Positions 1 to 64,000 of a DNA stretch of 64,000 nt are shown here, piece after piece. Below the pieces are notes generated by a model. That model did not search any database, was not told where the DNA came from, and saw only the letters and a program-made list of their open reading frames with translations. The position numbers were made by a program, and so were the translations under genes. This DNA comes from an uncultured delta proteobacterium. GTDB lineage: Bacteria > Myxococcota_A > Polyangia > Fen-1088. The stretch lies in the NCBI GenBank assembly GCA_963796685.1, contig CAWCMR010000010.1, positions 128,001 through 192,000 of the forward strand. Direction: 5' to 3'. The first letter of the stretch is position 1, and every line of letters begins with the position of its first letter.

Positions 1-1
1 C

Positions 2-70
2 ATGGCCACGCACGACACCGCCCTGGCGACAGCGGCACGCTCCCTCGGCATGCCCGTCGTCGGCGACTAG
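2..70 (+). CDS. 3' end of probable PIN-domain (VapC-like) toxin, truncated by the window edge
   Basis: Translates MATHDTALATAARSLGMPVVGD*, matching the typical PIN C-terminal T-x-D-x-x-L-x-x-A-A-x-x-x-G pattern. Confidence 0.5.
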   Translation: MATHDTALATAARSLGMPVVGD

Positions 71-91
71 CGAGGTACCCGGGGCCATAGG

Positions 92-113
92 GAGCGTAGT
101 TGTTTTAAGCGCC
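92..113 (-). other. putative oriIS end of IS91 copy 1
   Basis: Minus strand reads GGCGCTTAAAACAACTACGCTC; homologous to 24886-24907 and similar to the IS91/ISCR oriIS motif. Confidence 0.55.
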
Positions 114-125
114 TCTCTTTCCTAA

Positions 126-153
126 ATGTCCGGTAAGAAGCATTACGTTAACT
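126..153 (+). other. XerC/XerD dif-like recombination site
   Basis: ATGTCCGGTAA-GAAGCA-TTACGTTAACT has the 11-6-11 layout; the right arm resembles the XerD arm TTATGTTAAAT. Confidence 0.6.
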
Positions 154-280
154 ACAAAGACCCACACGTCAGCCTCCTCGATCTATCCCTGTACCCCGGT
201 GGGAAAACAAGCCCATTTTTGCGGTGGTCGCCGCCATGGATATGGCCTATCCCGGGCCCTGCTTTCGGGGGCCCACTTCG

Positions 281-697
281 TCACCACTCGGGGCTGGGCG
301 GGTCAGCGTAGTCGACCTCGGCGAGGTCGGACGTGCCCGAAAGCTCCGCCTGTGGCGGGGGGCGCGCAGCGGTGCGGAGCGGGGCTTGGCTGGGGATTCC
401 GAGGTGGTCCAGAATCTTGCGTATCGCTTCTGGCTTTGTGATCGCGGCCAGGATCTTCATGCGCCCATGGCACTTTGGGCATGTCAGCGCGTCTGTCATG
501 AACACGCGTTTCAGAAGGAGGGCCCAAGGCAGTCGACTGACTCTTGGTATCTTGGTGATGTCGATGTCGCTGGATTCGCCGGTGCCCGCCTTGTCGGTGG
601 CTACCGAATCGGCGCCCGCCGCATCTGGCGTGGACGGCGCTGGGGGTGTCGGCACCACCTTGGCGCGGTCCTTCGCCGCAGGACCGAAGATCCCGTG
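281..697 (-). pseudogene. IS91-family transposase C-terminal fragment
   Basis: HGIFGPAAKDRA...WALLLKRVF..DALTCPKCHGRMKILAAI..PEAIRKILDHLG, the typical IS91/ISCR C-terminus. Confidence 0.85.
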
Positions 698-1047
698 TTA
701 TGCGGAGCGCTCGATTATGCGGAGTTCAACCGTCCCCAAGTCCCGAGGCTCGCGTGTCCTGCGGACTGGACCGTCGCTGACTCCGCATAATATCAAGCCG
801 ACGTCACCCAGGAGCGGAGGTCAGCGGTGTCTTGCTGGGCATCAGCGATGCGATGAGACGGTCCGGCGGCCGGAAGCGCCCGGGGCGTAGTCGGAGGGGC
901 ACGATGGACTCGATAGCCTCGATCTTCTCGGTCGGATCGGCCTGCAGGTAGATCTCGGTGGTCGACTGGCTCGTGTGTCCGAGCCAGAGCGACACCTTGC
1001 GGAGATCCCCGGTGGCCCGGAGCGTGTCCAACGCGCATGTGTGCCGC
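698..1047 (-). mobile_element. RIT-B element remnant (ritC end only)
   Basis: Terminal repeats TTATGCGGAG(C/T) at 698 and 715 and an inverted copy at 780-790; essentially identical to 16497-16846. Confidence 0.85.
804..1047 (-). pseudogene. C-terminal fragment of RIT-B RitC tyrosine recombinase
   Basis: RHTCALDTLRATGDLRKVSLWLGH...TTEIY carries the tyrosine recombinase LGH and catalytic Tyr motifs. Confidence 0.85.
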
Positions 1048-1067
1048 TTATGCCGTGCTCGGCATAA
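1048..1067. repeat. 20-bp near-palindromic linker of RIT-A, between cores TGCCGC (1042-1047) and GCGGCA (1068-1073)
   Basis: TTATGCCGTGCTCGGCATAA is the exact reverse complement of 16847-16866. Confidence 0.9.
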
Positions 1068-1166
1068 GCGGCATTATGCCGAGTCCCCGGTTATGCCGAG
1101 TTGCCCGCCATTGCATGCAGGAATCACGGGGACTTCGGGTTCGCTTACGTGCGCGACTCGGCATAA

Positions 1167-2165
1167 TCAAAGGCTCTGTAGGAAGGCGAGGAGCTTGTCG
1201 TCGGGGTGGAAGCGAGCAGGTCGCGCTGCCGAGGGTGCTGTCTTGGCCAGCGCCCGCTCTTTGAGCTGGAGACTGGCAGCGAAGTAGATCTGCGTGGTCT
1301 CGACCGACTCGTGACCAAGCCAGAGCGCGATCACCGAGCTGTCGACACCGGCTTGAAGGAGATCCATTGCCGTCGAGTGGCGCAGCACGTGCGGAGACAC
1401 ATGCTTCTCCCTCAGCGAGGGGCAGCGGATCCGAGCGACCTGCACGTGTTTCGCGAGCAGGTACTCGACGCCGTCGCGACTGAGGAAACCGCCCCGCGCG
1501 TTGGGGAAGAGGGGCTCGGTCCCGGTGGCGGCACGTTCGCGCAGCCACGCCCGGAGGACCGAGACGGCCTCTTTGCGCAGGGGCGTGCAACGTTCCTTGC
1601 GGCCCTTGCCGAGGCAGTGAACGTACGCGCCGGGTCCGAGGACCACGTCCTGCACGTTGAGCGCGGCCAGCTCGGATACGCGCAGCCCGGTCTGAACGGC
1701 CACAAGGAGCATGGCGCGATCGCGCCGGCCGGACCATGTGGCCTTGTCGGGAGCTTCGAGGAGTGCGTCGATCTCGGGCCGGGACAGGAAGTGGACGAGC
1801 TCGCGATCGTATTTCTTGCCCTGCATGGCCAGAACCCTCTGGATGACGGCGCTGTAGTCGGGCGCCTGGAGGGCGGCGTACTGGAAGAAGGAGTGGATCG
1901 CCGCGAGCCTGGCGTTGCGGGTGCGCGGAGAGTTGCCGCGGTCCTTCTCGATGTGATCCAGGAACGCGCCAATCGTTGGTGTGTCGAGGTCGTCCAGTGC
2001 GAGCGCCGAGGGAGTCTTCTTCAGGTGCTGCTTCGTGAAGGCCAGCAGTAGGCGGAAGGTATCGCGATAGCTCTGCACTGTATGTGGACTTGCTTGACGC
2101 TGGCGCAGGAGATGGTCCACGAAGAAGGACTCAAGCAGCGCAGGGAATCCGTGGGAGGGCTTCAC
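1167..2165 (-). CDS. RIT tyrosine recombinase RitC
   Basis: TGLRVSEL, GKGRKER, HVLRHS, LGH and TTQIY motifs. Confidence 0.9.
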   Translation of the reverse strand: MKPSHGFPALLESFFVDHLLRQRQASPHTVQSYRDTFRLLLAFTKQHLKKTPSALALDDLDTPTIGAFLDHIEKDRGNSPRTRNARLAAIHSFFQYAALQAPDYSAVIQRVLAMQGKKYDRELVHFLSRPEIDALLEAPDKATWSGRRDRAMLLVAVQTGLRVSELAALNVQDVVLGPGAYVHCLGKGRKERCTPLRKEAVSVLRAWLRERAATGTEPLFPNARGGFLSRDGVEYLLAKHVQVARIRCPSLREKHVSPHVLRHSTAMDLLQAGVDSSVIALWLGHESVETTQIYFAASLQLKERALAKTAPSAARPARFHPDDKLLAFLQSL

Positions 2166-3097
2166 GGCGACGTCCTATCTCGCTCCAGGAGCGACATGGC
2201 GAGGCTCATCAACTCGGGCACTGCGGTCAGGTACCAGTAGGTATCACTGACGTGGGTGTGCCCGAGGTAGGTCGACAGCTGCGGCAGGTGCCGCTCCACA
2301 TCGACTCCTGCCCGGTACCAGCGCAGCATGGTGTCCACGGCCCACCGATGCCGAAGGTCATGCAGACGCGGCCCATGACCGTGACGACCTTCAGGACCAC
2401 GAAGCCCAATCCGGCGAGACAGATGGACGAAGGTGTCTTCTGCAGTGTTCTTCACCACCCGGGCACCTGTCTCGCCGACGAAGAAGCTTCTCGTCCGTGG
2501 TGTTGGATGAACGCGATCACGGAAGCGTGCGTACCGGCAAAGTGCCAGTTTCGTCGATCGATGAATGGGCACCAGCCGGGTCTTCCCGAATTTGGTCCGG
2601 CGGATTGTCAGGATCCCGCCTTCGAGGTCAACATCCTCGCGGTCGAGAGCGATCGCCTCGCTGATCCTCAGACCGGCCACGGTGAGCAGGCCAAGCAGCG
2701 TGACGTAGGTCTGAGCACGAAGCCCCGTCTGCGATGGGAGCCGTGCCGCCGCATCCATCAGCCGCATGATCTCGTCCTCGCTGTATATGTAGGGGCGCTT
2801 GCGTTGATACCGAGCCCGGAGGAGCCCGAGGGCAGGGACCTCGGTGCGAGAATCGGTGGCGCGCCAATACTGTGCAAAGAGCCGGACCGCCGATAGCCGG
2901 CTGGCCCAATACACGGGCTGGGTCTTGGTCGGCCGCACGGCCCATTCGACGACCAGATCGTTGGTAATGAACGGAGCCTTCCGCTGCTCCATGAAGGACA
3001 CAAATTGCAGCAGTAACCGCCCCGAGCGGTCGAGCTTGTAGCCCAGACGGCGTCGCAGCGACAGGTACTCCTCGGCGCCCTCGCGGAGCGTATTCAT
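2162..3097 (-). CDS. RIT tyrosine recombinase RitB
   Basis: MNTLREGAEEYLSLRRRLGYKL...GLRISEA...TKFGKTR...HDLRH...YLGH..VSDTYWY; 4-bp overlaps with both neighbours. Confidence 0.9.
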   Translation of the reverse strand: MNTLREGAEEYLSLRRRLGYKLDRSGRLLLQFVSFMEQRKAPFITNDLVVEWAVRPTKTQPVYWASRLSAVRLFAQYWRATDSRTEVPALGLLRARYQRKRPYIYSEDEIMRLMDAAARLPSQTGLRAQTYVTLLGLLTVAGLRISEAIALDREDVDLEGGILTIRRTKFGKTRLVPIHRSTKLALCRYARFRDRVHPTPRTRSFFVGETGARVVKNTAEDTFVHLSRRIGLRGPEGRHGHGPRLHDLRHRWAVDTMLRWYRAGVDVERHLPQLSTYLGHTHVSDTYWYLTAVPELMSLAMSLLERDRTSP

Positions 3098-4325
3098 CGC
3101 CTGCCTCCTGGCCATGCAGGAGCGAGCGCACGTAGCGCATGGAAGTCTACCTTCGCGTAAATCGTCGTCGTATCGGCTCGACGGTGTCGCAGGACCTGCC
3201 CGATCTCGGTAAGGGTCGCTCCTCGGCGCAGCATCGAGCAGGCGAGCGCATGGCGGAGGATGTGCCCGCCTTTGCGTGGTGGGTCCAGTTCGGCGCGTTC
3301 CAGCGCTCGCTTCACGATCGTACAGACCGCGCCCGTGGTTGCGAAGCCACGCCGCGGCGCTCTCGCGCGGACGAAGACTCTCCGGCACGAGCATGCTGGG
3401 CGGCCATGGCGCAAGTACCGGGCGACGGCCTTGCCGACATCGGACGGCAACGGGAGGACGTCTTGCCGCCCACCCTTGCCGTGGACCCGCAACGTGCCTG
3501 CGGCCCAGTCGAAGTCTGCCAGATCCAGGCTCACGACTTCTCCACCGCGGAGGCCGAGTCGTGCCATCAGCATAATGACCGCGTGGTCGCGCAGGCCGGC
3601 TTCGGAGTTTCTTCGTCGACAGCGGCGCAACAGATGCTCGACGTCGCGCGCGGGGATCGATTTCGGCACCGTTGAGAAACGCCAGCAGGCGACCGCGGGA
3701 ACCGTGGCCGCGAGGTCTGCAGCCAGGGCTCTTTTCACGTGCACCCACCGCAGAAAACCGCGTAGGGCGGTAACCATCAGAGCGGCTCTCTTTGGATGGA
3801 CCACGTGAACATGCCGGACCAGAAATTCACCCGCATCCTGGGGCCCGAGCGCATTGAGGTGCACCTCCTGCCGTCGAACCGCTCCAGGAGGAACGAGCGG
3901 ACAATGGGCAGGTAGTTGATCTGAGTCAAGACGGACAAGCCGCGGTCCACCAACAGATACCGGCCGAACTCACTCACGATCCGCCCGATCGCAGTGTCAT
4001 CGACCTTGACGGGCGCTGGCGGCGCAAGACCGGCGGAACGGACCCGTTCAAGGACATCACGCAATGTCGCTGCGTCTCCACGCCGGGGTACGCAGGGATG
4101 GCGCCGGACAAAGCGGGCTACGGCCTGCTCGTCGACCTCCTCGACAGTCAGTCCTCGCCGTCCAAGCCAGTCTCCGAACTTCGCTGCCAGGCGCACCTTG
4201 CACGCCACGGTCGCAGGCGGATATCCCCTCTCAGTGAGCGTTTTTGCAAACGTGTCGAGGTGCGGACCCAAGGGGCCAGCGCGCAGTCGTTGCCATTTCA
4301 GAAAATCGTCGTGCATCCGGGGCAT
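3094..4325 (-). CDS. RIT tyrosine recombinase RitA (1-bp frameshift near 3866, possibly an assembly error)
   Basis: Two ORFs that join into the intact 410-aa protein seen at 17014-18246. Confidence 0.85.
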
Positions 4326-5557
4326 GTGTCCTCCTTCGGCCCGGTGGCCAGAAGGAGACGACGACGCCCTGGTTATGCCGAGTCCGCAAGCCCACCTGCC
4401 GAGGAAATCGCCGTTGATCGCGCCAGATCGAGAGGCTCACTCGGCATAACCGGGGACTCGGCATAATGGCGCAAGACGTGGGCGCCTTTGAATGGAAAGG
4501 TCAGCCGCGCACGCGTGAAGGCCAGTCGGACAGCGGCTGTCACAGCCGAGGAGCTGAGCGGCTGGCCCACCGGCAGCTGGTGCCGGACGAACATGTGACG
4601 ATCGTCGGTGTGCGGCCGGCCGCGGCGTAGGTAGTCAACCAGTGCGCGCCCCACCGGTGCGGGCAGCGGCAGGACACTGGCCCGCCGCTCCTTTCCGCGA
4701 CCGACTCGCAAGGTGCCCGCCCGCCAATCCACGTCATCGAGCAACAGCGCAGCGACTTCGCCGGCCCGCAAGCCAAGCCCAGCCATGCACGAAACCATCG
4801 CGTAGTCCCGCCGTCCAGTCGCCGCGGTCAAGTCGAACGACGCAAGCAAGGCGGCGAGTTGCTCGTCGGACAGACCTCGGGGAAGATTCCCTCGGCGCCA
4901 ATGCGCCACCTTGGGAACAGCGGCTGCCAGTGTCCCTTCGCACAGGCCAGCGACTTGCGCAAATCGAAGGAAGCTACGCAACGCCGTTCGGACAAGCCCC
5001 GCCGCGCCCGGCGAGTACTTTCTGGTCTGCTCCGACACGAAGCCAATCAATTCCTTGGGCCCAAGCCGGCGCAGATCGATCTCGCCAGTCCCGTAGAGGG
5101 AAACCAGAAACCGACGAACGTGCAAGACGTTGCCCTGGCTGGTGGCATCGGTCACTCCGCACGTGTTTTGTCGGTAGGTCCTGAAGGACTCGAGCATACG
5201 GTCCACAGGCGTCTGCACTGGCCGCTGTGGGGGGGTGGCTACGCCCTGTGCGCGCAGCACGGCCAACACGTGGTCCAGTGCCGCCCGCATGTGACAACGC
5301 AACCCGTGTGGCACCCGACACTTGCATCGCGGGAGGTGCCCTTCCAGGAACGACGCTAGGGTAACTTCCCCCACCGCGTTCGGGCTGATCCTTTTGAGAT
5401 CTAACCAATGGGAGAAGTGGCCGGCTGCGCACAGGTACGATTGCCCGACTCTCGGTGTATGACCGCGCTTCTCCAAATGCGCAGCGACATCGTCAAGGAT
5501 CCCGCCCAGCGCTCCGCCGCGAAGGCGAGCCAGCACATAGTCATAGGTGAAAAACTT

Positions 5558-6968
5558 GGCTCTCCTGACATCTTCGTAAAGGGAGATCTCGTAGGTGCGA
5601 CGCACGTCGCCGACGGAGATGTGGGCGGCATGAGTTCCGGGTGAGGTGGAGACGAAGTGCGCACGGGCACCTGGGGTATCGTGTGGCTTGTCTGGAACCC
5701 ACAAGCCCAGGAGCCCATGCGCGCAACCACCCTATTCCGAAACCTACTCCAATTTCCACATACCCGTGTCCTGGCGGTCGAATTCGATCTGCTTGGCATA
5801 TTGGTGCACGTGGCGCCAACGACGACCGTTCCCTACTGTTCAGGCTGCGGATGTCGGGTCCATGACGTGTTCGATGCTCGGGCTCGGAACTGGCGGCATC
5901 TGGACGCGTGCGGGATGGAGGTTCTTCTGCGCTACACCCTGCGCAGGGTTGACTGTCCTCGGTGCGGCGTGGTCATCGAGATGGTCCCTTGGGCCGAGCC
6001 GAAGGTCGGCTTCACGCGTGACTTCGAGGACCATGTGGCCTATCTGGCCCAACAAGCAAGCCAGACGATGGTGGCCGAAACCATGCGCATCGCGTGGCGC
6101 ACCGTCGGCGCCATCATCCAGCGGGTGGTGCCGCGGCACCGAGATCCTAGCCTTCTCCTCGAGGACCTCGAACACATCGGCGTCGACGAGTTGTCGTACC
6201 GGCGGCACCATGAGTACGTCACCGTCGTTGTCGACCACGTCTCGCAGCGGGTCGTCTGGGCACACGAGGGCAAGAACGCTGCGACGCTCGGCTGCTTCTT
6301 CGACGCTCTCGGCCCGGAACGAACCAGCAAGCTCAAGACCGTCACCATCGACATGTCCGCGGCCTACATCGACGCGGTCACCTCGCGAGCGCCACAAGCG
6401 CAGATCGTCTTCGACCGCTTCCACGTTCAGAGACTCGTGCAGGAAGCACTCGACGAGCTCCGGCGTGCGGAGGTCCGACTCCTGGAGGACACCGACGAAC
6501 GCGGGCAACTGAAGAAGACCAAGTACCTTCTGCTCAAGAATCCGTGGAACCTATCCAGGGCCGAGTCTGAGAGGCTTTCGACCCTCCCGAAGACCAATGC
6601 CCGACTCTATCGCGGCTACCTGCTCAAGATCGCCATCTGCGACATCCTCGGTCGTCGCCAGGTCAACGTCGTCAAACAGAAGCTCGAAGAATGGATCAGT
6701 TGGGCCAGGCGATCCAGACTACCTTCCTTCAAGAAGGTCGCCGCGACCATCAAGAAATACCTGGACGGCATCGTGGCCATTGTCGCCACAGGGCTCAATA
6801 ACGGAAGAACCGAGGGCCTTAATGGCAAGATCAGGGTCATCACCCGCAGGGCCTATGGCTTCCACAACGCTCAAGCCCTCATTGGCTTCATCTTCCTCTG
6901 CTGCTCAGGCGTTGTCCTTCATCCCGTCTTCAAGGTGCCCGCGCTTCCATGAAGATGTCAGGAGAGCC
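5558..6968 (+). mobile_element. ISL3-family insertion sequence
   Basis: IRs GGCTCTCCTGACATCTTC / GAAGATGTCAGGAGAGCC; target duplication AAAAACTT / AAAAACTG. Confidence 0.92.
5717..6952 (+). CDS. ISL3-family transposase
   Basis: Zn finger CSGCG...CPRCG, IGVDE, TIDMS, FDRFHV, NGRTEGLNGKIRVITRRAYGF. Confidence 0.92.
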   Translation: MRATTLFRNLLQFPHTRVLAVEFDLLGILVHVAPTTTVPYCSGCGCRVHDVFDARARNWRHLDACGMEVLLRYTLRRVDCPRCGVVIEMVPWAEPKVGFTRDFEDHVAYLAQQASQTMVAETMRIAWRTVGAIIQRVVPRHRDPSLLLEDLEHIGVDELSYRRHHEYVTVVVDHVSQRVVWAHEGKNAATLGCFFDALGPERTSKLKTVTIDMSAAYIDAVTSRAPQAQIVFDRFHVQRLVQEALDELRRAEVRLLEDTDERGQLKKTKYLLLKNPWNLSRAESERLSTLPKTNARLYRGYLLKIAICDILGRRQVNVVKQKLEEWISWARRSRLPSFKKVAATIKKYLDGIVAIVATGLNNGRTEGLNGKIRVITRRAYGFHNAQALIGFIFLCCSGVVLHPVFKVPALP

Positions 6969-7106
6969 AAAAACTGCTCCAGCATGAGTGCTCCTTCCTG
7001 GCCAACAGGCCATCAAGAGCGCCCAAGACTATGCTGACAAACAGAACCCACCAATTCGAGCGACCCACCGGGAAATCCAGCACAGATCGCGTGCGGGTCA
7101 CGAGCA

Positions 7107-7166
7107 ACTCAGCATAATCCGAAACTCAGCATAGGACGGTCTATGCTGAGTTCAGCATAGTCCATC
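7107..7166. repeat. RIT-C terminal repeat, core GACGGT, 20-bp linker CTATGCTGAGTTCAGCATAG and core TCCATC
   Basis: ACTCAGCATAA-N6-ACTCAGCATAG (7107/8-7134), core 7135-7140, palindrome 7141-7160, core 7161-7166. Confidence 0.85.
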
Positions 7167-7757
7167 CATCACGATGACGTGGAAGTGAACATTCAGATTC
7201 AGCGACGACCCGAACCGTTGCACGACGGTGAGGCTTCCGGTCTGCAGTCGGCCTCGAAGCTTGCGCATGCGTGCGCGGCGGCGGAGGTCGGAGTTGATGG
7301 CGCTGATGAATGCACCTAAAACCACGCTCGTGGCGTCGGGTGAATAGGCCATTTTGAAGCGCAAGGCATAGGGTAGCGAGAGCACATATTGCCGAGCAGG
7401 CACCTGGGGAAAAAGGTAATCTACGCAGAAAGCTGCCGTGTCTGCCATGCGGCGGCCAAGACAGCTCGGGCAAAATCCACGCCGCTTACACGCGAACGCC
7501 ACGACTCTGCTGTGCCCACAGTCTTTGCATCGGACGCGAAGAAGGCCGTGCACGAGGATGCCACAACGAAGGTAAGCCTCGATCTCGTCAAGCACGAAGG
7601 CGGGCAGCTCGCCGCCTCCTGATTCCAGATCTGCCAGGAACGTCGCCCAGTGTTCCTGTATCGTTCGATAAAGCAAAGTCGCTTCGAAGCTATGCCGCTC
7701 ATACGAGCCCGCGGGCGCGTGGGTGTGACAGCTTGCTGCTGGTTGCGTGGAAAGCAC
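7161..7757 (-). pseudogene. IS91-family transposase N-terminal fragment
   Basis: Zn-binding region YLRCG...CKDC...ACKRRGFCPSC and HUH motif NVHFHVIVMDG, where it is cut. Confidence 0.9.
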
Positions 7758-7860
7758 CAGCGGAAGTTCTCGGCAACACGGAGATACTTGTTGCTAGCGG
7801 AACGGGCCGACGACGAGACCTGTCAGGCCGACAGGAAGTGATGGATGCGACCTCGCCTAG

Positions 7861-8394
7861 GCCATAGGCGATTCGAAGAGGTCCTTTTTGAGCGTCGGAG
7901 AACCCTGCCGGACCGCATCGGCGCTGCCACGAGCACTTCTGCGTAGTGCGCTTGACCGGGTTTCTGGGGCCTGACGGGAGCTTTCTCAAGCACGCAGGGC
8001 AGTCTACTGCATCCCGCCCTTGTCGACGTGCCGTCAGTTCAGCCAGTCTCCGCCCTCGCCACCAGATTGCGAGGGAGGTGGTCGTGCGGGCCAGAGTTTT
8101 GGGGCGTCGGTGGGTAGCCTCATGGCAGACAGGATTTTCTGAGAAGCTGGCTCCAAGAAATGTAGTGCGAAAGTGGCAGTGAAGGCTTGTCCTTTTCCTC
8201 GGGTGTCGCCACGGCGGGGACGGGGACGACTTGGGAGGTGGGATGATCGCGGCCAGTCTGGCAATGAGGGCCAGCGGCGCAAGTTCGATCGACGAGGTGG
8301 CGCCAGACCAAGGCCGCTTGAGCTCCAGCCTCACGAGTTTGTCATCCAGGATCTTCAGCCGGGCGTCGTCGCGACCTCGACCTGTGCAACGCAC
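7861..8394 (-). pseudogene. third IS91-family remnant (degraded transposase C-terminus and possible oriIS)
   Basis: VRLELKRPWSGATSSIELAPLALIARLAAIIPPP, then ...KILSAMRLPTDAPKLWPARPPP; oriIS-like CTCTTCGAATCGCCTATGG near 7862-7880 (minus). Confidence 0.65.
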
Positions 8395-8483
8395 AAAGAG
8401 GCCCGGAGAATGAAGGCTTCTCCGGATCTCGATCCGAACCCTTCATTTCTCATCCGTCTCTGTGTTCTCTGTGTCCTCTGTGG

Positions 8484-11400
8484 TTAGAATCCGGAAATTG
8501 CTCGGGTTTCAAACCGTTCGGTGCTCCACAGCACCTTCCCGTCTTCCTCGCTCCCCGCCGCGCCTTCCTCGCCGGCATCCTCGTCGTCCTCGGACAGGCC
8601 GCTTTTGCGGATCAAATCGAGCAGATCGTCGCCGTCCAGGCGATCGGCGGCGTCGGCGCCATCAAGGATGCTGGCCGCGAGCTGGCGCTTTTCTTCGTGC
8701 AGGGACAGCACGGCCTCCTCGATGGTTCCGCGCGCGACCATGCGGATGACGGTGACGGGACGCTCCTGACCGATGCGGTGGGCGCGGTCGGTGGCCTGAT
8801 CTTCGACGGCGGGGTTCCACCAGGGATCCAGGTGGATGACATACGTGGCCGCGGTCAGGTTCAGGCCGGTGCCCCCCGCGCGCAACGAGAGCAGGAAGGC
8901 GTCGGCGGTCCCGGCCTGGAAGGCGCGCACGCGCTCTTCACGCTCCGCCGCTGGCGTGGAGCCGTCGAGGGTCAGGGTGCGCAGCCCGGCCTGGGTCAAG
9001 AGTGGCCGCGCCAGATCGAGGAAGCTGGTGAACTGGCTGAAGACCAGGGCGCGATGGCCCTCGTCGCGTAGCTCGCCGAGCAGCTCGACCAGCGCGGTCA
9101 GCTTGGCCGAGCCGGCGGTGGCTTCCTTGACCACCAGGCGCGGGTGGCAGCACAGAAGGCGCAGCCGGGTGAGCGCGGCCAGGATCTTGATCCGCTGTCG
9201 AGCGTCGTCTCCGATCGCCGCGGCCGCGCTCTTGGCCAAGCTCTCCAGAATCTCCACGCGCGCGGCCTCGTACAGACGGCGCTCGGCGGGGCCGAGCTCG
9301 ATGGTCTGGTTCATTTCGGTGCGCGAGGGCAGCTCGGGCGCGACCTCGGCCTTGGTCCGGCGCAAGAGAAATGGGCGCACCGCGCGCGCCAGGGCAGCCT
9401 GCCGTTTGCCGTCGTGGTGGCGCTCGATGGGCAAGGCAAAGCGCTCGCGGAAGCGCTCCCACGAGCCGAGCAGGCCGGGCGTGACCAGGCGGAAGATGGC
9501 CCACAGCTCGCCCAGGTGGTTCTCGATGGGCGTGCCGGTGAGGGCCACGCGAAAGTCCGCCTGCACGTCGCGGACCGCGCGGAACCTGTGCGTGAGCGCG
9601 TTCTTCACCGATTGCGCCTCGTCGATGATCAGGGTGGAAAACGCAATCGCACCCAGCGCCTCGGCATCGCGCACGGCAATCGCATAGCTGGTCATGAGGA
9701 GCACACCTTTGCCCAAATTCTCCAGCAGCGCCGCGCGGCCGGGGCCGCGGTAGATGCGCGGCGCAAGCCCGGGGGCGAACTTGGCGCATTCGGCGGCCCA
9801 GTTGGCGACCACCGAGGTGGGTGCGATGACCAGCGCCGGTCCCAGCTCGGCGCGATGCAAGAGCAGCGCCAGGGCCTGCACCGTCTTGCCGAGGCCCATG
9901 TCGTCGGCGAGGCACGCGCCCAGTCCCCAGCTCGGCCAGCCGCGCCAGCCACTCGAATCCGCCGATCTGATAGTGGCGCAGCGTCGCCTGCAGGCCATCG
10001 GGCAGCGCCGCCGTCTCCGTGCGCGCGGCCTCCAGCTTGCCGAGCACGGCGCGGAACGCGGGCACCATGTCGAGCTGGCTTCGATCCTCCACCAGCTCGG
10101 CCAGCACCGGCGCAGCCAGCAGGCCGAGCTCGATCGCACCCTGGTTGTCGAACACCACGTCGTCGAGCGCGGCCAGCCGCTCGCGCAGGTCGTCCTCCAG
10201 CGTGGCGAAGCGGTGTGCGTTCAGCCTCACGTAGCGCCGGCCCGCCCGCACCGCAGCCAGCAACTCGGACAGCGGTACACGCGAGCCGTCGAGCTCGATC
10301 CCGCCCTCGGCGCCGAACCAGTCGCGCCGCCGGTTCACCTGCACCTTCAGCGCCGCGGGCGAGACGTGGTCGACGCGGATCTCGCCCGCCGGCCACTCGA
10401 CCTCGGCCAGCTCGGGCACGCCGCGCAGCTTGCGCAGCACCTCGAGCGCGTCCCCGTCGTCGGGAAGATCCCAGCGCCAGGCGCCGTTGGCAGTGGCCTC
10501 GTCGAGGCCGAGCACCCGCACCAGGTGCGCCGCACGCTCGCGTTCGGCGCCGAGCGCGCGCAGGGCGTGCAGGTGACGCCCGTCGCGTGCGTGCAGCACC
10601 TCGGCCGTGCCTTCGCCGGGGTGAAAGATCGGACCACTCTCGATGGGCCGTACCGCCATGTCCAGCCGCACCCCGGCCTCGGGTAGGGGCTCCAAACGGC
10701 ACAGCGTCGTGGCGGGAGGCTCCACGCGCTCGCCGCGCACCGACTCGGGCAATTGTAGATTCGAGCGACCCCTGCAGCCGCGGCAGCCGGCCCACGAGCT
10801 CGGCCAGACCCTCGGCGGGCAGGTTGACCGGGAATCTGGCCATGGCGTTCAGCAGAGCGGTCGTTTCAGGCTCGAGCAGAGTCAGGAGACATCGGTTGTT
10901 CTTGGCGTCCAGCCACACCCCATGCCGACCGTCCGTGGCCGAGCTGAGCAGGGCGGCCGGTTCGATCTCGGCGTGCCCAAGCCCAAGCTTGAGGCGGAAG
11001 CCGCCTTCGACAGGTTCCACCTTGAGCGTGGGTCGCACCTTGCGCACCGAAATGGGCACTGTGCGCGCAGGATCCGCGAACACGCGCGACGAGCCGGCCA
11101 GTGCGGCGAGCGCTCGCCAGACCTGGCGCGGTGTCTGTTCGCGGGCCGGGTAATAGTACCCGCGGTTGTCGCGCGAATACATGAGCCCCTCGAATGCCTC
11201 CCGATCGGCGACATCGCGCAAGAGCTTCTCGTTGCGCTCGAGCACATCGAGCTTGACTCGCTGGCCGCGCCCCCAGGTTCCGCGCTTGCCCAGTCGCTGC
11301 AGGACGGGATGGATCGCCAAGCCGTGCTTGCTCGCCAACTCCCAGACCAGACGCTGGCCCTGGTCGACCGCGGCGGGCGCGGTCTTGCCCAATCCCGCAT

Positions 11401-12622
11401 CGAGGTGATCGAGCAGGCGCGACCAACCTGGCACGCGCAAAAGCGGCGCCAGGGCCTCGGCCAGCGGATCCGCGGGATCGCGCAAGGCATCCAAGCACTC
11501 CTGGAGCGCCGTCGGACCGTGCGGGCAACGCGAGGGTTCGTGGCAGCGCGTGCACTCCAGACGCAGAACGCCGCTTTCCCAGGCAGCCAAGTGCAGGAAA
11601 AGCATCGTCTCGCCTTCGATGTTGGGCGTCCGCCCCTCGGAGACGGCCCATTCCCGATAGCTCAGGGTGAGCGCATCGGAGCCCACATCGATCCGTCCGG
11701 GCAAGAAGGTGCCGACGGGACGCGGCATGGCCGCGGCCGGCAGAAGCTCTTGTTGCCGTCGCAGGAGATCCTCGAAGCGTCGCAAGAAGGGATCGTCGAG
11801 AGGTCGGGCACGGTCGGAACGTTCGGCCTGCCGCTTGCTCGCGATGGCCACCGCCTGCGCCGCGCGGTGCAGGTGGGACTTGGCCATCCCTACGAGCTGG
11901 GAAGCCAGCGTGGCGCGGAAGTGCCTTGGGGCCGTGAGACTGGCCGGCGTGACCAACACCGACTCGCGGATGGTGCCGGGCAGTCCCTGGATTGCGAATC
12001 CATAGAACGAACGTCGCAGTTGGTCGAGGTTCACCTTGTCGGCGAGCCGATCTTTTACGCCGTATCGCTCGGCCCAGCGGTCCAGCGCCTCGGCATTTTG
12101 TGGCGGTGCCTCGACGGCGGGCAAGCTTTCGCGTGGCCTCGGCGGTGGCAACAGGTGCAAAGGATGGGCATCGGTGGACGACTCGAGCTCCTCACCGACG
12201 TAGGGAACAGGGTCGATTCCATCGTCATCGTCATCATCGTCATCGCCGGCTTCGATGTCATCGTCTTTGTCGTCGCCGGCTTCGATCTCACGGTGGACGT
12301 TGCCATCTCGCTCGCTCTGCGCGTCCGCCAGGCGTGAGCCGGGTCCGGCGGCGTGCATCTGCAGCCAATGCCACAGATCCTCGAGCACTAGTCGGGCGAT
12401 CTCAGACGAGTATCGATTGGCGAGCAAACCCTCTGCCTCGTTGGTGCAAAGGTCGCGGAGGCGGCCACTCCTCAGGATGCCGGCCACCGTGCTCACCGCG
12501 CTGACGACCTTGCGGGAAGACCCATGAGAATCGAGAAATTCTCTGACAGATAGGTCAAGCGCCGACGCGTCGCCGGTGACTTCCAGCGCTGCGGGAATGG
12601 CTGCGAGGCTCTTCGGGATCAT
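8484..12622 (-). CDS. SNF2/SWI2-family helicase (frameshifts near 10750 and 9930)
   Basis: LADDMGLGKT, IIDEAQ, LTGTPIEN, FSQF, GGTGLNL, WWNP, QATDRAHRIGQ; SWIM-like C-x-x-C...CPH in the N-terminal part. Confidence 0.88.
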
Positions 12623-12771
12623 GACGGGGTTCTTTATCGGGCAGAGAGGCGCGTCAGTTGCCTCCCTTCTCGGTTATCACATCTGGCCCGCGTTGGGCGA
12701 GCAGCAACTAACGCTGCGCGAGAATGGTGTTTGGGCGATTCGCAGCTCGCCTCGGTTTCTTCAAGCGACCG

Positions 12772-15312
12772 TCAGGCAGGCGATTGTTCGCTGGCCTTGG
12801 TCTCGCCGTTCGCCTCGCTCCGGCGTCGCCACCACAGCAGCGCTGCCGGCAAGACGATCACGGCGACGGTCAGGCAGGTGATCTCGCCCATGACGGCGAG
12901 GAAGCCGAAGTAGTAGAGGCCCACGTTCTTGGCCACCAGCAGCGACGAGTAGCCGATGATGGTGGTGACGGAGCATAGGCTGACGGCACCGCCGGTGCCG
13001 CGGATGGCGGCGCCCACGTCGCGCCCACCGTCGCCCACGTAGCGGGCCATGACATTCACGGCGTAGTCCACGCCGATGCCGAAGGTGATGGGGAAGGCGA
13101 TGAAGTTGATGAAGTTGATCTTGATCCGCATGACCATGCACAAGGCCAGCATCCACAGCACGCCGACGAGCAGCGCGGACAGCACGTAGGGCGTGGCCAT
13201 GCCGCCGCGGAAGAGCAGCACCACGGTCAGCACCACGCCGAAGAAGGCCAACAGCGAGGCCAGGGGTCCGTCGTGACGCATGGACGCGATGATGTCCGCC
13301 GTGAGCGGCGGCCCTCCGGCCAATCTGGCCGCCTTTCCACCCATGGCTTCCGGCACGCGCGCGATGGCTCGCAGGGCTTTGACGAAGGCCGCGTTGCTCG
13401 GCCCGTCCCACAGCTTGGCCGTGAGCTTGGGGAAGATGAGGACGGCGCGGTCGGCGTGCCCGTCGCGCTCCTTGAGCCCCTTGAGGAGGGTCGTGGGGAT
13501 GTCGCTGGCCTCGATGGTCGGAATCGTTCCCTGACCGAGGAAACGGTCCACCATCTTGCGCTGCTCCTCGGTGAGGTTGGCGCGCACGTTCGGCGTCAGC
13601 TTCTTTCGGATGAGCTCGATCTCTTGCCGGCGCTCGGCCTGATCGGGCGGTACCAAATCGTCCAGGGTGCGGATGCTCGCCACCATGTCCTTGAGCGGTG
13701 GCGAGAGCATGGCCTTGCGCAGCTCGCGTGCGATGGCCCTGGTCTCCTCGGGCCCTCCGGTGAGCATCACGAGCGGGGTCAGGTACTGCCCCAAGAGCGC
13801 ATCCATCTTGTGCCCCCAATAACCTTCGCCGCTCTTCCACGTGTCCGCGCGGCGCAGGCGCGCGAGATCGTATTCGAGCTGGCCGCCGTCGAATCCGCGT
13901 ACCTCGACCATGGCGAGCACAGAAACTACGCCGGCCAGGATCAGGATCAGGTGTGGGGCGCGCGCGACCATGCGCGCGACCCTGGCCATGGGTTGGAACT
14001 TCGCGAACAGGCGCAACGACGACGGCTCGGCGTGCGGCTCCTTGCGATCCATCCAGGCGATGAGCGAGGGCGCGAGGACGAAGGTCGTGCACCAGGCGAG
14101 CACCATACCCAGGCCGCCAATGATGCCGAATTGCCGGAACCCGCGAAACTGCATGGCGATGAGCGAGGCGTAGGACACCGCCGCGGCCAAGGCCGCCGAG
14201 AGCGTGCCCACGCGCGTTCCCCACAGACTGCGTGCCAGGGATTCGCGGACATCCTGACCGGCCCGCCGCTCTTCCATGTAGCGCGCAAGCTGGACGATGC
14301 CGAAGTTGATGCCGTTGCCCACGATGATCGAGCCCAGGAAGGCCGTGTTGGAATTGAGCACGTGCACACCGAGCAGGTTGGCCAGGGCGAAGGCGTAGAC
14401 CGTGGACAGACCGAGCGGCAGGAGCAGCGCCACCACGCAGGGCCACCAGCGAAAGAAGACCAGCAGCGCCAGGCCGACGGCGGCCACCACCAGCAGCGAG
14501 GACAGGGTGAGATCCTGCACCAGCGCCGAGGTTTCCTCGGACGAGATGGCCACGTCGCCGGTGTAGCCCACGCGCATGCCCTTGGCGTAGGCCGCGGGCC
14601 CCCCCAGCGCTGCCACGTCCTTGGCCACTCGACCCATCAGCTCCCTGGCCAAGTGGGCGTTGGTGGTGAACCCTCCGGTTTCGATGAGCAGGAGCGACAG
14701 TCCCATGCTCGGACTGGTGAATCGATCCCCGACCAGGTGCTCCCAGGCCGAGCTCTGCGGGTAGCGCGCCTCGATGTCGGAAAAGTCGAGCGGCGGGGCC
14801 GGCTCGTCCTCGTCGATGAGGGTGCCCGCGCGTTTGCCATATTCGTAACGCACGCGCTCTTCCAGGCGTTCGCGGATGGTTTGCAGATCCGCCTTGTCGA
14901 TGAGCAGGGGAGCGTCGCGTTCGATGAAGGCTCTTTCGGCCGCGAAACCTACGCGCACGCCCCCCACCAACGCGCTCGGATAGGCGCGTACCCGCGCGGC
15001 CAGATCGTCGATGAAGCGCTGGGCAGCGGCGATGCGATCGGGTGGGGCGTTCTCGCCCACGTCGGCCAGCACACCCAGAAACTGCAGCCCCGGCATGCGC
15101 CGCCGCAGCTCCTCGACCGCGCGCACGCTCTCGGCCTCGGGAGGCAGAAGCTCCTCCATGTCGCTGTGCAGGTTTGCGTACAGGTGCGCCGTGCGCCACG
15201 TGGCGGGAATGGCGAGCAGGAGGGCCAGGAGCCAAAGCAGTCGGCCGTGTCGAAGAAGCCAGGCGACGAATGCGCGACTTGTCTCGCGCGGTGGAGCGGT
15301 ATCGGGAATCAC
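12772..15312 (-). CDS. MMPL/RND-family transporter
   Basis: Two transmembrane repeats with GNGINFGI and GIGVDYAV motifs. Confidence 0.85.
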   Translation of the reverse strand: MIPDTAPPRETSRAFVAWLLRHGRLLWLLALLLAIPATWRTAHLYANLHSDMEELLPPEAESVRAVEELRRRMPGLQFLGVLADVGENAPPDRIAAAQRFIDDLAARVRAYPSALVGGVRVGFAAERAFIERDAPLLIDKADLQTIRERLEERVRYEYGKRAGTLIDEDEPAPPLDFSDIEARYPQSSAWEHLVGDRFTSPSMGLSLLLIETGGFTTNAHLARELMGRVAKDVAALGGPAAYAKGMRVGYTGDVAISSEETSALVQDLTLSSLLVVAAVGLALLVFFRWWPCVVALLLPLGLSTVYAFALANLLGVHVLNSNTAFLGSIIVGNGINFGIVQLARYMEERRAGQDVRESLARSLWGTRVGTLSAALAAAVSYASLIAMQFRGFRQFGIIGGLGMVLAWCTTFVLAPSLIAWMDRKEPHAEPSSLRLFAKFQPMARVARMVARAPHLILILAGVVSVLAMVEVRGFDGGQLEYDLARLRRADTWKSGEGYWGHKMDALLGQYLTPLVMLTGGPEETRAIARELRKAMLSPPLKDMVASIRTLDDLVPPDQAERRQEIELIRKKLTPNVRANLTEEQRKMVDRFLGQGTIPTIEASDIPTTLLKGLKERDGHADRAVLIFPKLTAKLWDGPSNAAFVKALRAIARVPEAMGGKAARLAGGPPLTADIIASMRHDGPLASLLAFFGVVLTVVLLFRGGMATPYVLSALLVGVLWMLALCMVMRIKINFINFIAFPITFGIGVDYAVNVMARYVGDGGRDVGAAIRGTGGAVSLCSVTTIIGYSSLLVAKNVGLYYFGFLAVMGEITCLTVAVIVLPAALLWWRRRSEANGETKASEQSPA

Positions 15313-15639
15313 TGCCCGCGCACTATACCCATTGGACCATGCCTTAGCGCGAATTTAACCCTTCAGGATTTTCGCATCTTCTCCGACTGCCTCCATGCTC
15401 ACGTGCCCGCCCACCAAACTTTTTGATCAGGACGGAGACTAGGGTGCGATCCAGGTTTGACCGTTCGACGTGCAGGCCATCTTCCCGGTGTCGGCGTTCC
15501 CCGTGTAGAGCCAGGCGGTGACCGTCTGCGAAGCTCCGGCGGCCGTCGACTTGACCCGGCACCGTCCATCGGCGCCCAGGTGCGAGCATGCCGATGAGGC
15601 GGCACCGTCCGTGCCGGTGCAGGCGTTGCGCTGCCCCGT

Positions 15640-15819
15640 CCGATGGCGACGGGGATGAGCAAGCCCGCGCCTGTCTGCGTCGGCGAGAAAGCGAGCGAGA
15701 GAACCGTTGTCCGCAACCAGGTCCTTGCACGCCGGGCACTCGTCAAGATGCCGCTTGGCCTCGGGCGAGGCGGTGTCGCCGCCACCCAGGACCCTTTGCC
15801 TGATCTGCGTGCAGTCCAT
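15640..15819 (-). pseudogene. degenerate partial copy of the anti-sigma gene at 30878-31720
   Basis: MDCTQIRQRVLGGGDTASPEAKRHLDECPACKDLVADNGSLARFLADA versus MDCAQIRQRVLGGGDAASPEAKRHLDECPACRDLVEDNGSLARFLADA; internal deletion to AGLLIPV. Confidence 0.8.
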
Positions 15820-15918
15820 GTCAGCTATCTCGCGGCATTTTCTCATCGCTGCCTGGTAGGTCTCGTCCGCGGCGCGTTCCGCTAGCAACAAATATCGCCG
15901 TGTTGCCGAGAGGTCCCG

Positions 15919-16464
15919 TTGGTGCTTTCCACGCAACCAGCAGCAAGCTGTCACACCCACGCGCCCGCGGGCGCGTATGAGCGGCATCGCCCCGAAACAA
16001 CTTTGCTTTATCGAACGAGAAAGGTCACGCGCTACGTAGGGCAGCTCACCGGAGAGGACAGGGATCAGCAGCTGACCCTTGAGCATCTGGCCAATTCTTC
16101 CGTGCAAGGGCTGGTCGCGACGGGGCCACGCCGAGGCTGTCGAGTGTTGCGCCTAGGAGGTACCCGCGAACATGCCCAGGCGGCCATCATAGGCAAGAGA
16201 TGTGCAGATGTGGCCGGTTTCAACGTGCACGCCAACGTGCGCGTGGGCGCCAACGACCGCGACGGCCTCGAACATTTGTGCCGATACCTTGCTCGACCAC
16301 CCATCGCGAATGACCGATTGCAAGAGCTGCCCGACGGCCGACTTGCCTTGCGCTTCAAGCAAGTTTGGCGGGATGGCACGACCCAAATCGTATTCACGCC
16401 GCACGAGCTGATAGAGAAGCTGATCCCATTGATTTCCCGCCCTCGCTGCCATCTGGTCCGATAA
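15919..16464 (+). pseudogene. IS91-family transposase N-terminal/middle fragment (Zn and HUH region deleted)
   Basis: Same start as copy 1 (LSTQPAASCHTHAP), then GFNVHANV...LEHLCRYLARPP...WRDGT...HLVR*HG. Confidence 0.85.
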
Positions 16465-16470
16465 CACGGC

Positions 16471-16490
16471 TTATGCGGTGCTCTGCATAA
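16471..16490. repeat. 20-bp near-palindromic linker of RIT-B, between cores CACGGC and CCCGTG
   Basis: TTATGCGGTGCTCTGCATAA. Confidence 0.88.
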
Positions 16491-16602
16491 CCCGTGTTAT
16501 GCGGAGCGCTCGATTATGCGGAGTTCAACCGTCCCCAAGTCCCGAGGCTCGCGTGTCCTGCGGACTGGACCGTCGCTGACTCCGCATAATATCAAGCCGA
16601 CG

Positions 16603-16846
16603 TCACCCAGGAGCGGAGGTCAGCGGTGTCTTGCTGGGCATCAGCGATGCGATGAGACGGTCCGGCGGCCGGAAGCGCCCGGGGCGTAGTCGGAGGGGCA
16701 CGATGGACTCGATAGCCTCGATCTTCTCGGTCGGATCGGCCTGCAGGTAGATCTCGGTGGTCGACTGGCTCGTGTGTCCGAGCCAGAGCGACACCTTGCG
16801 GAGATCCCCGGTGGCCCGGAGCGTGTCCAACGCGCATGTGTGACGC
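16603..16846 (-). pseudogene. RIT-B ritC C-terminal half
   Basis: Continues PHTLRH from 20267 as RHTCALDTL...LGH...TTEIY. Confidence 0.88.
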
Positions 16847-16866
16847 TTATGCCGAGCACGGCATAA
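16847..16866. repeat. 20-bp linker of RIT-A copy 2, between cores TGACGC and GCGGCA
   Basis: TTATGCCGAGCACGGCATAA. Confidence 0.9.
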
Positions 16867-17013
16867 GCGGCATTATGCCGAGTCCCCGGTTATGCCGAGT
16901 GAGCCTCTCGATCTGGCGCGATCAACGGCGATTTCCTCGGCAGGTGGGCTTGCGGACTCGGCATAACCAGGGCGTCGTCGTCTCCTTCTGGCCACCGGGC
17001 CGAAGGAGGACAC

Positions 17014-18246
17014 ATGCCCCGGATGCACGACGATTTTCTGAAATGGCAACGACTGCGCGCTGGCCCCTTGGGTCCGCACCTCGACACGTTTGCAAAAACG
17101 CTCACTGAGAGGGGATATCCGCCTGCGACCGTGGCGTGCAAGGTGCGCCTGGCAGCGAAGTTCGGAGACTGGCTTGGACGGCGAGGACTGACTGTCGAGG
17201 AGGTCGACGAGCAGGCCGTAGCCCGCTTTGTCCGGCGCCATCCCTGCGTACCCCGGCGTGGAGACGCAGCGACATTGCGTGATGTCCTTGAACGGGTCCG
17301 TTCCGCCGGTCTTGCGCCGCCAGCGCCCGTCAAGGTCGATGACACTGCGATCGGGCGGATCGTGAGTGAGTTCGGCCGGTATCTGTTGGTGGACCGCGGC
17401 TTGTCCGTCTTGACTCAGATCAACTACCTGCCCATTGTCCGCTCGTTCCTCCTGGAGCGGTTCGACGGCAGGAGGGTGCACCTCAATGCGCTCGGGCCCC
17501 AGGATGCGGGTGAATTTCTGGTCCGGCATGTTCACGTGGTCCATCCAAAGAGAGCCGCTCTGATGGTTACCGCCCTACGCGGTTTTCTGCGGTGGGTGCA
17601 CGTGAAAAGAGCCCTGGCTGCAGACCTCGCGGCCACGGTTCCCGCGGTCGCCTGCTGGCGTTTCTCAACGGTGCCGAAATCGATCCCCGCGCGCGACGTC
17701 GAGCATCTGTTGCGCCGCTGTCGACGAAGAAACTCCGAAGCCGGCCTGCGCGACCACGCGGTCATTATGCTGATGGCACGACTCGGCCTCCGCGGTGGAG
17801 AAGTCGTGAGCCTGGATCTGGCAGACTTCGACTGGGCCGCAGGCACGTTGCGGGTCCACGGCAAGGGTGGGCGGCAAGACGTCCTCCCGTTGCCGTCCGA
17901 TGTCGGCAAGGCCGTCGCCCGGTACTTGCGCCATGGCCGCCCAGCATGCTCGTGCCGGAGAGTCTTCGTCCGCGCGAGAGCGCCGCGGCGTGGCTTCGCA
18001 ACCACGGGCGCGGTCTGTACGATCGTGAAGCGAGCGCTGGAACGCGCCGAACTGGACCCACCACGCAAAGGCGGGCACATCCTCCGCCATGCGCTCGCCT
18101 GCTCGATGCTGCGCCGAGGAGCGACCCTTACCGAGATCGGGCAGGTCCTGCGACACCGTCGAGCCGATACGACGACGATTTACGCGAAGGTAGACTTCCA
18201 TGCGCTACGTGCGCTCGCTCCTGCATGGCCAGGAGGCAGGCGATGA
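17014..18246 (+). CDS. RIT recombinase RitA
   Basis: LGLRGGEV, HGKGGR, GHILRH, VLRHR..TTTIYAK. Confidence 0.92.
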   Translation: MPRMHDDFLKWQRLRAGPLGPHLDTFAKTLTERGYPPATVACKVRLAAKFGDWLGRRGLTVEEVDEQAVARFVRRHPCVPRRGDAATLRDVLERVRSAGLAPPAPVKVDDTAIGRIVSEFGRYLLVDRGLSVLTQINYLPIVRSFLLERFDGRRVHLNALGPQDAGEFLVRHVHVVHPKRAALMVTALRGFLRWVHVKRALAADLAATVPAVACWRFSTVPKSIPARDVEHLLRRCRRRNSEAGLRDHAVIMLMARLGLRGGEVVSLDLADFDWAAGTLRVHGKGGRQDVLPLPSDVGKAVARYLRHGRPACSCRRVFVRARAPRRGFATTGAVCTIVKRALERAELDPPRKGGHILRHALACSMLRRGATLTEIGQVLRHRRADTTTIYAKVDFHALRALAPAWPGGRR

Positions 18247-19178
18247 ATACGCTCCGCGAGGGCGCCGAGGAGTACCTGTCGCTGCGACGCCGTCTGGGCT
18301 ACAAGCTCGACCGCTCGGGGCGGTTACTGCTGCAATTTGTGTCCTTCATGGAGCAGCGGAAGGCTCCGTTCATTACCAACGATCTGGTCGTCGAATGGGC
18401 CGTGCGGCCGACCAAGACCCAGCCCGTGTATTGGGCCAGCCGGCTATCGGCGGTCCGGCTCTTTGCACAGTATTGGCGCGCCACCGATTCTCGCACCGAG
18501 GTCCCTGCCCTCGGGCTCCTCCGGGCTCGGTATCAACGCAAGCGCCCCTACATATACAGCGAGGACGAGATCATGCGGCTGATGGATGCGGCGGCACGGC
18601 TCCCATCGCAGACGGGGCTTCGTGCTCAGACCTACGTCACGCTGCTTGGCCTGCTCACCGTGGCCGGTCTGAGGATCAGCGAGGCGATCGCTCTCGACCG
18701 CGAGGATGTTGACCTCGAAGGCGGGATCCTGACAATCCGCCGGACCAAATTCGGGAAGACCCGGCTGGTGCCCATTCATCGATCGACGAAACTGGCACTT
18801 TGCCGGTACGCACGCTTCCGTGATCGCGTTCATCCAACACCACGGACGAGAAGCTTCTTCGTCGGCGAGACAGGTGCCCGGGTGGTGAAGAACACTGCAG
18901 AAGACACCTTCGTCCATCTGTCTCGCCGGATTGGGCTTCGTGGTCCTGAAGGTCGTCACGGTCATGGGCCGCGTCTGCATGACCTTCGGCATCGGTGGGC
19001 CGTGGACACCATGCTGCGCTGGTACCGGGCAGGAGTCGATGTGGAGCGGCACCTGCCGCAGCTGTCGACCTACCTCGGGCACACCCACGTCAGTGATACC
19101 TACTGGTACCTGACCGCAGTGCCCGAGTTGATGAGCCTCGCCATGTCGCTCCTGGAGCGAGATAGGACGTCGCCGTGA
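18243..19178 (+). CDS. RIT recombinase RitB
   Basis: Same protein as 2162-3097. Confidence 0.92.
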   Translation: MNTLREGAEEYLSLRRRLGYKLDRSGRLLLQFVSFMEQRKAPFITNDLVVEWAVRPTKTQPVYWASRLSAVRLFAQYWRATDSRTEVPALGLLRARYQRKRPYIYSEDEIMRLMDAAARLPSQTGLRAQTYVTLLGLLTVAGLRISEAIALDREDVDLEGGILTIRRTKFGKTRLVPIHRSTKLALCRYARFRDRVHPTPRTRSFFVGETGARVVKNTAEDTFVHLSRRIGLRGPEGRHGHGPRLHDLRHRWAVDTMLRWYRAGVDVERHLPQLSTYLGHTHVSDTYWYLTAVPELMSLAMSLLERDRTSP

Positions 19179-20173
19179 AGCCCTCCCACGGATTCCCTGC
19201 GCTGCTTGAGTCCTTCTTCGTGGACCATCTCCTGCGCCAGCGTCAAGCAAGTCCACATACAGTGCAGAGCTATCGCGATACCTTCCGCCTACTGCTGGCC
19301 TTCACGAAGCAGCACCTGAAGAAGACTCCCTCGGCGCTCGCACTGGACGACCTCGACACACCAACGATTGGCGCGTTCCTGGATCACATCGAGAAGGACC
19401 GCGGCAACTCTCCGCGCACCCGCAACGCCAGGCTCGCGGCGATCCACTCCTTCTTCCAGTACGCCGCCCTCCAGGCGCCCGACTACAGCGCCGTCATCCA
19501 GAGGGTTCTGGCCATGCAGGGCAAGAAATACGATCGCGAGCTCGTCCACTTCCTGTCCCGGCCCGAGATCGACGCACTCCTCGAAGCTCCCGACAAGGCC
19601 ACATGGTCCGGCCGGCGCGATCGCGCCATGCTCCTTGTGGCCGTTCAGACCGGGCTGCGCGTATCCGAGCTGGCCGCGCTCAACGTGCAGGACGTGGTCC
19701 TCGGACCCGGCGCGTACGTTCACTGCCTCGGCAAGGGCCGCAAGGAACGTTGCACGCCCCTGCGCAAAGAGGCCGTCTCGGTCCTCCGGGCGTGGCTGCG
19801 CGAACGTGCCGCCACCGGGACCGAGCCCCTCTTCCCCAACGCGCGGGGCGGTTTCCTCAGTCGCGACGGCGTCGAGTACCTGCTCGCGAAACACGTGCAG
19901 GTCGCTCGGATCCGCTGCCCCTCGCTGAGGGCGAAGCATGTGTCTCCGCACGTGCTGCGCCACTCGACGGCAATGGATCTCCTTCAAGCCGGTGTCGACA
20001 GCTCGGTGATCGCGCTCTGGCTTGGTCACGAGTCGGTCGAGACCACGCAGATCTACTTCGCTGCCAGTCTCCAGCTCAAAGAGCGAGCGCTGGCCAAGAC
20101 AGCACCCTCGGCAGCGCGACCTGCTCGCTTCCACCCCGACGACAAGCTCCTCGCCTTCCTACAGAGCCTTTGA
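19175..20173 (+). CDS. RIT recombinase RitC
   Basis: Differs from 1167-2165 by one residue (LRAKH vs LREKH). Confidence 0.92.
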   Translation: MKPSHGFPALLESFFVDHLLRQRQASPHTVQSYRDTFRLLLAFTKQHLKKTPSALALDDLDTPTIGAFLDHIEKDRGNSPRTRNARLAAIHSFFQYAALQAPDYSAVIQRVLAMQGKKYDRELVHFLSRPEIDALLEAPDKATWSGRRDRAMLLVAVQTGLRVSELAALNVQDVVLGPGAYVHCLGKGRKERCTPLRKEAVSVLRAWLRERAATGTEPLFPNARGGFLSRDGVEYLLAKHVQVARIRCPSLRAKHVSPHVLRHSTAMDLLQAGVDSSVIALWLGHESVETTQIYFAASLQLKERALAKTAPSAARPARFHPDDKLLAFLQSL

Positions 20174-20266
20174 TTATGCCGAGTCGCGCACGTAAGCGAA
20201 CCCGAAGTCCCCGTGATTCCTGCATGCAATGGCGGGCAACTCGGCATAACCGGGGACTCGGCATAA

Positions 20267-21033
20267 TGCCGCAGCGTGTGTGGCGAAACACTTCTGCCGG
20301 CCAGCGATGGGCACGCGACCGCTGCGGCGGCAACGTGCTTGCGAAGCACATATTCGAAGCCCGAGCGCGACATAGGGTGAGCGGTGGCCGCGAGGAACAA
20401 CTCGGGACAGGAGGCAGTGCCTCGGATGGCGAGCCAGGCGCGGATAGCGTCGCCTACTTCCTTCCACAGCAGGAGCGCGCGCTCCTTGCGACCCTTGCCG
20501 AGCACGCAAATCTCGACGTAGCGGCCGTCGAAGCGCACGTTGTCGAGGCGCAGCCCGACGAGCTCGGAGACACGCAATCCGCCAGTGAGTGCGAGGTAGA
20601 GCATGGCGCGGTCGCGAATGCCGAGACGCGACGCTGGGTCCGGCGCGTCGAGGACGGCACGCGATTCCGTGGCCGACAGATGTTTCACCAGGCGGGTGTC
20701 GGTGCGCTGCAACGGGATCGCAAGCACGCGCTGGATCTGGTCGAGCGCCGCGGGAACGCGATACTCGATGAAGTGCATGAAGGATCGGACGGCGGCCAGC
20801 CGCGTGTTGCGTGAGCGGGCGCCGTTGCCGCGCTCGCGTTGGATGTGGTCGAGGAATGCCAGCACGAGAGACGCGTCGATGTGCTCGATCTGGATCTCGG
20901 AGGGCGTTACGCCCAGGCGCCTGCTTGCGAACGCGAACAAGAGTTGGAAGGCATATGCATAGGCGACGCGCGTATTTTCACAGGTGATCCGCTCACGAAG
21001 AAACGCGGTGATGTGTGGAGCGATCGGGGTCAT
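20267..21033 (-). pseudogene. RIT-B ritC N-terminal part, cut at LRH by RIT-A
   Basis: MTPIAPHITAFL...GGLRVSEL...GKGRKER...SPHTLRH. Confidence 0.9.
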
Positions 21034-21941
21034 CGGCGTCCTCCTTCGAAGCGACGCTGGCAGGCGTCGGCAACCTGCGACATGAGCATTGGCGTGGCCT
21101 GAAAGTACCAGTAGGTATCAGCGATACAGCTGTGGCCGAGGTACGTCGAAACCGCGAGCATGTGCCTGGCGATTCGATCGCGCCGATCAGGAGAGCTTTC
21201 GAGAGCGCGCACGGCGAATGTGTGCCGGATGTCGTGCACGCGCGGTTTGCGTCCTCCCGACCGCGCCGGCAGGCCAGCTTTCCGGAGCACCGTGAGCCAT
21301 GCCTTGCGAAAGCCGCCGTAGGAAAGACGCGTGCCTTTGATGCTCACGAACACGTGGTCGTCGCTGCCGGCCACTGCACGTCGGCGGTCCAGATACTGCT
21401 TGATCCCGCTCTGCGCCGAGGGATGGAGCGGGACCAGACGCGTCTTGCCGAACTTGGTCTTGCGGATGACCAGGCCGTCCGATGTCACGTCAGCCATGCG
21501 CAAGGCGAGTGCTTCTGAGATGCGTAGCCCTGTCGCAAAGAGCAGCGCCAGCATCGTGCTCACGGTGAGCGGCCGGAGCGACTTTGCTGGTCCGAGCCGC
21601 GCTGCGACCTCGACGAGCCGGCGCGTTTCGTCCGGGGTGTAGATGTACGGAACCGGCCGATGCCGCTTTCCCGAGAAGTGGCGATCCGGGGGAATCTCGT
21701 GGCGGGGGTCTTCGGCGTGGAGATAGCGGGCGAGTTGAACGACCCGCTGGAAGAGCCGGCACCGCTGGCCAGGTGTGGCCGCGTGCGATGCCCACGCGAG
21801 GGCGGTTTCGGCGCGAACGTGGTCCTCGCCGCGGGCGGCGGCGAACTCGGCGAATCGACGCAGGTGCCGCTCGTATTTTCTGAGCGCGAAACCGCTTGCT
21901 CGCCGCGTGGCCAGCCAGGTATCGATGAGTGTCATCAGCAT
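21030..21941 (-). CDS. RIT-B recombinase RitB
   Basis: TGLRISEA, TKFGKTR, HDIRH, YLGH..IADTYWY. Confidence 0.9.
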   Translation of the reverse strand: MLMTLIDTWLATRRASGFALRKYERHLRRFAEFAAARGEDHVRAETALAWASHAATPGQRCRLFQRVVQLARYLHAEDPRHEIPPDRHFSGKRHRPVPYIYTPDETRRLVEVAARLGPAKSLRPLTVSTMLALLFATGLRISEALALRMADVTSDGLVIRKTKFGKTRLVPLHPSAQSGIKQYLDRRRAVAGSDDHVFVSIKGTRLSYGGFRKAWLTVLRKAGLPARSGGRKPRVHDIRHTFAVRALESSPDRRDRIARHMLAVSTYLGHSCIADTYWYFQATPMLMSQVADACQRRFEGGRR

Positions 21942-23176
21942 GACGCCCCTCCGATCCACGGCTGCGCCACTGAACGCAGAAGCTCCACATCGACCTTGGC
22001 GTAGTGGGAGGTCGTCTCGACAGATCGGTGCCGGAGCACTATTCCGATCGAAGGAAGGGAGATGCCTTCACGTAGCATCGCCGTCGCGGCAGAGTGACGC
22101 AGTAGATGAGCGCCCCGGGTCGGGGTGGATGCGCCCGCACGGGCGATGGCGCGCTTGACGATGCAGGAAACGCAGGAACTTTCCGCCAACGGCCGCCACG
22201 GTGTACGGGATCTCAGAAAAACCCGGTCACATCCGACAACAGCGCGCCGGGCGCGCAAGTAGGCGAGGATCGCATCTCCGACTTCCTGGGGGAGCGGCAG
22301 CCGCACCTCGCGGCGCCCCTTGCCCGCGACCTGCACGCGAGCGTTTGCCCAGTCGATGTCGCTTAGGCGCATCCGGACGATGTCGCCGCCCCGTAGTCCG
22401 AGCCGGGCGAGGAGCAGCAGGATGGCGCGGTCGCGCGCACCGTCCGGTCGACTCGAATCGCACGCGTCGATGATCCGCTGCACGACTTCGGCGGACACGT
22501 ACCTCGGCAGCGAATCCAAACTCCAACTCGCCACTGGCAGGACGGCCGCATCAAGACCAGGTCGGCACCGTCCCTCCAGTGCGAGGTAGCGCAGAAATGC
22601 GCGTGCGACGGTCGTAACTTGCTTCGCCGTTGCGGCGCCATGTCCACCGACTACCTCACGCACCGCCGCTCGAAGCACGCCCGCCCCGTAGCGAGCGGGG
22701 TCGTCACCGAGGTGTTCCAGGAGTGCGATGGCAACGCGCCTGTAGTGGCGCAAGGTCGTATCTGTGGCGCCACGCTGGCGCCGCATCCACTCGCAAAACC
22801 CCGTCACCAGATCCGGTGTTGCTATCGCCTGCTGCCCCGGAACCGCAACGACCCCCACTGTGCGCAAGTACTGCACGAAGACCCACGTGCGCGGACGGGC
22901 GACTGCATGAAAACCGGCGCGGTTTCCGGGGCAACGGCATCGAGACAGGTGCGCCAAGAATGCGCTCAAAGTTTCCTCGTCCAAATCCCCGATTCGCACG
23001 TCCTCAGCAGTGGCCCAAATGCCGAGATGCACGGCGTAGGTGATGCACCATGTGCCAATCCGCTTGCAGTAGCCGATCTCGCGTAGAGCGGTGGCGAAGC
23101 CGTCGAGATACGACCCAACGGGACTCGATCGAGCTCGCGCGAGCCAGTACGCCGATCGCAGAAAGTACTCCAACAT
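21935..23176 (-). CDS. RIT-B recombinase RitA
   Basis: Start MLEYFLRS with RBS GAGGAG; LGLRGGD, GKGRRE, AHLLRHS, TTSHYAK. Confidence 0.9.
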   Translation of the reverse strand: MLEYFLRSAYWLARARSSPVGSYLDGFATALREIGYCKRIGTWCITYAVHLGIWATAEDVRIGDLDEETLSAFLAHLSRCRCPGNRAGFHAVARPRTWVFVQYLRTVGVVAVPGQQAIATPDLVTGFCEWMRRQRGATDTTLRHYRRVAIALLEHLGDDPARYGAGVLRAAVREVVGGHGAATAKQVTTVARAFLRYLALEGRCRPGLDAAVLPVASWSLDSLPRYVSAEVVQRIIDACDSSRPDGARDRAILLLLARLGLRGGDIVRMRLSDIDWANARVQVAGKGRREVRLPLPQEVGDAILAYLRARRAVVGCDRVFLRSRTPWRPLAESSCVSCIVKRAIARAGASTPTRGAHLLRHSAATAMLREGISLPSIGIVLRHRSVETTSHYAKVDVELLRSVAQPWIGGASC

Positions 23177-23341
23177 TGTTTCCTCCTCGGTGGACGGGTC
23201 GGGATCATCCCGGCCCTGAGAGGAGGACACCTCCGTTATGCTGAGCCGTCTAGGGCGCGCCACGCGGTCAACTACCCGCCGACACGCAGGGATCGTGACG
23301 GGCACATCGCGGCACTCCGCATAATCGAGCGCTCCGCATAA

Positions 23342-23758
23342 CATGGCATCCTCGGCCCCGCGGCCAAGGATCGCGCCAAGGTGGTGCCGACCCCGCCCAC
23401 GCCACCCGCGCCAGATGCGGCGGGTGCCGAGGCGGCCGGCGCGGACAAGGCGGGCGAGGGTGAATCTCGCGAGATCGACCTCAGCAAGAGACCAAGAGTC
23501 AGCCGACTGCCTTGGGCCATTCTTCTCAAACGCGTGTTCCTGACAGACGCGCTGACATGCCCGAAGTGCCAAGGGCGGATGAAGATCCTGGCCGCGATCA
23601 CAAAGCCAGAAGCAATACGCAAGATTCTAGAACACCTAGGAATCCCCAGCGAAGCCCCACGCCGCACCTCCGCGCGTCCACCGCCGCAATCTGAGCTTTT
23701 GGGCACGTCCGACCTCGCCGAGGTCGACTACGCGGACCCGCCCAGCCCCGAGTGGTGA
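23342..23758 (+). pseudogene. IS91 transposase C-terminal fragment (copy 2)
   Basis: HGILGPAAKDRAK...WAILLKRVF..CPKCQGRM; closely similar to 281-697. Confidence 0.88.
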
Positions 23759-23837
23759 CGACCCTGGGGCTCCAGAAGTGGGGCCGGGATAGGCCATGTC
23801 CATGGCTACACCGCCTCGCAAAATGGGCTTGTTTTCC

Positions 23838-24817
23838 CCTGGGTATAGGGGTCATCGAAGGGAAAATGGCCCTTGTTCCGCCTACCTGCCTGACCGGCGG
23901 GAGTGCCTGGAGGCCGAAATGGATGAACCCGTGCAGCGTGGTTTGCTCGGCGGCCCAGTCGTAGGCATCGCGCGTTCCCGGCCGCTGCAAGAGCACGGTC
24001 CCAGCCGGCGCCGCGATTGCCCGGCCATTGCGGTAGGCGACGCAATCGCCGCTGGAGCTCCAGTCCGGGAAGCGGCGGCCATACCGATTCTGCGCGCTCG
24101 CGCCGCCATCGAGGCTTTGCCTTGCCGCTCATTGCCGGCTCCATCCTAACCCCGCCGGGTGAATTTCGGGCCCGTCTTCGTGACCCGCGATGAGTCTGGA
24201 GACGGAAATGACCTATGGGGGCCCTATTGTTTGATGAGGAGGTCGGCGCGGGTCAGTGTGAGGGAGGCTGGCTTGCCTTGGATCGACAGGGTCGCGCGCA
24301 CCAAGGTCGGGCCTGAGCTTGACACGCGGGCTTGGCAGTCGGTTCTGCAGCGTAGTTGATGGGAGTCGCCTATCTCCGAGCGGAAGCTGCATACGCGTGC
24401 CGCGTGGCTCAACGGGACGGGTTCGCACGTGGCGTGTCCGACCAACACGTCCCTCTGGAGCAGGTCGATATCGTACTTTGCCCTGAGGTCGCCTTGATAA
24501 GTGGCGTCGAAGTCGATCCAAAAGTGCACCTTCGACTTCGCATCGAGGTCGACCATGGTCTGGTTCCGTCCCGGCCCCGAAAACCGAACCGTGCCAACCG
24601 TGGCACCACAGGCTCCAGGACCGAAGAGAAGAAGGAGCCACCACCATGGCAAGCACCTCATGGCCCGAGTATGTCTCCCCTGAATTGGTTTCACAACGTC
24701 GGGTTCGGGTGCAATGGTCCGCTACCGAGAGCGCTTCGCCGCGGCAGTACTCCGTCATCGGGACGATTCGTGGCCAGTGTCAGAGACTGTCCCCGGCCTG
24801 GGTATAGGGGTCATCGA
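23838..24817. repeat. 21-bp direct repeats CCTGGGTATAGGGGTCATCGA (23838-23858 and 24797-24817) flanking a cargo segment
   Basis: Exact match read by eye. Confidence 0.85.
24224..24661 (-). CDS. hypothetical secreted protein or lipoprotein
   Basis: MRCLPWWWLLLLFGPGAC signal/lipobox-like N-terminus; Cys-containing beta-rich body. Confidence 0.55.
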   Translation of the reverse strand: MRCLPWWWLLLLFGPGACGATVGTVRFSGPGRNQTMVDLDAKSKVHFWIDFDATYQGDLRAKYDIDLLQRDVLVGHATCEPVPLSHAARVCSFRSEIGDSHQLRCRTDCQARVSSSGPTLVRATLSIQGKPASLTLTRADLLIKQ

Positions 24818-24836
24818 TTGGGTGTGTGGGACATGT

Positions 24837-24865
24837 AGGTTACGTAACATCCCTTTATCGGCGTT
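24837..24865 (-). other. dif-like site in IS91 copy 2
   Basis: Minus strand reads AACGCCGATAA-AGGGATG-TTACGTAACCT; positional homologue of 126-153. Confidence 0.5.
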
Positions 24866-24885
24866 TTTGCTGGTGAAGGCAAAAC

Positions 24886-24907
24886 GGTGCTTCAAATACC
24901 TACGCTC
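24886..24907 (+). other. putative oriIS end of IS91 copy 2
   Basis: GGTGCTTCAAATACCTACGCTC, similar to the ISCR oriIS motif GCGTTTGAACTTCCTATAC. Confidence 0.55.
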
Positions 24908-24970
24908 AAATGGCTGTCGTGAACACCGTTGGTCGGTGTGGCTCCCGCGCTCTTCACGGTCAGGGCGCGT

Positions 24971-25366
24971 TCAGGTAGTCCACCGGATGCGCACTTCAGG
25001 ATAGCGGCAAATGGTCTCGTCTTTGGTCGCGAGCTCTGCGTTGTGTTCCAGGGCCGTGGCGACGAGGACACGGTCGATTGGGTCCTTGTGAATGTCGGGG
25101 AGAAATGCCGAGCGTGCAGCGATCCTTGGTGTAAGCGGCAACAGCAGAATGCCCGCGCCGTCGATGGCTTTGAGAAAGAACTCATCGATCGGAACTGGCA
25201 ACGCCACGCGGCCTTTCTTGGACAGCCACGCGACCTCAAGGCAAGACACCGATGCAACCGCAATGGGATCGGGCGAATTGCTGATGAGGTTGCGCATGGC
25301 CTGCGGCAACTCGGACGCGTCACCGCGTATCCACCACAGCCAGGTGTGGGTGTCGAGAATGATCAC
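24971..25366 (-). CDS. vapC: PIN-domain toxin (VapC family)
   Basis: IILDTHTWLWW...SCLEVAWL..KGR...HKDPIDRVLVATA....LATKD; GTGA overlap with the upstream gene. Confidence 0.88.
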   Translation of the reverse strand: MIILDTHTWLWWIRGDASELPQAMRNLISNSPDPIAVASVSCLEVAWLSKKGRVALPVPIDEFFLKAIDGAGILLLPLTPRIAARSAFLPDIHKDPIDRVLVATALEHNAELATKDETICRYPEVRIRWTT

Positions 25367-25584
25367 CCGGTGATATTCCAGTCCTGCAAATCTATCGCGG
25401 GTCCTACGACGTCGCCCGTGATCCGCAGTGCCGAGAGCTCGGGCGGGGGGGTGCGAACGCCTGCGGCCCTCTCCGGGTCGAGAACCAGGAAGATGGCTTC
25501 CACCTTGGCGTGCGGGGGCAGCGGTGGCACGGCGCCAAGCCGCCCATTCTCGTCCGTCTCCAGCAATACCCTGTGCGCTTGCAT
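25363..25584 (-). CDS. putative antitoxin
   Basis: 73-aa gene translationally coupled upstream of vapC. Confidence 0.7.
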   Translation of the reverse strand: MQAHRVLLETDENGRLGAVPPLPPHAKVEAIFLVLDPERAAGVRTPPPELSALRITGDVVGPAIDLQDWNITG

Positions 25585-25609
25585 AGATAGAGCGTAGCAC
25601 GCGACTTGG

Positions 25610-28600
25610 TTACAGCCCAGATTCGAGCACCTGGGCAGAACGATGGATGCGCCTCGGCGGCGGCTCGAAGCTCAGGCCCGGTCCAGACCCTGGCAACGCG
25701 CAGCGCCATCGTGGTGGGGGCAACGTCGTGGTGGCCCCTGGCCCGGGGTGGTCGAGGTGAGCCGAGGCAAGCCGGGCCAGCGTTTGTTCCTCGCGCGCCT
25801 CGCGTATCCACGCTCGGTCAAGCACTCGGAGAGCGCCATCCACGTCTCCACGGGCAACATGCCTGTCTGCTTGGTGTGCGGCCCACACCAGCCCCGTCAG
25901 GCCGGGGCCCGTGTCCAAGTCTGGCGGTGCTGTCTCAGACTGTCCGGCAACCAGGGCCGAAGCCAGCTCGCGAAGGGACTCGATGTGACAGTGCTCGTCC
26001 GTCGGTGTGGCCGACCAGATCTCCCGCGCCTCCTCTGGCCTATTCAGCTGGAGAAGAACGAGTCCCTGTAGATGGAAGAGGTGCTCGCGCATGTGTGCAT
26101 CCGCCGTCTCTGCCAGCAGGATGTCCCCGGTCCATCGACCCGCCTCGGCGTCGCGCTCGACGCCCCCGAGGCGCACATGGATGTCCCTCGGGTAATGCTC
26201 CTCTGCGAAGCGAAGGATTCTCGTTGGCCGTGTCGTCGTTTTCGGCATCTTTCAGGAGTCCAAGAAGAAGGAGCATTGCCGCAGGTGAATCGGCCGAACG
26301 GCAGCGCTCCATGGCCCACGCCGGGCGACGTGCTTCGGGGACCTGGTAGAATTCCCTTTGCAGGGCGTCGTGCATCTTGGAATCAGGCCTTGGCGAGCAC
26401 CACAGCGGCCATTCCATCATGGGTATCGCGATGAAGTCCATGGCCTCGCCGACGAAAGTCGGTGCCGTCTTGCCCAGGCGCGTGAGCTCTACGCCCTTGG
26501 CAATTCTGCGAAGCGCGACGGCAACCGTGGCGGCCTCGTCCTGAAGGATGGTGCAATGGCCGTGGGTTGGCGAGTCCGAGCACACCGTGAGGGTACCTGC
26601 CTCCTCTCGAAGCACGACGAGGTGGTCCTCGACGTCTATTGGATCGCAATAGCAGACGTACGTCCGTTGGTCGGGGAGAACGGTCGCAATGGTCGAGATT
26701 CTCTCCCCATCGCCGGAAAGGCTGACATGGGAACGCAGCGAACCTTGAGCGGCCGTGGCAAACACATCGATGGTCACATTCGGCGCTTCCTCTGTGCAGG
26801 CCAGCGCAAGAAAGCCCGTTCCCGATGGATGTCGGGCGATATCAAGGACGCGATAGCAGGGTGGTAGCGACACGACAACGAGAGATGCTCCGCGAACTCC
26901 CGCGACACGCGCAGCCTCGTTGGCATAGATCGCGCGGGCTACCAGAGGTGGTGCCGTTCCGGGAATTTGCCCAACGTGCGTGTCCTTTCCTCCCTCTCGT
27001 AGCACTCGGTTGTCTTCGACGTCGATCACGTAGCTGTGTTGGACATCGTCTCGTGGGCGCTCCGTGGTCTGCAGCCACACCACGCTATCCTGCGGGATGG
27101 CGATGCCCCCTTCGAATTGCGCGCCAGCAGGGATATGGGGCTTGAGGGAACACCAGCGTCTCGGCAACCAGTCGTCGCACGAGAATTCCAGGAATTGGAA
27201 GCCATCACCGATGATCCATAGACAGTTGCCCGCCAGCCCGTGGGCGGCAAATCCAAGGGGCTCAGGCGCGCGCAGGATCAGCACGCGCTGTATCTCGCCA
27301 GACTCCACACCGACGATTCGCACGAAGACCAGCCTGCCCCGGATGGACGCGAGCACGGCGGAGTGGCCACCTGGTAGGAGGATGATCTCCACGCCATCGT
27401 TGCTGCCACGTGGCCAGGTCATTTCGGGAGCATCGCTGGCGCGTAGCCCAGGGCCAGGCCGATGATCCAGGACAACCCAAGCCTTGCGCAGCGGCGTCTC
27501 AGCCTCGGCAAGCCGTGCCTGCCAGGCGTGCATCTCCTTCGTCGTGCCGCCCGCATCCAACAGTCGAATGAGGAGCCGCCGTGCGCGGATGAAGTCACCC
27601 GTTTGGAAGTAGAGCTCCTCGGCCGTCTTCTCGGCGAGATGAATTGCGGCATCCATCTCTGCCGCAGTCTTCGCCTCTGCGCCGAGCGATCGGGTCGTGG
27701 CGAGGGCTTGTCGCGCGCGTTTGAATTCGCCTGCGTCGATAGCCGCTCGCACCTGGGCCAGTGCGGCCATCAGCTCTTCCCTTCGGGCAACGGCCGCAGC
27801 CTCCTTCAGAACCCGCCGCGCGGGGACGCTGCCTGGATGTTCCGCCACTATCTGGCGTGCAAGATCCACTGCATTCACGAGCTTGTTGCTTGCGACCATC
27901 TCTTCCAGCTCGGCCTCGCGTGGTTTCACCGCCGCGGCTCGCGCCTGCGCCAATCGCTCCTGCAGGACGACCAGGTCCGGGTGGCCTGCAAAGGCCTGCC
28001 GGGCTCGATCCATCGCCGCAGTCGCGTAGGCAAGGTCACCGGCGACGATCGCCGCGGTGGCGAGTATCCGGTGGACTTCGCCGGCGGGTTCATTTGCCAG
28101 CTGTCGCACCCACTGCTCGGCTTGCTCTCTCTTGCCAGCGCGGGCCGCCGCGAGCGCAAGAGGGGCCAGCACATCGGGAGAATCCAGCAGGCTGGCGTCC
28201 AGAGAACCCGCCAGATCGAGCGCCTCGGCGTCGAGGCCAAGCCGATTGACCAGCAGGTCGAGCAAAGCGCATAGGGGCTCCGGTGCCAAGGGCGCCGCAA
28301 GGCGAGCCTGCTCGAAGGCCTGGCGTGCGGCGTCGAAATCGTACTCATCGAGCGCTCGTTGGCCCTGGTCGAGGTCTTCCTCGATTGATGACCTCGAATG
28401 GGCGAGGTTCTCGCTGGATCGTCGATGGGGAACCTCGACCAGGGATTTATCGTCGTCCGGGCCCAGGTCAAGCTGCATCTGTACCCAGGATCTGGCCTCG
28501 TCATCGAGGTCGGCGATCATCGCGTGGCTCGCCGTAACGCCAAGATACCTGTGGCGAAGAAGGACAACCCCTTCATCCTCGCTCCGTTCGATCACGAGCT

Positions 28601-28868
28601 CGGCGCGAAAGCGTTGCACCAGCAGACTTTGCAGCTTCGACTTGACCGCATACCGGCGCTCGGCCTCACGTTTCGATGCGTCTTTCCCCGCCACTGGTGG
28701 CGGGGGTGGAAGTCCCGTACTGTGCATGTTACCTGAGGGTATGCATTGCGACGACCCGCTGTCGTGCAATCCTGGGGACTTACAAGCAACCGTTGGAGAC
28801 GCAGGTCCGCCGGACCCAGGCGGGGCTGCGGTTGTCTGCAGCGGCACTTGGTCGGATGGCATTCCCAT
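25610..28868 (-). CDS. large TPR/helical-repeat protein with a beta-rich central region (frameshift near 26230)
   Basis: Ala/Leu-rich helical repeats in the 942-aa and 212-aa ORFs; start uncertain. Confidence 0.5.
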
Positions 28869-28940
28869 TCAACCGCCTGGCTCATCCGCTGATGGAGGTG
28901 AGTACCCGCGGACTGGGTTCACGGGACTGGGTTCACGCCA

Positions 28941-30104
28941 TCACCCTTCTATTGCTCGCAACCGGTCGAGTATCCGGGGAAGCTTGAGGTAGGGCACGAA
29001 CTCGACCTCGATTTCGCCGAAAGAGCGCTTGTGCTCGTTGGTGTCACGGAACGTGACGACCAGGTTCCGTCCCCGGGGATGTCTCCTACGAAACGCCATC
29101 AAGCTCGTCGGGTCGAGCTTCTGGGCTGCGCTCTTGCACTCGATAGCAACCACATCACGACGTCGGGCGACCTTGAAGACGAAGTCTACCTCATGCTGCT
29201 GCTTGTCGCGCCAGTAGTGCAGGCGCGAGACCCCGAATCGAGCGGCGATTTCACCCAGCACCAGGTGTTCGAGAAGTTGGCCGCGGTCCTCGTCGCGCAA
29301 CGAGTCCCAGCCACGGTGATAGGCGACAAAGCCAGTGTCGAACCCGTAGACCTTGGGCTGAGTCCTGATCTCGGCGGCACCGCCTCCGTGGTAGGGTCGG
29401 ATCACTGTGGCAAGCAGCGTGGTCTCGAGGATCGACAGATAGCTCTGCACAGTCGTTCGCGATACCTCGCAGGGAGCCGCGAAGGCCTGAGCCTCGAATA
29501 GACCGCCACTTTGCGCGAAGATGAGCTCGGCGAACTTCATGAAGGCCGCGCGTTTGTCGACGACGAAGAGATCCGAAAGATCCTTCGCCCAGTAGGAGCT
29601 CATCCACTCTTCGTAGTCCTTGTCGTCGACGCGCGGGGCGAGAAAGAACGGTGGCAGCCCGCCGTGCAGCATGCGCCGGTCGAGGTCTGCGCTGCCGAAT
29701 GCTTCGAGGTCGGCGGCAATCATCGGCGTAAGCCATACCTCACGCTTGCGTCCGGCAAGCGTATCCTTGAATTTTCGCTTTGCCGCCAAGGTCGATGACC
29801 CAGTGGCGACAACGCGCACCTTGGGAAAGTGGTCGGCGGCGATCTTCAGCACCTCGGAGGGATTCATCAATCGATGGATTTCGTCGAGAACGACCAGCGA
29901 TCCGGCAGGCTGATCGCGCCAAAACAACTCGGGCTCCTCGAGCGCACGCCGTACCCGGACGAGCTCGCAGTCGAAATAGCGTGCCCCTGGCAGGGAGCGC
30001 GCAAGTGTCGTCTTGCCGACGCGACGGACGCCGCCCAGCCAAACCACGGATCTCGACCCGAAGGCGGCCTCCATTTCGCGCACCCAAAAGGCTCGATTGG
30101 CCAC
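28941..30104 (-). CDS. AAA+ ATPase with DUF4143 / nuclease-like C-terminus
   Basis: GVRRVGKT, LDEIH, ATGSS, GGLP, KVYGFDTG, LEH, YWRDKQQHEVDF, IECK. Confidence 0.85.
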   Translation of the reverse strand: MANRAFWVREMEAAFGSRSVVWLGGVRRVGKTTLARSLPGARYFDCELVRVRRALEEPELFWRDQPAGSLVVLDEIHRLMNPSEVLKIAADHFPKVRVVATGSSTLAAKRKFKDTLAGRKREVWLTPMIAADLEAFGSADLDRRMLHGGLPPFFLAPRVDDKDYEEWMSSYWAKDLSDLFVVDKRAAFMKFAELIFAQSGGLFEAQAFAAPCEVSRTTVQSYLSILETTLLATVIRPYHGGGAAEIRTQPKVYGFDTGFVAYHRGWDSLRDEDRGQLLEHLVLGEIAARFGVSRLHYWRDKQQHEVDFVFKVARRRDVVAIECKSAAQKLDPTSLMAFRRRHPRGRNLVVTFRDTNEHKRSFGEIEVEFVPYLKLPRILDRLRAIEG

Positions 30105-30222
30105 GTCACTATACTTGCATATGGTCAGACCAAACGCAAGCATGATGGAAGAGAAGTCCGCGCAGGCGCCTGGCCTTGGCGCGCCCGTGCCATGGGAGTA
30201 CTCTGAGAAGCGAGGAGGCCCC

Positions 30223-30654
30223 ATGACTTGAGCGTCGAAGACATCTGCGTTCCTTCTTGTTCTTTCTCTCGTTCTCGCTGGCGGGTGCGGCGGGGGATCG
30301 GCGGGCGGAAACGACGGCGGCACTCCCTCGGGTACCACGTCCGGGGTCACCGGGACGAAACGCTTGCCCGATCTGACTGATGCGGACAGGAAGGCCATCT
30401 GCGACTGGACCGCCAGTCTCTACGGTGGCTACGGGAAGGCGATCGATTGCGGCAGCAGCGGGGGTGTCTCTCTCACCATCACCGGGCCCGCAAGCCAGGC
30501 CGACTGCCTTGCCGAAGCCGCGTTGGTCCCCGCCACCTGCCAGGCCACGGTTGCGCAATCCGAGGGATGCGTGAAAGCCATTGCGGGCTGCGACCAGACG
30601 AATGATCCGACCGCCTGTGCGGCTATGGCGAGGTGCCTGCCCACAGGGCCGTGA
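30223..30654 (+). pseudogene. Cys-rich lipoprotein with an in-frame TGA at codon 3
   Basis: RBS GAGGAGG, then ATG ACT TGA, then in frame ASKTSAFLLVLSLVLAGGCGGG (lipobox) joining the 30364 ORF. Confidence 0.55.
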
Positions 30655-30682
30655 GGGGGGCGACGTAGGCGCGACTTCTCTT

Positions 30683-30739
30683 CCCCTCACCGGCCGCGCT
30701 TCGCGCGTCGGCCTCTCCCCGCGTGCCCGCGGGGCGAGG
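30683..30739. repeat. REP-like hairpin element (related copy at ~41970-42013)
   Basis: CCCCTCACC...CCTCTCCCCGC..GCGGGGCGAGG and CCCTTCATCCC..CTTCTCACCGC..GCGGGGGAGAAGGGG. Confidence 0.45.
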
Positions 30740-30877
30740 CGATAGGGCCGCTGCGCGGCCGCTACAAAACAGCGTCCGGGCTCAGAGGCGGGCTCTCAGG
30801 ACCTTGAAAGGGCTGGCCTTGAGGGCACGAAGACTACGGAGCGATCCAGGCCTGGCCGTTCGTTGTTTGTAGCCCAC

Positions 30878-31720
30878 CTACTGTCCGGTTGCCGCCTTAC
30901 GGCTGGACCTGAACAAGAGCAACATGATGAGCGGCAGTACCAGGGCGAGGGGGGCGTGACCGGCGAGAAGGTGCGCGGGTGAGGCATCGGGGCAATGAAG
31001 CTCGAGGCCGATCAGCCCCGCCAGGGCGCCCGCGGTCGCGGGCAGCAGCCAGAAGCCGGGGACGCGTCTTCCGCGCCGGCCCAGCAGGGCCACCATGGCG
31101 ATGACCGGCAGGGCGATGGCGCTGCCGAAGGCGAAGCACGAGGCCGCGCGGAAGAGCGCCCCGTGGCCGGCCGGCGCAGACAAGATCGGCACGGTTCCCA
31201 CGACGATGGGCAGGGCGGCGATCATCCAGGGCAGGAGCAGGGCGGCGGTGAGGATGATGAAGAGCGTCCGAGCTCGCGGCTGCACCTTGTGCATGGGGCG
31301 CAGCCACAACCAACACGTCGCCAGCGCCATGACCAGGAGCCCGGCGATCTCGCCCCCCAGGCGAGCGGCCGGAAAGAAGCCGAGATCGGGTCGATGCTTG
31401 GCGAGCCCGACCACGACGGGGATGAGCAAGCCCGCACCGGCGAGCAACCACCGCGTGCGGCTGCCCAGGCTGCCGATTCGGGCGGGAAATCGTCGTTCGC
31501 CGGCAAGCAGCCGTTCGATCTCTTGCTCTTGCTCCTGGAACGAAGGCGCCGGTGGGGTGTCGCTGGCCGGCATCTCGGCGTCGGCGAGAAAACGGGCGAG
31601 AGAGCCGTTGTCCTCGACCAGATCTCGGCACGCCGGGCACTCGTCGAGATGGCGCTTGGCCTCCGGCGAGGCGGCGTCGCCGCCGCCCAGGACCCTTTGC
31701 CTGATCTGCGCGCAGTCCAT
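30878..31720 (-). CDS. anti-sigma factor (HxxxCxxC zinc motif plus NrsF/DUF1109-like membrane domain)
   Basis: HLDECPAC, about six TM helices, C-terminal LHCP..S..HLL.GH. Confidence 0.75.
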   Translation of the reverse strand: MDCAQIRQRVLGGGDAASPEAKRHLDECPACRDLVEDNGSLARFLADAEMPASDTPPAPSFQEQEQEIERLLAGERRFPARIGSLGSRTRWLLAGAGLLIPVVVGLAKHRPDLGFFPAARLGGEIAGLLVMALATCWLWLRPMHKVQPRARTLFIILTAALLLPWMIAALPIVVGTVPILSAPAGHGALFRAASCFAFGSAIALPVIAMVALLGRRGRRVPGFWLLPATAGALAGLIGLELHCPDASPAHLLAGHAPLALVLPLIMLLLFRSSRKAATGQ

Positions 31721-31781
31721 GTCAGCCTGTCTCGCGGCATCTTCCCACCGCTCGGGATTTCGTACATCCTCGAATCATTCA

Positions 31782-31806
31782 TACGAAAGACTCCCGGCAT
31801 GGTTAC
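31782..31806 (-). promoter_or_regulatory. ECF-sigma promoter GTAACC-N15-CGTA upstream of the anti-sigma gene
   Basis: GTAACC ATGCCGGGAGTCTTT CGTA; same motif as 32430-32454. Confidence 0.65.
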
Positions 31807-32378
31807 ACCTCGCGACCAAGATCCAGGTTTTCGCGCAGGCGCGTGTAGGCGCGGTGGGCGCGAACCTTCACGGCGCTGAGCGATACGCCGAGGGTCGCGG
31901 CAACCTCGGGCAGGGGAATCCCGCCGAACCAGTGCAACTCCACCACCTGGCGTTGATCCGGGGAAAGCGTCGCCAGCGCGGCGTGCAAGCGCTCCGCCCG
32001 CCGCCGTCTTTGCAGCACGTCGGCTGGCGTGTCGGCATCGATCTGCGGCGGCGCTTGCTCGATGGGCTCTTCGCGCCTGCGGCCGACGGTGCGCCAGCGA
32101 TCCCGTATCAGGTTGTAGGCGATGGTGAGCAGCCACGGTCGCAGCGGCTCGCCCGTACGGTAATCGTTGCGGGCGCGGTGGAGCTGCAGAAAGGTTTGCT
32201 GGACCAGGTCGCGGCTCTCGTCGTCGGATGCGACCTTGCCGCGCACGACGCGGGCGAGCAAGGGGGCATAGCGCGCGAATAGCTGGCGAAACGCGTCCTG
32301 GTCACCTCCGACGTACGCGGCCATCAGCTGCTCATCGCTGACGCCCGCCGACTGGGTTGGATCTTCCAATTCTCCCAT
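31803..32378 (-). CDS. ECF RNA polymerase sigma factor
   Basis: DEQLM...[47 protein letters not shown]. Confidence 0.9.
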
Positions 32379-32429
32379 GCTTCGCAGCGTGGAATCTACC
32401 CGTACCGCGGCTCGTCGCCCACCCAAAGC

Positions 32430-32454
32430 GTAACCAAAGCCGGATCCGGCCGTA
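32430..32454 (+). promoter_or_regulatory. ECF-sigma promoter GTAACC-N15-CGTA upstream of msrBA-dipZ
   Basis: GTAACC AAAGCCGGATCCGGC CGTA. Confidence 0.65.
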
Positions 32455-32527
32455 TGCACCGATGGACGACCGTTCTCGGAGCTGGCACCGACGAACAGGC
32501 GTTCGTGGCATCCAAAAGGAGAGGACG

Positions 32528-33628
32528 ATGACAAAGGCAACAAAAGCGGAGCTGGCAGGTCTGATTTCAATCGTGGCGGTCGTGGTGGCGGGCCTGGCGA
32601 CGGCGCTCTACGCGGCCACGACCGGCGGCCATGCCCGCGCGGTCGCCCTCAACCAAGGCGTGGCCTGGGAGCCGGGAGCGAGCTGGAGCAAGGAGACCCG
32701 AGTCAAGCAGCTCTCGCCGATTCAGTACCAGGTCACCCAGGAAAGCGGTACCGAGCCGCCCTTCCACAACGAGTACTGGAACAACCACCGGCCGGGCGTT
32801 TACGTCGACGTGGTGTCGGGCGAGCCGCTCTTTCTATCGAAGGACAAATTCGATTCGGGCACCGGCTGGCCGAGCTTCACCCGACCCATCGAGCCCGGCC
32901 ACGTGGTGACCAGGACCGACGATTCGCTGTTCGTCACGCGGGTCGAGGTTCGCTCCGCCCTTGCCGATTCGCACCTCGGACACGTCTTCGACGATGGTCC
33001 CGCGCCCACCGGGAAGCGCTACTGCATCAACTCGGCAGCGCTGCGCTTCATTCCCGTCGAGCAGATGGCGGCGGCGGGTTACGGCCAGTATCTGCCCATG
33101 CTGGGCGTGGCCGCGCCCGTCGCGGCGAGCGCGGACCCCGGCAGCAAGGCCGTGGCGACTCTGTCGGGCGGCTGCTTCTGGGGGGTGCAGGAGCTGATTC
33201 GCAAATTGCCCGGTGTGTTGGAGAGCACCGTGGGCTACACCGGCGGCACGACCGAGAATCCCGACTATGAGCAGGTTCATACCGGCACCACCGGCCACGC
33301 CGAGGCCGTGCAGATCGTCTTCGATCCCAAGGTCCTCTCCTACGAGAACCTTTTGCGCTATTTCTTCCGCCTGCACGACCCCACCACGCTCGATCGTCAG
33401 GGCAACGATCGGGGAACGCAATACCGGTCTGCGATTTTCTACCACAACGAGGAACAGCGGCGGATCGCGGAGCGCGTGAAGGCGGAGGTCGATCGCTCCG
33501 GCAAGTGGCCGGCCAAGGTCGTCACCCAGATCGTGCCGGCGGGGCCGTTCTACCCCGCCGAAGACTACCACCAGGACTACCTGCAAAAGCACCCGGGTGG
33601 TTACACCTGTCACTACCTGCGCGACTGA
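32528..33628 (+). CDS. msrAB: exported bifunctional methionine sulfoxide reductase (MsrB-MsrA)
   Basis: N-terminal TM; [23 protein letters not shown]; [22 protein letters not shown]. Confidence 0.92.
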
Positions 33629-33649
33629 CCCGACTGAAAGGAGCCTGCC

Positions 33650-35464
33650 ATGACCGTGTTCTTGACGCTGTTCGCGGCCGGGGTGCTCACCATCCTCTTG
33701 CCGTGCATTCTTCCCCTGGTGCCCATCGTTCTCGGAGTGAGCGTGGCGGGCAAGCACAAGGCCCGTCCACTGGTGACGGTGACCGGCATGGTGGTGAGCT
33801 TCGTCGTCTTCACCTTCCTCCTGCAGGTCGTCTTGCGCCAACTGGTCCACCTGGCCGTCATCATGCGCATCGCGACCTACTACGCCCTGTTTCTCTTCGG
33901 CATTTGCTTCCTGTTCAGCCGCACCTACGTGCAAATCGCGCTGGCCGCTCTTGGCGCCCTTCCGCTCTTCTGGGGACAGGGATGGCCGGCCCTGGTCGTG
34001 TCGCCCTTGCTCGGCGTCGCCGCGGTGGCCTTGGGCGGTCGCGTGGCCACGCGCATTCAACAACTCGGCGCTGACGCCCAGCAAAGCGTGCGCAAGGGGC
34101 TTGGCGCCGAGTCGCTCTTGTCCGCCTTGGTCGTCGGGCTTACCCTGGGACTGGTTTGGGTGCCGTGCGCGGGGCCCGCGCTTGGTTTCGCGCTGACCCT
34201 GGTGCGCGACGAGCCGGGACCACGCGCCCTCTTGGCCTTGTCGGCCTATGCGATTGGCGCCGCCATGCCGCTCCTGCTCATCGGCTACGGTGGTCAATCG
34301 ATGGTGCGCTCGGCACGCTGGCTCAATCGCTACAGCGGCCGCATCAAGCAAGTCTCGGGCGCGTTGCTCGTGCTCTCGGCGGCAGCGTTGCAGTACAACG
34401 TCTTCACCAACGCGCAAACGTGGCTGGCCGATCGCACCGGTTTCGGCAACCTCGGCTCGCGCATCGAAGGGCGGTTGTTCAGCAAAGCCATGGCCGCTCC
34501 CATGTCGCCACAGACAAGCGCCCCGCTGCCCGGCGAGCATCTGCCCAAGCTGCCCAAGCTGGGCCCCGCGCCCGAGTTTGCCGGCCTCGGTCCCTGGTAC
34601 AACTCCGCGCCGCTGACCCTGGCCGGCCTGCGGGGCAAGGTCGTTCTCGTCGATTTTTGGACCTATAGCTGCATCAACTGCCTTCGCACCCTGCCGCACA
34701 TGCGCGAGCTTTGGGCGAAGTACCACGACCAGCCTTTCGTCATCGTGGGCGTGCACGCGCCCGAGTTCGCGTTCGAAAAGAGCCCGGCCAACGTGGCCGA
34801 CGCCATCAAGCGCCACGGGCTCGACTACCCCATCGCCCAGGACAACGATTTCGGCACGTGGAAGGCCTTTGGCAACCACTACTGGCCGGCCAAGTACCTC
34901 ATCGATGCCCAAGGCGTCCTTCGCTACACCCACTTCGGCGAGGGCGGAGACGAGGCGACGGATGCGGCCATTCGCAGCTTGCTGGCAGAGATTGGTCACA
35001 CGACCGGTGGAGCCATGCGTGCCGAGCGCGCAGAGACACCCGATCTGCCGATGTCGCCGGAGACCTACCTTGGTCCGCGCGGGTGGACCGCGTTCGCCAA
35101 CCGCGCGGGCGCGCCCGATGCCCGCCAACATCTCTATATGGCGCCTGCCAATGTGGCCGCCGACCATTTCGCGCTGGTGGGCGATTGGCAGCTCCTCGGC
35201 GACGAGCGCCAGGTCTTGCGCTCGGACACCGGCGAAATCCGCTACCACGCCCTGGCCAGCCAGGTCAACCTGGTGCTCGGTGTCGAGTCAGGCTCCGGGC
35301 CGATCGTGGCCGAGGTGAGCGTGGATGGAAAGCCCACCAAGCGGCTCACCGTAGACCGCCACGACCTGTACAACCTGTTCACCGGCCCCTATGGCCAGCA
35401 CGAGATCACGCTCAAGGTGCGAGGGAAGAACTTGGCCGCCTACGCCTTTACCTTCGGAGCGTGA
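33650..35464 (+). CDS. dipZ: DipZ-like CcdA + thioredoxin fusion
   Basis: PCILP, WVPCAGP, VDFWTYSCINC, HAPEF, SPETYLG, YAFTFG. Confidence 0.88.
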   Translation: MTVFLTLFAAGVLTILLPCILPLVPIVLGVSVAGKHKARPLVTVTGMVVSFVVFTFLLQVVLRQLVHLAVIMRIATYYALFLFGICFLFSRTYVQIALAALGALPLFWGQGWPALVVSPLLGVAAVALGGRVATRIQQLGADAQQSVRKGLGAESLLSALVVGLTLGLVWVPCAGPALGFALTLVRDEPGPRALLALSAYAIGAAMPLLLIGYGGQSMVRSARWLNRYSGRIKQVSGALLVLSAAALQYNVFTNAQTWLADRTGFGNLGSRIEGRLFSKAMAAPMSPQTSAPLPGEHLPKLPKLGPAPEFAGLGPWYNSAPLTLAGLRGKVVLVDFWTYSCINCLRTLPHMRELWAKYHDQPFVIVGVHAPEFAFEKSPANVADAIKRHGLDYPIAQDNDFGTWKAFGNHYWPAKYLIDAQGVLRYTHFGEGGDEATDAAIRSLLAEIGHTTGGAMRAERAETPDLPMSPETYLGPRGWTAFANRAGAPDARQHLYMAPANVAADHFALVGDWQLLGDERQVLRSDTGEIRYHALASQVNLVLGVESGSGPIVAEVSVDGKPTKRLTVDRHDLYNLFTGPYGQHEITLKVRGKNLAAYAFTFGA

Positions 35465-35479
35465 CTGCCCCTCGGCCGG

Positions 35480-38400
35480 CTACGGGGGCAGGTAGATGAT
35501 GGCCTTACACGATGACGTGCACAGGCCGTCTTGGCCGTTGCCGGCGCCATCGTCGCACTCCTCGGTCCCGTTGACGATGCTGTCGCCACAGTGTGGCGCC
35601 AGCTTGCACTGGGGCGTACACCCGCCGTAGGAGCCGTCGAGAATACCGTCGTCGCAGGTCTCGGGTCCGTTGACGATGCCATCGCCGCAGTGGGGGGCGT
35701 AGATACAGCCCGGCGCGCAGGCCCCGTAGTCGCCGTTGTTCAGCGCCGAACCGTCGTCGCATTCCTCGGGTGGCTCGATCAAGCCGTCGCCGCATCCGCC
35801 CGGCAGCTTGCACGCCCGCGTGCAATTGGGATCGTCCGACATCTGCGGCTCGCACTCTTCGTTGTAGTCGGTCTGGACGATGCCGTCCCCGCACCTGGGC
35901 GCGGACGTGCAATCGGGATTGCACGTTCCATAGGTGCCATCGTTGACGCCGTCGTCGCACTGCTCGCTGCCGTTCGGAATGCCGTCGCCGCAGCGCCCGC
36001 CGCGCTTGCAGTTCGACATGCAGCCGCCGTAGGCGACCTTGGGATCGCTGGTGGTGGCGTTGTCGGGGCCGTCGTCGCACTCTTCGTCGAAGTCGGTCTG
36101 CAAGACCCCGTCGCCACAACGCGGGGGCAGCTTGCATCCGGCGGCGCAGCCATTGGTCGCGCCGTAGTCGTCGTTGTTGGTGCCGTTGTCGCACTCCTCG
36201 CCGTCGCTGGTCACGCCATCGCCACAGAAGGGACCCCATTTGCACTCCGAGGTGCAGCCGTTGTGCGCGGGGTTGTCGTTGGGGCCGGCGCAGCTGGCGG
36301 GCACGGGCACCTTGCCGTTGCCGCAGTCGCACTCCTCGTCGCCGACGATGACGCCGTCGCCACACGTGGGCTCGCATTCGGTCGGGGCGGCGTTGAAGCC
36401 GCTCAGGGTGAGCTTGTAGGACGAGCAGGTGGTTTGCCGCTCGGCCTGGAACACCGCGATTTGGTAGACGTTGCCCGACTTCATGTTGTTGAACTTGGCG
36501 GCCGCGGCCGCGTCGAGCGTCACCTTGTCCTCGACCGGCATGTGGATGCCGCCGATGTCGAGAGCCAGCTTCTTGTTGATGAAGACCCAGACGTCGTCGT
36601 CACCGACGAAATCGAGCGTGTAGCTCTTGGTCGAGTCGTACTTGAACCAATAGCGTACCTCGCTGGTGAAGCTGAAGTTGTGCATGACGACGTTCCCGGC
36701 GGCATCCACGTCCTTTGGCCAGGTTCCCTGCGGATCGTAAAGCGGGGGAATCTGTGCATAGGTCGCGTCGGCGGCCGAAAAGTTGTCGCCGTCGACGGGG
36801 AAGAAGAGCGGATCTCCGTCGACCGCCGAGTCGATGAAGCGCGCACTGTAGGAGCCGTTGCTGGTCGTGCAGCTCCCCGGCAGCATGGTCAGTCCGGCCG
36901 CGGTCTTCGTGTCACAGTCGGTCGAGCCGTACTGCGACGTGCAGGGGATGGGGTCGCCGGTGGTCGGATCGGTTTGTTCGGCCCCTACGTTGCCGCAGTA
37001 GTAGGCCGGCTCGGTATTGTACCACTGCGCCCCGTTGGGATCGTGGCGGTTGACGTACGCCCCCGCATCGCTCTTCCACAGCGTCAGCTTGCCGGACGTC
37101 GGGTGGTTCACCCCCGAGGTGTTGTGCCACCACGTCGCGAAGGAGGTGGTGCTCTGGACGTGAACGGCGCCGCCGGGGCTCGCGGGGTTCGCGTACACGG
37201 GTTCTCCATCGCTGCCGAGGTCGGGATTGACCATACCAGGGGAAGCCGCCGCCGAGCCCGTGACCCCGTTTTCGAAGTCATTACCGTTCGGAGTGACATC
37301 CTTGCTGAACTTGAAGTCGCGGTAGAGCGCCGGCACCAACATCTTCTCGCCGAGGTCGGGCTGTTTACAGGTCCAGCCGGGTTCCACCTTGCAGTCCTTC
37401 GAGCACCCGTCGCCGCTGCCCGCGTTGCCGTCGTCGCAGTCCTCATTGAGCACGATGCCGTCGCCACACGTCGAGGTGCACGAGTCGCCCTTGCAATCCG
37501 GCTCCAATTGGCAGTCTATGGAGCAACCGTCAAAGGGCAGATTGTTGCCGTCGTCGCAGCCCTCGGCGCCTTCGATCTTGCCGTCGCCACAGGTGGTGGG
37601 GGTGCACTTCGTGCCGTTGCAATTCCAGCCCAGCTCGAGGTGGCACGTGGCGGAGCAACCGTCGCCGCTCGTCGTGTTGCCGTCGTCGCAACCCTCGACA
37701 CCCGACTTGACGCCATCCCCGCACTTGGGTGTGCACGGCTTGCCCACCACGCGACACTGGAAGCCGGTCTCGACGGCCATGCAATCGCCCGAGCAGCCGT
37801 CGCCACTGGCGGTGTTGCCGTCGTCGCATTTTTCGCTGCCTTCGAGAGAGCCGTTGCCGCACTTCGTGACCGGGCATGTACACACCTGGCCCGGCGTGCA
37901 TACGCAACCCGCGCCCTTGGTCTTGCAGTCGGCGGAGCAGCCATCGCCGTCTTGCTGGTTGCCGTCGTCGCAAACCTCGCCGATGGTGGGCTGAACCACC
38001 CCGTCTCCGCAGCGCGGGGCCGCCTTGCACGGCTGTCCCGGATTCGGGCACACCCAGCCGCCCTCCAGCTTGCACGTGCTGCTGCAGCCGTCGCCACTCT
38101 GGGTGTTGCCGTCTTCGCAGTCCTCTCCGGCTTCGATACGCTTGTTGCCGCACACCGAGTTGCGCACGCAAGGCTGGCCGGCGACGCACAGGTAGGCGGG
38201 ATCTTGCACGGTGCAGGTGGCGTTGCAGCCATCGTCATCCACGGTGTTGCCGTCGTCGCAAACCTCGCCCGGTCCGATCTGCCCGTCCCCACAGACGATG
38301 CTCCTGGTGCACTTGCCCTGTTTCGGGCAGGTCCAGTTCTTCTCGACCTTGCAGGCGCCATTGCAGCCGTCGCCCGGCAACACGTTGCCGTCATCGCACT

Positions 38401-38731
38401 CCTCGATGCCGTCCTGGTTGTTGATGCCGTCGCCGCAGCCCTCGGGGAACTGCGCCACGCAGCCTGCGGTGTTGGTGCCACTGCAGGCCGAGGTCCCAGA
38501 CGTGCCGCCGCCGGACGGGACCGCTCCGTCGAGCTTGATGGTGACGCCGCCACCTCCGCTGGTTCCGGAGCTGCCGCCGCCTTTACCCGTTCCAGCCGAT
38601 CCCCCGGAGCCCTCGATCGCCGCGTTGGTGCAGGCGGTCCCAGCGAACGCGAGAAACGCCGCCAAGCCCACCCCTGCCAGATGGCCAGAGAACCGACCAT
38701 GCTCCGAGAGTCTGCTGTGCGCTGTTGTCAT
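35480..38731 (-). CDS. myxococcal cysteine-rich repeat (DUF4215) fibro-slime domain lipoprotein
   Basis: Many CGDG...ECDDGN...GDGCS repeats; HNFSFTSEVRYWF...GDDDVWVFIN...FQAER fibro-slime core. Confidence 0.88.
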   Translation of the reverse strand: MTTAHSRLSEHGRFSGHLAGVGLAAFLAFAGTACTNAAIEGSGGSAGTGKGGGSSGTSGGGGVTIKLDGAVPSGGGTSGTSACSGTNTAGCVAQFPEGCGDGINNQDGIEECDDGNVLPGDGCNGACKVEKNWTCPKQGKCTRSIVCGDGQIGPGEVCDDGNTVDDDGCNATCTVQDPAYLCVAGQPCVRNSVCGNKRIEAGEDCEDGNTQSGDGCSSTCKLEGGWVCPNPGQPCKAAPRCGDGVVQPTIGEVCDDGNQQDGDGCSADCKTKGAGCVCTPGQVCTCPVTKCGNGSLEGSEKCDDGNTASGDGCSGDCMAVETGFQCRVVGKPCTPKCGDGVKSGVEGCDDGNTTSGDGCSATCHLELGWNCNGTKCTPTTCGDGKIEGAEGCDDGNNLPFDGCSIDCQLEPDCKGDSCTSTCGDGIVLNEDCDDGNAGSGDGCSKDCKVEPGWTCKQPDLGEKMLVPALYRDFKFSKDVTPNGNDFENGVTGSAAASPGMVNPDLGSDGEPVYANPASPGGAVHVQSTTSFATWWHNTSGVNHPTSGKLTLWKSDAGAYVNRHDPNGAQWYNTEPAYYCGNVGAEQTDPTTGDPIPCTSQYGSTDCDTKTAAGLTMLPGSCTTSNGSYSARFIDSAVDGDPLFFPVDGDNFSAADATYAQIPPLYDPQGTWPKDVDAAGNVVMHNFSFTSEVRYWFKYDSTKSYTLDFVGDDDVWVFINKKLALDIGGIHMPVEDKVTLDAAAAAKFNNMKSGNVYQIAVFQAERQTTCSSYKLTLSGFNAAPTECEPTCGDGVIVGDEECDCGNGKVPVPASCAGPNDNPAHNGCTSECKWGPFCGDGVTSDGEECDNGTNNDDYGATNGCAAGCKLPPRCGDGVLQTDFDEECDDGPDNATTSDPKVAYGGCMSNCKRGGRCGDGIPNGSEQCDDGVNDGTYGTCNPDCTSAPRCGDGIVQTDYNEECEPQMSDDPNCTRACKLPGGCGDGLIEPPEECDDGSALNNGDYGACAPGCIYAPHCGDGIVNGPETCDDGILDGSYGGCTPQCKLAPHCGDSIVNGTEECDDGAGNGQDGLCTSSCKAIIYLPP

Positions 38732-38998
38732 TGGGAACACCTCGTGCACGGGAAGCGAGTACAGAACGGTTTTCACCGTTTGGGGGACAGTATGGCAGTT
38801 TTCGAGCGCCTATTGCGCCAAGAATGGGCGTTATCGTGTGATCCAAGTAGGGGAAATCCACACCTTCCGACGGTCTTGCTGACGGTCCTGTCTGACTTTC
38901 CCGCCTAGGGGCTTGCCGACAGGATCGCCGCCCACACCCGCTCGACAAAAGGAATTCGGCGTTCGCAAGCTGCAGGAAGTCGTGGCAAAACAGGCGGC

Positions 38999-39847
38999 AT
39001 GTCGAGCGTCCAAGTTCTCACGACTCCCGCGTCCATGAGCGCCTGGTCCGAGGCGGCGCGGTCGCGCGGCGAGCGCATCGCCCTGGTTCCGACCATGGGC
39101 GCCTTGCACGCCGGCCATGTGTCGCTGCTGACAGCTGCGCGCAAGCGCGCCGATCGTGTCGTGCTTTCCATCTTCGTCAATCCGACCCAGTTTGGCCCCC
39201 AAGAGGATCTGGCGCGTTATCCTCGCGATCTCGACGGCGATCTGGCCAAGGCCGCGGGTGCCGGCAGCGACGCGGCCTTCGTGCCCGAGGCCAGGGACAT
39301 GTACCTGGCCGGCGCCCAGACCTTCGTCGAGGTCCGCGAGGTGTCGCAGGGCCTGTGCGGGGAGACCCGGCCCGGGCACTTCATCGGGGTGGCCACCGTG
39401 GTGTGCAAGCTGTTCAACATCGTTCGACCCCATCTCGCCATCTTCGGCGAAAAGGACTTCCAGCAGCTCGCGGTCATTCGCCGCATGGTCGCGGATCTGA
39501 ACATGCCCGTCGACATCGTCGGGCACCCGATCGTGCGCGAGCCCGACGGACTGGCCATGTCCTCGCGCAACGCCTATTTGTCGCCGTCCGAGCGCGTGCG
39601 GGCGCTGGCCATCTCGCAGGGGTTGTCGGCGGCGCGCGACCGCTTCGTCGCTGGCGAGCGGGACGCCGACGTGCTGGCGAAGGCAGCTCTCGACGTCCTC
39701 GAAGATCGCGTGGATCGAGTGGATTACGTCGAGCTCCGCGACGTCGATTCCCTGCGTCCGGTGCGCCGGCTGGACCGACTCGCCGTGATCCTTGCTGCGG
39801 CCTGGGTTGGCGCAACGAGACTTATCGACAACATGCGTCTTGAGTGA
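38999..39847 (+). CDS. panC: pantoate--beta-alanine ligase
   Basis: VPTMGALHAGH, SIFVNPTQF, RPGHF, FGEKDFQQ, DGLAMSSRN, RLIDN. Confidence 0.96.
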   Translation: MSSVQVLTTPASMSAWSEAARSRGERIALVPTMGALHAGHVSLLTAARKRADRVVLSIFVNPTQFGPQEDLARYPRDLDGDLAKAAGAGSDAAFVPEARDMYLAGAQTFVEVREVSQGLCGETRPGHFIGVATVVCKLFNIVRPHLAIFGEKDFQQLAVIRRMVADLNMPVDIVGHPIVREPDGLAMSSRNAYLSPSERVRALAISQGLSAARDRFVAGERDADVLAKAALDVLEDRVDRVDYVELRDVDSLRPVRRLDRLAVILAAAWVGATRLIDNMRLE

Positions 39848-39865
39848 AAATCATCCAAGCCCGGG

Positions 39866-39893
39866 TTGACAGGCCGTCTTTCGTGCATAGATT
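39866..39893 (+). promoter_or_regulatory. sigma70-type promoter of groESL
   Basis: TTGACA-N16-TAGATT. Confidence 0.6.
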
Positions 39894-39904
39894 GGCGCCT
39901 ACCA

Positions 39905-39931
39905 TTGGCAGTCACAAAACGAGACTGCCAA
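39905..39931 (+). promoter_or_regulatory. CIRCE (HrcA operator) variant
   Basis: TTGGCAGTC-N9-GACTGCCAA, a perfect inverted repeat upstream of groES. Confidence 0.85.
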
Positions 39932-39959
39932 CCAAGACCCATCACGGAGGCAAGATTCG

Positions 39960-40257
39960 ATGAAAGTTCGCCCACTTCATGATCGTATATTGGTTCGCCG
40001 CGTCGCCGAGGAAGAGAAGACGAAGGGCGGTATCATCATTCCCGACACCGCCAAGGAAAAGCCCGCCGAGGGCGAGGTCATCGCGGTGGGCGGCGGCAAG
40101 CCCAACGACAAGGGCACGGTTCGCGCCCTGGAAGTGAAGAAGGGCGACCGCGTCCTCTTCGGCAAGTACAGCGGCAACGAGATCAAGATTCGACGGCATC
40201 GAGCACATCATCCTGCGCGAGGAAGAAGTGCTGGGCGTGCTCGAGATCAACAAGTAA
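39960..40257 (+). CDS. groES: co-chaperonin GroES (apparent 1-bp frameshift near 40190)
   Basis: [12 protein letters not shown]...[16 protein letters not shown]...[11 protein letters not shown]; the other frame continues [16 protein letters not shown]. Confidence 0.92.
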
Positions 40258-41964
<1,707 letters not shown>

Positions 41965-42020
41965 AGAGGCCCTTCATCCCAGTCTTCTCACCGCGAAGCG
42001 GGGGAGAAGGGGTCGGAATT

Positions 42021-42066
42021 GCCCGTCGTTCGGTGGTCGGTTGGCCAACCAGCGGCGGGCTTTTTC
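42021..42066 (+). terminator. probable intrinsic terminator after groEL
   Basis: GCCCGTCG...CGGCGGGC stem followed by TTTTT. Confidence 0.6.
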
Positions 42067-42122
42067 GTACGAGCTCTCGCTCCCTGGCGAAAGCAGCAGC
42101 GCGGGGATAATCTCGACTTCCC

Positions 42123-43250
42123 ATGACGGAACGACTCGATTGCGCGGTCATCGGCGGCGGCGTGGTGGGCCTTGCCATCGCGCGCAAGCTCGCCCTGTGC
42201 GGCCGGCAGGTCGTGCTGTTCGAGGCCGAGCGGGCCACGGGGCTGCACACGAGCTCGCGCAACTCCGAGGTCCTGCACGCGGGCATCTACTACCCGACGG
42301 GCTCGCTCAAGGCGCGGATGTGCGTCGAGGGGCGGCGCATGCTCGAAAGCTACTGCACCCGGCGCGGCATCACCTGGCGGCGCATCGGCAAGATCGTCGT
42401 CGCGGTCAACGAAAGAGAGCTACCCAAGCTCGAACAATACAAGGCCCAGGGCCAAAGCAACGGCCTCGACGATTTGGCGTGGCTCGAGCGCGAACAGGTG
42501 CGGACGCTGGAGCCGTCGGTGGTGTGCGTGCGCGCCTTGGCCTCCCCATCGACCGGCCTGGTCGACAGCCACGGGCTGATGCGGGCGCTGGCCAGCGATG
42601 CGCGCGAGGCCGGCTGCGATCTGGTGCTCGGCAGCCCGGTGCTGGGTGGCGAAGTGGTCCAGGGTGGCAGTGATGCCGGCAGCGATGCCGGCATCGACCT
42701 CGACCTCGGCGGCAGCGATCCGGGCCGTTTTCGCTTCCGCAACGTGGTGAACGCCGCCGGATTCTCGGCACCGGCGGTGGCGCGCTCGCTGCGCGGCCTC
42801 GACGCCCAATTCGTTCCCACGCCGTATTTCGCACGCGGCCACTACTTCACGGTCTCCGGCCCTTCGCCGTTCAAGCGACTGATCTATCCCCTGCCCGGGC
42901 CGGACGGGCTCGGCATCCACGTCGCCCTCGATCTCGCCGGCAATCTGCGCTTCGGCCCGGACGCGATCTGGGTCGATGCGCCCGACTACGCCTTCGATGA
43001 AAGTCGCGCGGAGGCCTTCTACCGCGCGATTCGTCGCTACTACCCCGGGCTGCCCGACGGCGTGCTTTCGCCTGGCTTCGTGGGCGTGCGACCCAAGCTC
43101 GCCCCGGCCGGCTCGGGCTTCGTCGACTTCGTGTTGCAAGGGCGCGAGCGTCACGACGTGCCGGGGTTGCTCAACCTCTTCGGTATCGACTCGCCCGGCC
43201 TCACCTCCTGTCTCGCCATCGCCGAGGAAGTCGCTCGCCGGCTGGCGTAG
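42123..43250 (+). CDS. FAD-dependent oxidoreductase (L-2-hydroxyglutarate oxidase-like)
   Basis: IGGGVVG, TSSRNSEVLHAGIYY, GVRPKL, GIDSPGLT. Confidence 0.85.
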   Translation: MTERLDCAVIGGGVVGLAIARKLALCGRQVVLFEAERATGLHTSSRNSEVLHAGIYYPTGSLKARMCVEGRRMLESYCTRRGITWRRIGKIVVAVNERELPKLEQYKAQGQSNGLDDLAWLEREQVRTLEPSVVCVRALASPSTGLVDSHGLMRALASDAREAGCDLVLGSPVLGGEVVQGGSDAGSDAGIDLDLGGSDPGRFRFRNVVNAAGFSAPAVARSLRGLDAQFVPTPYFARGHYFTVSGPSPFKRLIYPLPGPDGLGIHVALDLAGNLRFGPDAIWVDAPDYAFDESRAEAFYRAIRRYYPGLPDGVLSPGFVGVRPKLAPAGSGFVDFVLQGRERHDVPGLLNLFGIDSPGLTSCLAIAEEVARRLA

Positions 43251-43411
43251 CCGATCCACCGGATGTGCCACCTGGGTGGGTGGCGGCTTCGCCCTGCTGG
43301 CCGGACACGGACACGGGGACGGCACGTTCGAGCCCAGGGTGGACTTTCCCATGCCGGATACCGTGGTCTCAATCTTAAGTTTCGGCAGATCCCGGTCGAT
43401 AGAAGGGCTTC

Positions 43412-43786
43412 GTGGAAAAGAGAAAAGCGCTGGTCGTGGACGACATGCCGGACCTCCGAGCACTGACCAAGATGATGTTGATGATGCGAGGGTTCGTTGT
43501 AGATGAGGCAGTGGACGGCACGGAGGCCCTCAAGCGCATCGAGAGCGGACAGCACTATGATGTAGTCTTCTCGGACGTGAGCATGCCGAATATGAACGGC
43601 TTCGAGTTGCTGAAGCGAGTGCGACGGCACCCCAACTTCAAAACCCTCCCAATCGTCATGTTGACCTCCGAACGAAAACAGCAGGACATCGACACCGGGA
43701 AGCGTCTTGGATGCACCTATTACATGCTGAAACCCTTTAGCAAGGAAGAGATTCACAAGGCTCTCGTAGCCGCGCATTTGGAGTAA
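43412..43786 (+). CDS. single-domain CheY-like response regulator
   Basis: LVVDD, SDVSMPNMNG, MLT, KPF. Confidence 0.88.
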   Translation: MEKRKALVVDDMPDLRALTKMMLMMRGFVVDEAVDGTEALKRIESGQHYDVVFSDVSMPNMNGFELLKRVRRHPNFKTLPIVMLTSERKQQDIDTGKRLGCTYYMLKPFSKEEIHKALVAAHLE

Positions 43787-43789
43787 GCA

Positions 43790-44984
43790 ATGCCCGCTCT
43801 TTCCGATTCCGCGCCGGACCTGGACCTCTTGCGCTCCGAGCTCGACGACCGGGTCACGGAGCTTCGAGCAACAGTTCATGGCGTTGGAGCAAGCCCACGG
43901 CGAGGGCAAGTCAAACATCGAGGCGCTGCACCTGATCTTGCGCCAAGCGCATTCGCTCAAGGGCTCCCTGTCCATGGCTGACCGGACAGAAGCTGCGCAT
44001 GCGGTTCATGCCATGGAAACTGTCTTTGTCGCCCTTCGGGAGGGACGGCTGGCCGTATCGCCCGAGCTCTTCGACCTCGCCTTTACCTCTTTGGACCAGA
44101 TCTCGCGTGTAGCAGAACAGGGTGCGCAATCCGACGGGCAGCTTCGCGAGCTGGCCACCCGGTGGAATTCCGCCAACGATGGAGCCGGTGGCCAGGCGGT
44201 GCGTGGGCATGCAAAACTGCCCTTTGACCTTCTGCCAAACGAGGTGGAAAGACTCCGCGTGGCCATCGCCCAAAGCCACAACCTCTACCTCATCGAGAAG
44301 TCCATTCTGAGCACGATCAGCAAGGAGACATACGAGACTCTGCCGATCTACGAAGACATCACCGGGATTGGTGTGTTGGTCGCACAAAGGCCGGCCTTCG
44401 CGGACATCGATCAGAAGCAGCGGGAGGTGGTTCTCCTGCTGCTTGCGTCTTCGCCGCTTGATGCGCAAGCGATGGGGAGCGAGATCTTCGATCCCACACT
44501 GCCGGTGGCTCTCTCTGAAGCAGATAGAATCGCCTACCTTGCCAAGTTGCTGGCACCGCCACCGGCGAAGGTTGTGCCGAAAGGCATCAGGTGTCTTGTT
44601 GTGGAGGACGATTTCACCTCACGCCTCCTGTTGCAAAGATACCTGGCGCCACTCGGGGAGACGCATGTCGCAGTGGATGGTGAAGAAGCCTTGGCCGCCG
44701 TGAAGATGTCCTTGGAGGATGGCGCGCCCTATCAGCTCATTTGCCTCGACATCATGATGCCAAAGCTGGACGGACAGGCTGTTTTGAATGACTTGCGTCA
44801 GCTCGAGGAAGAACACAGGATCCTGCTTGGTAACGGTGCCAAAGTGGTCATGACCACTTGTCTGGCAGACAATCGGAACATCATGAATGCCTTTCGCGGG
44901 CAATGTGACGCCTACATCGTCAAACCAGTCGAACGGTCCAAACTGATGGAGCAGCTCCAGCGGCTCGGTCTGCTGCTCCCTTGA
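43790..44984 (+). CDS. Hpt domain + response regulator (frameshift near 43872)
   Basis: AHSLKG (CheA-P1-like) and LVVEDD...LDIMMPKLDG...KP. Confidence 0.8.
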
Positions 44985-45022
44985 AAGCCCGCGCGAACTG
45001 CCGACAAGGATGAGGCTGAATC

Positions 45023-47996
45023 ATGTCGGAGGCTTCCACCTTTTCACGACATCCCCTCGGCGAGACGAGCTCCGAGCGGGAGACACAAGTTCTTTTCGAG
45101 GCTCTGTTTCGCAACAGTTCCTCGCTCATGACGATCCTTTCGCTCCCCGACCGACGCTTCGTGGACGTCAACGACTCCTCACTTGGAAAGCTTGGCTATA
45201 CCAGGGACGAGCTCATCGGCAAGACGTCTTCTGAGCTTGGTCTGTTTCCGCACCCGGAACAGCAGGCCATGCTGGCGGATAAGATTCTGTCCATTGGGCA
45301 CGTCGCAGATGTTGAGGTGCAGTTCCGATGCAAGGATGGGTCGCTCCTCGATGGCCTGCTCTCGGGCGACGCCATCACCCGCCTGGGACGGTCCTATTTC
45401 CTGACCCGCACCGTGGACATCACTGCGCATAAACGCTTGGAGACAGCTCTACAGCAAGAGCGTCAGCGTCTCGCGGGCATCATCGGCGCGGCCAACGTCG
45501 GGACTTGGGAATGGAATGTCCAGAGCGGGCAGACGGTGTTCAACAAACGCTGGGCCGAAATGTTCGGCTACACGTTGGAAGAGCTGGGACCGGTCTCGAT
45601 TGACACATGGATGCGACTCGTCCATCCCGACGATGGGAGGGCCGGTTGGGCGGTGCTGGAGAGACATTTCACGGGTGAGCTCGACTACTACGAATGCGAA
45701 TGCCGGGTGAGGCACAGAGATGGGCGATGGATTTGGGTGCTCGACCGCGGGGGCCTGGTAAGTCGGACCGCAGACGGCAAGCCTTTACTGATGTATGGCA
45801 CCCATCAGGACATCACAGCGCGAAAGCACGCCGAGCAGGCTTTGCTCGAAATCAATGAGGCTTTGGCGATACAGAGCGCGGCGGCAAGGGAGATTGCCTT
45901 GGAGGCTGAACGGGCCAATGCCGCCAAAAGCGAGTTCCTTGCCAACATGAGCCACGAGATCCGGACGCCCATGAACGGCGTAATCGGCATGACGGGGCTT
46001 CTGTTGGAAACCGGTCTGAACGAGGAGCAGCGGCACTACGCCGAAGCCGTTCGCGCCAGCGGCGAATCCTTGCTGGCTTTGGTCAACGACATCCTCGATT
46101 TCTCGAAGATCGAGGCGGGAAAGGTCAGGCTGGAAATCCTCGACTTCGACCTGCGCGTGCTGCTTGATGACTTGGCGGCCATGATGGGGTTACGCGCCGA
46201 GGAGAAGCAGCTCGAAGCTCATCCATTCCATGGCTCCGGACGTCCCGACCCGCGTGCTTGGTGATCCCGGGCGCCTGCGCCAGATCCTTGTCAACCTGAT
46301 CGGCAACGCGCTCAAGTTCACCAGCAAGGGCGACGTGATGATCCGGGTGAGCCTGGAGCAAGAAACTTCGCATGAGGTGAGTCTGCGGTTCTCGGTGAGC
46401 GACACAGGCATTGGAATACCGGAGGACCGACTTGGTCTATTATTCGAGAAATTCACGCAAGTCGACGCCTCCACCACCCGCGAGTACGGCGGTACGGGCT
46501 TGGGGCTGGCCATCTCGAAGCAACTCGCTGAAATAATGGGAGGGCAAATCGGCGTCCGGAGCGAGGCGGGACGAGGCTCGGAGTTCTGGTTCACGGCCCG
46601 CTTCGAAAAGCAGTTGACGGTTTTCGACTCGCGACGACGCCTGCCCGAAGGACTGGGGAACGCCCGCGTGCTCGTCGTGGACGACAACCCGAAGGTCCGA
46701 GAGGCACTCGTGGCGCAAATGACCGGCTGGCGAATGCCGGCGGTCGAGGCCGCCGATGGTTCAGCGGCAGTGCGACTGCTCTACGAATCGCTGAAGTCGG
46801 GCGATCTGTTCCACGTTCTTCTGATCGAGATGCAGATGTCTGGAATGGACGGCGTGGCCCTGGGCCGAATCGTGAGGTGTGAGAAACGATTCGCAAGCGT
46901 CGCGCTGGTCCTGATGACCACCTCGGGCCAACGATGGGACGATGGTCGCCTCAAAGAGGCGGGGTTCGCCGCACAGATCGTCAAGCCGGTGCAGCAGGCT
47001 GCCCTCTTCGACTGCCTGGTCACATCGCAGGGTGGGGCCTCGACACTGGAGCAACAACCGACTGCCCGTCATGTCTTGAACAACCTCATGTGGAGGAACA
47101 CGCGGGTCCTGCTGGCCGAAGATAACCTCACCAACCAGCAAGTCGCCCTTGCGATTTTGCGCAAGCTCGGGCTCAAGGCCGATGTGGCGGCCAATGGACG
47201 GGAGGCGATCGAGGCGCTGCGGGACATTCCCTATCAAATCGTGTTGATGGACGTGCAGATGCCCCAGATGGACGGGCTCGAAGCTACGCGCATCATTCGG
47301 GCCGCGGGCGAAGGGATTCGCAACCGTGCCATTCCGATTATCGCGATGACTGCCTGTGCTATGGAGCAGGATCGAAAACGCTGCCTCGAAGCCGGCATGG
47401 ATGACTACATCGCGAAGCCGGTAACGCCCGAAAGCCTGGCGAACATCATCAAGAAGTGGCTCGCGAGACAAAGGCCTCCCGAACCCGATGCCCTGCAAAG
47501 CCGTTCGGTTCCAACCGAGGCCGCACCCGCCGCGAATCCCGGCGTCATGGTCTTCGACGAAAGCGCACTCCTTCGGCGGGTGATGGGCGATGGCCTCCTC
47601 GCTCTAGATGTCGTCGCCGGGTTCCTGGGCGATATACCCAAACAGATTGAGACCCTGAAATCCTGCTTGCAATCCGGCGATGTGCGAGGCGCAGAACGCC
47701 AGGCCCACACCATCAAGGGTGCCTCCGCCGTCGTCTGTGGCGATGTCTTGAGTCACTTGGCATCGACGCTGGAGGAGGCAAGCAAGGCCGGCAATCTCGC
47801 AGCGGTCTCGGAATCCCTCGGGGAGCTGGAGGAGCAATTTGCGCGGCTGAAACAGGCCATGGAGACGTGGGAGGGCGCTCGAGCAATGCGTCCCGAGAAG
47901 CCGCTCAGACCACCCCAACCCGCGACGTTCTGGTCCGAGTCGCCAGGATCCAGAGAGGAAATGTCCAGCGTGCTCACCCCTCTTGGCATCCCATAG
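45023..47996 (+). CDS. hybrid sensor histidine kinase PAS-PAS-HisKA-HATPase-REC-REC-Hpt (frameshift near 46215)
   Basis: [49 protein letters not shown]. Confidence 0.9.
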
Positions 47997-48001
47997 ATGT
48001 C

Positions 48002-49384
48002 TCAACCTCCATTGCCTCCGGCCCGTATGCCGGAGGTGGACGACCCGAGCGGCTCGACGGGGCCCACGATCACCAGGTACGAAAACGCCCCCAAGAGCGA
48101 AAAGCCTCCTGCCGCGACCAGCGGCACCACGAAGCCGCCCGTCCGCTCCACCATGAACCCGACGAACGCGGCGACCGAAACGCCGCCCAGGTTCGATGCG
48201 AAATTTTGGATGCCCCCAAGCGAGGCCACGTGCCGGGGCGTAGGTGCGACGTCCGACGGCAACGACCAGATGCTGGCCGCCGCGAAGGCCAGGCTGCCGT
48301 AGCACAACGACAGCAGCGCCAGCGCCGCCACCGCGCTGGGGACGATCACGGCCAGGGCGATGCTCGACGACAGCAGCATGCCGCCCACGATGGGGATCTT
48401 CCGCGCGAGAGTCAGATGCAGGCCGCGCCGGAAGAGAAAATCGGAGAACAACCCGCCCAGGTACCCGCACGGAATGGCGAACAGCGCGGGGATCGAGCCG
48501 AAGAGTTGCATCTTGAGCAAGGTGAAGCCGCGCTCCTTGACGAGGTAGCTCGGGAACCAGGTGATGAAGAAATAGATGACGAAGCTCAGGCAAAAGAAGC
48601 CGAGCATCATCCCCCACACCGTGCGGTAGCGAAACAGATCGCGCCAGCGGATCGGCCGCCCCCCGGGATCCGCCGGGACGGAACGATTTGCGTCGACCAA
48701 GATGTGTGCGCGCTCGGCCTCGCCGACCCACGGGTGTTGGCTCGGATGCCGGTAGACCCTGAACCAGACCAGCGCCCACGCGAGCCCCAGCGCGCCGGTC
48801 GCCAGGAACGACGCCCGCCACCCGAAGTGCGCGACCACCGTCGACACCAGCGGTAGCGCCAGCGCCGGCCCGACGCGCGCGCCGCTATCGAAGATGCTGG
48901 TGGCGAATGCCCGTTCGGCGGGCGGGAACCACTCCGACACCACCTTGGCGTTGGCGGGATAGGCGGGCGCCTCACCGGCACCGAGCAAGAGCCGCACCCC
49001 GAACAGGGACGCGAACCCGCGCGCCAGCGCCGTCGCTGCCGTGAACGACGACCACCAGACCACGGCGAGGGTGTACGCGACGCGTGGGCCGACGCGGTCG
49101 ACGAACCAGCCCGACGGCAGCTGGCCGAACGCGTAGGTCCAGAAGAACGCCCCCATCACCAAGCCCGCTGTGCTGGGACGCAGCCCGAGGTCGCGCTGCA
49201 GATAGGGCATCGCCACGCCCAGGTTGGCCCGATCGATGTAGCTGATCGTGGTCCCGAGAAAGGCCAGGAAGATGATCAGCCAGCGCACGCGCCCTGCGGC
49301 CGACGGTTTTGCCAAGGTCGAGCCATGCTGCCACAAACGGCGCAACGGCGCGAACAGCACGCCAAGAAACACGGCAATAAACAC
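48002..49384 (-). CDS. MFS transporter (ACS / sugar-acid family)
   Basis: ISYIDRANL, GWFVDRVGPR, RLLLGAGEAPAYP; start may be further downstream. Confidence 0.88.
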   Translation of the reverse strand: MFIAVFLGVLFAPLRRLWQHGSTLAKPSAAGRVRWLIIFLAFLGTTISYIDRANLGVAMPYLQRDLGLRPSTAGLVMGAFFWTYAFGQLPSGWFVDRVGPRVAYTLAVVWWSSFTAATALARGFASLFGVRLLLGAGEAPAYPANAKVVSEWFPPAERAFATSIFDSGARVGPALALPLVSTVVAHFGWRASFLATGALGLAWALVWFRVYRHPSQHPWVGEAERAHILVDANRSVPADPGGRPIRWRDLFRYRTVWGMMLGFFCLSFVIYFFITWFPSYLVKERGFTLLKMQLFGSIPALFAIPCGYLGGLFSDFLFRRGLHLTLARKIPIVGGMLLSSSIALAVIVPSAVAALALLSLCYGSLAFAAASIWSLPSDVAPTPRHVASLGGIQNFASNLGGVSVAAFVGFMVERTGGFVVPLVAAGGFSLLGAFSYLVIVGPVEPLGSSTSGIRAGGNGG

Positions 49385-49398
49385 ACTATGATGAGCGC

Positions 49399-49896
49399 AT
49401 GGTGATCATCCTGATGGGCGTGGCCGGCAGCGGAAAGTCCACCGTCGCGCAAGGCCTCGCCGCGGCGCTCGGCTGGCCCTTCCTCGAGGGGGACGAGCTT
49501 CACCCGGCGGCGAACCTGTCCAAGATGACGGCCGGCGCGCCGCTTACCGATGAGGATCGGCGCCCCTGGCTCGCGGCGCTGCGCACGCGCATCGAGGCGA
49601 CCCTGGCGGCGGGCGGCGACCTGGTCGTGACCTGCTCGGCGCTCAAGCGGGACTACCGTCGTGCGCTGCAGGTCGCCTCGGCGCACGTCCGCTTCGTCTA
49701 CCTGCGCGGCGATGCCGCGCTCATCGCCGAGAGACTGCGCCTGCGCCAGGGACACTTCATGAAGGCCGCGATGCTGGAAAGCCAGATGGCGGCGCTGGAG
49801 GAGCCGTCGCCCGGCGAGGCGCTGACCGTCGATGCCGCGCTCGCGCCCGACACGCTGGTCACGCAGATCGCGGCGTCGCTGGGCCTCCCCAGGTAG
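49399..49896 (+). CDS. gntK: gluconokinase
   Basis: MGVAGSGKST, EGDELHP, PLTDEDRRPWL, CSALKR, GHFM. Confidence 0.9.
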   Translation: MVIILMGVAGSGKSTVAQGLAAALGWPFLEGDELHPAANLSKMTAGAPLTDEDRRPWLAALRTRIEATLAAGGDLVVTCSALKRDYRRALQVASAHVRFVYLRGDAALIAERLRLRQGHFMKAAMLESQMAALEEPSPGEALTVDAALAPDTLVTQIAASLGLPR

Positions 49897-49929
49897 CCGG
49901 TCACCGCGACCTCGGGGCCGCCGGATGAG

Positions 49930-52534
49930 CTACTTCGCCGGCACGCTCACCATCGCTCGCAGCCGGACGTCGCGAGAAGAGGCGGCGGCGCGCAGCTCGT
50001 ACGTCCCTGGGGCGACTCGCCAGGCAGGGGCGGCGGGCCGGGTTTCGTCGTAGAACGCGAAGGCTCGCGTCGGCAGTTGCACCTCGATGGTTCGCTCTTC
50101 GCCCTTGTCCAGATCGACGCGGGCAAAGGCGCGAAGCTCTTGCTCGGCGCGGGGTACGCTCACGGCGGGCGCATGCACGTAAACCTGTGCGACCTCGGCT
50201 CCTCGCCTCGCTCCGGTGTTCTTCACGATGAATCGCACGGTCACGCCCCGCTGCGCATCCCACGCTGACACCTCGAGGTCGCGATAGGCGAAGCGGGTGT
50301 ACGAGAGCCCATACCCGAACGGGAACAACGGTTCCAGCTTGCGGGTGTCGTACCAGCGATAGCCGACCAGGGTCCCTTCTCGGTAGTGCACCTTGCCCTG
50401 CTCGCCGGGATAGTTGCCGAACCACGCCTCGTCTTCCAGACGCTTCGGGAAGGTCACGGGCAGCTTGCCCGATGGACTGGTCTCGCCAAGCAACACGTCG
50501 GCCATCGCCGTGCCGCCCTCTTGTCCGGGGAACCACGCGTGCAGCACCGCTTTCGCCTTGTCGAGCCAGGGCATGGCCACCGCCGCGCCCGTGGTCGTCA
50601 CGACGATCAGTCGGGGATTGACAGACTGCGGCAGCGCGCACGATTTCGTCCTGGCGTCCGGGCAGGGCGAGCGACGGGCGATCCTGCCCCTCGGTTTCAT
50701 CGCCCATGCCGTCGCCGACCGCGGCGATGACGACATCGGCCCCGCGCGCGGTCTCCGCGATCTTGCCCAGCGGATCGCGCTCTGCCCGCTGCCACAGAAG
50801 CTCGACCGATGCGCCGATGATCGCCTCGTAGTAGTCCAGGCGAATCTGGTAAGCCTTGCCACCCACCAGTGGGATTTCCGTGGTCTTGAGCGTCGGGGGA
50901 TGATCGCCCCAGTTGTCGACGAGCAGCTTGCCATCGAGGTAGAGGCGGGCGCCGTCGTCCGAACGGACCGCCAACATGTAGAGGCCGGACTTGGGTGGCA
51001 CGAGCTTGCCGCTCCAGCGCACCGAGAAATTGTCCTCGGGGAATTCCGGCGCTGGCGCGGAGAGCTCCCAGTGAAAATTCACCGTGGGGTCGACGCGCGA
51101 AAGCTTGGGCGCGCCGGCGTGACTGCGGTTGGGGAAGTATTCCCCCAGCAAGCCTTGGCCCGCGTGACCCGCAGGCGGCGTGAGCGCGCTGGGCGGTATG
51201 GCCGCGAGACCGTCGAGGGTGATCTCGCCGGGGGCGTAGTCGACGCGAACCTTGCTGCCCAAGGCCTGACGGAGCGCCTGGACCAGGGTCACCTGTCGCG
51301 TGGCCGAGACGTGCGCGCTGCCGCCGCCGCCATCGAGGTGATCGCCGCGTGGTCCGACCACGGCGATCCTGCGCAGCTTGCTCGCGTCGAGCGGAAGGAT
51401 GCCGTGCTCGTTCTTGAGCAAGACGAAACCCTCCCGAGCGGCCACGCGATTGAGCGCGCGATGCTCGAGGGTATCGGTGCCTTCCGCGCGTACCGTGGCG
51501 TCCTCGTCGAGATGGAGCGCCGCGATCACGCGCAACTGCCGGCGGACCAGGTCGTCGAGCGCCCCGCTCGTGATGGTCTTTTGTTCCAGCGCCGCGCGCA
51601 TGGCAGCCGGCTGGTACACCAGGGCCGACGGCATTTCCAGGTCCATGCCGGCGTGTACGGCGGGCAGCAGATCGTGCGTGGCGCCCCAATCGGACATGAC
51701 CAAGCCCCGGAATCCCCAGTCCCGCCGCAAGATCCCGTCAAGCAAGCGGGGGTTTTCACAGGCGAAGGCTCCACCGACCTTGTTGTAGGCGCACATCACC
51801 GCCCACACCCCGGCCTCTTTGACCGCCGCCTCGAAGGCGGGCAAGTAGATTTCGTGCAGCGTCCTGTCATCCAGCTCGACGTCGATGTCCTTGCGTTCGG
51901 TCTCCTGGTTGTTGGCCGCGAAGTGCTTGACCGTGGCCACCACCCCCTGGCTCTGTACGCCTCGGATGTAGCCGACGGCCATGCCGGCGGCCAGCGCGGG
52001 ATCCTCGCCGAGGTACTCGAAATCGCGACCATCGAGCGGAGTGCGCACGATATTCACCGCGGGGCCCAGGATGACGTTCTTGCCGTGGGCCTTGGTTTCG
52101 CGCGCGATGGCCGCGCCGATCCGTTCCGCCAGCGCCGGGTCGAAGGACGCCGCCAAGAGGATGCTGGCCGGAAACTCCGTGGCCTGACCGACCCGCACGC
52201 CGATCGGGCCGTCGGTCATGCGCAGCGAGGGAATGTGCAGACGCGGAACACCGACGCTGTCGAAGCCCGTGCCAGCCACCAGCGCAAGCTTCTCGTCCAA
52301 GGTCATGGCGGCAAGCCAGGCCTCGACGCGAGCTTCGATGGGATCCATGGCCGGTTTGCAGAGCGGCGCTTCGGCACAGGGCGTGGGCGCAACCGGCGAC
52401 GCACCCGATGATACGGTGGCTTCGGTCATTCCCGCCGTCGCGCACCCTGGGTCGACCGCCAGCGACAAGGCAAGGGCTGCCGAGGCAACCGCGGCGAGGA
52501 TGACCTTGCAGTTCTTTCGGATAGGGTAGCGCAC
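49930..52534 (-). CDS. GH3 beta-glucosidase with PA14 and Fn3 domains (frameshift near 50625)
   Basis: TDGPIG, GRDFEYLGEDP, KHFAAN, MSDWGA, SDDG, PSGKLPVTFP, PFGYGLSYT. Confidence 0.9.
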
Positions 52535-52682
52535 GGCGTATTCTCCTTGGACGACGGCAGCGTTGCCGTCCTGGCATCATGAGGCAGGCACACAACTAGT
52601 ACCCGAAATCGCCTTTAGCGGCTATCGGGAACCCTAGCCCCCATTCCAAGGCTAAAACTCTCGTCTGACAGGGCGACGAAAG

Positions 52683-52896
52683 GTGGTCGTGGTCGTAACG
52701 TCACCGTGGCCGTGGCCGTGGCCGGAGATTTTGGACGCTCAGGCCATTGGAAATCAGCCAGTGGTCGGCGGCTGGCAGACCAGGGAGCAAATTTCTGAAA
52801 GCCGAACATGCATGAGTTTCGGCAGCACAGCGGAAAAGTTGCTCGGCCACGGCCACGGCCACGGCCACGACTACGGCCACGGCTACGACCACGGCC
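52683..52896. repeat. inverted hexamer arrays (GTGGCC/GTGGTC at 52683-52724; GGCCAC/GACCAC at 52844-52896)
   Basis: The two arrays are approximate reverse complements and enclose ~120 bp. Confidence 0.75.
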
Positions 52897-52985
52897 TTCT
52901 GCGGTTGTCGCGGGATTATGGTTTCTGCGGGGCGCTGGGCTCCGAAACGCAAACTCTGATATTCTGATTCCGGAAGGAGAGCGCC

Positions 52986-54119
<1,134 letters not shown>

Positions 54120-54279
54120 CGCCAGTAGCCGCTGGCGTTGGTCTGTTGTTTCGTCTTCGTGACGACAACACGGTCAGTCCGCGTCGTCCTGAGGGTTCGA
54201 CAGTGCATCGTGTCGATGCGCTGAATCCGCGCCTGGCGTGCCGTCATCCAACCACCAACGCAAGCCAAGAAGGCCTGCC

Positions 54280-57200
54280 ATGTGGATCGTCAAGCTCGCA
54301 CTTCGCCGCCCCTACACCATCGCCGTGATGGCGGTACTGCTCGTGGTCATGGGGGTTCTGTCCGCGACCCGCATGGTCATCGACATCCTGCCGGCCATCG
54401 ATATCCCGGTGGTCGCGGTGGTGTGGAACTATCCCGGCCTCTCGGCCGAGGACATGGAGCGCCGGGTGGTGATCATCTCCGAGCGCGCCTATTCGAGCAC
54501 CGTGGACGGCATCCAGCGGATCGAGTCGCAGTCGATCCCCGGCGTCGGCCTGATGAAGATCTATTTCCAGCCCGACGCCGATATCGGCGGCGCCATCGCG
54601 CAGATCAGCTCGGTGTCCAGCACCATCCTGCGCATCACCCCGCCCGGGATGCAACCGCCCAATGTCATTCGCTTCAATGCTTCGAACTTGCCCGTCGCCC
54701 AGCTCACCATGTCCAGCGACTCCCTGCCCGAGCAGAAGATCTTCGACTACGGCCTCAACTTCATTCGCGTGCGGTTGTTCACGATTCCGGGACTGTCCAC
54801 GCCCGCGCCCTTCGGCGGCAAGTTCCGCCAGATCAACGTCGACATCGATCCGCGGCGGCTGGCCGCGCGCGGCTTGTCGCCCGCCGACGTGGTGAGTGCG
54901 CTGCAGGCTTCGAACGTCATCTTGCCGGCCGGGACCGCGCGCATCGGCGGGCGCGAGTACAACATCCTCACCAACGGCAGCCCGCGCGCGGTCCCCGAAT
55001 TCGCAGACCTCCCGGTCAAGGTTGCCGACGGCAGACCGGTCTTGCTCGGCGATATCGCCCACATCAGCGACGGCTTCGCCGACCAGACCAACGTGGTGCG
55101 CGTGAACGGCCGGCGGGCAACCTACCTGGCCATCCTGCGCCATGCCCAGGCGTCGACCCTGGCCGTGGTCGACGCCGTCAAGGAAGCCCTGCCTGGTATC
55201 GCCGCGGTGGCGCCCGAGGGGCTCGAGCTGAAGATCGACTTCGACCAGTCGCTGTTCGTGCGCGGCGCGATCTGGAGCGTGCTGCGCGAGGCGATCATCT
55301 CGTCCCTGCTGGTGTCGCTGATGATCGGCGCGTTCCTCGGCAGCTGGCGCAGCATGGTCGTGGTGTGCACCTCGATTCCGCTCGCCATCTTCGCTGCGGT
55401 GATCGGTTTGAAGCTCACCGGGAACACCATCAACATCATGACCTTGGGTGGGCTGGCCCTGGCCATCGGCATGCTGGTCGACGACGCCACCGTCGAGGTC
55501 GAGAACATCCATCGCAACCGCTCGCTGGGCAAACCGCTGACCGTGGCCATCCTCGACGGCGCCTCCCAGATCGCCGTGCCCGCCATCGTGGCCACGCTTT
55601 CCATCTGCATCGTGTTCTTCCCCGTGGTCTTGTTGGTGGGGCCCGCGCGCTTTCTGTTCACGCCGCTGGCGCTGGCGGTGGTTCTGGCCATGCTTGCGTC
55701 GTACCTGTTGTCCCGCACCCTCGTGCCCACGCTGTCGCGCATGCTGATGGAGCGCGAGCACCATGGTGGCCACGCAGGTGGCGCGGGGGGCGGTGCCTGG
55801 GCGCGTTTCGCCTCCCGCATGAACCGGGCACGCGATCGCGGCTTCGGCCGCTTCCAGGCCTTCTACGGTCGCATCCTCGAGTTGGTGCTCGAGCATCGCC
55901 GCTTCACCTTGCTCGCCGGCGGCGTCTTCATGGCCACGAGTCTGGCGCTCGCGCCCCTCGTGGGGCTCGACTTCTTCCCGTCGGTCGACACCGGTCTGAT
56001 GAAGCTGCACTTTCGCGCGCCGGTGGGGACGCGCATCGAGGCCACCGAGAAGATGGTCGAGGTGCTCGAACGGCGCATCCGCGCCATCGTGCCGCCCGAC
56101 GAGCTCGAAGCGATGAACGCCATGATCGGGATTCCGGTTTCCTACAACCTGGCGTTCGTGCAAACCGACAACATCGGCTCGATGGACGCCGAGATCCGCG
56201 TGTCGCTCAAGCCCGGGCACCATGCGACCGCGGGCTACATGCGCCGCATGCGCGAGGCCGTGCGCCAGGATATGCCGGGCGCGGTCGCCTATTTCCAACC
56301 CGCGGACATCGTCAGCCAGGTGCTGAACTTCGGCGTCTCCTCGCCCATCGACGTGCAGGTCGAGGGTGCCGATTTTCGCCAGTCGCTGCCCATCGCCCGG
56401 CGCCTGCAGGGGGACATCGCGCTGGTGGCCGGAACCGCCGACGTGCACCTGACCCAGGTGCTCGACTATCCCGGGCTTTCCATCAACGTGGACCGCCAGC
56501 GGGCCGCCTACGCCGGCGTCACCGAGCGGGACGTGGCGAGTAGCCTCTTGACCTCGCTGTCGTCGAGCAGCTTGTTGGCGCCGTCCTACTTCCTCAATCC
56601 GGCCAACAACGTGAACTATGTCGTAGCGGTGAAGACGCCGCTCGCCAAGGTCAGCTCCGTCGGCGATCTCATGACCACTTCGGTGACGCCGGGGGGCGCG
56701 GGGGCCGTGCTCTTGCCCGCGGACATGCCCTCGCCCTCGGCTGAGCAGGAGGCGCCGACGGTGATGCTCTCGGGGGTAGCCAACGTGCAACCCACGGCCA
56801 CACCCAACCAAATCTCGCACTTCACGGTGCAGCGCGTGCTCGACGTGGCGGCCAACGTCGAGGGGCGCGACCTCGGCTCGGTGGTGCGCGATATCAAGGC
56901 CAAGATCGCGGCGCTCGGCAAGCTTCCACCGGGCGTGAAGATCAACATCCGCGGGCAAAACGAGGTCATGACCGAGTCGTTTCGCAGCCTCGGGCTCGGC
57001 CTCCTGCTCGCCACGCTGCTGGTCTATTTCCTGATGGTCATCCTGTTCCAGTCGTGGCTCGACCCGCTCATCATCATGGTGGCCATTCCCGGCGCCTTCA
57101 GCGGCATCTTGTGGATGCTCGCTCTCACCCACACAACCCTCAACGTCGAATCCTTCATGGGAACAATCATGTCGGTCGGTATTGCTGTCTCGAACTCCAT

Positions 57201-57570
57201 CCTGCTCGTGTCCTTCGCCAACGATCATCGCCTCGAAGCCGGCGTCACGCCATTCACGGCGGCGCTCGAAGCCGGCCGCACGCGCCTGCGTCCGGTCTTG
57301 ATGACGGCGCTGGCCATGATCATCGGTATGATTCCCATGGCGCTCGGCCTGGGCGAGGCCGGCGAGCAGAACGCTCCGCTCGGGCGCGCGGTCATCGGCG
57401 GGCTTTTGATGGCGACGTTCGTGACCTTGTTGGTCGTGCCCGCGGTTTACGCGACCCTGCGGACCAAGCTGCCCGTGCGCCACCTGCTCGACGAAAAATT
57501 CCGGGCCGAGGCGCGCGGCGAAGTGTGGACGCCCCCCGCGCGCGGCGTTGGGGAAGGAGCGTCGTCATGA
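54280..57570 (+). CDS. RND efflux permease (AcrB/CusA-like)
   Basis: MWIVKLALRRP, GMLVDDATVEVENI, RLRPVLMT. Confidence 0.93.
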   Translation: MWIVKLALRRPYTIAVMAVLLVVMGVLSATRMVIDILPAIDIPVVAVVWNYPGLSAEDMERRVVIISERAYSSTVDGIQRIESQSIPGVGLMKIYFQPDADIGGAIAQISSVSSTILRITPPGMQPPNVIRFNASNLPVAQLTMSSDSLPEQKIFDYGLNFIRVRLFTIPGLSTPAPFGGKFRQINVDIDPRRLAARGLSPADVVSALQASNVILPAGTARIGGREYNILTNGSPRAVPEFADLPVKVADGRPVLLGDIAHISDGFADQTNVVRVNGRRATYLAILRHAQASTLAVVDAVKEALPGIAAVAPEGLELKIDFDQSLFVRGAIWSVLREAIISSLLVSLMIGAFLGSWRSMVVVCTSIPLAIFAAVIGLKLTGNTINIMTLGGLALAIGMLVDDATVEVENIHRNRSLGKPLTVAILDGASQIAVPAIVATLSICIVFFPVVLLVGPARFLFTPLALAVVLAMLASYLLSRTLVPTLSRMLMEREHHGGHAGGAGGGAWARFASRMNRARDRGFGRFQAFYGRILELVLEHRRFTLLAGGVFMATSLALAPLVGLDFFPSVDTGLMKLHFRAPVGTRIEATEKMVEVLERRIRAIVPPDELEAMNAMIGIPVSYNLAFVQTDNIGSMDAEIRVSLKPGHHATAGYMRRMREAVRQDMPGAVAYFQPADIVSQVLNFGVSSPIDVQVEGADFRQSLPIARRLQGDIALVAGTADVHLTQVLDYPGLSINVDRQRAAYAGVTERDVASSLLTSLSSSSLLAPSYFLNPANNVNYVVAVKTPLAKVSSVGDLMTTSVTPGGAGAVLLPADMPSPSAEQEAPTVMLSGVANVQPTATPNQISHFTVQRVLDVAANVEGRDLGSVVRDIKAKIAALGKLPPGVKINIRGQNEVMTESFRSLGLGLLLATLLVYFLMVILFQSWLDPLIIMVAIPGAFSGILWMLALTHTTLNVESFMGTIMSVGIAVSNSILLVSFANDHRLEAGVTPFTAALEAGRTRLRPVLMTALAMIIGMIPMALGLGEAGEQNAPLGRAVIGGLLMATFVTLLVVPAVYATLRTKLPVRHLLDEKFRAEARGEVWTPPARGVGEGASS

Positions 57571-58682
57571 GCGTGGGCAGCGGGGTGCAGCGGCTCTACT
57601 TCGTCGTCGTGGTGTGGCTCATGGCGGGCGTGGCCGGGTTGGGGCTCATCGCTTCGCGGCGCTCGGCGGCCAGCCGTGCCGAGGTCGAGGCCCGCACCGA
57701 GATCCGTCGTGCCGGCGCCCGCGTATTGGTGACCACCGCGACGCTATCGCCCGCCTCGCGAACACTGCGCCTGCAGGGCGAGGCGCACCCCTTTGCCAGG
57801 GTCACCCTGTACGGCAAGATCGCCGGTTATCTGCGCGATGTGCGCGTGGACAAGGGCGACGAGGTCCGGGCCGGCCAGGTGCTGGCCACCATCATCTCGC
57901 CCGAGCTCGATCAACAAGTGCTTGCGGCACAGGCCGACGCGCAGAACAAATGGCGACAGGCCAAACGCATGCAGATGCTGGCTGGTCCCGGCGTGGTGTC
58001 GACCCAAGACGTGGAGGCGGCTACCAGTGGGGCCGACGTCGCCGAGGCGCAGACCGAGTCCCTGCGCAAGCAAGACGCCTATCGAACCCTGCGCGCGCCC
58101 TTTGCCGGCAAGGTGACCGCGCGCTTCGCCGATCCGGGTGCGCTCATCCAAAGTGCCGCCGACGGCCGCTCCGGTGCCCTTCCCGTGGTTACCGTCTCGG
58201 ACGTCAAACGCCTGCGCATCTACGTCTACCTGGATCAAGCCACGGCGTCTTCCGTGAAGGTCGGCGATATCGCCGTGGTTCGCGTCGCCGAGCGGCCGGG
58301 TTGGTCGCGGCCGGCCAGGGTCGCGCGCGTCTCGGGCGAGCTGACTCCGCACACGCGAACCATGCTGACCGAGGTCGACGTCGACAACCACGAGGGCGCG
58401 ATACTGGCCGGCAGCTTCGTCGAGGTGGAGATCCGGGTGCGCGTGCCCAGCCTTGTCGAGATGCCGGTCGAGGCCTTGGTCATGCGCGGGACGCACGCCT
58501 TCGCCACCATCGTCGACAGCAACGGCCGCCTGCATTTCCGCCCCGTGCGACTGGCCGACGACGACGGTGAGACCGCGCGCGTGCTCGAAGGCGTGCGCGC
58601 CGGAGAAACCGTGGCACTCAACGTCGGCGAGAGCCTGGAAGACGGGGCGTTGGTGCAGCCGGTGCACCGCCAGGGCCCGTGA
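57567..58682 (+). CDS. RND periplasmic adaptor (membrane fusion protein)
   Basis: VDKGDEVRAGQVL, LRAPFAGKVT; ATGA overlap with the permease. Confidence 0.9.
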   Translation: MSVGSGVQRLYFVVVVWLMAGVAGLGLIASRRSAASRAEVEARTEIRRAGARVLVTTATLSPASRTLRLQGEAHPFARVTLYGKIAGYLRDVRVDKGDEVRAGQVLATIISPELDQQVLAAQADAQNKWRQAKRMQMLAGPGVVSTQDVEAATSGADVAEAQTESLRKQDAYRTLRAPFAGKVTARFADPGALIQSAADGRSGALPVVTVSDVKRLRIYVYLDQATASSVKVGDIAVVRVAERPGWSRPARVARVSGELTPHTRTMLTEVDVDNHEGAILAGSFVEVEIRVRVPSLVEMPVEALVMRGTHAFATIVDSNGRLHFRPVRLADDDGETARVLEGVRAGETVALNVGESLEDGALVQPVHRQGP

Positions 58683-61636
58683 TTGGGGCGGGTCGCTTTC
58701 TGGCCCCCGAAGATTCAGCGCTTTCCCAACCCCGCCAATCGCACCATCGGCCGCAGGATCTTCGTGCGCAACAAGGGCAAGCAGCATCCGCCCGGGGTGA
58801 CCATCCACGATCTGGACTCACTGCTCTCGGAGCGCGGGCCACGCCCTTGAAGCGGTCCTCGTCCACCAGACGCGCGAAGCCGCGTGAGGTAGGGGCAGGG
58901 CGGGCAGGCCCTGGCGTGTCGACGGGCAGGCAGTGGAGACGAGGGTCCCCCAGCGCTCGACCGCCGAGCCAACCGTGCTCGGTATCCCTGCGCCGCAGCG
59001 ACCAAGCGCCAGGGCCCTTTCTGCATCCGATGGTGCGGAGCTGCCTGACCGTGTTGCTTTTTGATTGACAGGCGATGCCGCCCTGCTACTGGCGCGGCGA
59101 GTTTAAGATATCGACACAGTCTGGCGAGCAGCTCGAACGACAGGAGGATCCGGATGGCGACGCCCAAGTTCTTCTTCCCCGTAGCGCTCTTTTGCATCCA
59201 ACTAATGCCCGCGATTGCAGCGGCCGATGACCTCTCGTGGTGCCTGCCCGGGGGAGCGAAGAATCCAAACGACAGCTCATTGCCACAGACGACGAAGGAC
59301 GTGATCGGGGAGGTCTGCAACCAGATGGGCCTCACCAGTTGCTGCGACCAGCAAAACGGCAGGTGGAGCCTCTACTGCGTGCAGAAGGGTGCAGATTGGC
59401 TCTACAAGCAGTCGAGCAAGGATTTGTGCGGACGATTCGCGTGGGCCAAAGGCCGGGTTTCCAACGGACAACAACGTTATCCGCGCGACTTCAGCTTGGT
59501 TACGCTTAATGGCGATGTGTATGGCTTTCAGGACATACAAGGGCCGATAGCGGCGAACGGGGATGTCACCAGCGGGTATGGGTTCTCCTTGAACGGGTCC
59601 TCGCACCTGCCGTTGGCAATGGCGGCAACGGGGCAGGTCCAGCTCATGTCCGGCACGGTCAACGGTAACGTAAACTACGGAAGCTACGTTCCACCCACCA
59701 ACGTGACTTTCGTGAATGGCACCGCTTCCAAGGTCGCACCGGTCAACTTCACCACTCTCGGCACCGACATGCAAACCATGTCAGATGCCCTCAACGGCTA
59801 CTCCGCCATTGCTGCCACGAGGACGAATCAAACAGTCAAGTTCGCGGCGCCGAGCTCGTCCTATAACCTGGATCCCGAGCTGAACGTGTTTTCTCTCAGC
59901 GCCGATAAGATTGCCGGTGCAACGTCATTTGATTTCGAAGTTCCGCGCGGATCAGCTGTAATCATCAATGTCACCGGAGACCCCATACACTTCGCGAACG
60001 CGGGCACTGTTGGAACGGTGCCATCGAACGGGAAGATTCTTTGGAACTTCCCCAAAACAACCTCGCTCACCATCAGCTCGACCTTCCTTCCGGGCTCGTT
60101 CCTGGCTCCAAGAGCGAATGCGTCCTTCAATTATGGCCAGCTCAAGGGGACCATCGTCGTGAAATCAGCGAGCCCTGAATGGATTGAGCTTCACTGGGCA
60201 CCATACCACGGCCTTTTCGCTTCCGGATGTCTGGACTGGGACCCCACCTGGTCCTGCTCGGCCGATACCTACCTGGACGACACCGGCTACGTCGGCTTCC
60301 CCGCTCCGGAAGCGGGCTTCATTCAGATCGCTGGCGGAGGCTACACGTCCGAGAACTGCGGACGGGTGAGCCCGACGCATCGCATTTGGTACTCGTTCCA
60401 GCCAGCTTCAGTCAGTCCCGAAACAAAACCGGTCGCGGTCCTCTTCAACGGTGGTCCGGGAGCAGCGACCTCTGCTGGCCTTTTCGACTTCAACACGGCA
60501 CCGTGGACCCTCGATCCCGCTAAGGTGCCGGGTACCGTTCAGATTCAAGCCAATCCCAGCACTTGGACCCAATTCGCCAACCTACTCTATATCGATGCGC
60601 CGGGCACGGGTTTCTCATACCCCCTGCCCGCACCTGACGGAAGCAAACCCAGCGTGGGCATCGATCTCGATCGCGATGCGGGCGTCGTCCTTGACGTAAT
60701 GATCCGTTTCCTGAACAACCATCCAGCGATACAGGCCAACCCGGTGATGCTGGTCGGAGAGAGTTACGGTGGAACGCGAGCCGCTCTAATTCTGGATCAC
60801 CTACTCAACTACGACTCGCTCGTCAATGGTGGCTCCTATCTCGATCAGACGTTGCACGACGACCTAGTAAACCACTTCTCGACCATATTCCCCGGGCAGA
60901 CCAGTTGGAGCAAGACACAGATAACCTCCCAATTCGGGCACCAGATCCTGATCGAGCCCTATGTCGCCGGCTCCAACCAATATAATACGCAATACAATCA
61001 GAATCTACCTCGCGGAGTCAGCTTCACCGTGGACAGGTCCGGCTGTATTTCAGGTACGTCCACCAATCCCCAGGATGTTTATCAGTGCAACCGGTCCGAT
61101 TGGTATGATACCTCCAGTACGCTGGTCTCCTGGTATATGGATCAACTCGCAACTGCTGCTGGGCGACTCACTCGTCTCGGCGTTCTTGGAGTGGCGCTGG
61201 GCGTCGATCCGGCGAGTATCAGTTGGATGTTCGCGGATGCTCGTCGCTCGGCCTACGGGCGCAGTACGGCGGATGTTGCTACGCCGGAAATGGACCACTT
61301 CTTCGGTCAACTGGATACTAGCAATGACCACTACTTCATATCACTAAACAACGACGTCCATACGCCATATTCCGAGCCGACGAAATGCACGGCAAGCGGC
61401 TCTGGACGCAATTACCTCGATGCAGCGATTGGTACGACATTTCTAAACGACGTTGCTAGCAACGTGAAGACATTCATCACCTATGCCAAGGATGATATGG
61501 TGGTGGACACAATGGCGATTCCGATGGCACTCAACTACTTCTATCCCGCTGTGCTACAGAGTGCAGGTTATGACGGCGGTCCCCGGGGGGGCTATGCGCG
61601 CCAAGGTTGGATCGAGCTGAGCTATCTGCCTAGCTA

Positions 61637-63408
61637 GAGCTTGTCGGGAAATTCCCGGCGACCCGGCTCGCGGCACGCAAGCTGCGGGCCGCACACGCTC
61701 ACGGGTGTCGCCCACGCGCCCCGCGATCCGCTGGCCGAACACGCTCACCCTACCGCTCACGGCTACGCTGGCCGGTCCACCGCTCCCCGGCCAGCTCTCT
61801 CGCGATAGACCGTCGGATTTCGCGGATTTTTCTTCGATGGGGGATCGACAACGGCGACGAAATGTGGCTGATGGAAAGTGTGACCAAGGAGGTCTGTGAT
61901 GTCAGCACGACGCCGGGGCGGCAACAGCCAGCCCGACCTGTTTCCTCGTTCGAAACGGCCCGCGATTCCATTGCCCGACAATCATCCGATGGTGGTGCTG
62001 ACCGACACGGTGGACTGGACCGAGATGGAGGCGCAGGCCGAGAAGGTCCGCGCCAAGAAGCTCAAGAACGCGGCGGGACGCCCGCCGAACTTGCGCGCGA
62101 CACTCGGAGCGCTGACGCTGATGGCAATTCGCAAAATGCCCTACCGCGAGGCGGAAGAGCAAATCCGGTACTACGCGCCGGCGCGATATCTATGCGGATT
62201 GACCGAGACGGACTGGACACCGGACTTCACGACGATCCAGGATTTTGCGCAGCTTCTGGGCGAAGACGGATGCAGGCTGATCAACGAGGCGGTGGTGAGA
62301 CAGGCGGTAGCGCTGGGCCTTGCCGACCCCAAGGTCGCAGTGGCCGACATGACGGCACAGGAAGCGGCGATTCCGCATCCCAACGAGATGGGATTGCTCG
62401 GTGGCTTCGTCAAATCCATCGCAGCAGCGGCAAAGAGAGCGGGACAGGGATTTCAGAGTTTTCTGGGCAAGGTGCACGGCAAGCTTCGAGCAGCCAAGGA
62501 GCACGTGCGCAAGTATCGTCTGTTTGCCAAAGGCAAGACCAAGGCTGCCAAGGATCGGATGGTCGCGCAGATGACCAAGATCATCGAAGGGATCAATCAG
62601 GATCTGGGCAAGGCGATCGCGGCTGCCTCGGCGCAGGGATGCAAGCTCCGTCGTCATGCCGTGGTCGCACAACGCAAGCTCGCAGAATTACACGTAACGA
62701 TGGGCAAGTTGATTCCGCAGATCCGTCACTGGCTGCGCACCGGCTTCGTCGCGGCCGGCAAGATCATCAACCTGCACATTCCCCAGGTGTACTCGATCGT
62801 GCGCGGCAAAGTGGGCAAGTCGGTCGAGTTCGGGCTGTCGTGGGGGATCACACGACTGCGTGGCGGCTTCGTACTTGCGACCATGGCCGGGACGAAGACC
62901 GATTTCACGGATTCCAGCTACGCCGTACGCGCAGTCGAAGATCTCGCGGGGATGTTCGGGAAGGCACCGCGTGCCTACGCGTACGACCGGGGTGGGTACA
63001 GCACAGAGAACGTGAAGCGACTTCGCAAGCTTGGCGTTCGCGATATTGGATTGGCCCCCCGAGGCCGCACGCCGTGGGAAGTCGAGGGCAAAGTGAAGGA
63101 CCGCCTCATCAGAGAGCGGGCGATGGTCGAAGGGTCGATTGGCACCATCAAGTGCCCCAAATATGGATTCAACCGTCCAGCGGCACGCTCAACCGCGATG
63201 ATGGGACTATGCGGCCAACGAGCTGTGCTTGGGCTGAACCTCACCAAGCTGTATCGGGGTGTTGCCGGAAAGAAGGGGATTGCCTTGGCGGTATGAGTGG
63301 AAAGCTGGGGGGCGTGGTCCCCTACGAGCAAAATCGGGAAGTTGGCCGCGCTGGCGGCGTGGGATGGCCCGACATCGCGCTCGGCTCACCGAATTTCCCG
63401 ACAGGCTC
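61637..63408 (+). mobile_element. IS5-family insertion sequence
   Basis: IRs GAGCTTGTCGGGAAATTC / GAATTTCCCGACAGGCTC; flanking TAGCTA duplicated (61631-61636 and 63409-63414). Confidence 0.85.
61896..63296 (+). CDS. IS5-like DDE transposase
   Basis: PDFTTIQDF, VADMT, GKSVEFG, YDRGG, RAMVEGSIGTIK. Confidence 0.8.
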   Translation: MMSARRRGGNSQPDLFPRSKRPAIPLPDNHPMVVLTDTVDWTEMEAQAEKVRAKKLKNAAGRPPNLRATLGALTLMAIRKMPYREAEEQIRYYAPARYLCGLTETDWTPDFTTIQDFAQLLGEDGCRLINEAVVRQAVALGLADPKVAVADMTAQEAAIPHPNEMGLLGGFVKSIAAAAKRAGQGFQSFLGKVHGKLRAAKEHVRKYRLFAKGKTKAAKDRMVAQMTKIIEGINQDLGKAIAAASAQGCKLRRHAVVAQRKLAELHVTMGKLIPQIRHWLRTGFVAAGKIINLHIPQVYSIVRGKVGKSVEFGLSWGITRLRGGFVLATMAGTKTDFTDSSYAVRAVEDLAGMFGKAPRAYAYDRGGYSTENVKRLRKLGVRDIGLAPRGRTPWEVEGKVKDRLIRERAMVEGSIGTIKCPKYGFNRPAARSTAMMGLCGQRAVLGLNLTKLYRGVAGKKGIALAV

Positions 63409-63558
63409 TAGCTACTCCCCCACCTCGCAAGAAGTACGCTTTCCGACTTACGCGACCGCCGGTCACAGCGTTTCCATGGCCATGCCTACGGAGCTCCTCG
63501 CCGACGTCATGTCGTGGTACTAGTACTACTGTATTGGATAAGTTGACTCACGATTAGG

Positions 63559-64000
63559 ATGCCCGAAGCTGGGGGCATCAGTAGCTACTGAGGAGCGCTT
63601 CCAGGAGTTCATTGCCTGCCTGTTCGCGGCTGTCGGTCACGCTGACCGTCGAGAGCCGCTGCGGATCTACGTGGCCGGACTCCTCCTGCCCAGAGAGCGC
63701 AAGAGCGTAGAGCCCATGGCGACGAGGATCGATCCTCGCCAGGTGGAGTCGCGCCACCAGTCGATGCATCACTTCGTCGCCGAGGCGCCTGGGATGAAGC
63801 CGCAGTCCTGCGGGTTGCAATGTGATTGGGCCGTGGAGCAGTTCGACCGCAACGGCCCCATCGAAGCCTGGGTTGTCGACGACACAGGGATCCCAAAGAA
63901 GGGTAAGCACTCCGTCGGTGACGCGCGGCAGTACTGCAGTACTGCGGCGTGCTCGGCAAGCAGGACAATTGAATTGCCAGATCGCCGTCACGGTGTCGCT
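63559..64000 (+). pseudogene. IS701-family transposase remnant (frameshifted, runs off the window)
   Basis: GHADRREPLRIYVAGLLLP.ERKSVEPMA, VVDDTGIPKKGKHSVG, CQIAVT. Confidence 0.8.

What the first reader, a model, noticed from the sequence alone, without database searches (positions are those of the whole stretch)
692..23347. Three RIT families each target DNA encoding a conserved motif of another mobile element's enzyme; cores vary only at wobble positions
Seen: RIT-A cores read GCGGCA/GCGTCA/GCGCCA = (L)-R-H of the HxLRH motif, in two different recombinases (RIT-B ritC PHTLRH and RIT-C ritA AHVLRH). RIT-B cores read CACGGC/CACGGG/CATGGC = H-G of the IS91 RYHG motif. RIT-C cores read GATGGA/GACGGT = D-G directly after the IS91 HUH motif (HFHVIVMDG). 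All differences fall at third codon positions, including in the spare inverted cores beside the linker. Inference: these RITs parasitise other mobile elements by homing on codons held constant by protein function, which inactivates the host transposase or recombinase.
Basis: partly seen in the sequence, partly recalled or inferred. Interest (0 to 1): 0.85.

Follow-up and report, generated by a model that had tools for sequence, protein, structure and literature searches.

The report
Recombinase trios that home into transposase genes
Three small mobile elements, each carrying three tyrosine recombinase genes, sit at exact conserved-motif codons inside the genes of other mobile elements, and their relatives in other bacteria follow the same rule, which shows how this poorly understood class of element chooses where to insert.

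Summary
Window 692-23347 contains nested RIT (recombinase-in-trio) elements.

**Where each family sits**
- RIT-A (two inverted copies) sits at the xRH codons of the HxxRH box of other RITs' recombinase genes.
- RIT-B sits at RY|HG of IS91-family transposase genes.
- RIT-C sits at HxHxxxx|DG of IS91-family transposase genes.

**Shared end structure**
- Each family has 28-bp double-arm inverted repeats, 6-bp cores, and a 20-bp palindrome at one end.
- All core differences in the window fall at third codon positions.

**Support from outside the window**
- A peat-metagenome contig carries the exact empty site of RIT-A.
- RIT-B copies that are 99.9% identical lie in IS91 copies only 85-87% identical, in both orientations.
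- Close relatives elsewhere use the same sites: RIT-B 3 of 3, RIT-A 3 of 3 genomic loci plus one metagenomic junction, RIT-C 8.
- More distant relatives use other conserved motifs of mobile-element genes: IS66 TnpB and TnpC, rve and DDE transposases, IstB, serine and tyrosine recombinases, ArdC, TrbI.
- On a RitB tree, 15 target classes need only the minimum of 14 changes.

**Limits**
- The circular intermediate with two crossover sites is inferred, not shown.
- Earlier papers gave only anecdotes, and Ricker 2013 could not be read.

The elements are new members of a known kind. The targeting rule appears to be unreported.

The parts
183..691 (-). IS91-family transposase gene, C-terminal piece (starts ..HG|IFGPAAKDRAKVVP) next to the RIT-B end fragment
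   Evidence: 85-91% identical to the pieces at window 23348-23850 and C11 3021-3530. The flank was read.
692..1041 (-). RIT-B right-end fragment: core 692-697 (reverse complement CACGGG), 28-bp inverted repeat 698-725, and the 3' part of ritC_B from the RH codons onward
   Evidence: identical to window 16491-16840.
1042..4472 (-). RIT-A copy 1: core 1042-1047, palindrome 1048-1067, core 1068-1073, inverted repeat 1074-1101, ritC 1167-2165, ritB 2162-3097, ritA 3094-4325 (1-nt deletion near 3864), inverted repeat 4439-4466, core 4467-4472 (reverse complement GCGCCA)
4473..7166 (-). RIT-C left part: 5' part of ritA_C up to AHVL|RH (4473-5556 and 6969-6985), inverted repeat 7107-7134, core 7135-7140, palindrome 7141-7160, core 7161-7166 (reverse complement GATGGA). 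It is interrupted by an ISL3-family IS.
5557..6968 (+). ISL3-family insertion sequence (transposase 5657-6952) inserted just after the ritA_C start codon; duplication AAAAACT
   Evidence: DDE_Tnp_ISL3, E 5.7e-71; 14 or more copies in the genome.
7167..7757 (-). IS91-family transposase gene, N-terminal piece ending ..NVHFHVIVM before the RIT-C core
   Evidence: Zn_Tnp_IS91 and positions 1-26 of Y2_Tnp.
16021..16470 (+). IS91-family transposase gene piece ending ..LCRYLARPP..CHLVR-TAA, plus core CACGGC (16465-16470)
16471..16840 (-). RIT-B right end: palindrome 16471-16490, core 16491-16496, inverted repeat 16497-16524, 3' part of ritC_B
16841..20272 (+). RIT-A copy 2: core 16841-16846 (reverse complement GCGTCA), palindrome 16847-16866, core 16867-16872, inverted repeat 16873-16900, ritA 17014-18246, ritB 18243-19178, ritC 19175-20173, inverted repeat 20239-20266, core 20267-20272
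   Evidence: In one search an empty-site contig joins 16840 to 20267 and skips 3426 bases.
20273..23347 (-). RIT-B remainder: 5' part of ritC_B 20273-21033 (ends ..SPHT(L)), ritB_B 21030-21959, ritA_B 21935-23176, inverted repeat 23314-23341, core 23342-23347 (CATGGC)
23348..23761 (+). IS91-family transposase gene, C-terminal piece (HG|ILGPAAKDRAKVVP..CPKCQGRMKIL..)

Best explanation
These are RIT elements, each about 3.4 kb, that insert by tyrosine-recombinase site-specific recombination. Each lineage has its own DNA target, and that target encodes a conserved motif of a gene carried by another mobile element.

Shown
- The positions are exact and recur in independent targets.
- Both orientations occur.
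- An empty site exists.
- Target choice is inherited within clades.

End architecture
- Each end carries two direct 11-bp arms, with a third inverted arm about 66 bp further in.
- A 6-bp core lies at each junction.
- A 20-bp palindrome made of two inverted arms lies at one end, with a further, inverted core beside it.

Inferred
- The moving form is a circle in which the palindrome is flanked by two complete crossover sites of opposite polarity. Recombination at either site with the target core inserts the element in one or the other orientation.
- This model always leaves the palindrome on the same side of the target gene.
- The 6-bp cores behave like coupling sequences carried over from the previous site, as in Tn554 or Tn916. 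That explains why even the internal cores differ only at synonymous positions.
- Recognition must extend beyond the core.
- Insertion splits the target gene. In this genome RIT-A has split a recombinase gene in every RIT-B and RIT-C copy.
For: Independent insertions in this genome
- RIT-B copies are 99.9% identical, but their IS91 flanks are only 85-87% identical between W2, C11 and W1.
- RIT-B is antiparallel to the IS91 gene in the window and parallel in C11.
- RIT-A is found at three different HxxRH sites: ritC_B in both orientations, ritB_B, and ritA_C.

Empty sites
- A 1,996-base contig from run X7 joins window 16840 to 20267 and keeps a single core.
- Related genomes hold unoccupied IS91 genes that read GTCCGA TAC CACGGC ATCCTCGG. 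Of 26 rows, 25 read through the site.

Relatives
- Of 80 RitB_B relatives, 40 had a recognisable end and 29 of those were assigned a target.
- Of 55 RitB_C relatives I examined 44. Of those, 32 had a recognisable end and 30 were assigned.
- All 6 extra loci from the window's taxonomic order were assigned.
- Pfam confirms Y2_Tnp, rve, Resolvase plus Recombinase, TnpB_IS66, DDE_Tnp_1_4, TrbI, AAA_22, Phage_integrase, ArdcN plus MPTase-PolyVal, and IstB_IS21.
- Phage_integrase matches stop at profile position 136 of 172 in the window, in L171 and in L172.

Palindrome rule
- In 102 classified junctions across 16 target classes, presence of the palindrome follows flank type (upstream or downstream piece) without exception.
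- The trio itself lies in both orientations, for example 2 parallel and 3 antiparallel in IS66 TnpB, 3 and 3 in the plasmid gene, 2 and 2 at RY|HG.

Other
- On the RitB tree, 15 classes need 14 changes, the minimum. The shuffled mean is 42.6, and 0 of 200 shuffles were as low.
- Core carry-over: the palindrome-side core of window copy 2 is GCGTCA, whereas the empty site has GCGGCA. One inner core, TAGAAA, matches a DFRK-coding target rather than the DMRK site it sits in.
Against: - No circle junction was seen. All sequencing runs available were assembled contigs, which cannot show rare forms.
- Twelve IS91 copies on contig C9, plus one each on C11 and C5, keep an intact HxHxxxxDG site with core GATGGA, GATGGT or GACGGT. 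The C9 flanks are almost the same as at the occupied C12 site. So a matching site is not always filled. I attribute this to both RIT-C copies being broken by RIT-A, which is unproven.
- 40 of 80 and 12 of 44 loci gave no recognisable end. 8 plus 2 readable junctions lie in unidentified genes. One class with 95-750-bp inverted flanks is unresolved.
- Targets show little likeness to the arms, so how the target is recognised is unknown.
- The genome is 88.6% complete with 6.5% contamination. The chimeric copy 1 could in principle be an assembly error.
Confidence: 0.85

Rival explanations
1. RITs insert more or less at random. Only insertions in dispensable genes of other mobile elements survive, which gives a false look of targeting.
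For: All identified targets are dispensable mobile-element genes.
Against: Junctions fall at the same nucleotide in diverged targets, across phyla and in both orientations. Selection cannot fix the position to a single codon. Target class follows RitB clades.
Confidence: 0.03
2. The IS91 or recombinase fragments belong to the moving unit, or the elements spread between homologous target copies by homologous recombination or gene conversion rather than by their own recombinases.
For: C11 and C25 share 97% identical upstream flanks. Chimeric and inverted arrangements show that homologous recombination between RIT copies does occur.
Against: Flanks are 13-15% diverged while RIT-B is 99.9% identical. 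Opposite orientations at one site cannot arise by gene conversion. The empty site differs from the occupied one exactly by the element.
Confidence: 0.04
3. Targeting is real, but the moving form is not a two-site circle. Either it is a linear molecule with hairpin ends, as proposed from mobilome data, or the palindrome is made at the junction during insertion.
For: Passages of PMC5737581 report RIT DNA protected from exonuclease without detectable circle junctions, and propose hairpin intermediates. No circle was seen here.
Against: The palindrome is built from family-specific arm sequences. Its inner core is a complete arm-core-arm site. A two-site circle predicts the fixed palindrome side in both orientations with no extra assumptions.
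Confidence: 0.25
4. The trios are kept because they benefit the host or plasmid by disabling transposons and conjugation genes. On this view they are an anti-mobile-element function rather than selfish hyperparasites.
For: Every hit splits a mobile-element gene. All RY|HG-type IS91 copies in this genome are occupied.
Against: RITs also disable one another. They multiply to 5 copies in this genome. No host-benefit data exist. This reading does not exclude the main explanation.
Confidence: 0.1

Closest known systems
RIT (recombinase in trio) elements of Cupriavidus metallidurans CH34 and other bacteria (Van Houdt 2009, 2012; Janssen 2010; Ricker 2013)
   Same: - Three adjacent tyrosine recombinase genes with ATGA-type overlaps.
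- About 3.5 kb, with a 28-bp inverted repeat plus a palindrome.
- Several identical copies per genome.
- Passages of PMC2864759 say two related trios both inactivate radC and one inactivates an IS66-family tnpA. Passages of PMC3414803 report a RIT inside a Tn6049-like transposase gene and 'complex combinations' with truncated RIT genes.
   Different: - Those reports are single cases.
- Table 1 of PMC10214605 lists RIT target specificity as not tested.
- New here: codon-exact targets per lineage, both orientations, the palindrome rule, core carry-over, RIT-in-RIT insertion, and a target-by-clade tree.
Tn554 and strand-biased circularizing elements (SE) / GInt
   Same: - Several tyrosine recombinases per element.
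- Site-specific insertion without a target duplication.
- A 6-bp sequence carried from the old site to the new one (passages of PMC10214605).
   Different: - RITs have no TnpC, Tfp or Srap-type fourth protein and no cargo.
- RITs have inverted double-arm ends and a palindrome.
- RITs insert in both orientations.
- RIT targets are motifs of mobile-element genes rather than one chromosomal att site.
Inteins, homing endonuclease genes and group I/II introns (recalled knowledge)
   Same: They settle in the most conserved codons of genes. Such sites are present in many genomes and cannot easily mutate away.
   Different: Those elements splice out and leave the host gene working. RIT insertion splits the gene, and the chemistry is tyrosine recombination.
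Target-specific insertion sequences such as the IS110/IS1111 family, and group IIC introns that insert after hairpins (recalled knowledge)
   Same: Insertion at defined sequences that often lie in other repeats or mobile elements. A group II intron here sits right after the RIT-C palindrome.
   Different: Different enzymes (DEDD recombinase with a guide RNA; reverse transcriptase). No protein-motif logic in their targets.

Membership tests
RIT (recombinase in trio) elements | Three adjacent, same-strand tyrosine recombinase genes: a long RitA, then RitB, then RitC | tested here: met
   the Phage_integrase domain is found in the 410-aa RitA ORF, in the 528-aa ORF that contains RitB, and in the 332-aa RitC ORF of RIT-A. 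It is also found in the RIT-B proteins. One search gives the sequences; RitB_A is 311 aa from its likely start at 18243.
RIT (recombinase in trio) elements | Short overlaps between the genes (4-8 bp, ATGA type) | tested here: met
   ATGA at ritA/ritB and GTGA at ritB/ritC of RIT-A; ATGA at ritB/ritC of RIT-B.
RIT (recombinase in trio) elements | Length about 3.5 kb, with roughly 28-34-bp terminal inverted repeats and a palindrome at one end | tested here: met
   RIT-A adds 3,426 bp. 28-bp repeats and 20-bp palindromes are present in all three families.
RIT (recombinase in trio) elements | RH...Y catalytic motif in all three proteins | tested here: met
   Read by eye in the translations: ILRH, DLRH and VLRH boxes with downstream Tyr. 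No activity was tested.
RIT (recombinase in trio) elements | Several near-identical copies in one genome | tested here: met
   five RIT-A copies at 99.8-99.9% identity, and three RIT-B copies plus one end fragment.
Tn554 / SE / GInt type elements | A further conserved non-recombinase protein (TnpC, Tfp/Srap, GinC/D) | tested here: not met
   Only the three recombinase genes lie between the repeats.
Tn554 / SE / GInt type elements | A 6-bp sequence carried over from the donor site | tested here: inconclusive
   The palindrome-side core GCGTCA differs from the empty-site core GCGGCA, and inner cores match other targets' codons. This is consistent with carry-over but was not followed through an actual move.
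Homing elements (inteins, homing endonuclease genes) | Self-splicing or endonuclease-driven copying that leaves the host gene functional | tested here: not met
   Target reading frames are split by 3.4 kb with no splicing signals. The likeness is in the logic of target choice only.

The most novel reading that the evidence does not exclude
RITs as a whole may be a widespread class of hyperparasitic homing elements.
- Each lineage has evolved protein-directed recognition of a 20-30-bp DNA stretch that encodes a catalytic or otherwise fixed motif of another mobile element. Targets seen include transposases of at least five families, serine and tyrosine recombinases, and conjugation and anti-restriction genes.
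- Recognition tolerates synonymous changes.
- Insertion is orientation-free, through a palindromic double crossover site.
- Target switches (for example RY|HG to DG, one core base apart) may be driven mainly by RitA. At equal RitB divergence, RitA is about 9 points more diverged in the subclade that uses the other target.

If true, RITs limit the spread of transposons and of each other. They would also offer a natural set of recombinases with different, definable specificities.
Probability: 0.5. Interest if true: 0.85.

Novelty: new member of a known kind. Interest (0 to 1): 0.78.

Why it matters
RIT elements have been known since 2009, but their movement has never been reproduced. A 2023 comparison table (PMC10214605) lists their target specificity as not tested.

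This window, with about 70 related loci, gives three things:
- exact target sites for 16 lineages;
- an empty site;
- a simple rule for the end structure.

A direct integration assay can now be designed with a known target, known ends and a predicted junction.

The result also shows a layered ecology of mobile DNA: RIT-A sits in RIT-B or RIT-C, which sit in IS91, and a group II intron sits in RIT-C. One element can silence another in this arrangement. It explains why genome annotations so often show 'integrase' trios beside broken transposase genes. The choice of conserved-motif codons parallels inteins and homing endonucleases but uses different chemistry.

Tried and rejected
- **Longest-open-frame heuristic.** I first picked flank genes by the longest open frame. 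It failed in this GC-rich DNA. I replaced it with motif-anchored frames and Pfam checks.
- **Misread orientation.** My first reading of the IS91 orientation around RIT-B was wrong and was corrected.
- **Mis-specified row.** One row (own_C11) in the logo script was mis-specified. I drew no count from that script.
- **Sequencing runs.** All 21 listed runs are assembled contigs with at most 0.36 of the sampled words. They cannot show a circle junction or rare forms. Only the empty-site joint and the extra junctions are used.
- **Naming unknown targets.** NCBIfam gave only below-threshold Xer-type matches for the Rit proteins and nothing for five unidentified flank genes. Pfam gave nothing for the flanks of L021, L024, L050 and L086, nor for the plasmid gene with FSGFWSQGDG. 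That plasmid gene was named only through plasmid annotations.
- **Long-inverted-repeat loci.** L054, L063, L076, L077, L087 and L088 were inspected but not resolved.
- **Literature.** Searches for a published RIT target rule found none. Passages of PMC5737581, PMC10214605, PMC3414803, PMC8138268, PMC10322971, PMC12306157 and PMC2864759 were read. Ricker et al. 2013 and Van Houdt et al. 2009 are not held. Supplements were not opened. Table S4 and S5 of PMC3414803 may list insertion contexts that bear on novelty.
- **Not used.** Structure and complex prediction, because no claim here rests on them.

Full report
**What is there**

The window is GC-rich (58-70%) and lies in a 7.3-Mb genome of 26 contigs. 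Pfam finds eight tyrosine recombinase genes between 1167 and 23572. It also finds an ISL3 transposase and an IS91 zinc-finger/Y2 fragment.

Repeat analysis shows three things:
- a 3.4-kb segment in two inverted copies (1068-4472 and 16867-20272);
- a 300-410-base direct repeat just left of both copies;
- 84% identical inverted IS91-like pieces at 233-758 and 23281-23806.

Genome-wide, the 3.4-kb element (RIT-A) has five copies at 99.8-99.9% identity.

**Anatomy**

All three families share one design.
- Each end has a 28-bp inverted repeat made of two direct 11-bp arms. Examples are TTATGCCGAGT twice in RIT-A, TTATGCGGAG.. in RIT-B and CTATGCTGAG.. in RIT-C.
- A third, inverted arm lies about 66 bp further in.
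- A 6-bp core lies outside each repeat.
- At one end only there is a 20-bp palindrome (arm, 4 bases, inverted arm), followed by another core.
- The core between palindrome and repeat is the reverse complement of the two outer cores.
- The three genes overlap by ATGA or GTGA.

Size, gene order, repeats and palindrome match what was described for RIT elements (passages of PMC3414803).

**Targets in this genome: RIT-A**

Reading the flanks:
- RIT-A lies between ..SPHTL and RHTCALDTLRATGDLRKVSLWLG of ritC of RIT-B. This is window copy 2 and C11, antiparallel to the gene.
- It lies between ..KGAHVL and RHTAATRMVRAG of ritA of RIT-C (C12, both flanks, parallel).
- On C25, its left flank is ..RVHDI|RH of ritB of RIT-B and its right flank is the ritC_B 3' part. 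That amounts to a 950-bp deletion between two HxxRH sites.

Window copy 1 is chimeric, with the ritA_C 5' part on one side and the ritC_B 3' part on the other. On the minus strand the order is: IS91 N-terminal piece, RIT-C left part, RIT-A, RIT-B right end, IS91 C-terminal piece. The simplest history is one IS91 copy that held RIT-C at DG and RIT-B at RY|HG, each carrying a RIT-A in the same direction. Recombination between the two RIT-A copies then deleted what lay between them. This history is an inference.

**Targets in this genome: RIT-B and RIT-C**

- RIT-B lies between ..RPRCHLVR(Y) and HGILGPAAKDRAKVVP of IS91-family genes.
- RIT-C lies between NVHFHVIVM and DG in the window. On C12 it lies between SPHFHVLHL and DGAYAPGRDG.

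**More than chance**

- RIT-B copies are 99.9% identical over 6.9 kb, yet their IS91 flanks are only 85-87% identical (W2, C11, W1). Only C11 and C25 are close, at 97%. So there were at least three separate insertions.
- RIT-B is antiparallel to IS91 in the window and parallel in C11.
- All three IS91 copies with an RY|HG-type site are occupied. The 15 IS91-family copies with RYSG or RYFG are not (19 rows, of which 3 occupied, 15 unoccupied, 1 partial).
- A 1,996-base contig from a peat metagenome (run X7) joins window 16840 directly to 20267. That is an intact ritC_B with one core, the exact empty site.
- In two soil runs, a 95-99% identical RIT-A lies in yet another recombinase gene, between ..KRVHPHML and RHCFATHML (tables 5c and 7).
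- Related genomes hold uninterrupted IS91 genes that read GTCCGA TAC CACGGC ATCCTCGG. Of 26 rows, 25 read through and one stops at a contig end.

**Relatives: how many could be read**

- A scan of one genome per species with RitB of RIT-B gave 80 loci at 41-79% identity.
- A metagenome scan with RitB of RIT-C gave 55 loci. I examined 44 and dropped 11 that were partial or weak.
- A search of the 89 genomes of the window's order with RitB of RIT-A added 6 usable loci.
- A double-arm end was recognised in 40 of 80 and in 32 of 44.
- Targets were assigned in 29 and 30 of these, and in 6 of 6. Eleven junction labels were set by hand after I read the flanks; they are listed in the script.

**Relatives: where they sit**

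Close relatives keep the same site:

| Family | Loci | RitB identity | Site |
|---|---|---|---|
| RIT-B | L011, L012, L013 | 74-79% | RY\|HG |
| RIT-C clade | L094-L097, L099, L100, L102, L163 | 74-99% | HxHxxxx\|DG |
| RIT-A | L171, L172, L151 | 87-89% | x\|RH of tyrosine recombinase genes |

More distant relatives use other sites, checked with Pfam where the flanks allowed:
- IS91 HVLPTG|F and LCR|Y;
- rve transposase LW|HxD;
- IS66 TnpB DMR|K (12 loci);
- IS66 TnpC GRK|N;
- DDE_Tnp_1_4 RGEDS|EN;
- IstB ITTN|R;
- large serine recombinase LLSFA|QYERE;
- tyrosine recombinase KYGK|SR;
- ArdC FHECV|HSTGH;
- an AAA_22 ATPase LRLLT|N;
- TrbI ..VNRDL| (10 loci);
- a gene found on 106 plasmids, FSGFWSQGDG|A (8 loci).

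Eight plus two readable junctions lie in genes I could not name.

**Targets follow clades**

- A RitB tree of 64 rows needs 14 changes for 15 target classes, which is the minimum. The shuffled mean is 42.6, and 0 of 200 shuffles were as low.
- The DG clade (9 rows, support 98) is nested among RY|HG users. These rows are kin and near-copies, so the shuffle only shows clustering.
- The DG and HG cores differ by one base (GAYGGN versus CAYGGN), and both are often followed by GTG.
- At equal RitB divergence (74%), RitA is 65-67% identical within the DG clade but 56-58% in the HG subclade. RitC is 73-76% versus 68-72%. This is a weak hint that RitA carries specificity.

**How it likely works**

The palindrome is tied to the polarity of the target gene, not to the direction of the trio. 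In 102 classified junctions of 16 classes it lies only on the upstream piece (IS91 RY|HG, DG, LCR|Y, TrbI, IstB) or only on the downstream piece (the other classes that have one). Meanwhile the trio lies in both orientations.

Loci whose two flanks are of the same type keep the rule. They look like inversions between oppositely oriented copies:
- L034, L111 and L112 have no palindrome;
- L049, L131 and L134 have two.

A circle in which the palindrome is flanked by two complete arm-core-arm sites of opposite polarity predicts exactly this. It was not observed directly.

Cores behave as carried-over sequences:
- The palindrome-side core of window copy 2 is GCGTCA, where the empty site has GCGGCA.
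- Inner cores match synonymous versions of the target codons, even CGC versus AGA.

That is why the 'spare' cores vary only at wobble positions. The occupied RIT-B sites read TAA where empty sites read TAC, so the exchanged stretch may be 7 bp in that family.

**Limits**

- Twelve IS91 copies on C9, plus one each on C11 and C5, keep an unoccupied DG site with a fitting core. Both RIT-C copies have ritA split by RIT-A, and one also holds a group II intron, so RIT-C may be dead here. That is an inference.
- About half of the fetched loci gave no readable junction, and one architectural class is unresolved.
- TrbI is hit in its last codons, and IS66 TnpB is not known as an enzyme. So 'inactivates an enzyme' does not hold for every lineage.

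**Known or new**

The elements are RITs by every defining feature tested. Earlier papers give only single cases:
- two related trios in radC and one in an IS66-family tnpA (PMC2864759);
- one in a Tn6049-like transposase gene, and 'complex combinations' of truncated RIT genes (PMC3414803).

In 2023, RIT target specificity was still listed as not tested and no movement had been reproduced (PMC10214605). Five full-text searches found no paper that states a target rule. Ricker 2013 and Van Houdt 2009 could not be read.

**Verdict**

The elements are new members of a known kind, with a targeting rule and an end-structure rule that appear to be unreported.

Noticed in passing
L091 2453-4530 (G000 contig C12 26452-28529): A 2,078-base element with at least 11 copies in the genome is a group II intron (Rfam RF02001 and RF00029; RVT_1 plus GIIM). 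It is inserted exactly after the RIT-C palindrome, in place of the core. This adds a further layer of nesting and recalls introns that insert after hairpins.
   Followed up: partly
window 5557-6968: An ISL3-family insertion sequence with 14 or more near-identical copies in the genome. It is inserted just after the ritA_C start codon, with duplication AAAAACT.
   Followed up: partly
L063 5981-6667 and 10049-10735; also L054, L076, L077, L087, L088 and short contigs such as L038, L064, L065, L071: In these RitB relatives the trio is flanked by 95-750-base near-perfect inverted duplications. Each carries an outward-facing ORF ending ..LKLDDPSFTAP.Y..L...LIWSR. A RIT-type arm (CTCCGCATAA) lies outside the duplication on one side. 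Their structure and target are unresolved.
   Followed up: partly
G000 contig C9, 12 places between 7907 and 130403: Twelve copies of an IS91-family element with open frames of about 509 codons, a few kb apart on one contig. All have an intact HxHxxxxDG site and RYSG instead of RYHG.
   Followed up: partly
window 16459-16470; C11 and C25 equivalents: The Tyr codon just before the RIT-B core reads TAA at all three upstream junctions. Unoccupied homologues read TAC or TAT. This suggests one element-derived base beyond the 6-bp core.
   Followed up: partly
window about 3864: RIT-A copy 1 has a 1-base deletion in a G run of ritA (GGAGGTGC versus GGAGGGTGC in copy 2). This splits the gene into two frames.
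   Followed up: yes
L093 (G000 contig C25 678535-684174): A RIT-B copy in which RIT-A joins ritB_B (..VHDI|RH) to the ritC_B 3' part, with 950 bases between the two HxxRH sites missing.
   Followed up: partly
L171 2209-5767 and L172 8121-10744: The RIT-A relatives of a same-genus genome are themselves interrupted by insertions of 3.5 and 2.6 kb, which I did not identify.
   Followed up: no
window 8393-8526: A repeat of about 130 bases with 20 or more copies across the genome at 81-96% identity. It lies next to the SNF2-type helicase gene (8484-10139).
   Followed up: no
window 15851-16024 versus 7655-7828: A 174-base inverted repeat (89%) of the IS91 5' region. The IS91 copy that holds RIT-B in the window seems to lack about 590 bases, including the HxH..DG site, when compared with the C11 copy.
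   Followed up: no

Follow-up and report, generated by a model that had tools for sequence, protein, structure and literature searches.

A 20-base linker that changes ends suggests that RIT elements move through a circular joint with two mirror-image sites

RIT-type elements in the window

RIT (recombinase in trio) elements have been described in many bacteria, among them Cupriavidus metallidurans CH34, and on pHG1 (Van Houdt et al. 2009, 2012; Ricker et al. 2013). They are common in soil bacteria, on rhizobial and Cupriavidus plasmids and in genomic islands. In the available parts of the RIT literature, they comprise adjacent, overlapping ritA, ritB and ritC genes with inverted repeats at the ends, occur in several identical copies per genome and are frequently nested in other recombinase or transposase genes, and their mobility is stated never to have been demonstrated (PMC3414803, PMC2864759). 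A table published in 2023 lists their target specificity and movement as not tested, with no transposition reproduced (PMC10214605). In the accessible portion of a mobilome study, Nielsen et al. (2017) describe two Sphingobium RITs whose ends carry imperfect palindromic repeats (47 and 51 bases) and whose genes lie between direct repeats (42 and 51 bases). The coverage of RITs was raised there and read mapping gave no circle junction; hairpin intermediates were proposed because the RIT DNA was exonuclease-resistant yet showed no such junction (PMC5737581).

The DNA analysed here (the window) is a 64,000-nt stretch of contig CAWCMR010000010.1, assembly GCA_963796685.1; all coordinates are window positions. 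It holds two copies of an element, RIT-A, together with RIT-B and RIT-C sequences (Table 1). RIT-A carries three adjacent tyrosine recombinase genes on the same strand, in the order long RitA, RitB, RitC, with the short frame overlaps of RITs (4-8 bases) at both gene borders. All three proteins match Xer-type tyrosine recombinase models, at scores under those models' own cut-offs, RitA matches Pfam Phage_integrase, and a possible catalytic motif (RH ... Y) can be read in each translation. Each end has two direct 11-mers, TTATGCCGAGT, at a spacing of 17 bases, so that the two ends, one with TTATGCCGAGT-6-TTATGCCGAGT and one with the inverse of this, form terminal inverted repeats; a third 11-mer, inverted, has its inner edge about 93 bases in. 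There are five RIT-A copies on four contigs, with 99.88-100% identity to copy 2. The pHG1 and EbN1 relatives, termed RITs in the literature, match RitC at 57-61% identity.

Table 1. Positions of the RIT features in the window (K, the 20-base linker, a 20-mer palindrome).
Feature	Position	Strand	Description
RIT-A copy 1 (genome copy b)	1074..4466	-	body reversed
Outer hexamer TGCCGC, copy 1	1042..1047	+	
K of copy 1, TTATGCCGTGCTCGGCATAA	1048..1067	+	adjoins ritC end (inverted-repeat end at 1074)
Inner hexamer GCGGCA, copy 1	1068..1073	+	
Hexamer TGGCGC, copy 1	4467..4472	+	linker-free junction; then N-terminal part of RIT-C ritA
RIT-A copy 2 (genome copy a)	16873..20266	+	from ritA-end repeat to ritC-end repeat
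Outer hexamer TGACGC, copy 2	16841..16846	+	
K of copy 2, TTATGCCGAGCACGGCATAA	16847..16866	+	adjoins ritA end (starts 16873)
Inner hexamer GCGGCA, copy 2	16867..16872	+	between K and ritA end; candidate core of the unused site
Hexamer TGCCGC, copy 2	20267..20272	+	linker-free junction
ritA	17014..18246	+	410 aa, Xer-like tyrosine recombinase, additional N-terminal part; HILRH and C-terminal Tyr
ritB	18243..19178	+	311 aa, tyrosine recombinase; ATGA overlap with ritA; HDLRH...LGH...Y
ritC	19175..20173	+	332 aa, tyrosine recombinase; GTGA overlap with ritB; HVLRH...LGH...Y
RIT-B	16497..23341	-	RIT-A copy 2 inserted in its ritC
RIT-B CACGGC (outer), K TTATGCGGTGCTCTGCATAA (16471-16490), CCCGTG (inner)	16465..16496	+	adjoins RIT-B ritC end
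RIT-B hexamer CATGGC	23342..23347	+	linker-free junction
Second RIT-B fragment	692..1041	-	hexamer CCCGTG (692-697), ritC-end repeat, C-terminal part of ritC
RIT-C fragment	4473..7134	-	N-terminal part of ritA and ritA-end repeat
RIT-C GACGGT (inner), K CTATGCTGAGTTCAGCATAG (7141-7160), TCCATC (outer)	7135..7166	+	

The linkers of both RIT-A copies and the hexamers on either side of them had been read in the original prediction as they stand in Table 1. The RIT-A 20-mer pattern occurs twice in the window and zero times in each of 100 dinucleotide-preserving shuffles. The claim that linker and body are both reverse-complemented between the copies is borne out: over 3406 bases the oppositely oriented bodies share 99.88% identity, and the K of copy 1 is the reverse complement of that of copy 2. 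Copy 1 is one base shorter than copy 2, and its ritA frame is broken into two ORFs. On the strand of the target gene, the outer hexamer of copy 2 reads GCGTCA, the Arg codon CGT followed by the beginning of His. RIT-B and RIT-C have the predicted succession of core, 20-mer, core and element end, with the outer hexamer of RIT-C, TCCATC, matching the inverse of the inner GACGGT at only 3/6 positions. The RIT-C fragment is interrupted by an ISL3-family insertion sequence (5557-6968).

The left flank that the two RIT-A copies were predicted to share, which in copy 1 is the second RIT-B fragment, is 99.27% identical between them (692-1101 against 16491-16900), but they are not two simple insertions into one target. 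The flanks of copy 1 are mixed, one side being that of the C12 copy and the other that of the C25 copy, and independent evidence was therefore sought across the whole genome as well as in others.

Permutation, targets and inheritance of the linker

The genome is a 26-contig metagenome-assembled genome rated 88.6% complete. Its five RIT-A copies, which differ by at most two substitutions or by 1-2 bases in length, are all circular permutations of R end-TGCCGC-TTATGCCGAGCACGGCATAA-GCGGCA-L end. Written in body orientation, two of the five read flank-hexamer-K-GCGGCA-L...R-TGCCGC-flank and three read flank-hexamer-L...R-TGCCGC-K-GCGGCA-flank, with the identical asymmetric 20-mer in all five. K differs from the sequence expected from the present ends by one base in RIT-A and by two in RIT-B, and each variant is constant across every copy of its family. 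Because every copy has the same variant, K is passed on from copy to copy instead of being made anew when an element inserts.

RIT-A interrupts other recombinase genes exactly at Arg-His codons, and the gene halves abut without a gap, the flanks aligning to RitC residues 16-262 and 262-329 or to RitA residues 4-358 and 358-406. Judged from these alignments, in which the halves meet at one residue (RitC 262, RitA 358), the 20-mer is absent from the empty target; that it might already have been present there had been named as a test of the original prediction. The insertions are polar: in every Arg-His insertion examined, K is on the side of the C-terminal gene half.

The three RIT-B loci are permuted as in RIT-A, with the unused core inside the element and the used core at one junction. 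In the window copy, the far junction reads GCCATG, the hexamer inside K CACGGG and the one outside it GCCGTG; the corresponding hexamers of the C11 copy are GCCGTG, GCCATG and CCCGTG. One circle, R-CACGGG-K-GCCATG-L, entering a target with GCCGTG would fit both of these loci, and this bookkeeping agrees with the predicted single circle cut at either of two sites.

The linker layout in metagenomes and plasmids

The layout extends well beyond this genome. A pattern scan of metagenomes gave 131 matches to the K layout, spread over 119 loci. The matches share the geometry of the putative dif-like site of RIT-A, ACTCGGCATAA-TGCCGC-TTATGCCGAGC, in which inverted arms of about 11 bases surround a 6-base centre. 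Of the 108 single-match loci, 36 have K at the ritA end and 38 at the ritC end. In 65/131 matches the outer and inner hexamers are exact inverses of each other (0.65 expected on shuffling among loci), and K is a perfect palindrome in 88/131. RitC has relatives in 582 plasmid records, and finished plasmids of Mesorhizobium sp. AR02, A. aromaticum EbN1 and C. necator NH9, as well as pHG1, have the K layout.

These finished plasmids bear on the reading that the layout is an artefact, produced by mis-joined repeats in a metagenome-assembled genome or by a palindrome native to the target sites. The mixed flanks of copy 1 and the fragmented, incomplete assembly speak for it, but both permutations and the layout itself recur in plasmids of cultured strains, the target genes are colinear without K, and mis-joins within the 3.4-kb body could neither create K nor flip its centre. 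We regard an artefact as scarcely credible. Support from reads had been a concern of the original prediction; junctions of the same types are present in further assemblies and in the finished plasmids, the public runs having been searched as 31-mer contigs.

Where K is asymmetric, its orientation tracks that of the body in 7/7 within-family comparisons (RIT-A, RIT-B, the Mesorhizobium plasmid family, the metagenome pairs L027/L051 and L079/L083, and two double-linker elements), as predicted. A diverged pHG1 pair, 94.25% alike and with K at opposite ends, is ambiguous or contrary: its four central K bases give one mismatch if K is fixed to the target and two if it is fixed to the body. This pair is better fitted by inversion in place, whereby the linker-free junction would recombine with the end-core-K stretch and flip the body around a target-fixed K with no excision. 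Such chemistry would be natural with inverted cores, and it shares the prediction of a circle wherever K is a perfect palindrome. It nevertheless predicts a K flipped relative to the body, the opposite of what is found in RIT-A, RIT-B, the AR02 family, L027/L051 and L079/L083, and leaves copies at new loci unaccounted for, which makes it very unlikely as a general explanation. As the origin of the window copies it is refuted, its target-fixed K being contradicted there.

Among copies that were not selected for K and could be read at both ends (n=23), 18 have one K, one has two and four have none. The inverted flanks of the two-K and zero-K copies fit recombination between the two permutations. 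Copies of either kind had not been anticipated, and a circular intermediate accounts for them only through a second event. At one locus, two Ks stand in tandem beside the left end.

This tandem is among the observations that would suit a different origin of K, as a separate, gene-less miniature element of 20 bases (10 from the left end and 10 from the right) that travels with the RIT as a composite. It would insert head to tail at RIT ends, with end plus hexamer as the preferred half-target, and the two-site circle would be a by-product and not a design. K does resemble two terminal 10-mers joined at their inner sides, the near half having at most one mismatch to the adjacent terminus in 95/131 matches and the far half in 87/131. 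On the other hand, all 10 of the K-like palindromes found by scanning the genome belong to RIT-A, RIT-B or RIT-C and none is solo, family-specific K variants persist through independent RIT insertions, and a joined R-core-K form would still be required for K to change ends. We consider this origin quite unlikely.

Hexamers were compared in 26 single-linker elements. All three are alike in 7, the far junction deviates in 6, the outer hexamer in 2 and the inner in 4, and none of these patterns applies in 7; the two outer hexamers differ at at least two positions in 10/26. That either junction may differ from the inner hexamer fits exchange across a 6-base overlap that tolerates mismatches, and not strict target duplication.

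The hexamers also bear on the nature of the intermediate, which might be a folded single strand or a hairpin-ended molecule instead of a double-stranded circle. K would then be the tip, intrastrand pairing would create the arm-core-arm site, and integration of either strand would give the two orientations. Recombination sites formed by intrastrand pairing occur in CTX phage and in integron attC sites. The junction is palindromic across ends, cores and K, the Rit recombinases are Xer-like, and hairpin intermediates are proposed in the available part of the mobilome paper (PMC5737581). A folded strand with a single fixed cleavage, however, predicts the hexamer of the element at a constant junction, whereas, with target hexamers as inferred, it is found at either junction in RIT-A and RIT-B, and both patterns occur among the 26 metagenome elements. 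A folded intermediate therefore appears rather unlikely. The products expected of a circle would be the same for a folded single strand or a tandem copy.

A two-site joint and its comparison with known transposons

We estimate at about 60% the probability that RITs, as circularly permuted elements, move through a joint, R end-core-K-inverted core-L end, that carries two mirror-image sites. The heritable unit is the body (inverted-repeat ends and ritA-ritB-ritC) with one 20-base K and one 6-base core, K uniting the first ~10 bases of the left end with the last ~10 of the right. In the moving form, core, K and inverted core would connect the right end to the left and give a near-palindromic junction. 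This junction would contain two mirror-image dif-type sites of arm, 6-base overlap and arm, each pairing a complete element end with one half of K across the overlap. Crossover in the overlap of either site with a similar target hexamer would leave K beside the ritA or the ritC end, on a constant side of the target and with its direction relative to the body kept. With two mirror-image sites on offer, an asymmetric target could therefore be entered in either orientation. The Rit recombinases would presumably bind the 11-mers and act on a double-stranded circle by classical two-step exchange.

The two-site circle of the original prediction is supported by the permutation, orientation, target and hexamer evidence, and each of its refuting conditions that could be checked came out in its favour; its junction was not found. 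None of the 204 sequences searched contained R-core-K-core-L, the two pattern matches being a tandem K pair and a locus without Rit genes, and no circle junction was seen in any sequence, so that the circle is inferred, whereas the permutation, the inheritance of K, its polarity at the target, the hexamer bookkeeping and the wide occurrence of the layout are shown directly. A more tentative extension, which we hold to be possible but somewhat doubtful, is that all RITs across phyla form a circle whose near-palindromic joint is built on a 20-base 'mini-element' with two dif-like sites, a design not known to have been described for any tyrosine-recombinase transposon. If true, this would account for the failure of published read mapping to recover such a joint.

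A circle with two mirror-image sites would, if correct, give this widespread but little-studied transposon class a concrete mechanism. The layout predicts the exact joint sequence, a minimal substrate of two ends with K and a single core, the strand-exchange overlap and the polarity of insertion, and opens the question of RIT mobility to concrete tests. It also supplies an annotation rule for locating true RIT ends, and helps to account for scrambled "mazes" of recombinase genes, which would be products of recombination between the two permutations.

Known RITs have the same gene trio, inverted repeats, identical copies and nesting as RIT-A, and pHG1 itself has the linker layout. The descriptions, in their available parts, treat genes, terminal repeats and distribution and mention neither an end-switching linker nor two alternative sites. 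Our literature search, which stopped short of Ricker et al. 2013, found no RIT model with a movable linker and two sites. The Sphingobium palindromic and direct repeats of Nielsen et al. may well be end-core-K stretches; the accessible portion of that study takes palindromes as a sign of hairpins and describes neither an end-switching K coupled to the body nor any hexamer bookkeeping.

Transposons of the Tn554, SE and GInt type are likewise driven by several tyrosine recombinases. They form circular intermediates whose 6-base junction carries sequence of the old site to the new one, and have no linker and a single joint in the text and table of the source (PMC10214605). They encode a fourth or non-recombinase protein (TnpC, Srap, GinD) and lack inverted repeats, whereas RIT-A has only three genes, all for recombinases, long inverted repeats and, in our reading, two mirror-image sites.

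The XerC/XerD dif site, the attP of CTX phage and pdif modules have arms of 10-11 bases around a 6-base centre, and CTX phage has two inverted sites close together, both at one end of the integrated phage. RITs have Xer-like enzymes and arm-6-arm sites in common with these systems. They differ in encoding their own three enzymes and in occurring in both insertion orientations, and their two sites share a 20-base palindrome, in contrast to a spacing of about 90 bases in CTX phage.

The linker of RIT-A and its insertion sites

The assembly containing the window amounts to 7.31 Mb in 26 contigs and holds five copies of RIT-A on four of them, which differ by at most two substitutions or by 1 to 2 bases of length. 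The three genes of RIT-A overlap by ATGA and GTGA; their products, Xer-like tyrosine recombinases of 410, 311 and 332 amino acids, all have an HxxRH box and a C-terminal tyrosine. Each end of the element carries a pair of direct 11-mers at a distance of 17 bases and, about 93 bases inward, a third 11-mer that is inverted. Re-reading of the two copies in the window returned the junction sequences originally given (see table), where a 20-base palindromic linker (K) stands between two 6-base cores, next to the ritC end (R) of copy 1 and the ritA end (L) of copy 2. The 20-mer pattern matches twice in the window and in none of 100 shuffles. Relative to copy 2, copy 1 is shorter by a single base and has ritA read as two ORFs, which is either a real frameshift or an assembly length error.

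Coordinates of the RIT junctions and of neighboring features
Feature	Position	Sequence or description
RIT-A copy 1, linker junction	window 1042-1047, 1048-1067, 1068-1073	flank-TGCCGC-TTATGCCGTGCTCGGCATAA-GCGGCA; repeat end at 1074 leads to ritC, minus strand
RIT-A copy 1, far junction	window 4467-4472	...ACTCGGCATAA-TGGCGC
RIT-A copy 2, linker junction	window 16841-16846, 16847-16866, 16867-16872	flank-TGACGC-TTATGCCGAGCACGGCATAA-GCGGCA; repeat end at 16873 leads to ritA
RIT-A copy 2, far junction	window 20267-20272	...ACTCGGCATAA-TGCCGC
Split ritA of RIT-A copy 1	window 3094-4325	ORFs 3094-3864 and 3777-4325
Composite RIT-B::RIT-A	window 16492-23347; L002 3531-10387	6.86 kb
ISL3-family insertion sequence in RIT-C	window 5557-6968	about 1412 bases
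IS91/ISCR-like transposase genes	window 15919-16464, 7152-7757	NCBIfam ISCR clade Ia, Pfam Zn_Tnp_IS91
Repeat	window 7859-8126	about 270 bases
Group II intron in RIT-C	L001 6453-8528 (G000 C12:26453-28528)	Rfam RF02001, RF00029
Tandem linkers	L139 1460-1560	K-core-K-core
pHG1 "maze"	L179 16900-25760	three nested RITs

Read in body orientation, copies a (copy 2 of the window) and c (on contig C11) have the arrangement flank-TGACGC-K-GCGGCA-L...R-TGCCGC-flank, and copies b (copy 1 of the window), d (on C25) and e (on C12) have flank-hexamer-L...R-TGCCGC-K-GCGGCA-flank. In this orientation K is TTATGCCGAGCACGGCATAA in all five copies, which can thus all be described as a single circle, R-TGCCGC-K-GCGGCA-L, opened at different points. 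Compared with the sequence expected from the present ends, K has one changed base (CACGG, not CTCGG), and the change is present in every copy, which indicates that K is inherited and not rebuilt. All flanks are common to copies a and c; these two are a single event. Copy b combines the left flank found in e with the right flank found in d, and RIT-A copies have therefore recombined with one another.

RIT-A is inserted exactly at the Arg-His codons of the HxxRH box in other recombinase genes, namely RIT-B ritC, RIT-B ritB and RIT-C ritA (in the window and in the stretches L001 and L003). Since this box is catalytic, rival RITs are disabled by RIT-A. In alignments, copy a is flanked by RitC residues 16-262 and 262-329 and copy e by RitA residues 4-358 and 358-406, and the left flank of copy d ends in HDIRH within RIT-B ritB. 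An intact target gene has no space for the 26 extra bases, and the halves of the split genes abut at one residue, which answers the check named in the original prediction: K is absent from the empty target. Wherever an Arg-His insertion was examined, in this genome or beyond it, K was on the C-terminal side of the split gene and the K-free junction on the N-terminal side. The outer hexamer of copy 2, TGACGC, reads GCGTCA on the strand of the target gene; this is merely another Arg codon, and TGACGC is therefore the target's version of the core.

A codon test for the Arg-His target was positive in 11 of 120 K-side flanks among the metagenome matches listed, versus a background of 0.46%. It was used instead of a strict recombinase C-terminus signature, which occurred in 3 of 98 K-side flanks and 2 in the control. 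Arg-His homing was also observed in EbN1, AR02 and pHG1, and the pHG1 "maze" consists of three one-K RITs nested at such codons.

The linker in other families

The same layout had been claimed for RIT-B and RIT-C, and K was indeed read in loci of both families. In body orientation, the RIT-B copy of the window reads ...ccgaggat-GCCATG-L...R-CACGGG-K-GCCGTG-ttatcggacc and the copy on contig C11 reads ...gtccgataa-CACGGG-K-GCCATG-L...R-CACGGC-atcctcgg. K is TTATGCAGAGCACCGCATAA in both, and the copies are 99.94% identical over 6857 bases, the inner RIT-A included. A circle R-CACGGG-K-GCCATG-L and a target GCCGTG explain both copies, which gives RIT-B the cleanest hexamer bookkeeping among the families studied here: the core of the unused site would be kept inside the element, and the used site would leave its core at one junction, the target hexamer standing at the other. 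At both loci K is on that side of the target which reads ttatcggac, and a third RIT-B locus (window 692) presents a matching K-free junction on the other side. No empty RIT-B target was found in the genome of the window, and an extra partial match on contig C25 was rejected as it is not an empty site. In the composite of RIT-B and RIT-A, present in the window and in L002 at 99.94% identity, the RIT-B K stands at opposite ends. Either RIT-B moved with a split ritC, receiving help in trans, or the RIT-A insert spread by gene conversion; such help was perhaps provided by RIT-A, the arms of which differ by 1 to 2 bases.

In RIT-C, K adjoins the ritA end in the window; on contig C12 it is parted from the end by a group II intron of 2.08 kb that lies within the inner core, one base beyond K. 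On the Mesorhizobium AR02 plasmid, too, a RIT is adjoined by a gene for a group II intron maturase, and the palindromic joint may attract group II introns. All 10 K-like palindromes of the genome belong to RIT-A, RIT-B or RIT-C; that K should be a hitch-hiking miniature element is considered doubtful.

The RIT-C of the window is interrupted by an insertion sequence of the ISL3 family, with at least 13 further copies in the genome at approximately 99.3 to 99.8% identity. RIT-B and RIT-C lie inside IS91/ISCR-like transposase genes, between which genes for an SNF2 helicase and an MMPL transporter are found. The window also contains a repeat present in at least 13 copies at 84.6 to 86.6% identity, twelve of them on contig C9.

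Metagenome contigs were scanned for GCATAA-N6-TTATGC-N8-GCATAA, yielding at least 131 matches in at least 119 loci; being picked by the K pattern, this sample covers TTATGC-arm families only and cannot reveal zero-K copies. Among the matches listed, the terminal 11-mer is repeated 17 bases inside (at most 3 mismatches) in 121 of 131, K is a perfect palindrome in 88 of 131, and the outer and inner hexamers are exact inverses of each other in 65 of 131, versus 0.65 on shuffling hexamers among loci. Ends were assigned by tblastn with the RitA and RitC of the window, which placed K at the ritA end in 36 and at the ritC end in 38 of the 108 single-match loci among those listed, 34 not being placed. 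A third, inverted 11-mer was found at 90 of 110 ends (loci L022-L140, among the matches listed), with its inner edge most commonly at 82 bases and in other groups near 73, 94 and 104. This spacing of about one helical turn suggests that a phased protein-DNA assembly may form at each RIT end.

Finished plasmids from cultured bacteria carry this layout too, with arms specific to each family: Mesorhizobium sp. AR02 (three copies), A. aromaticum EbN1 plasmid 2, C. necator NH9 pENH92, and pHG1 (three elements). This answers the worry of assembly error and makes it highly improbable that the pattern is an artefact. Arms were found automatically in 6 of the 20 plasmid stretches; with hand reading 7 of 20 were resolved, the other 13 entering no count. 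In the phylum scan, the K pattern occurred in only 2 of 401 genomes, that of the window and G360. A search for K halves matching different L and R termini gave 0 informative ends, because the termini are identical in every element for which both ends were found.

Linker orientation, hexamers and a putative circle

The orientation of K was predicted to co-vary with that of the body, and this was upheld in seven within-family comparisons; one pair from pHG1 is contrary or ambiguous. Only comparisons within one family were counted; agreement of K centres across families was rejected as support because unrelated families need not share orientation. K follows the body in RIT-A, RIT-B, the AR02 family, L027/L051, L079/L083, L024 and L032. 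The three copies of the AR02 plasmid family have K next to one and the same flank, at R in L159 and at L in the other two, L160 and L161; its sequence in body orientation is TAATTCCGGGTTCGGAATTA in each. The metagenome loci L027/L051 and L079/L083 have about 80 bases of terminal repeat in common within each pair and then diverge, so that the members of each pair are opposite ends of a single family, with K flipped when read outward. In the two-K elements L024 and L032, the two Ks are direct repeats. The pHG1 elements e1 and e2 are 94.25% alike, with K at L in e1 and at R in e2. Their K centres, TTCA and TGGA in body orientation, show 2 mismatches, or 1 if K is fixed to the target. The pair is thus nearer to what inversion of the body in place would give, a reading that is refuted for the copies of the window and is improbable overall; from its sequence the pair may reflect such an inversion as a side reaction, or two substitutions.

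In the proposed mechanism, the outer hexamers, which are direct repeats, would recombine and join K to the far end, giving R-core-K-inverted core-L. This joint would be a near-palindrome with two equivalent sites, each composed of an element end, 6 bases and half of K, and either site could recombine with a target hexamer. Since the two sites would be mirror images, K would always come to lie on the same side of the target, the body would enter either way, and both sites would be used about equally. On the sequence comparisons, a circle with two mirror-image sites, opened at either, is the most likely mechanism, with a probability of roughly 0.6. That the intermediate is instead a folded single-strand or hairpin form seems unlikely.

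The circle joint was not seen in any of the 204 sequences searched. The 21 public runs are metagenomes available as 31-mer contigs (share of at most 0.36). The joint was absent from X1 to X4, four of the public sequencing runs, the 31-mer contigs of which fall short of the at least 34 bases required to tell R-core-K-core-L from the two integrated forms. A go-back joint in X2 was rejected as a circle joint, being an ordinary insertion in another recombinase gene with K at the ritC end.

Three hexamers (far junction, inner, and outside K) were compared in each of the 26 one-K elements among the loci listed. All three are alike in 7; far and outer are alike with a different inner one in 4, inner and outer with a different far one in 6, and inner and far with a different outer one in 2, and 7 follow none of these patterns. 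In 11 of the 26 the far hexamer equals the outer one, and in 10 the two have at least two differences. Target duplication by fill-in would make these two always alike, and the observed mixture says otherwise. We infer that exchange at both edges of an overlap of 6 bases, if some mismatches were tolerated and then segregated at replication, would fit the mixture, and that the same step could account for the hexamers of RIT-A and RIT-B.

Copies with two linkers or none, and published accounts of RITs

Among the metagenome loci listed, 35 have both ends, 26 with one K and 9 with two; L032 and L093 are the same element. The two-K elements have the 32-base core-K-core as direct repeats, and their outer flanks are inverted copies of each other, with an inverted match of about 130 bases for L032 and of 16 bases for L061. 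The flanks of L006 are the C-terminal portions of two different recombinase genes. This two-K structure is what homologous recombination between a K-at-R copy and a K-at-L copy would produce; the other product of such an exchange should lack K and be bounded by inverted N-terminal halves. A zero-K copy of this kind, with SPHVIRH on both sides, stands on EbN1 plasmid 2 beside a 100% identical one-K copy, and on pENH92 zero-K and one-K copies share hexamers and flanks as the swap predicts.

Of 23 copies not selected for K, with both ends read, one K is present in 18, two in 1 and none in 4. On the AR07 plasmid are two of these four (L165, L166), where K is absent within approximately 850 to 900 bases beyond the ends and the flanks are discontinuous; a nearby insertion or recombination may hide K. 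Two unrelated RITs have a similar stretch (GCGTTTTTAGCT...) directly at their left ends (L165, L166 of the AR07 plasmid; L038), and a hairpin-bearing sequence stands beside the RIT end in L166 and again in the flank of L173. RIT junctions may be targets of other mobile DNA, which may hide K. In L139 tandem linkers adjoin the left end of a RIT, and the flank outside them is the C-terminal part of a recombinase gene.

In the portions of the literature consulted, RITs are described as gene trios with terminal repeats, nested in other mobile genes, and their movement is stated never to have been shown (PMC3414803, PMC2864759). The consulted part of PMC12306157 is irrelevant, as "RIT" is another term there. 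No description of an end-switching linker, of a coupling between linker and body, or of two alternative sites was found in the portions of the RIT literature searched, with Ricker et al. 2013 and supplements (PMC5737581, PMC3414803) outside that scope. Palindromic repeats at RIT ends are reported in the part of PMC5737581 consulted, where hairpins are proposed.
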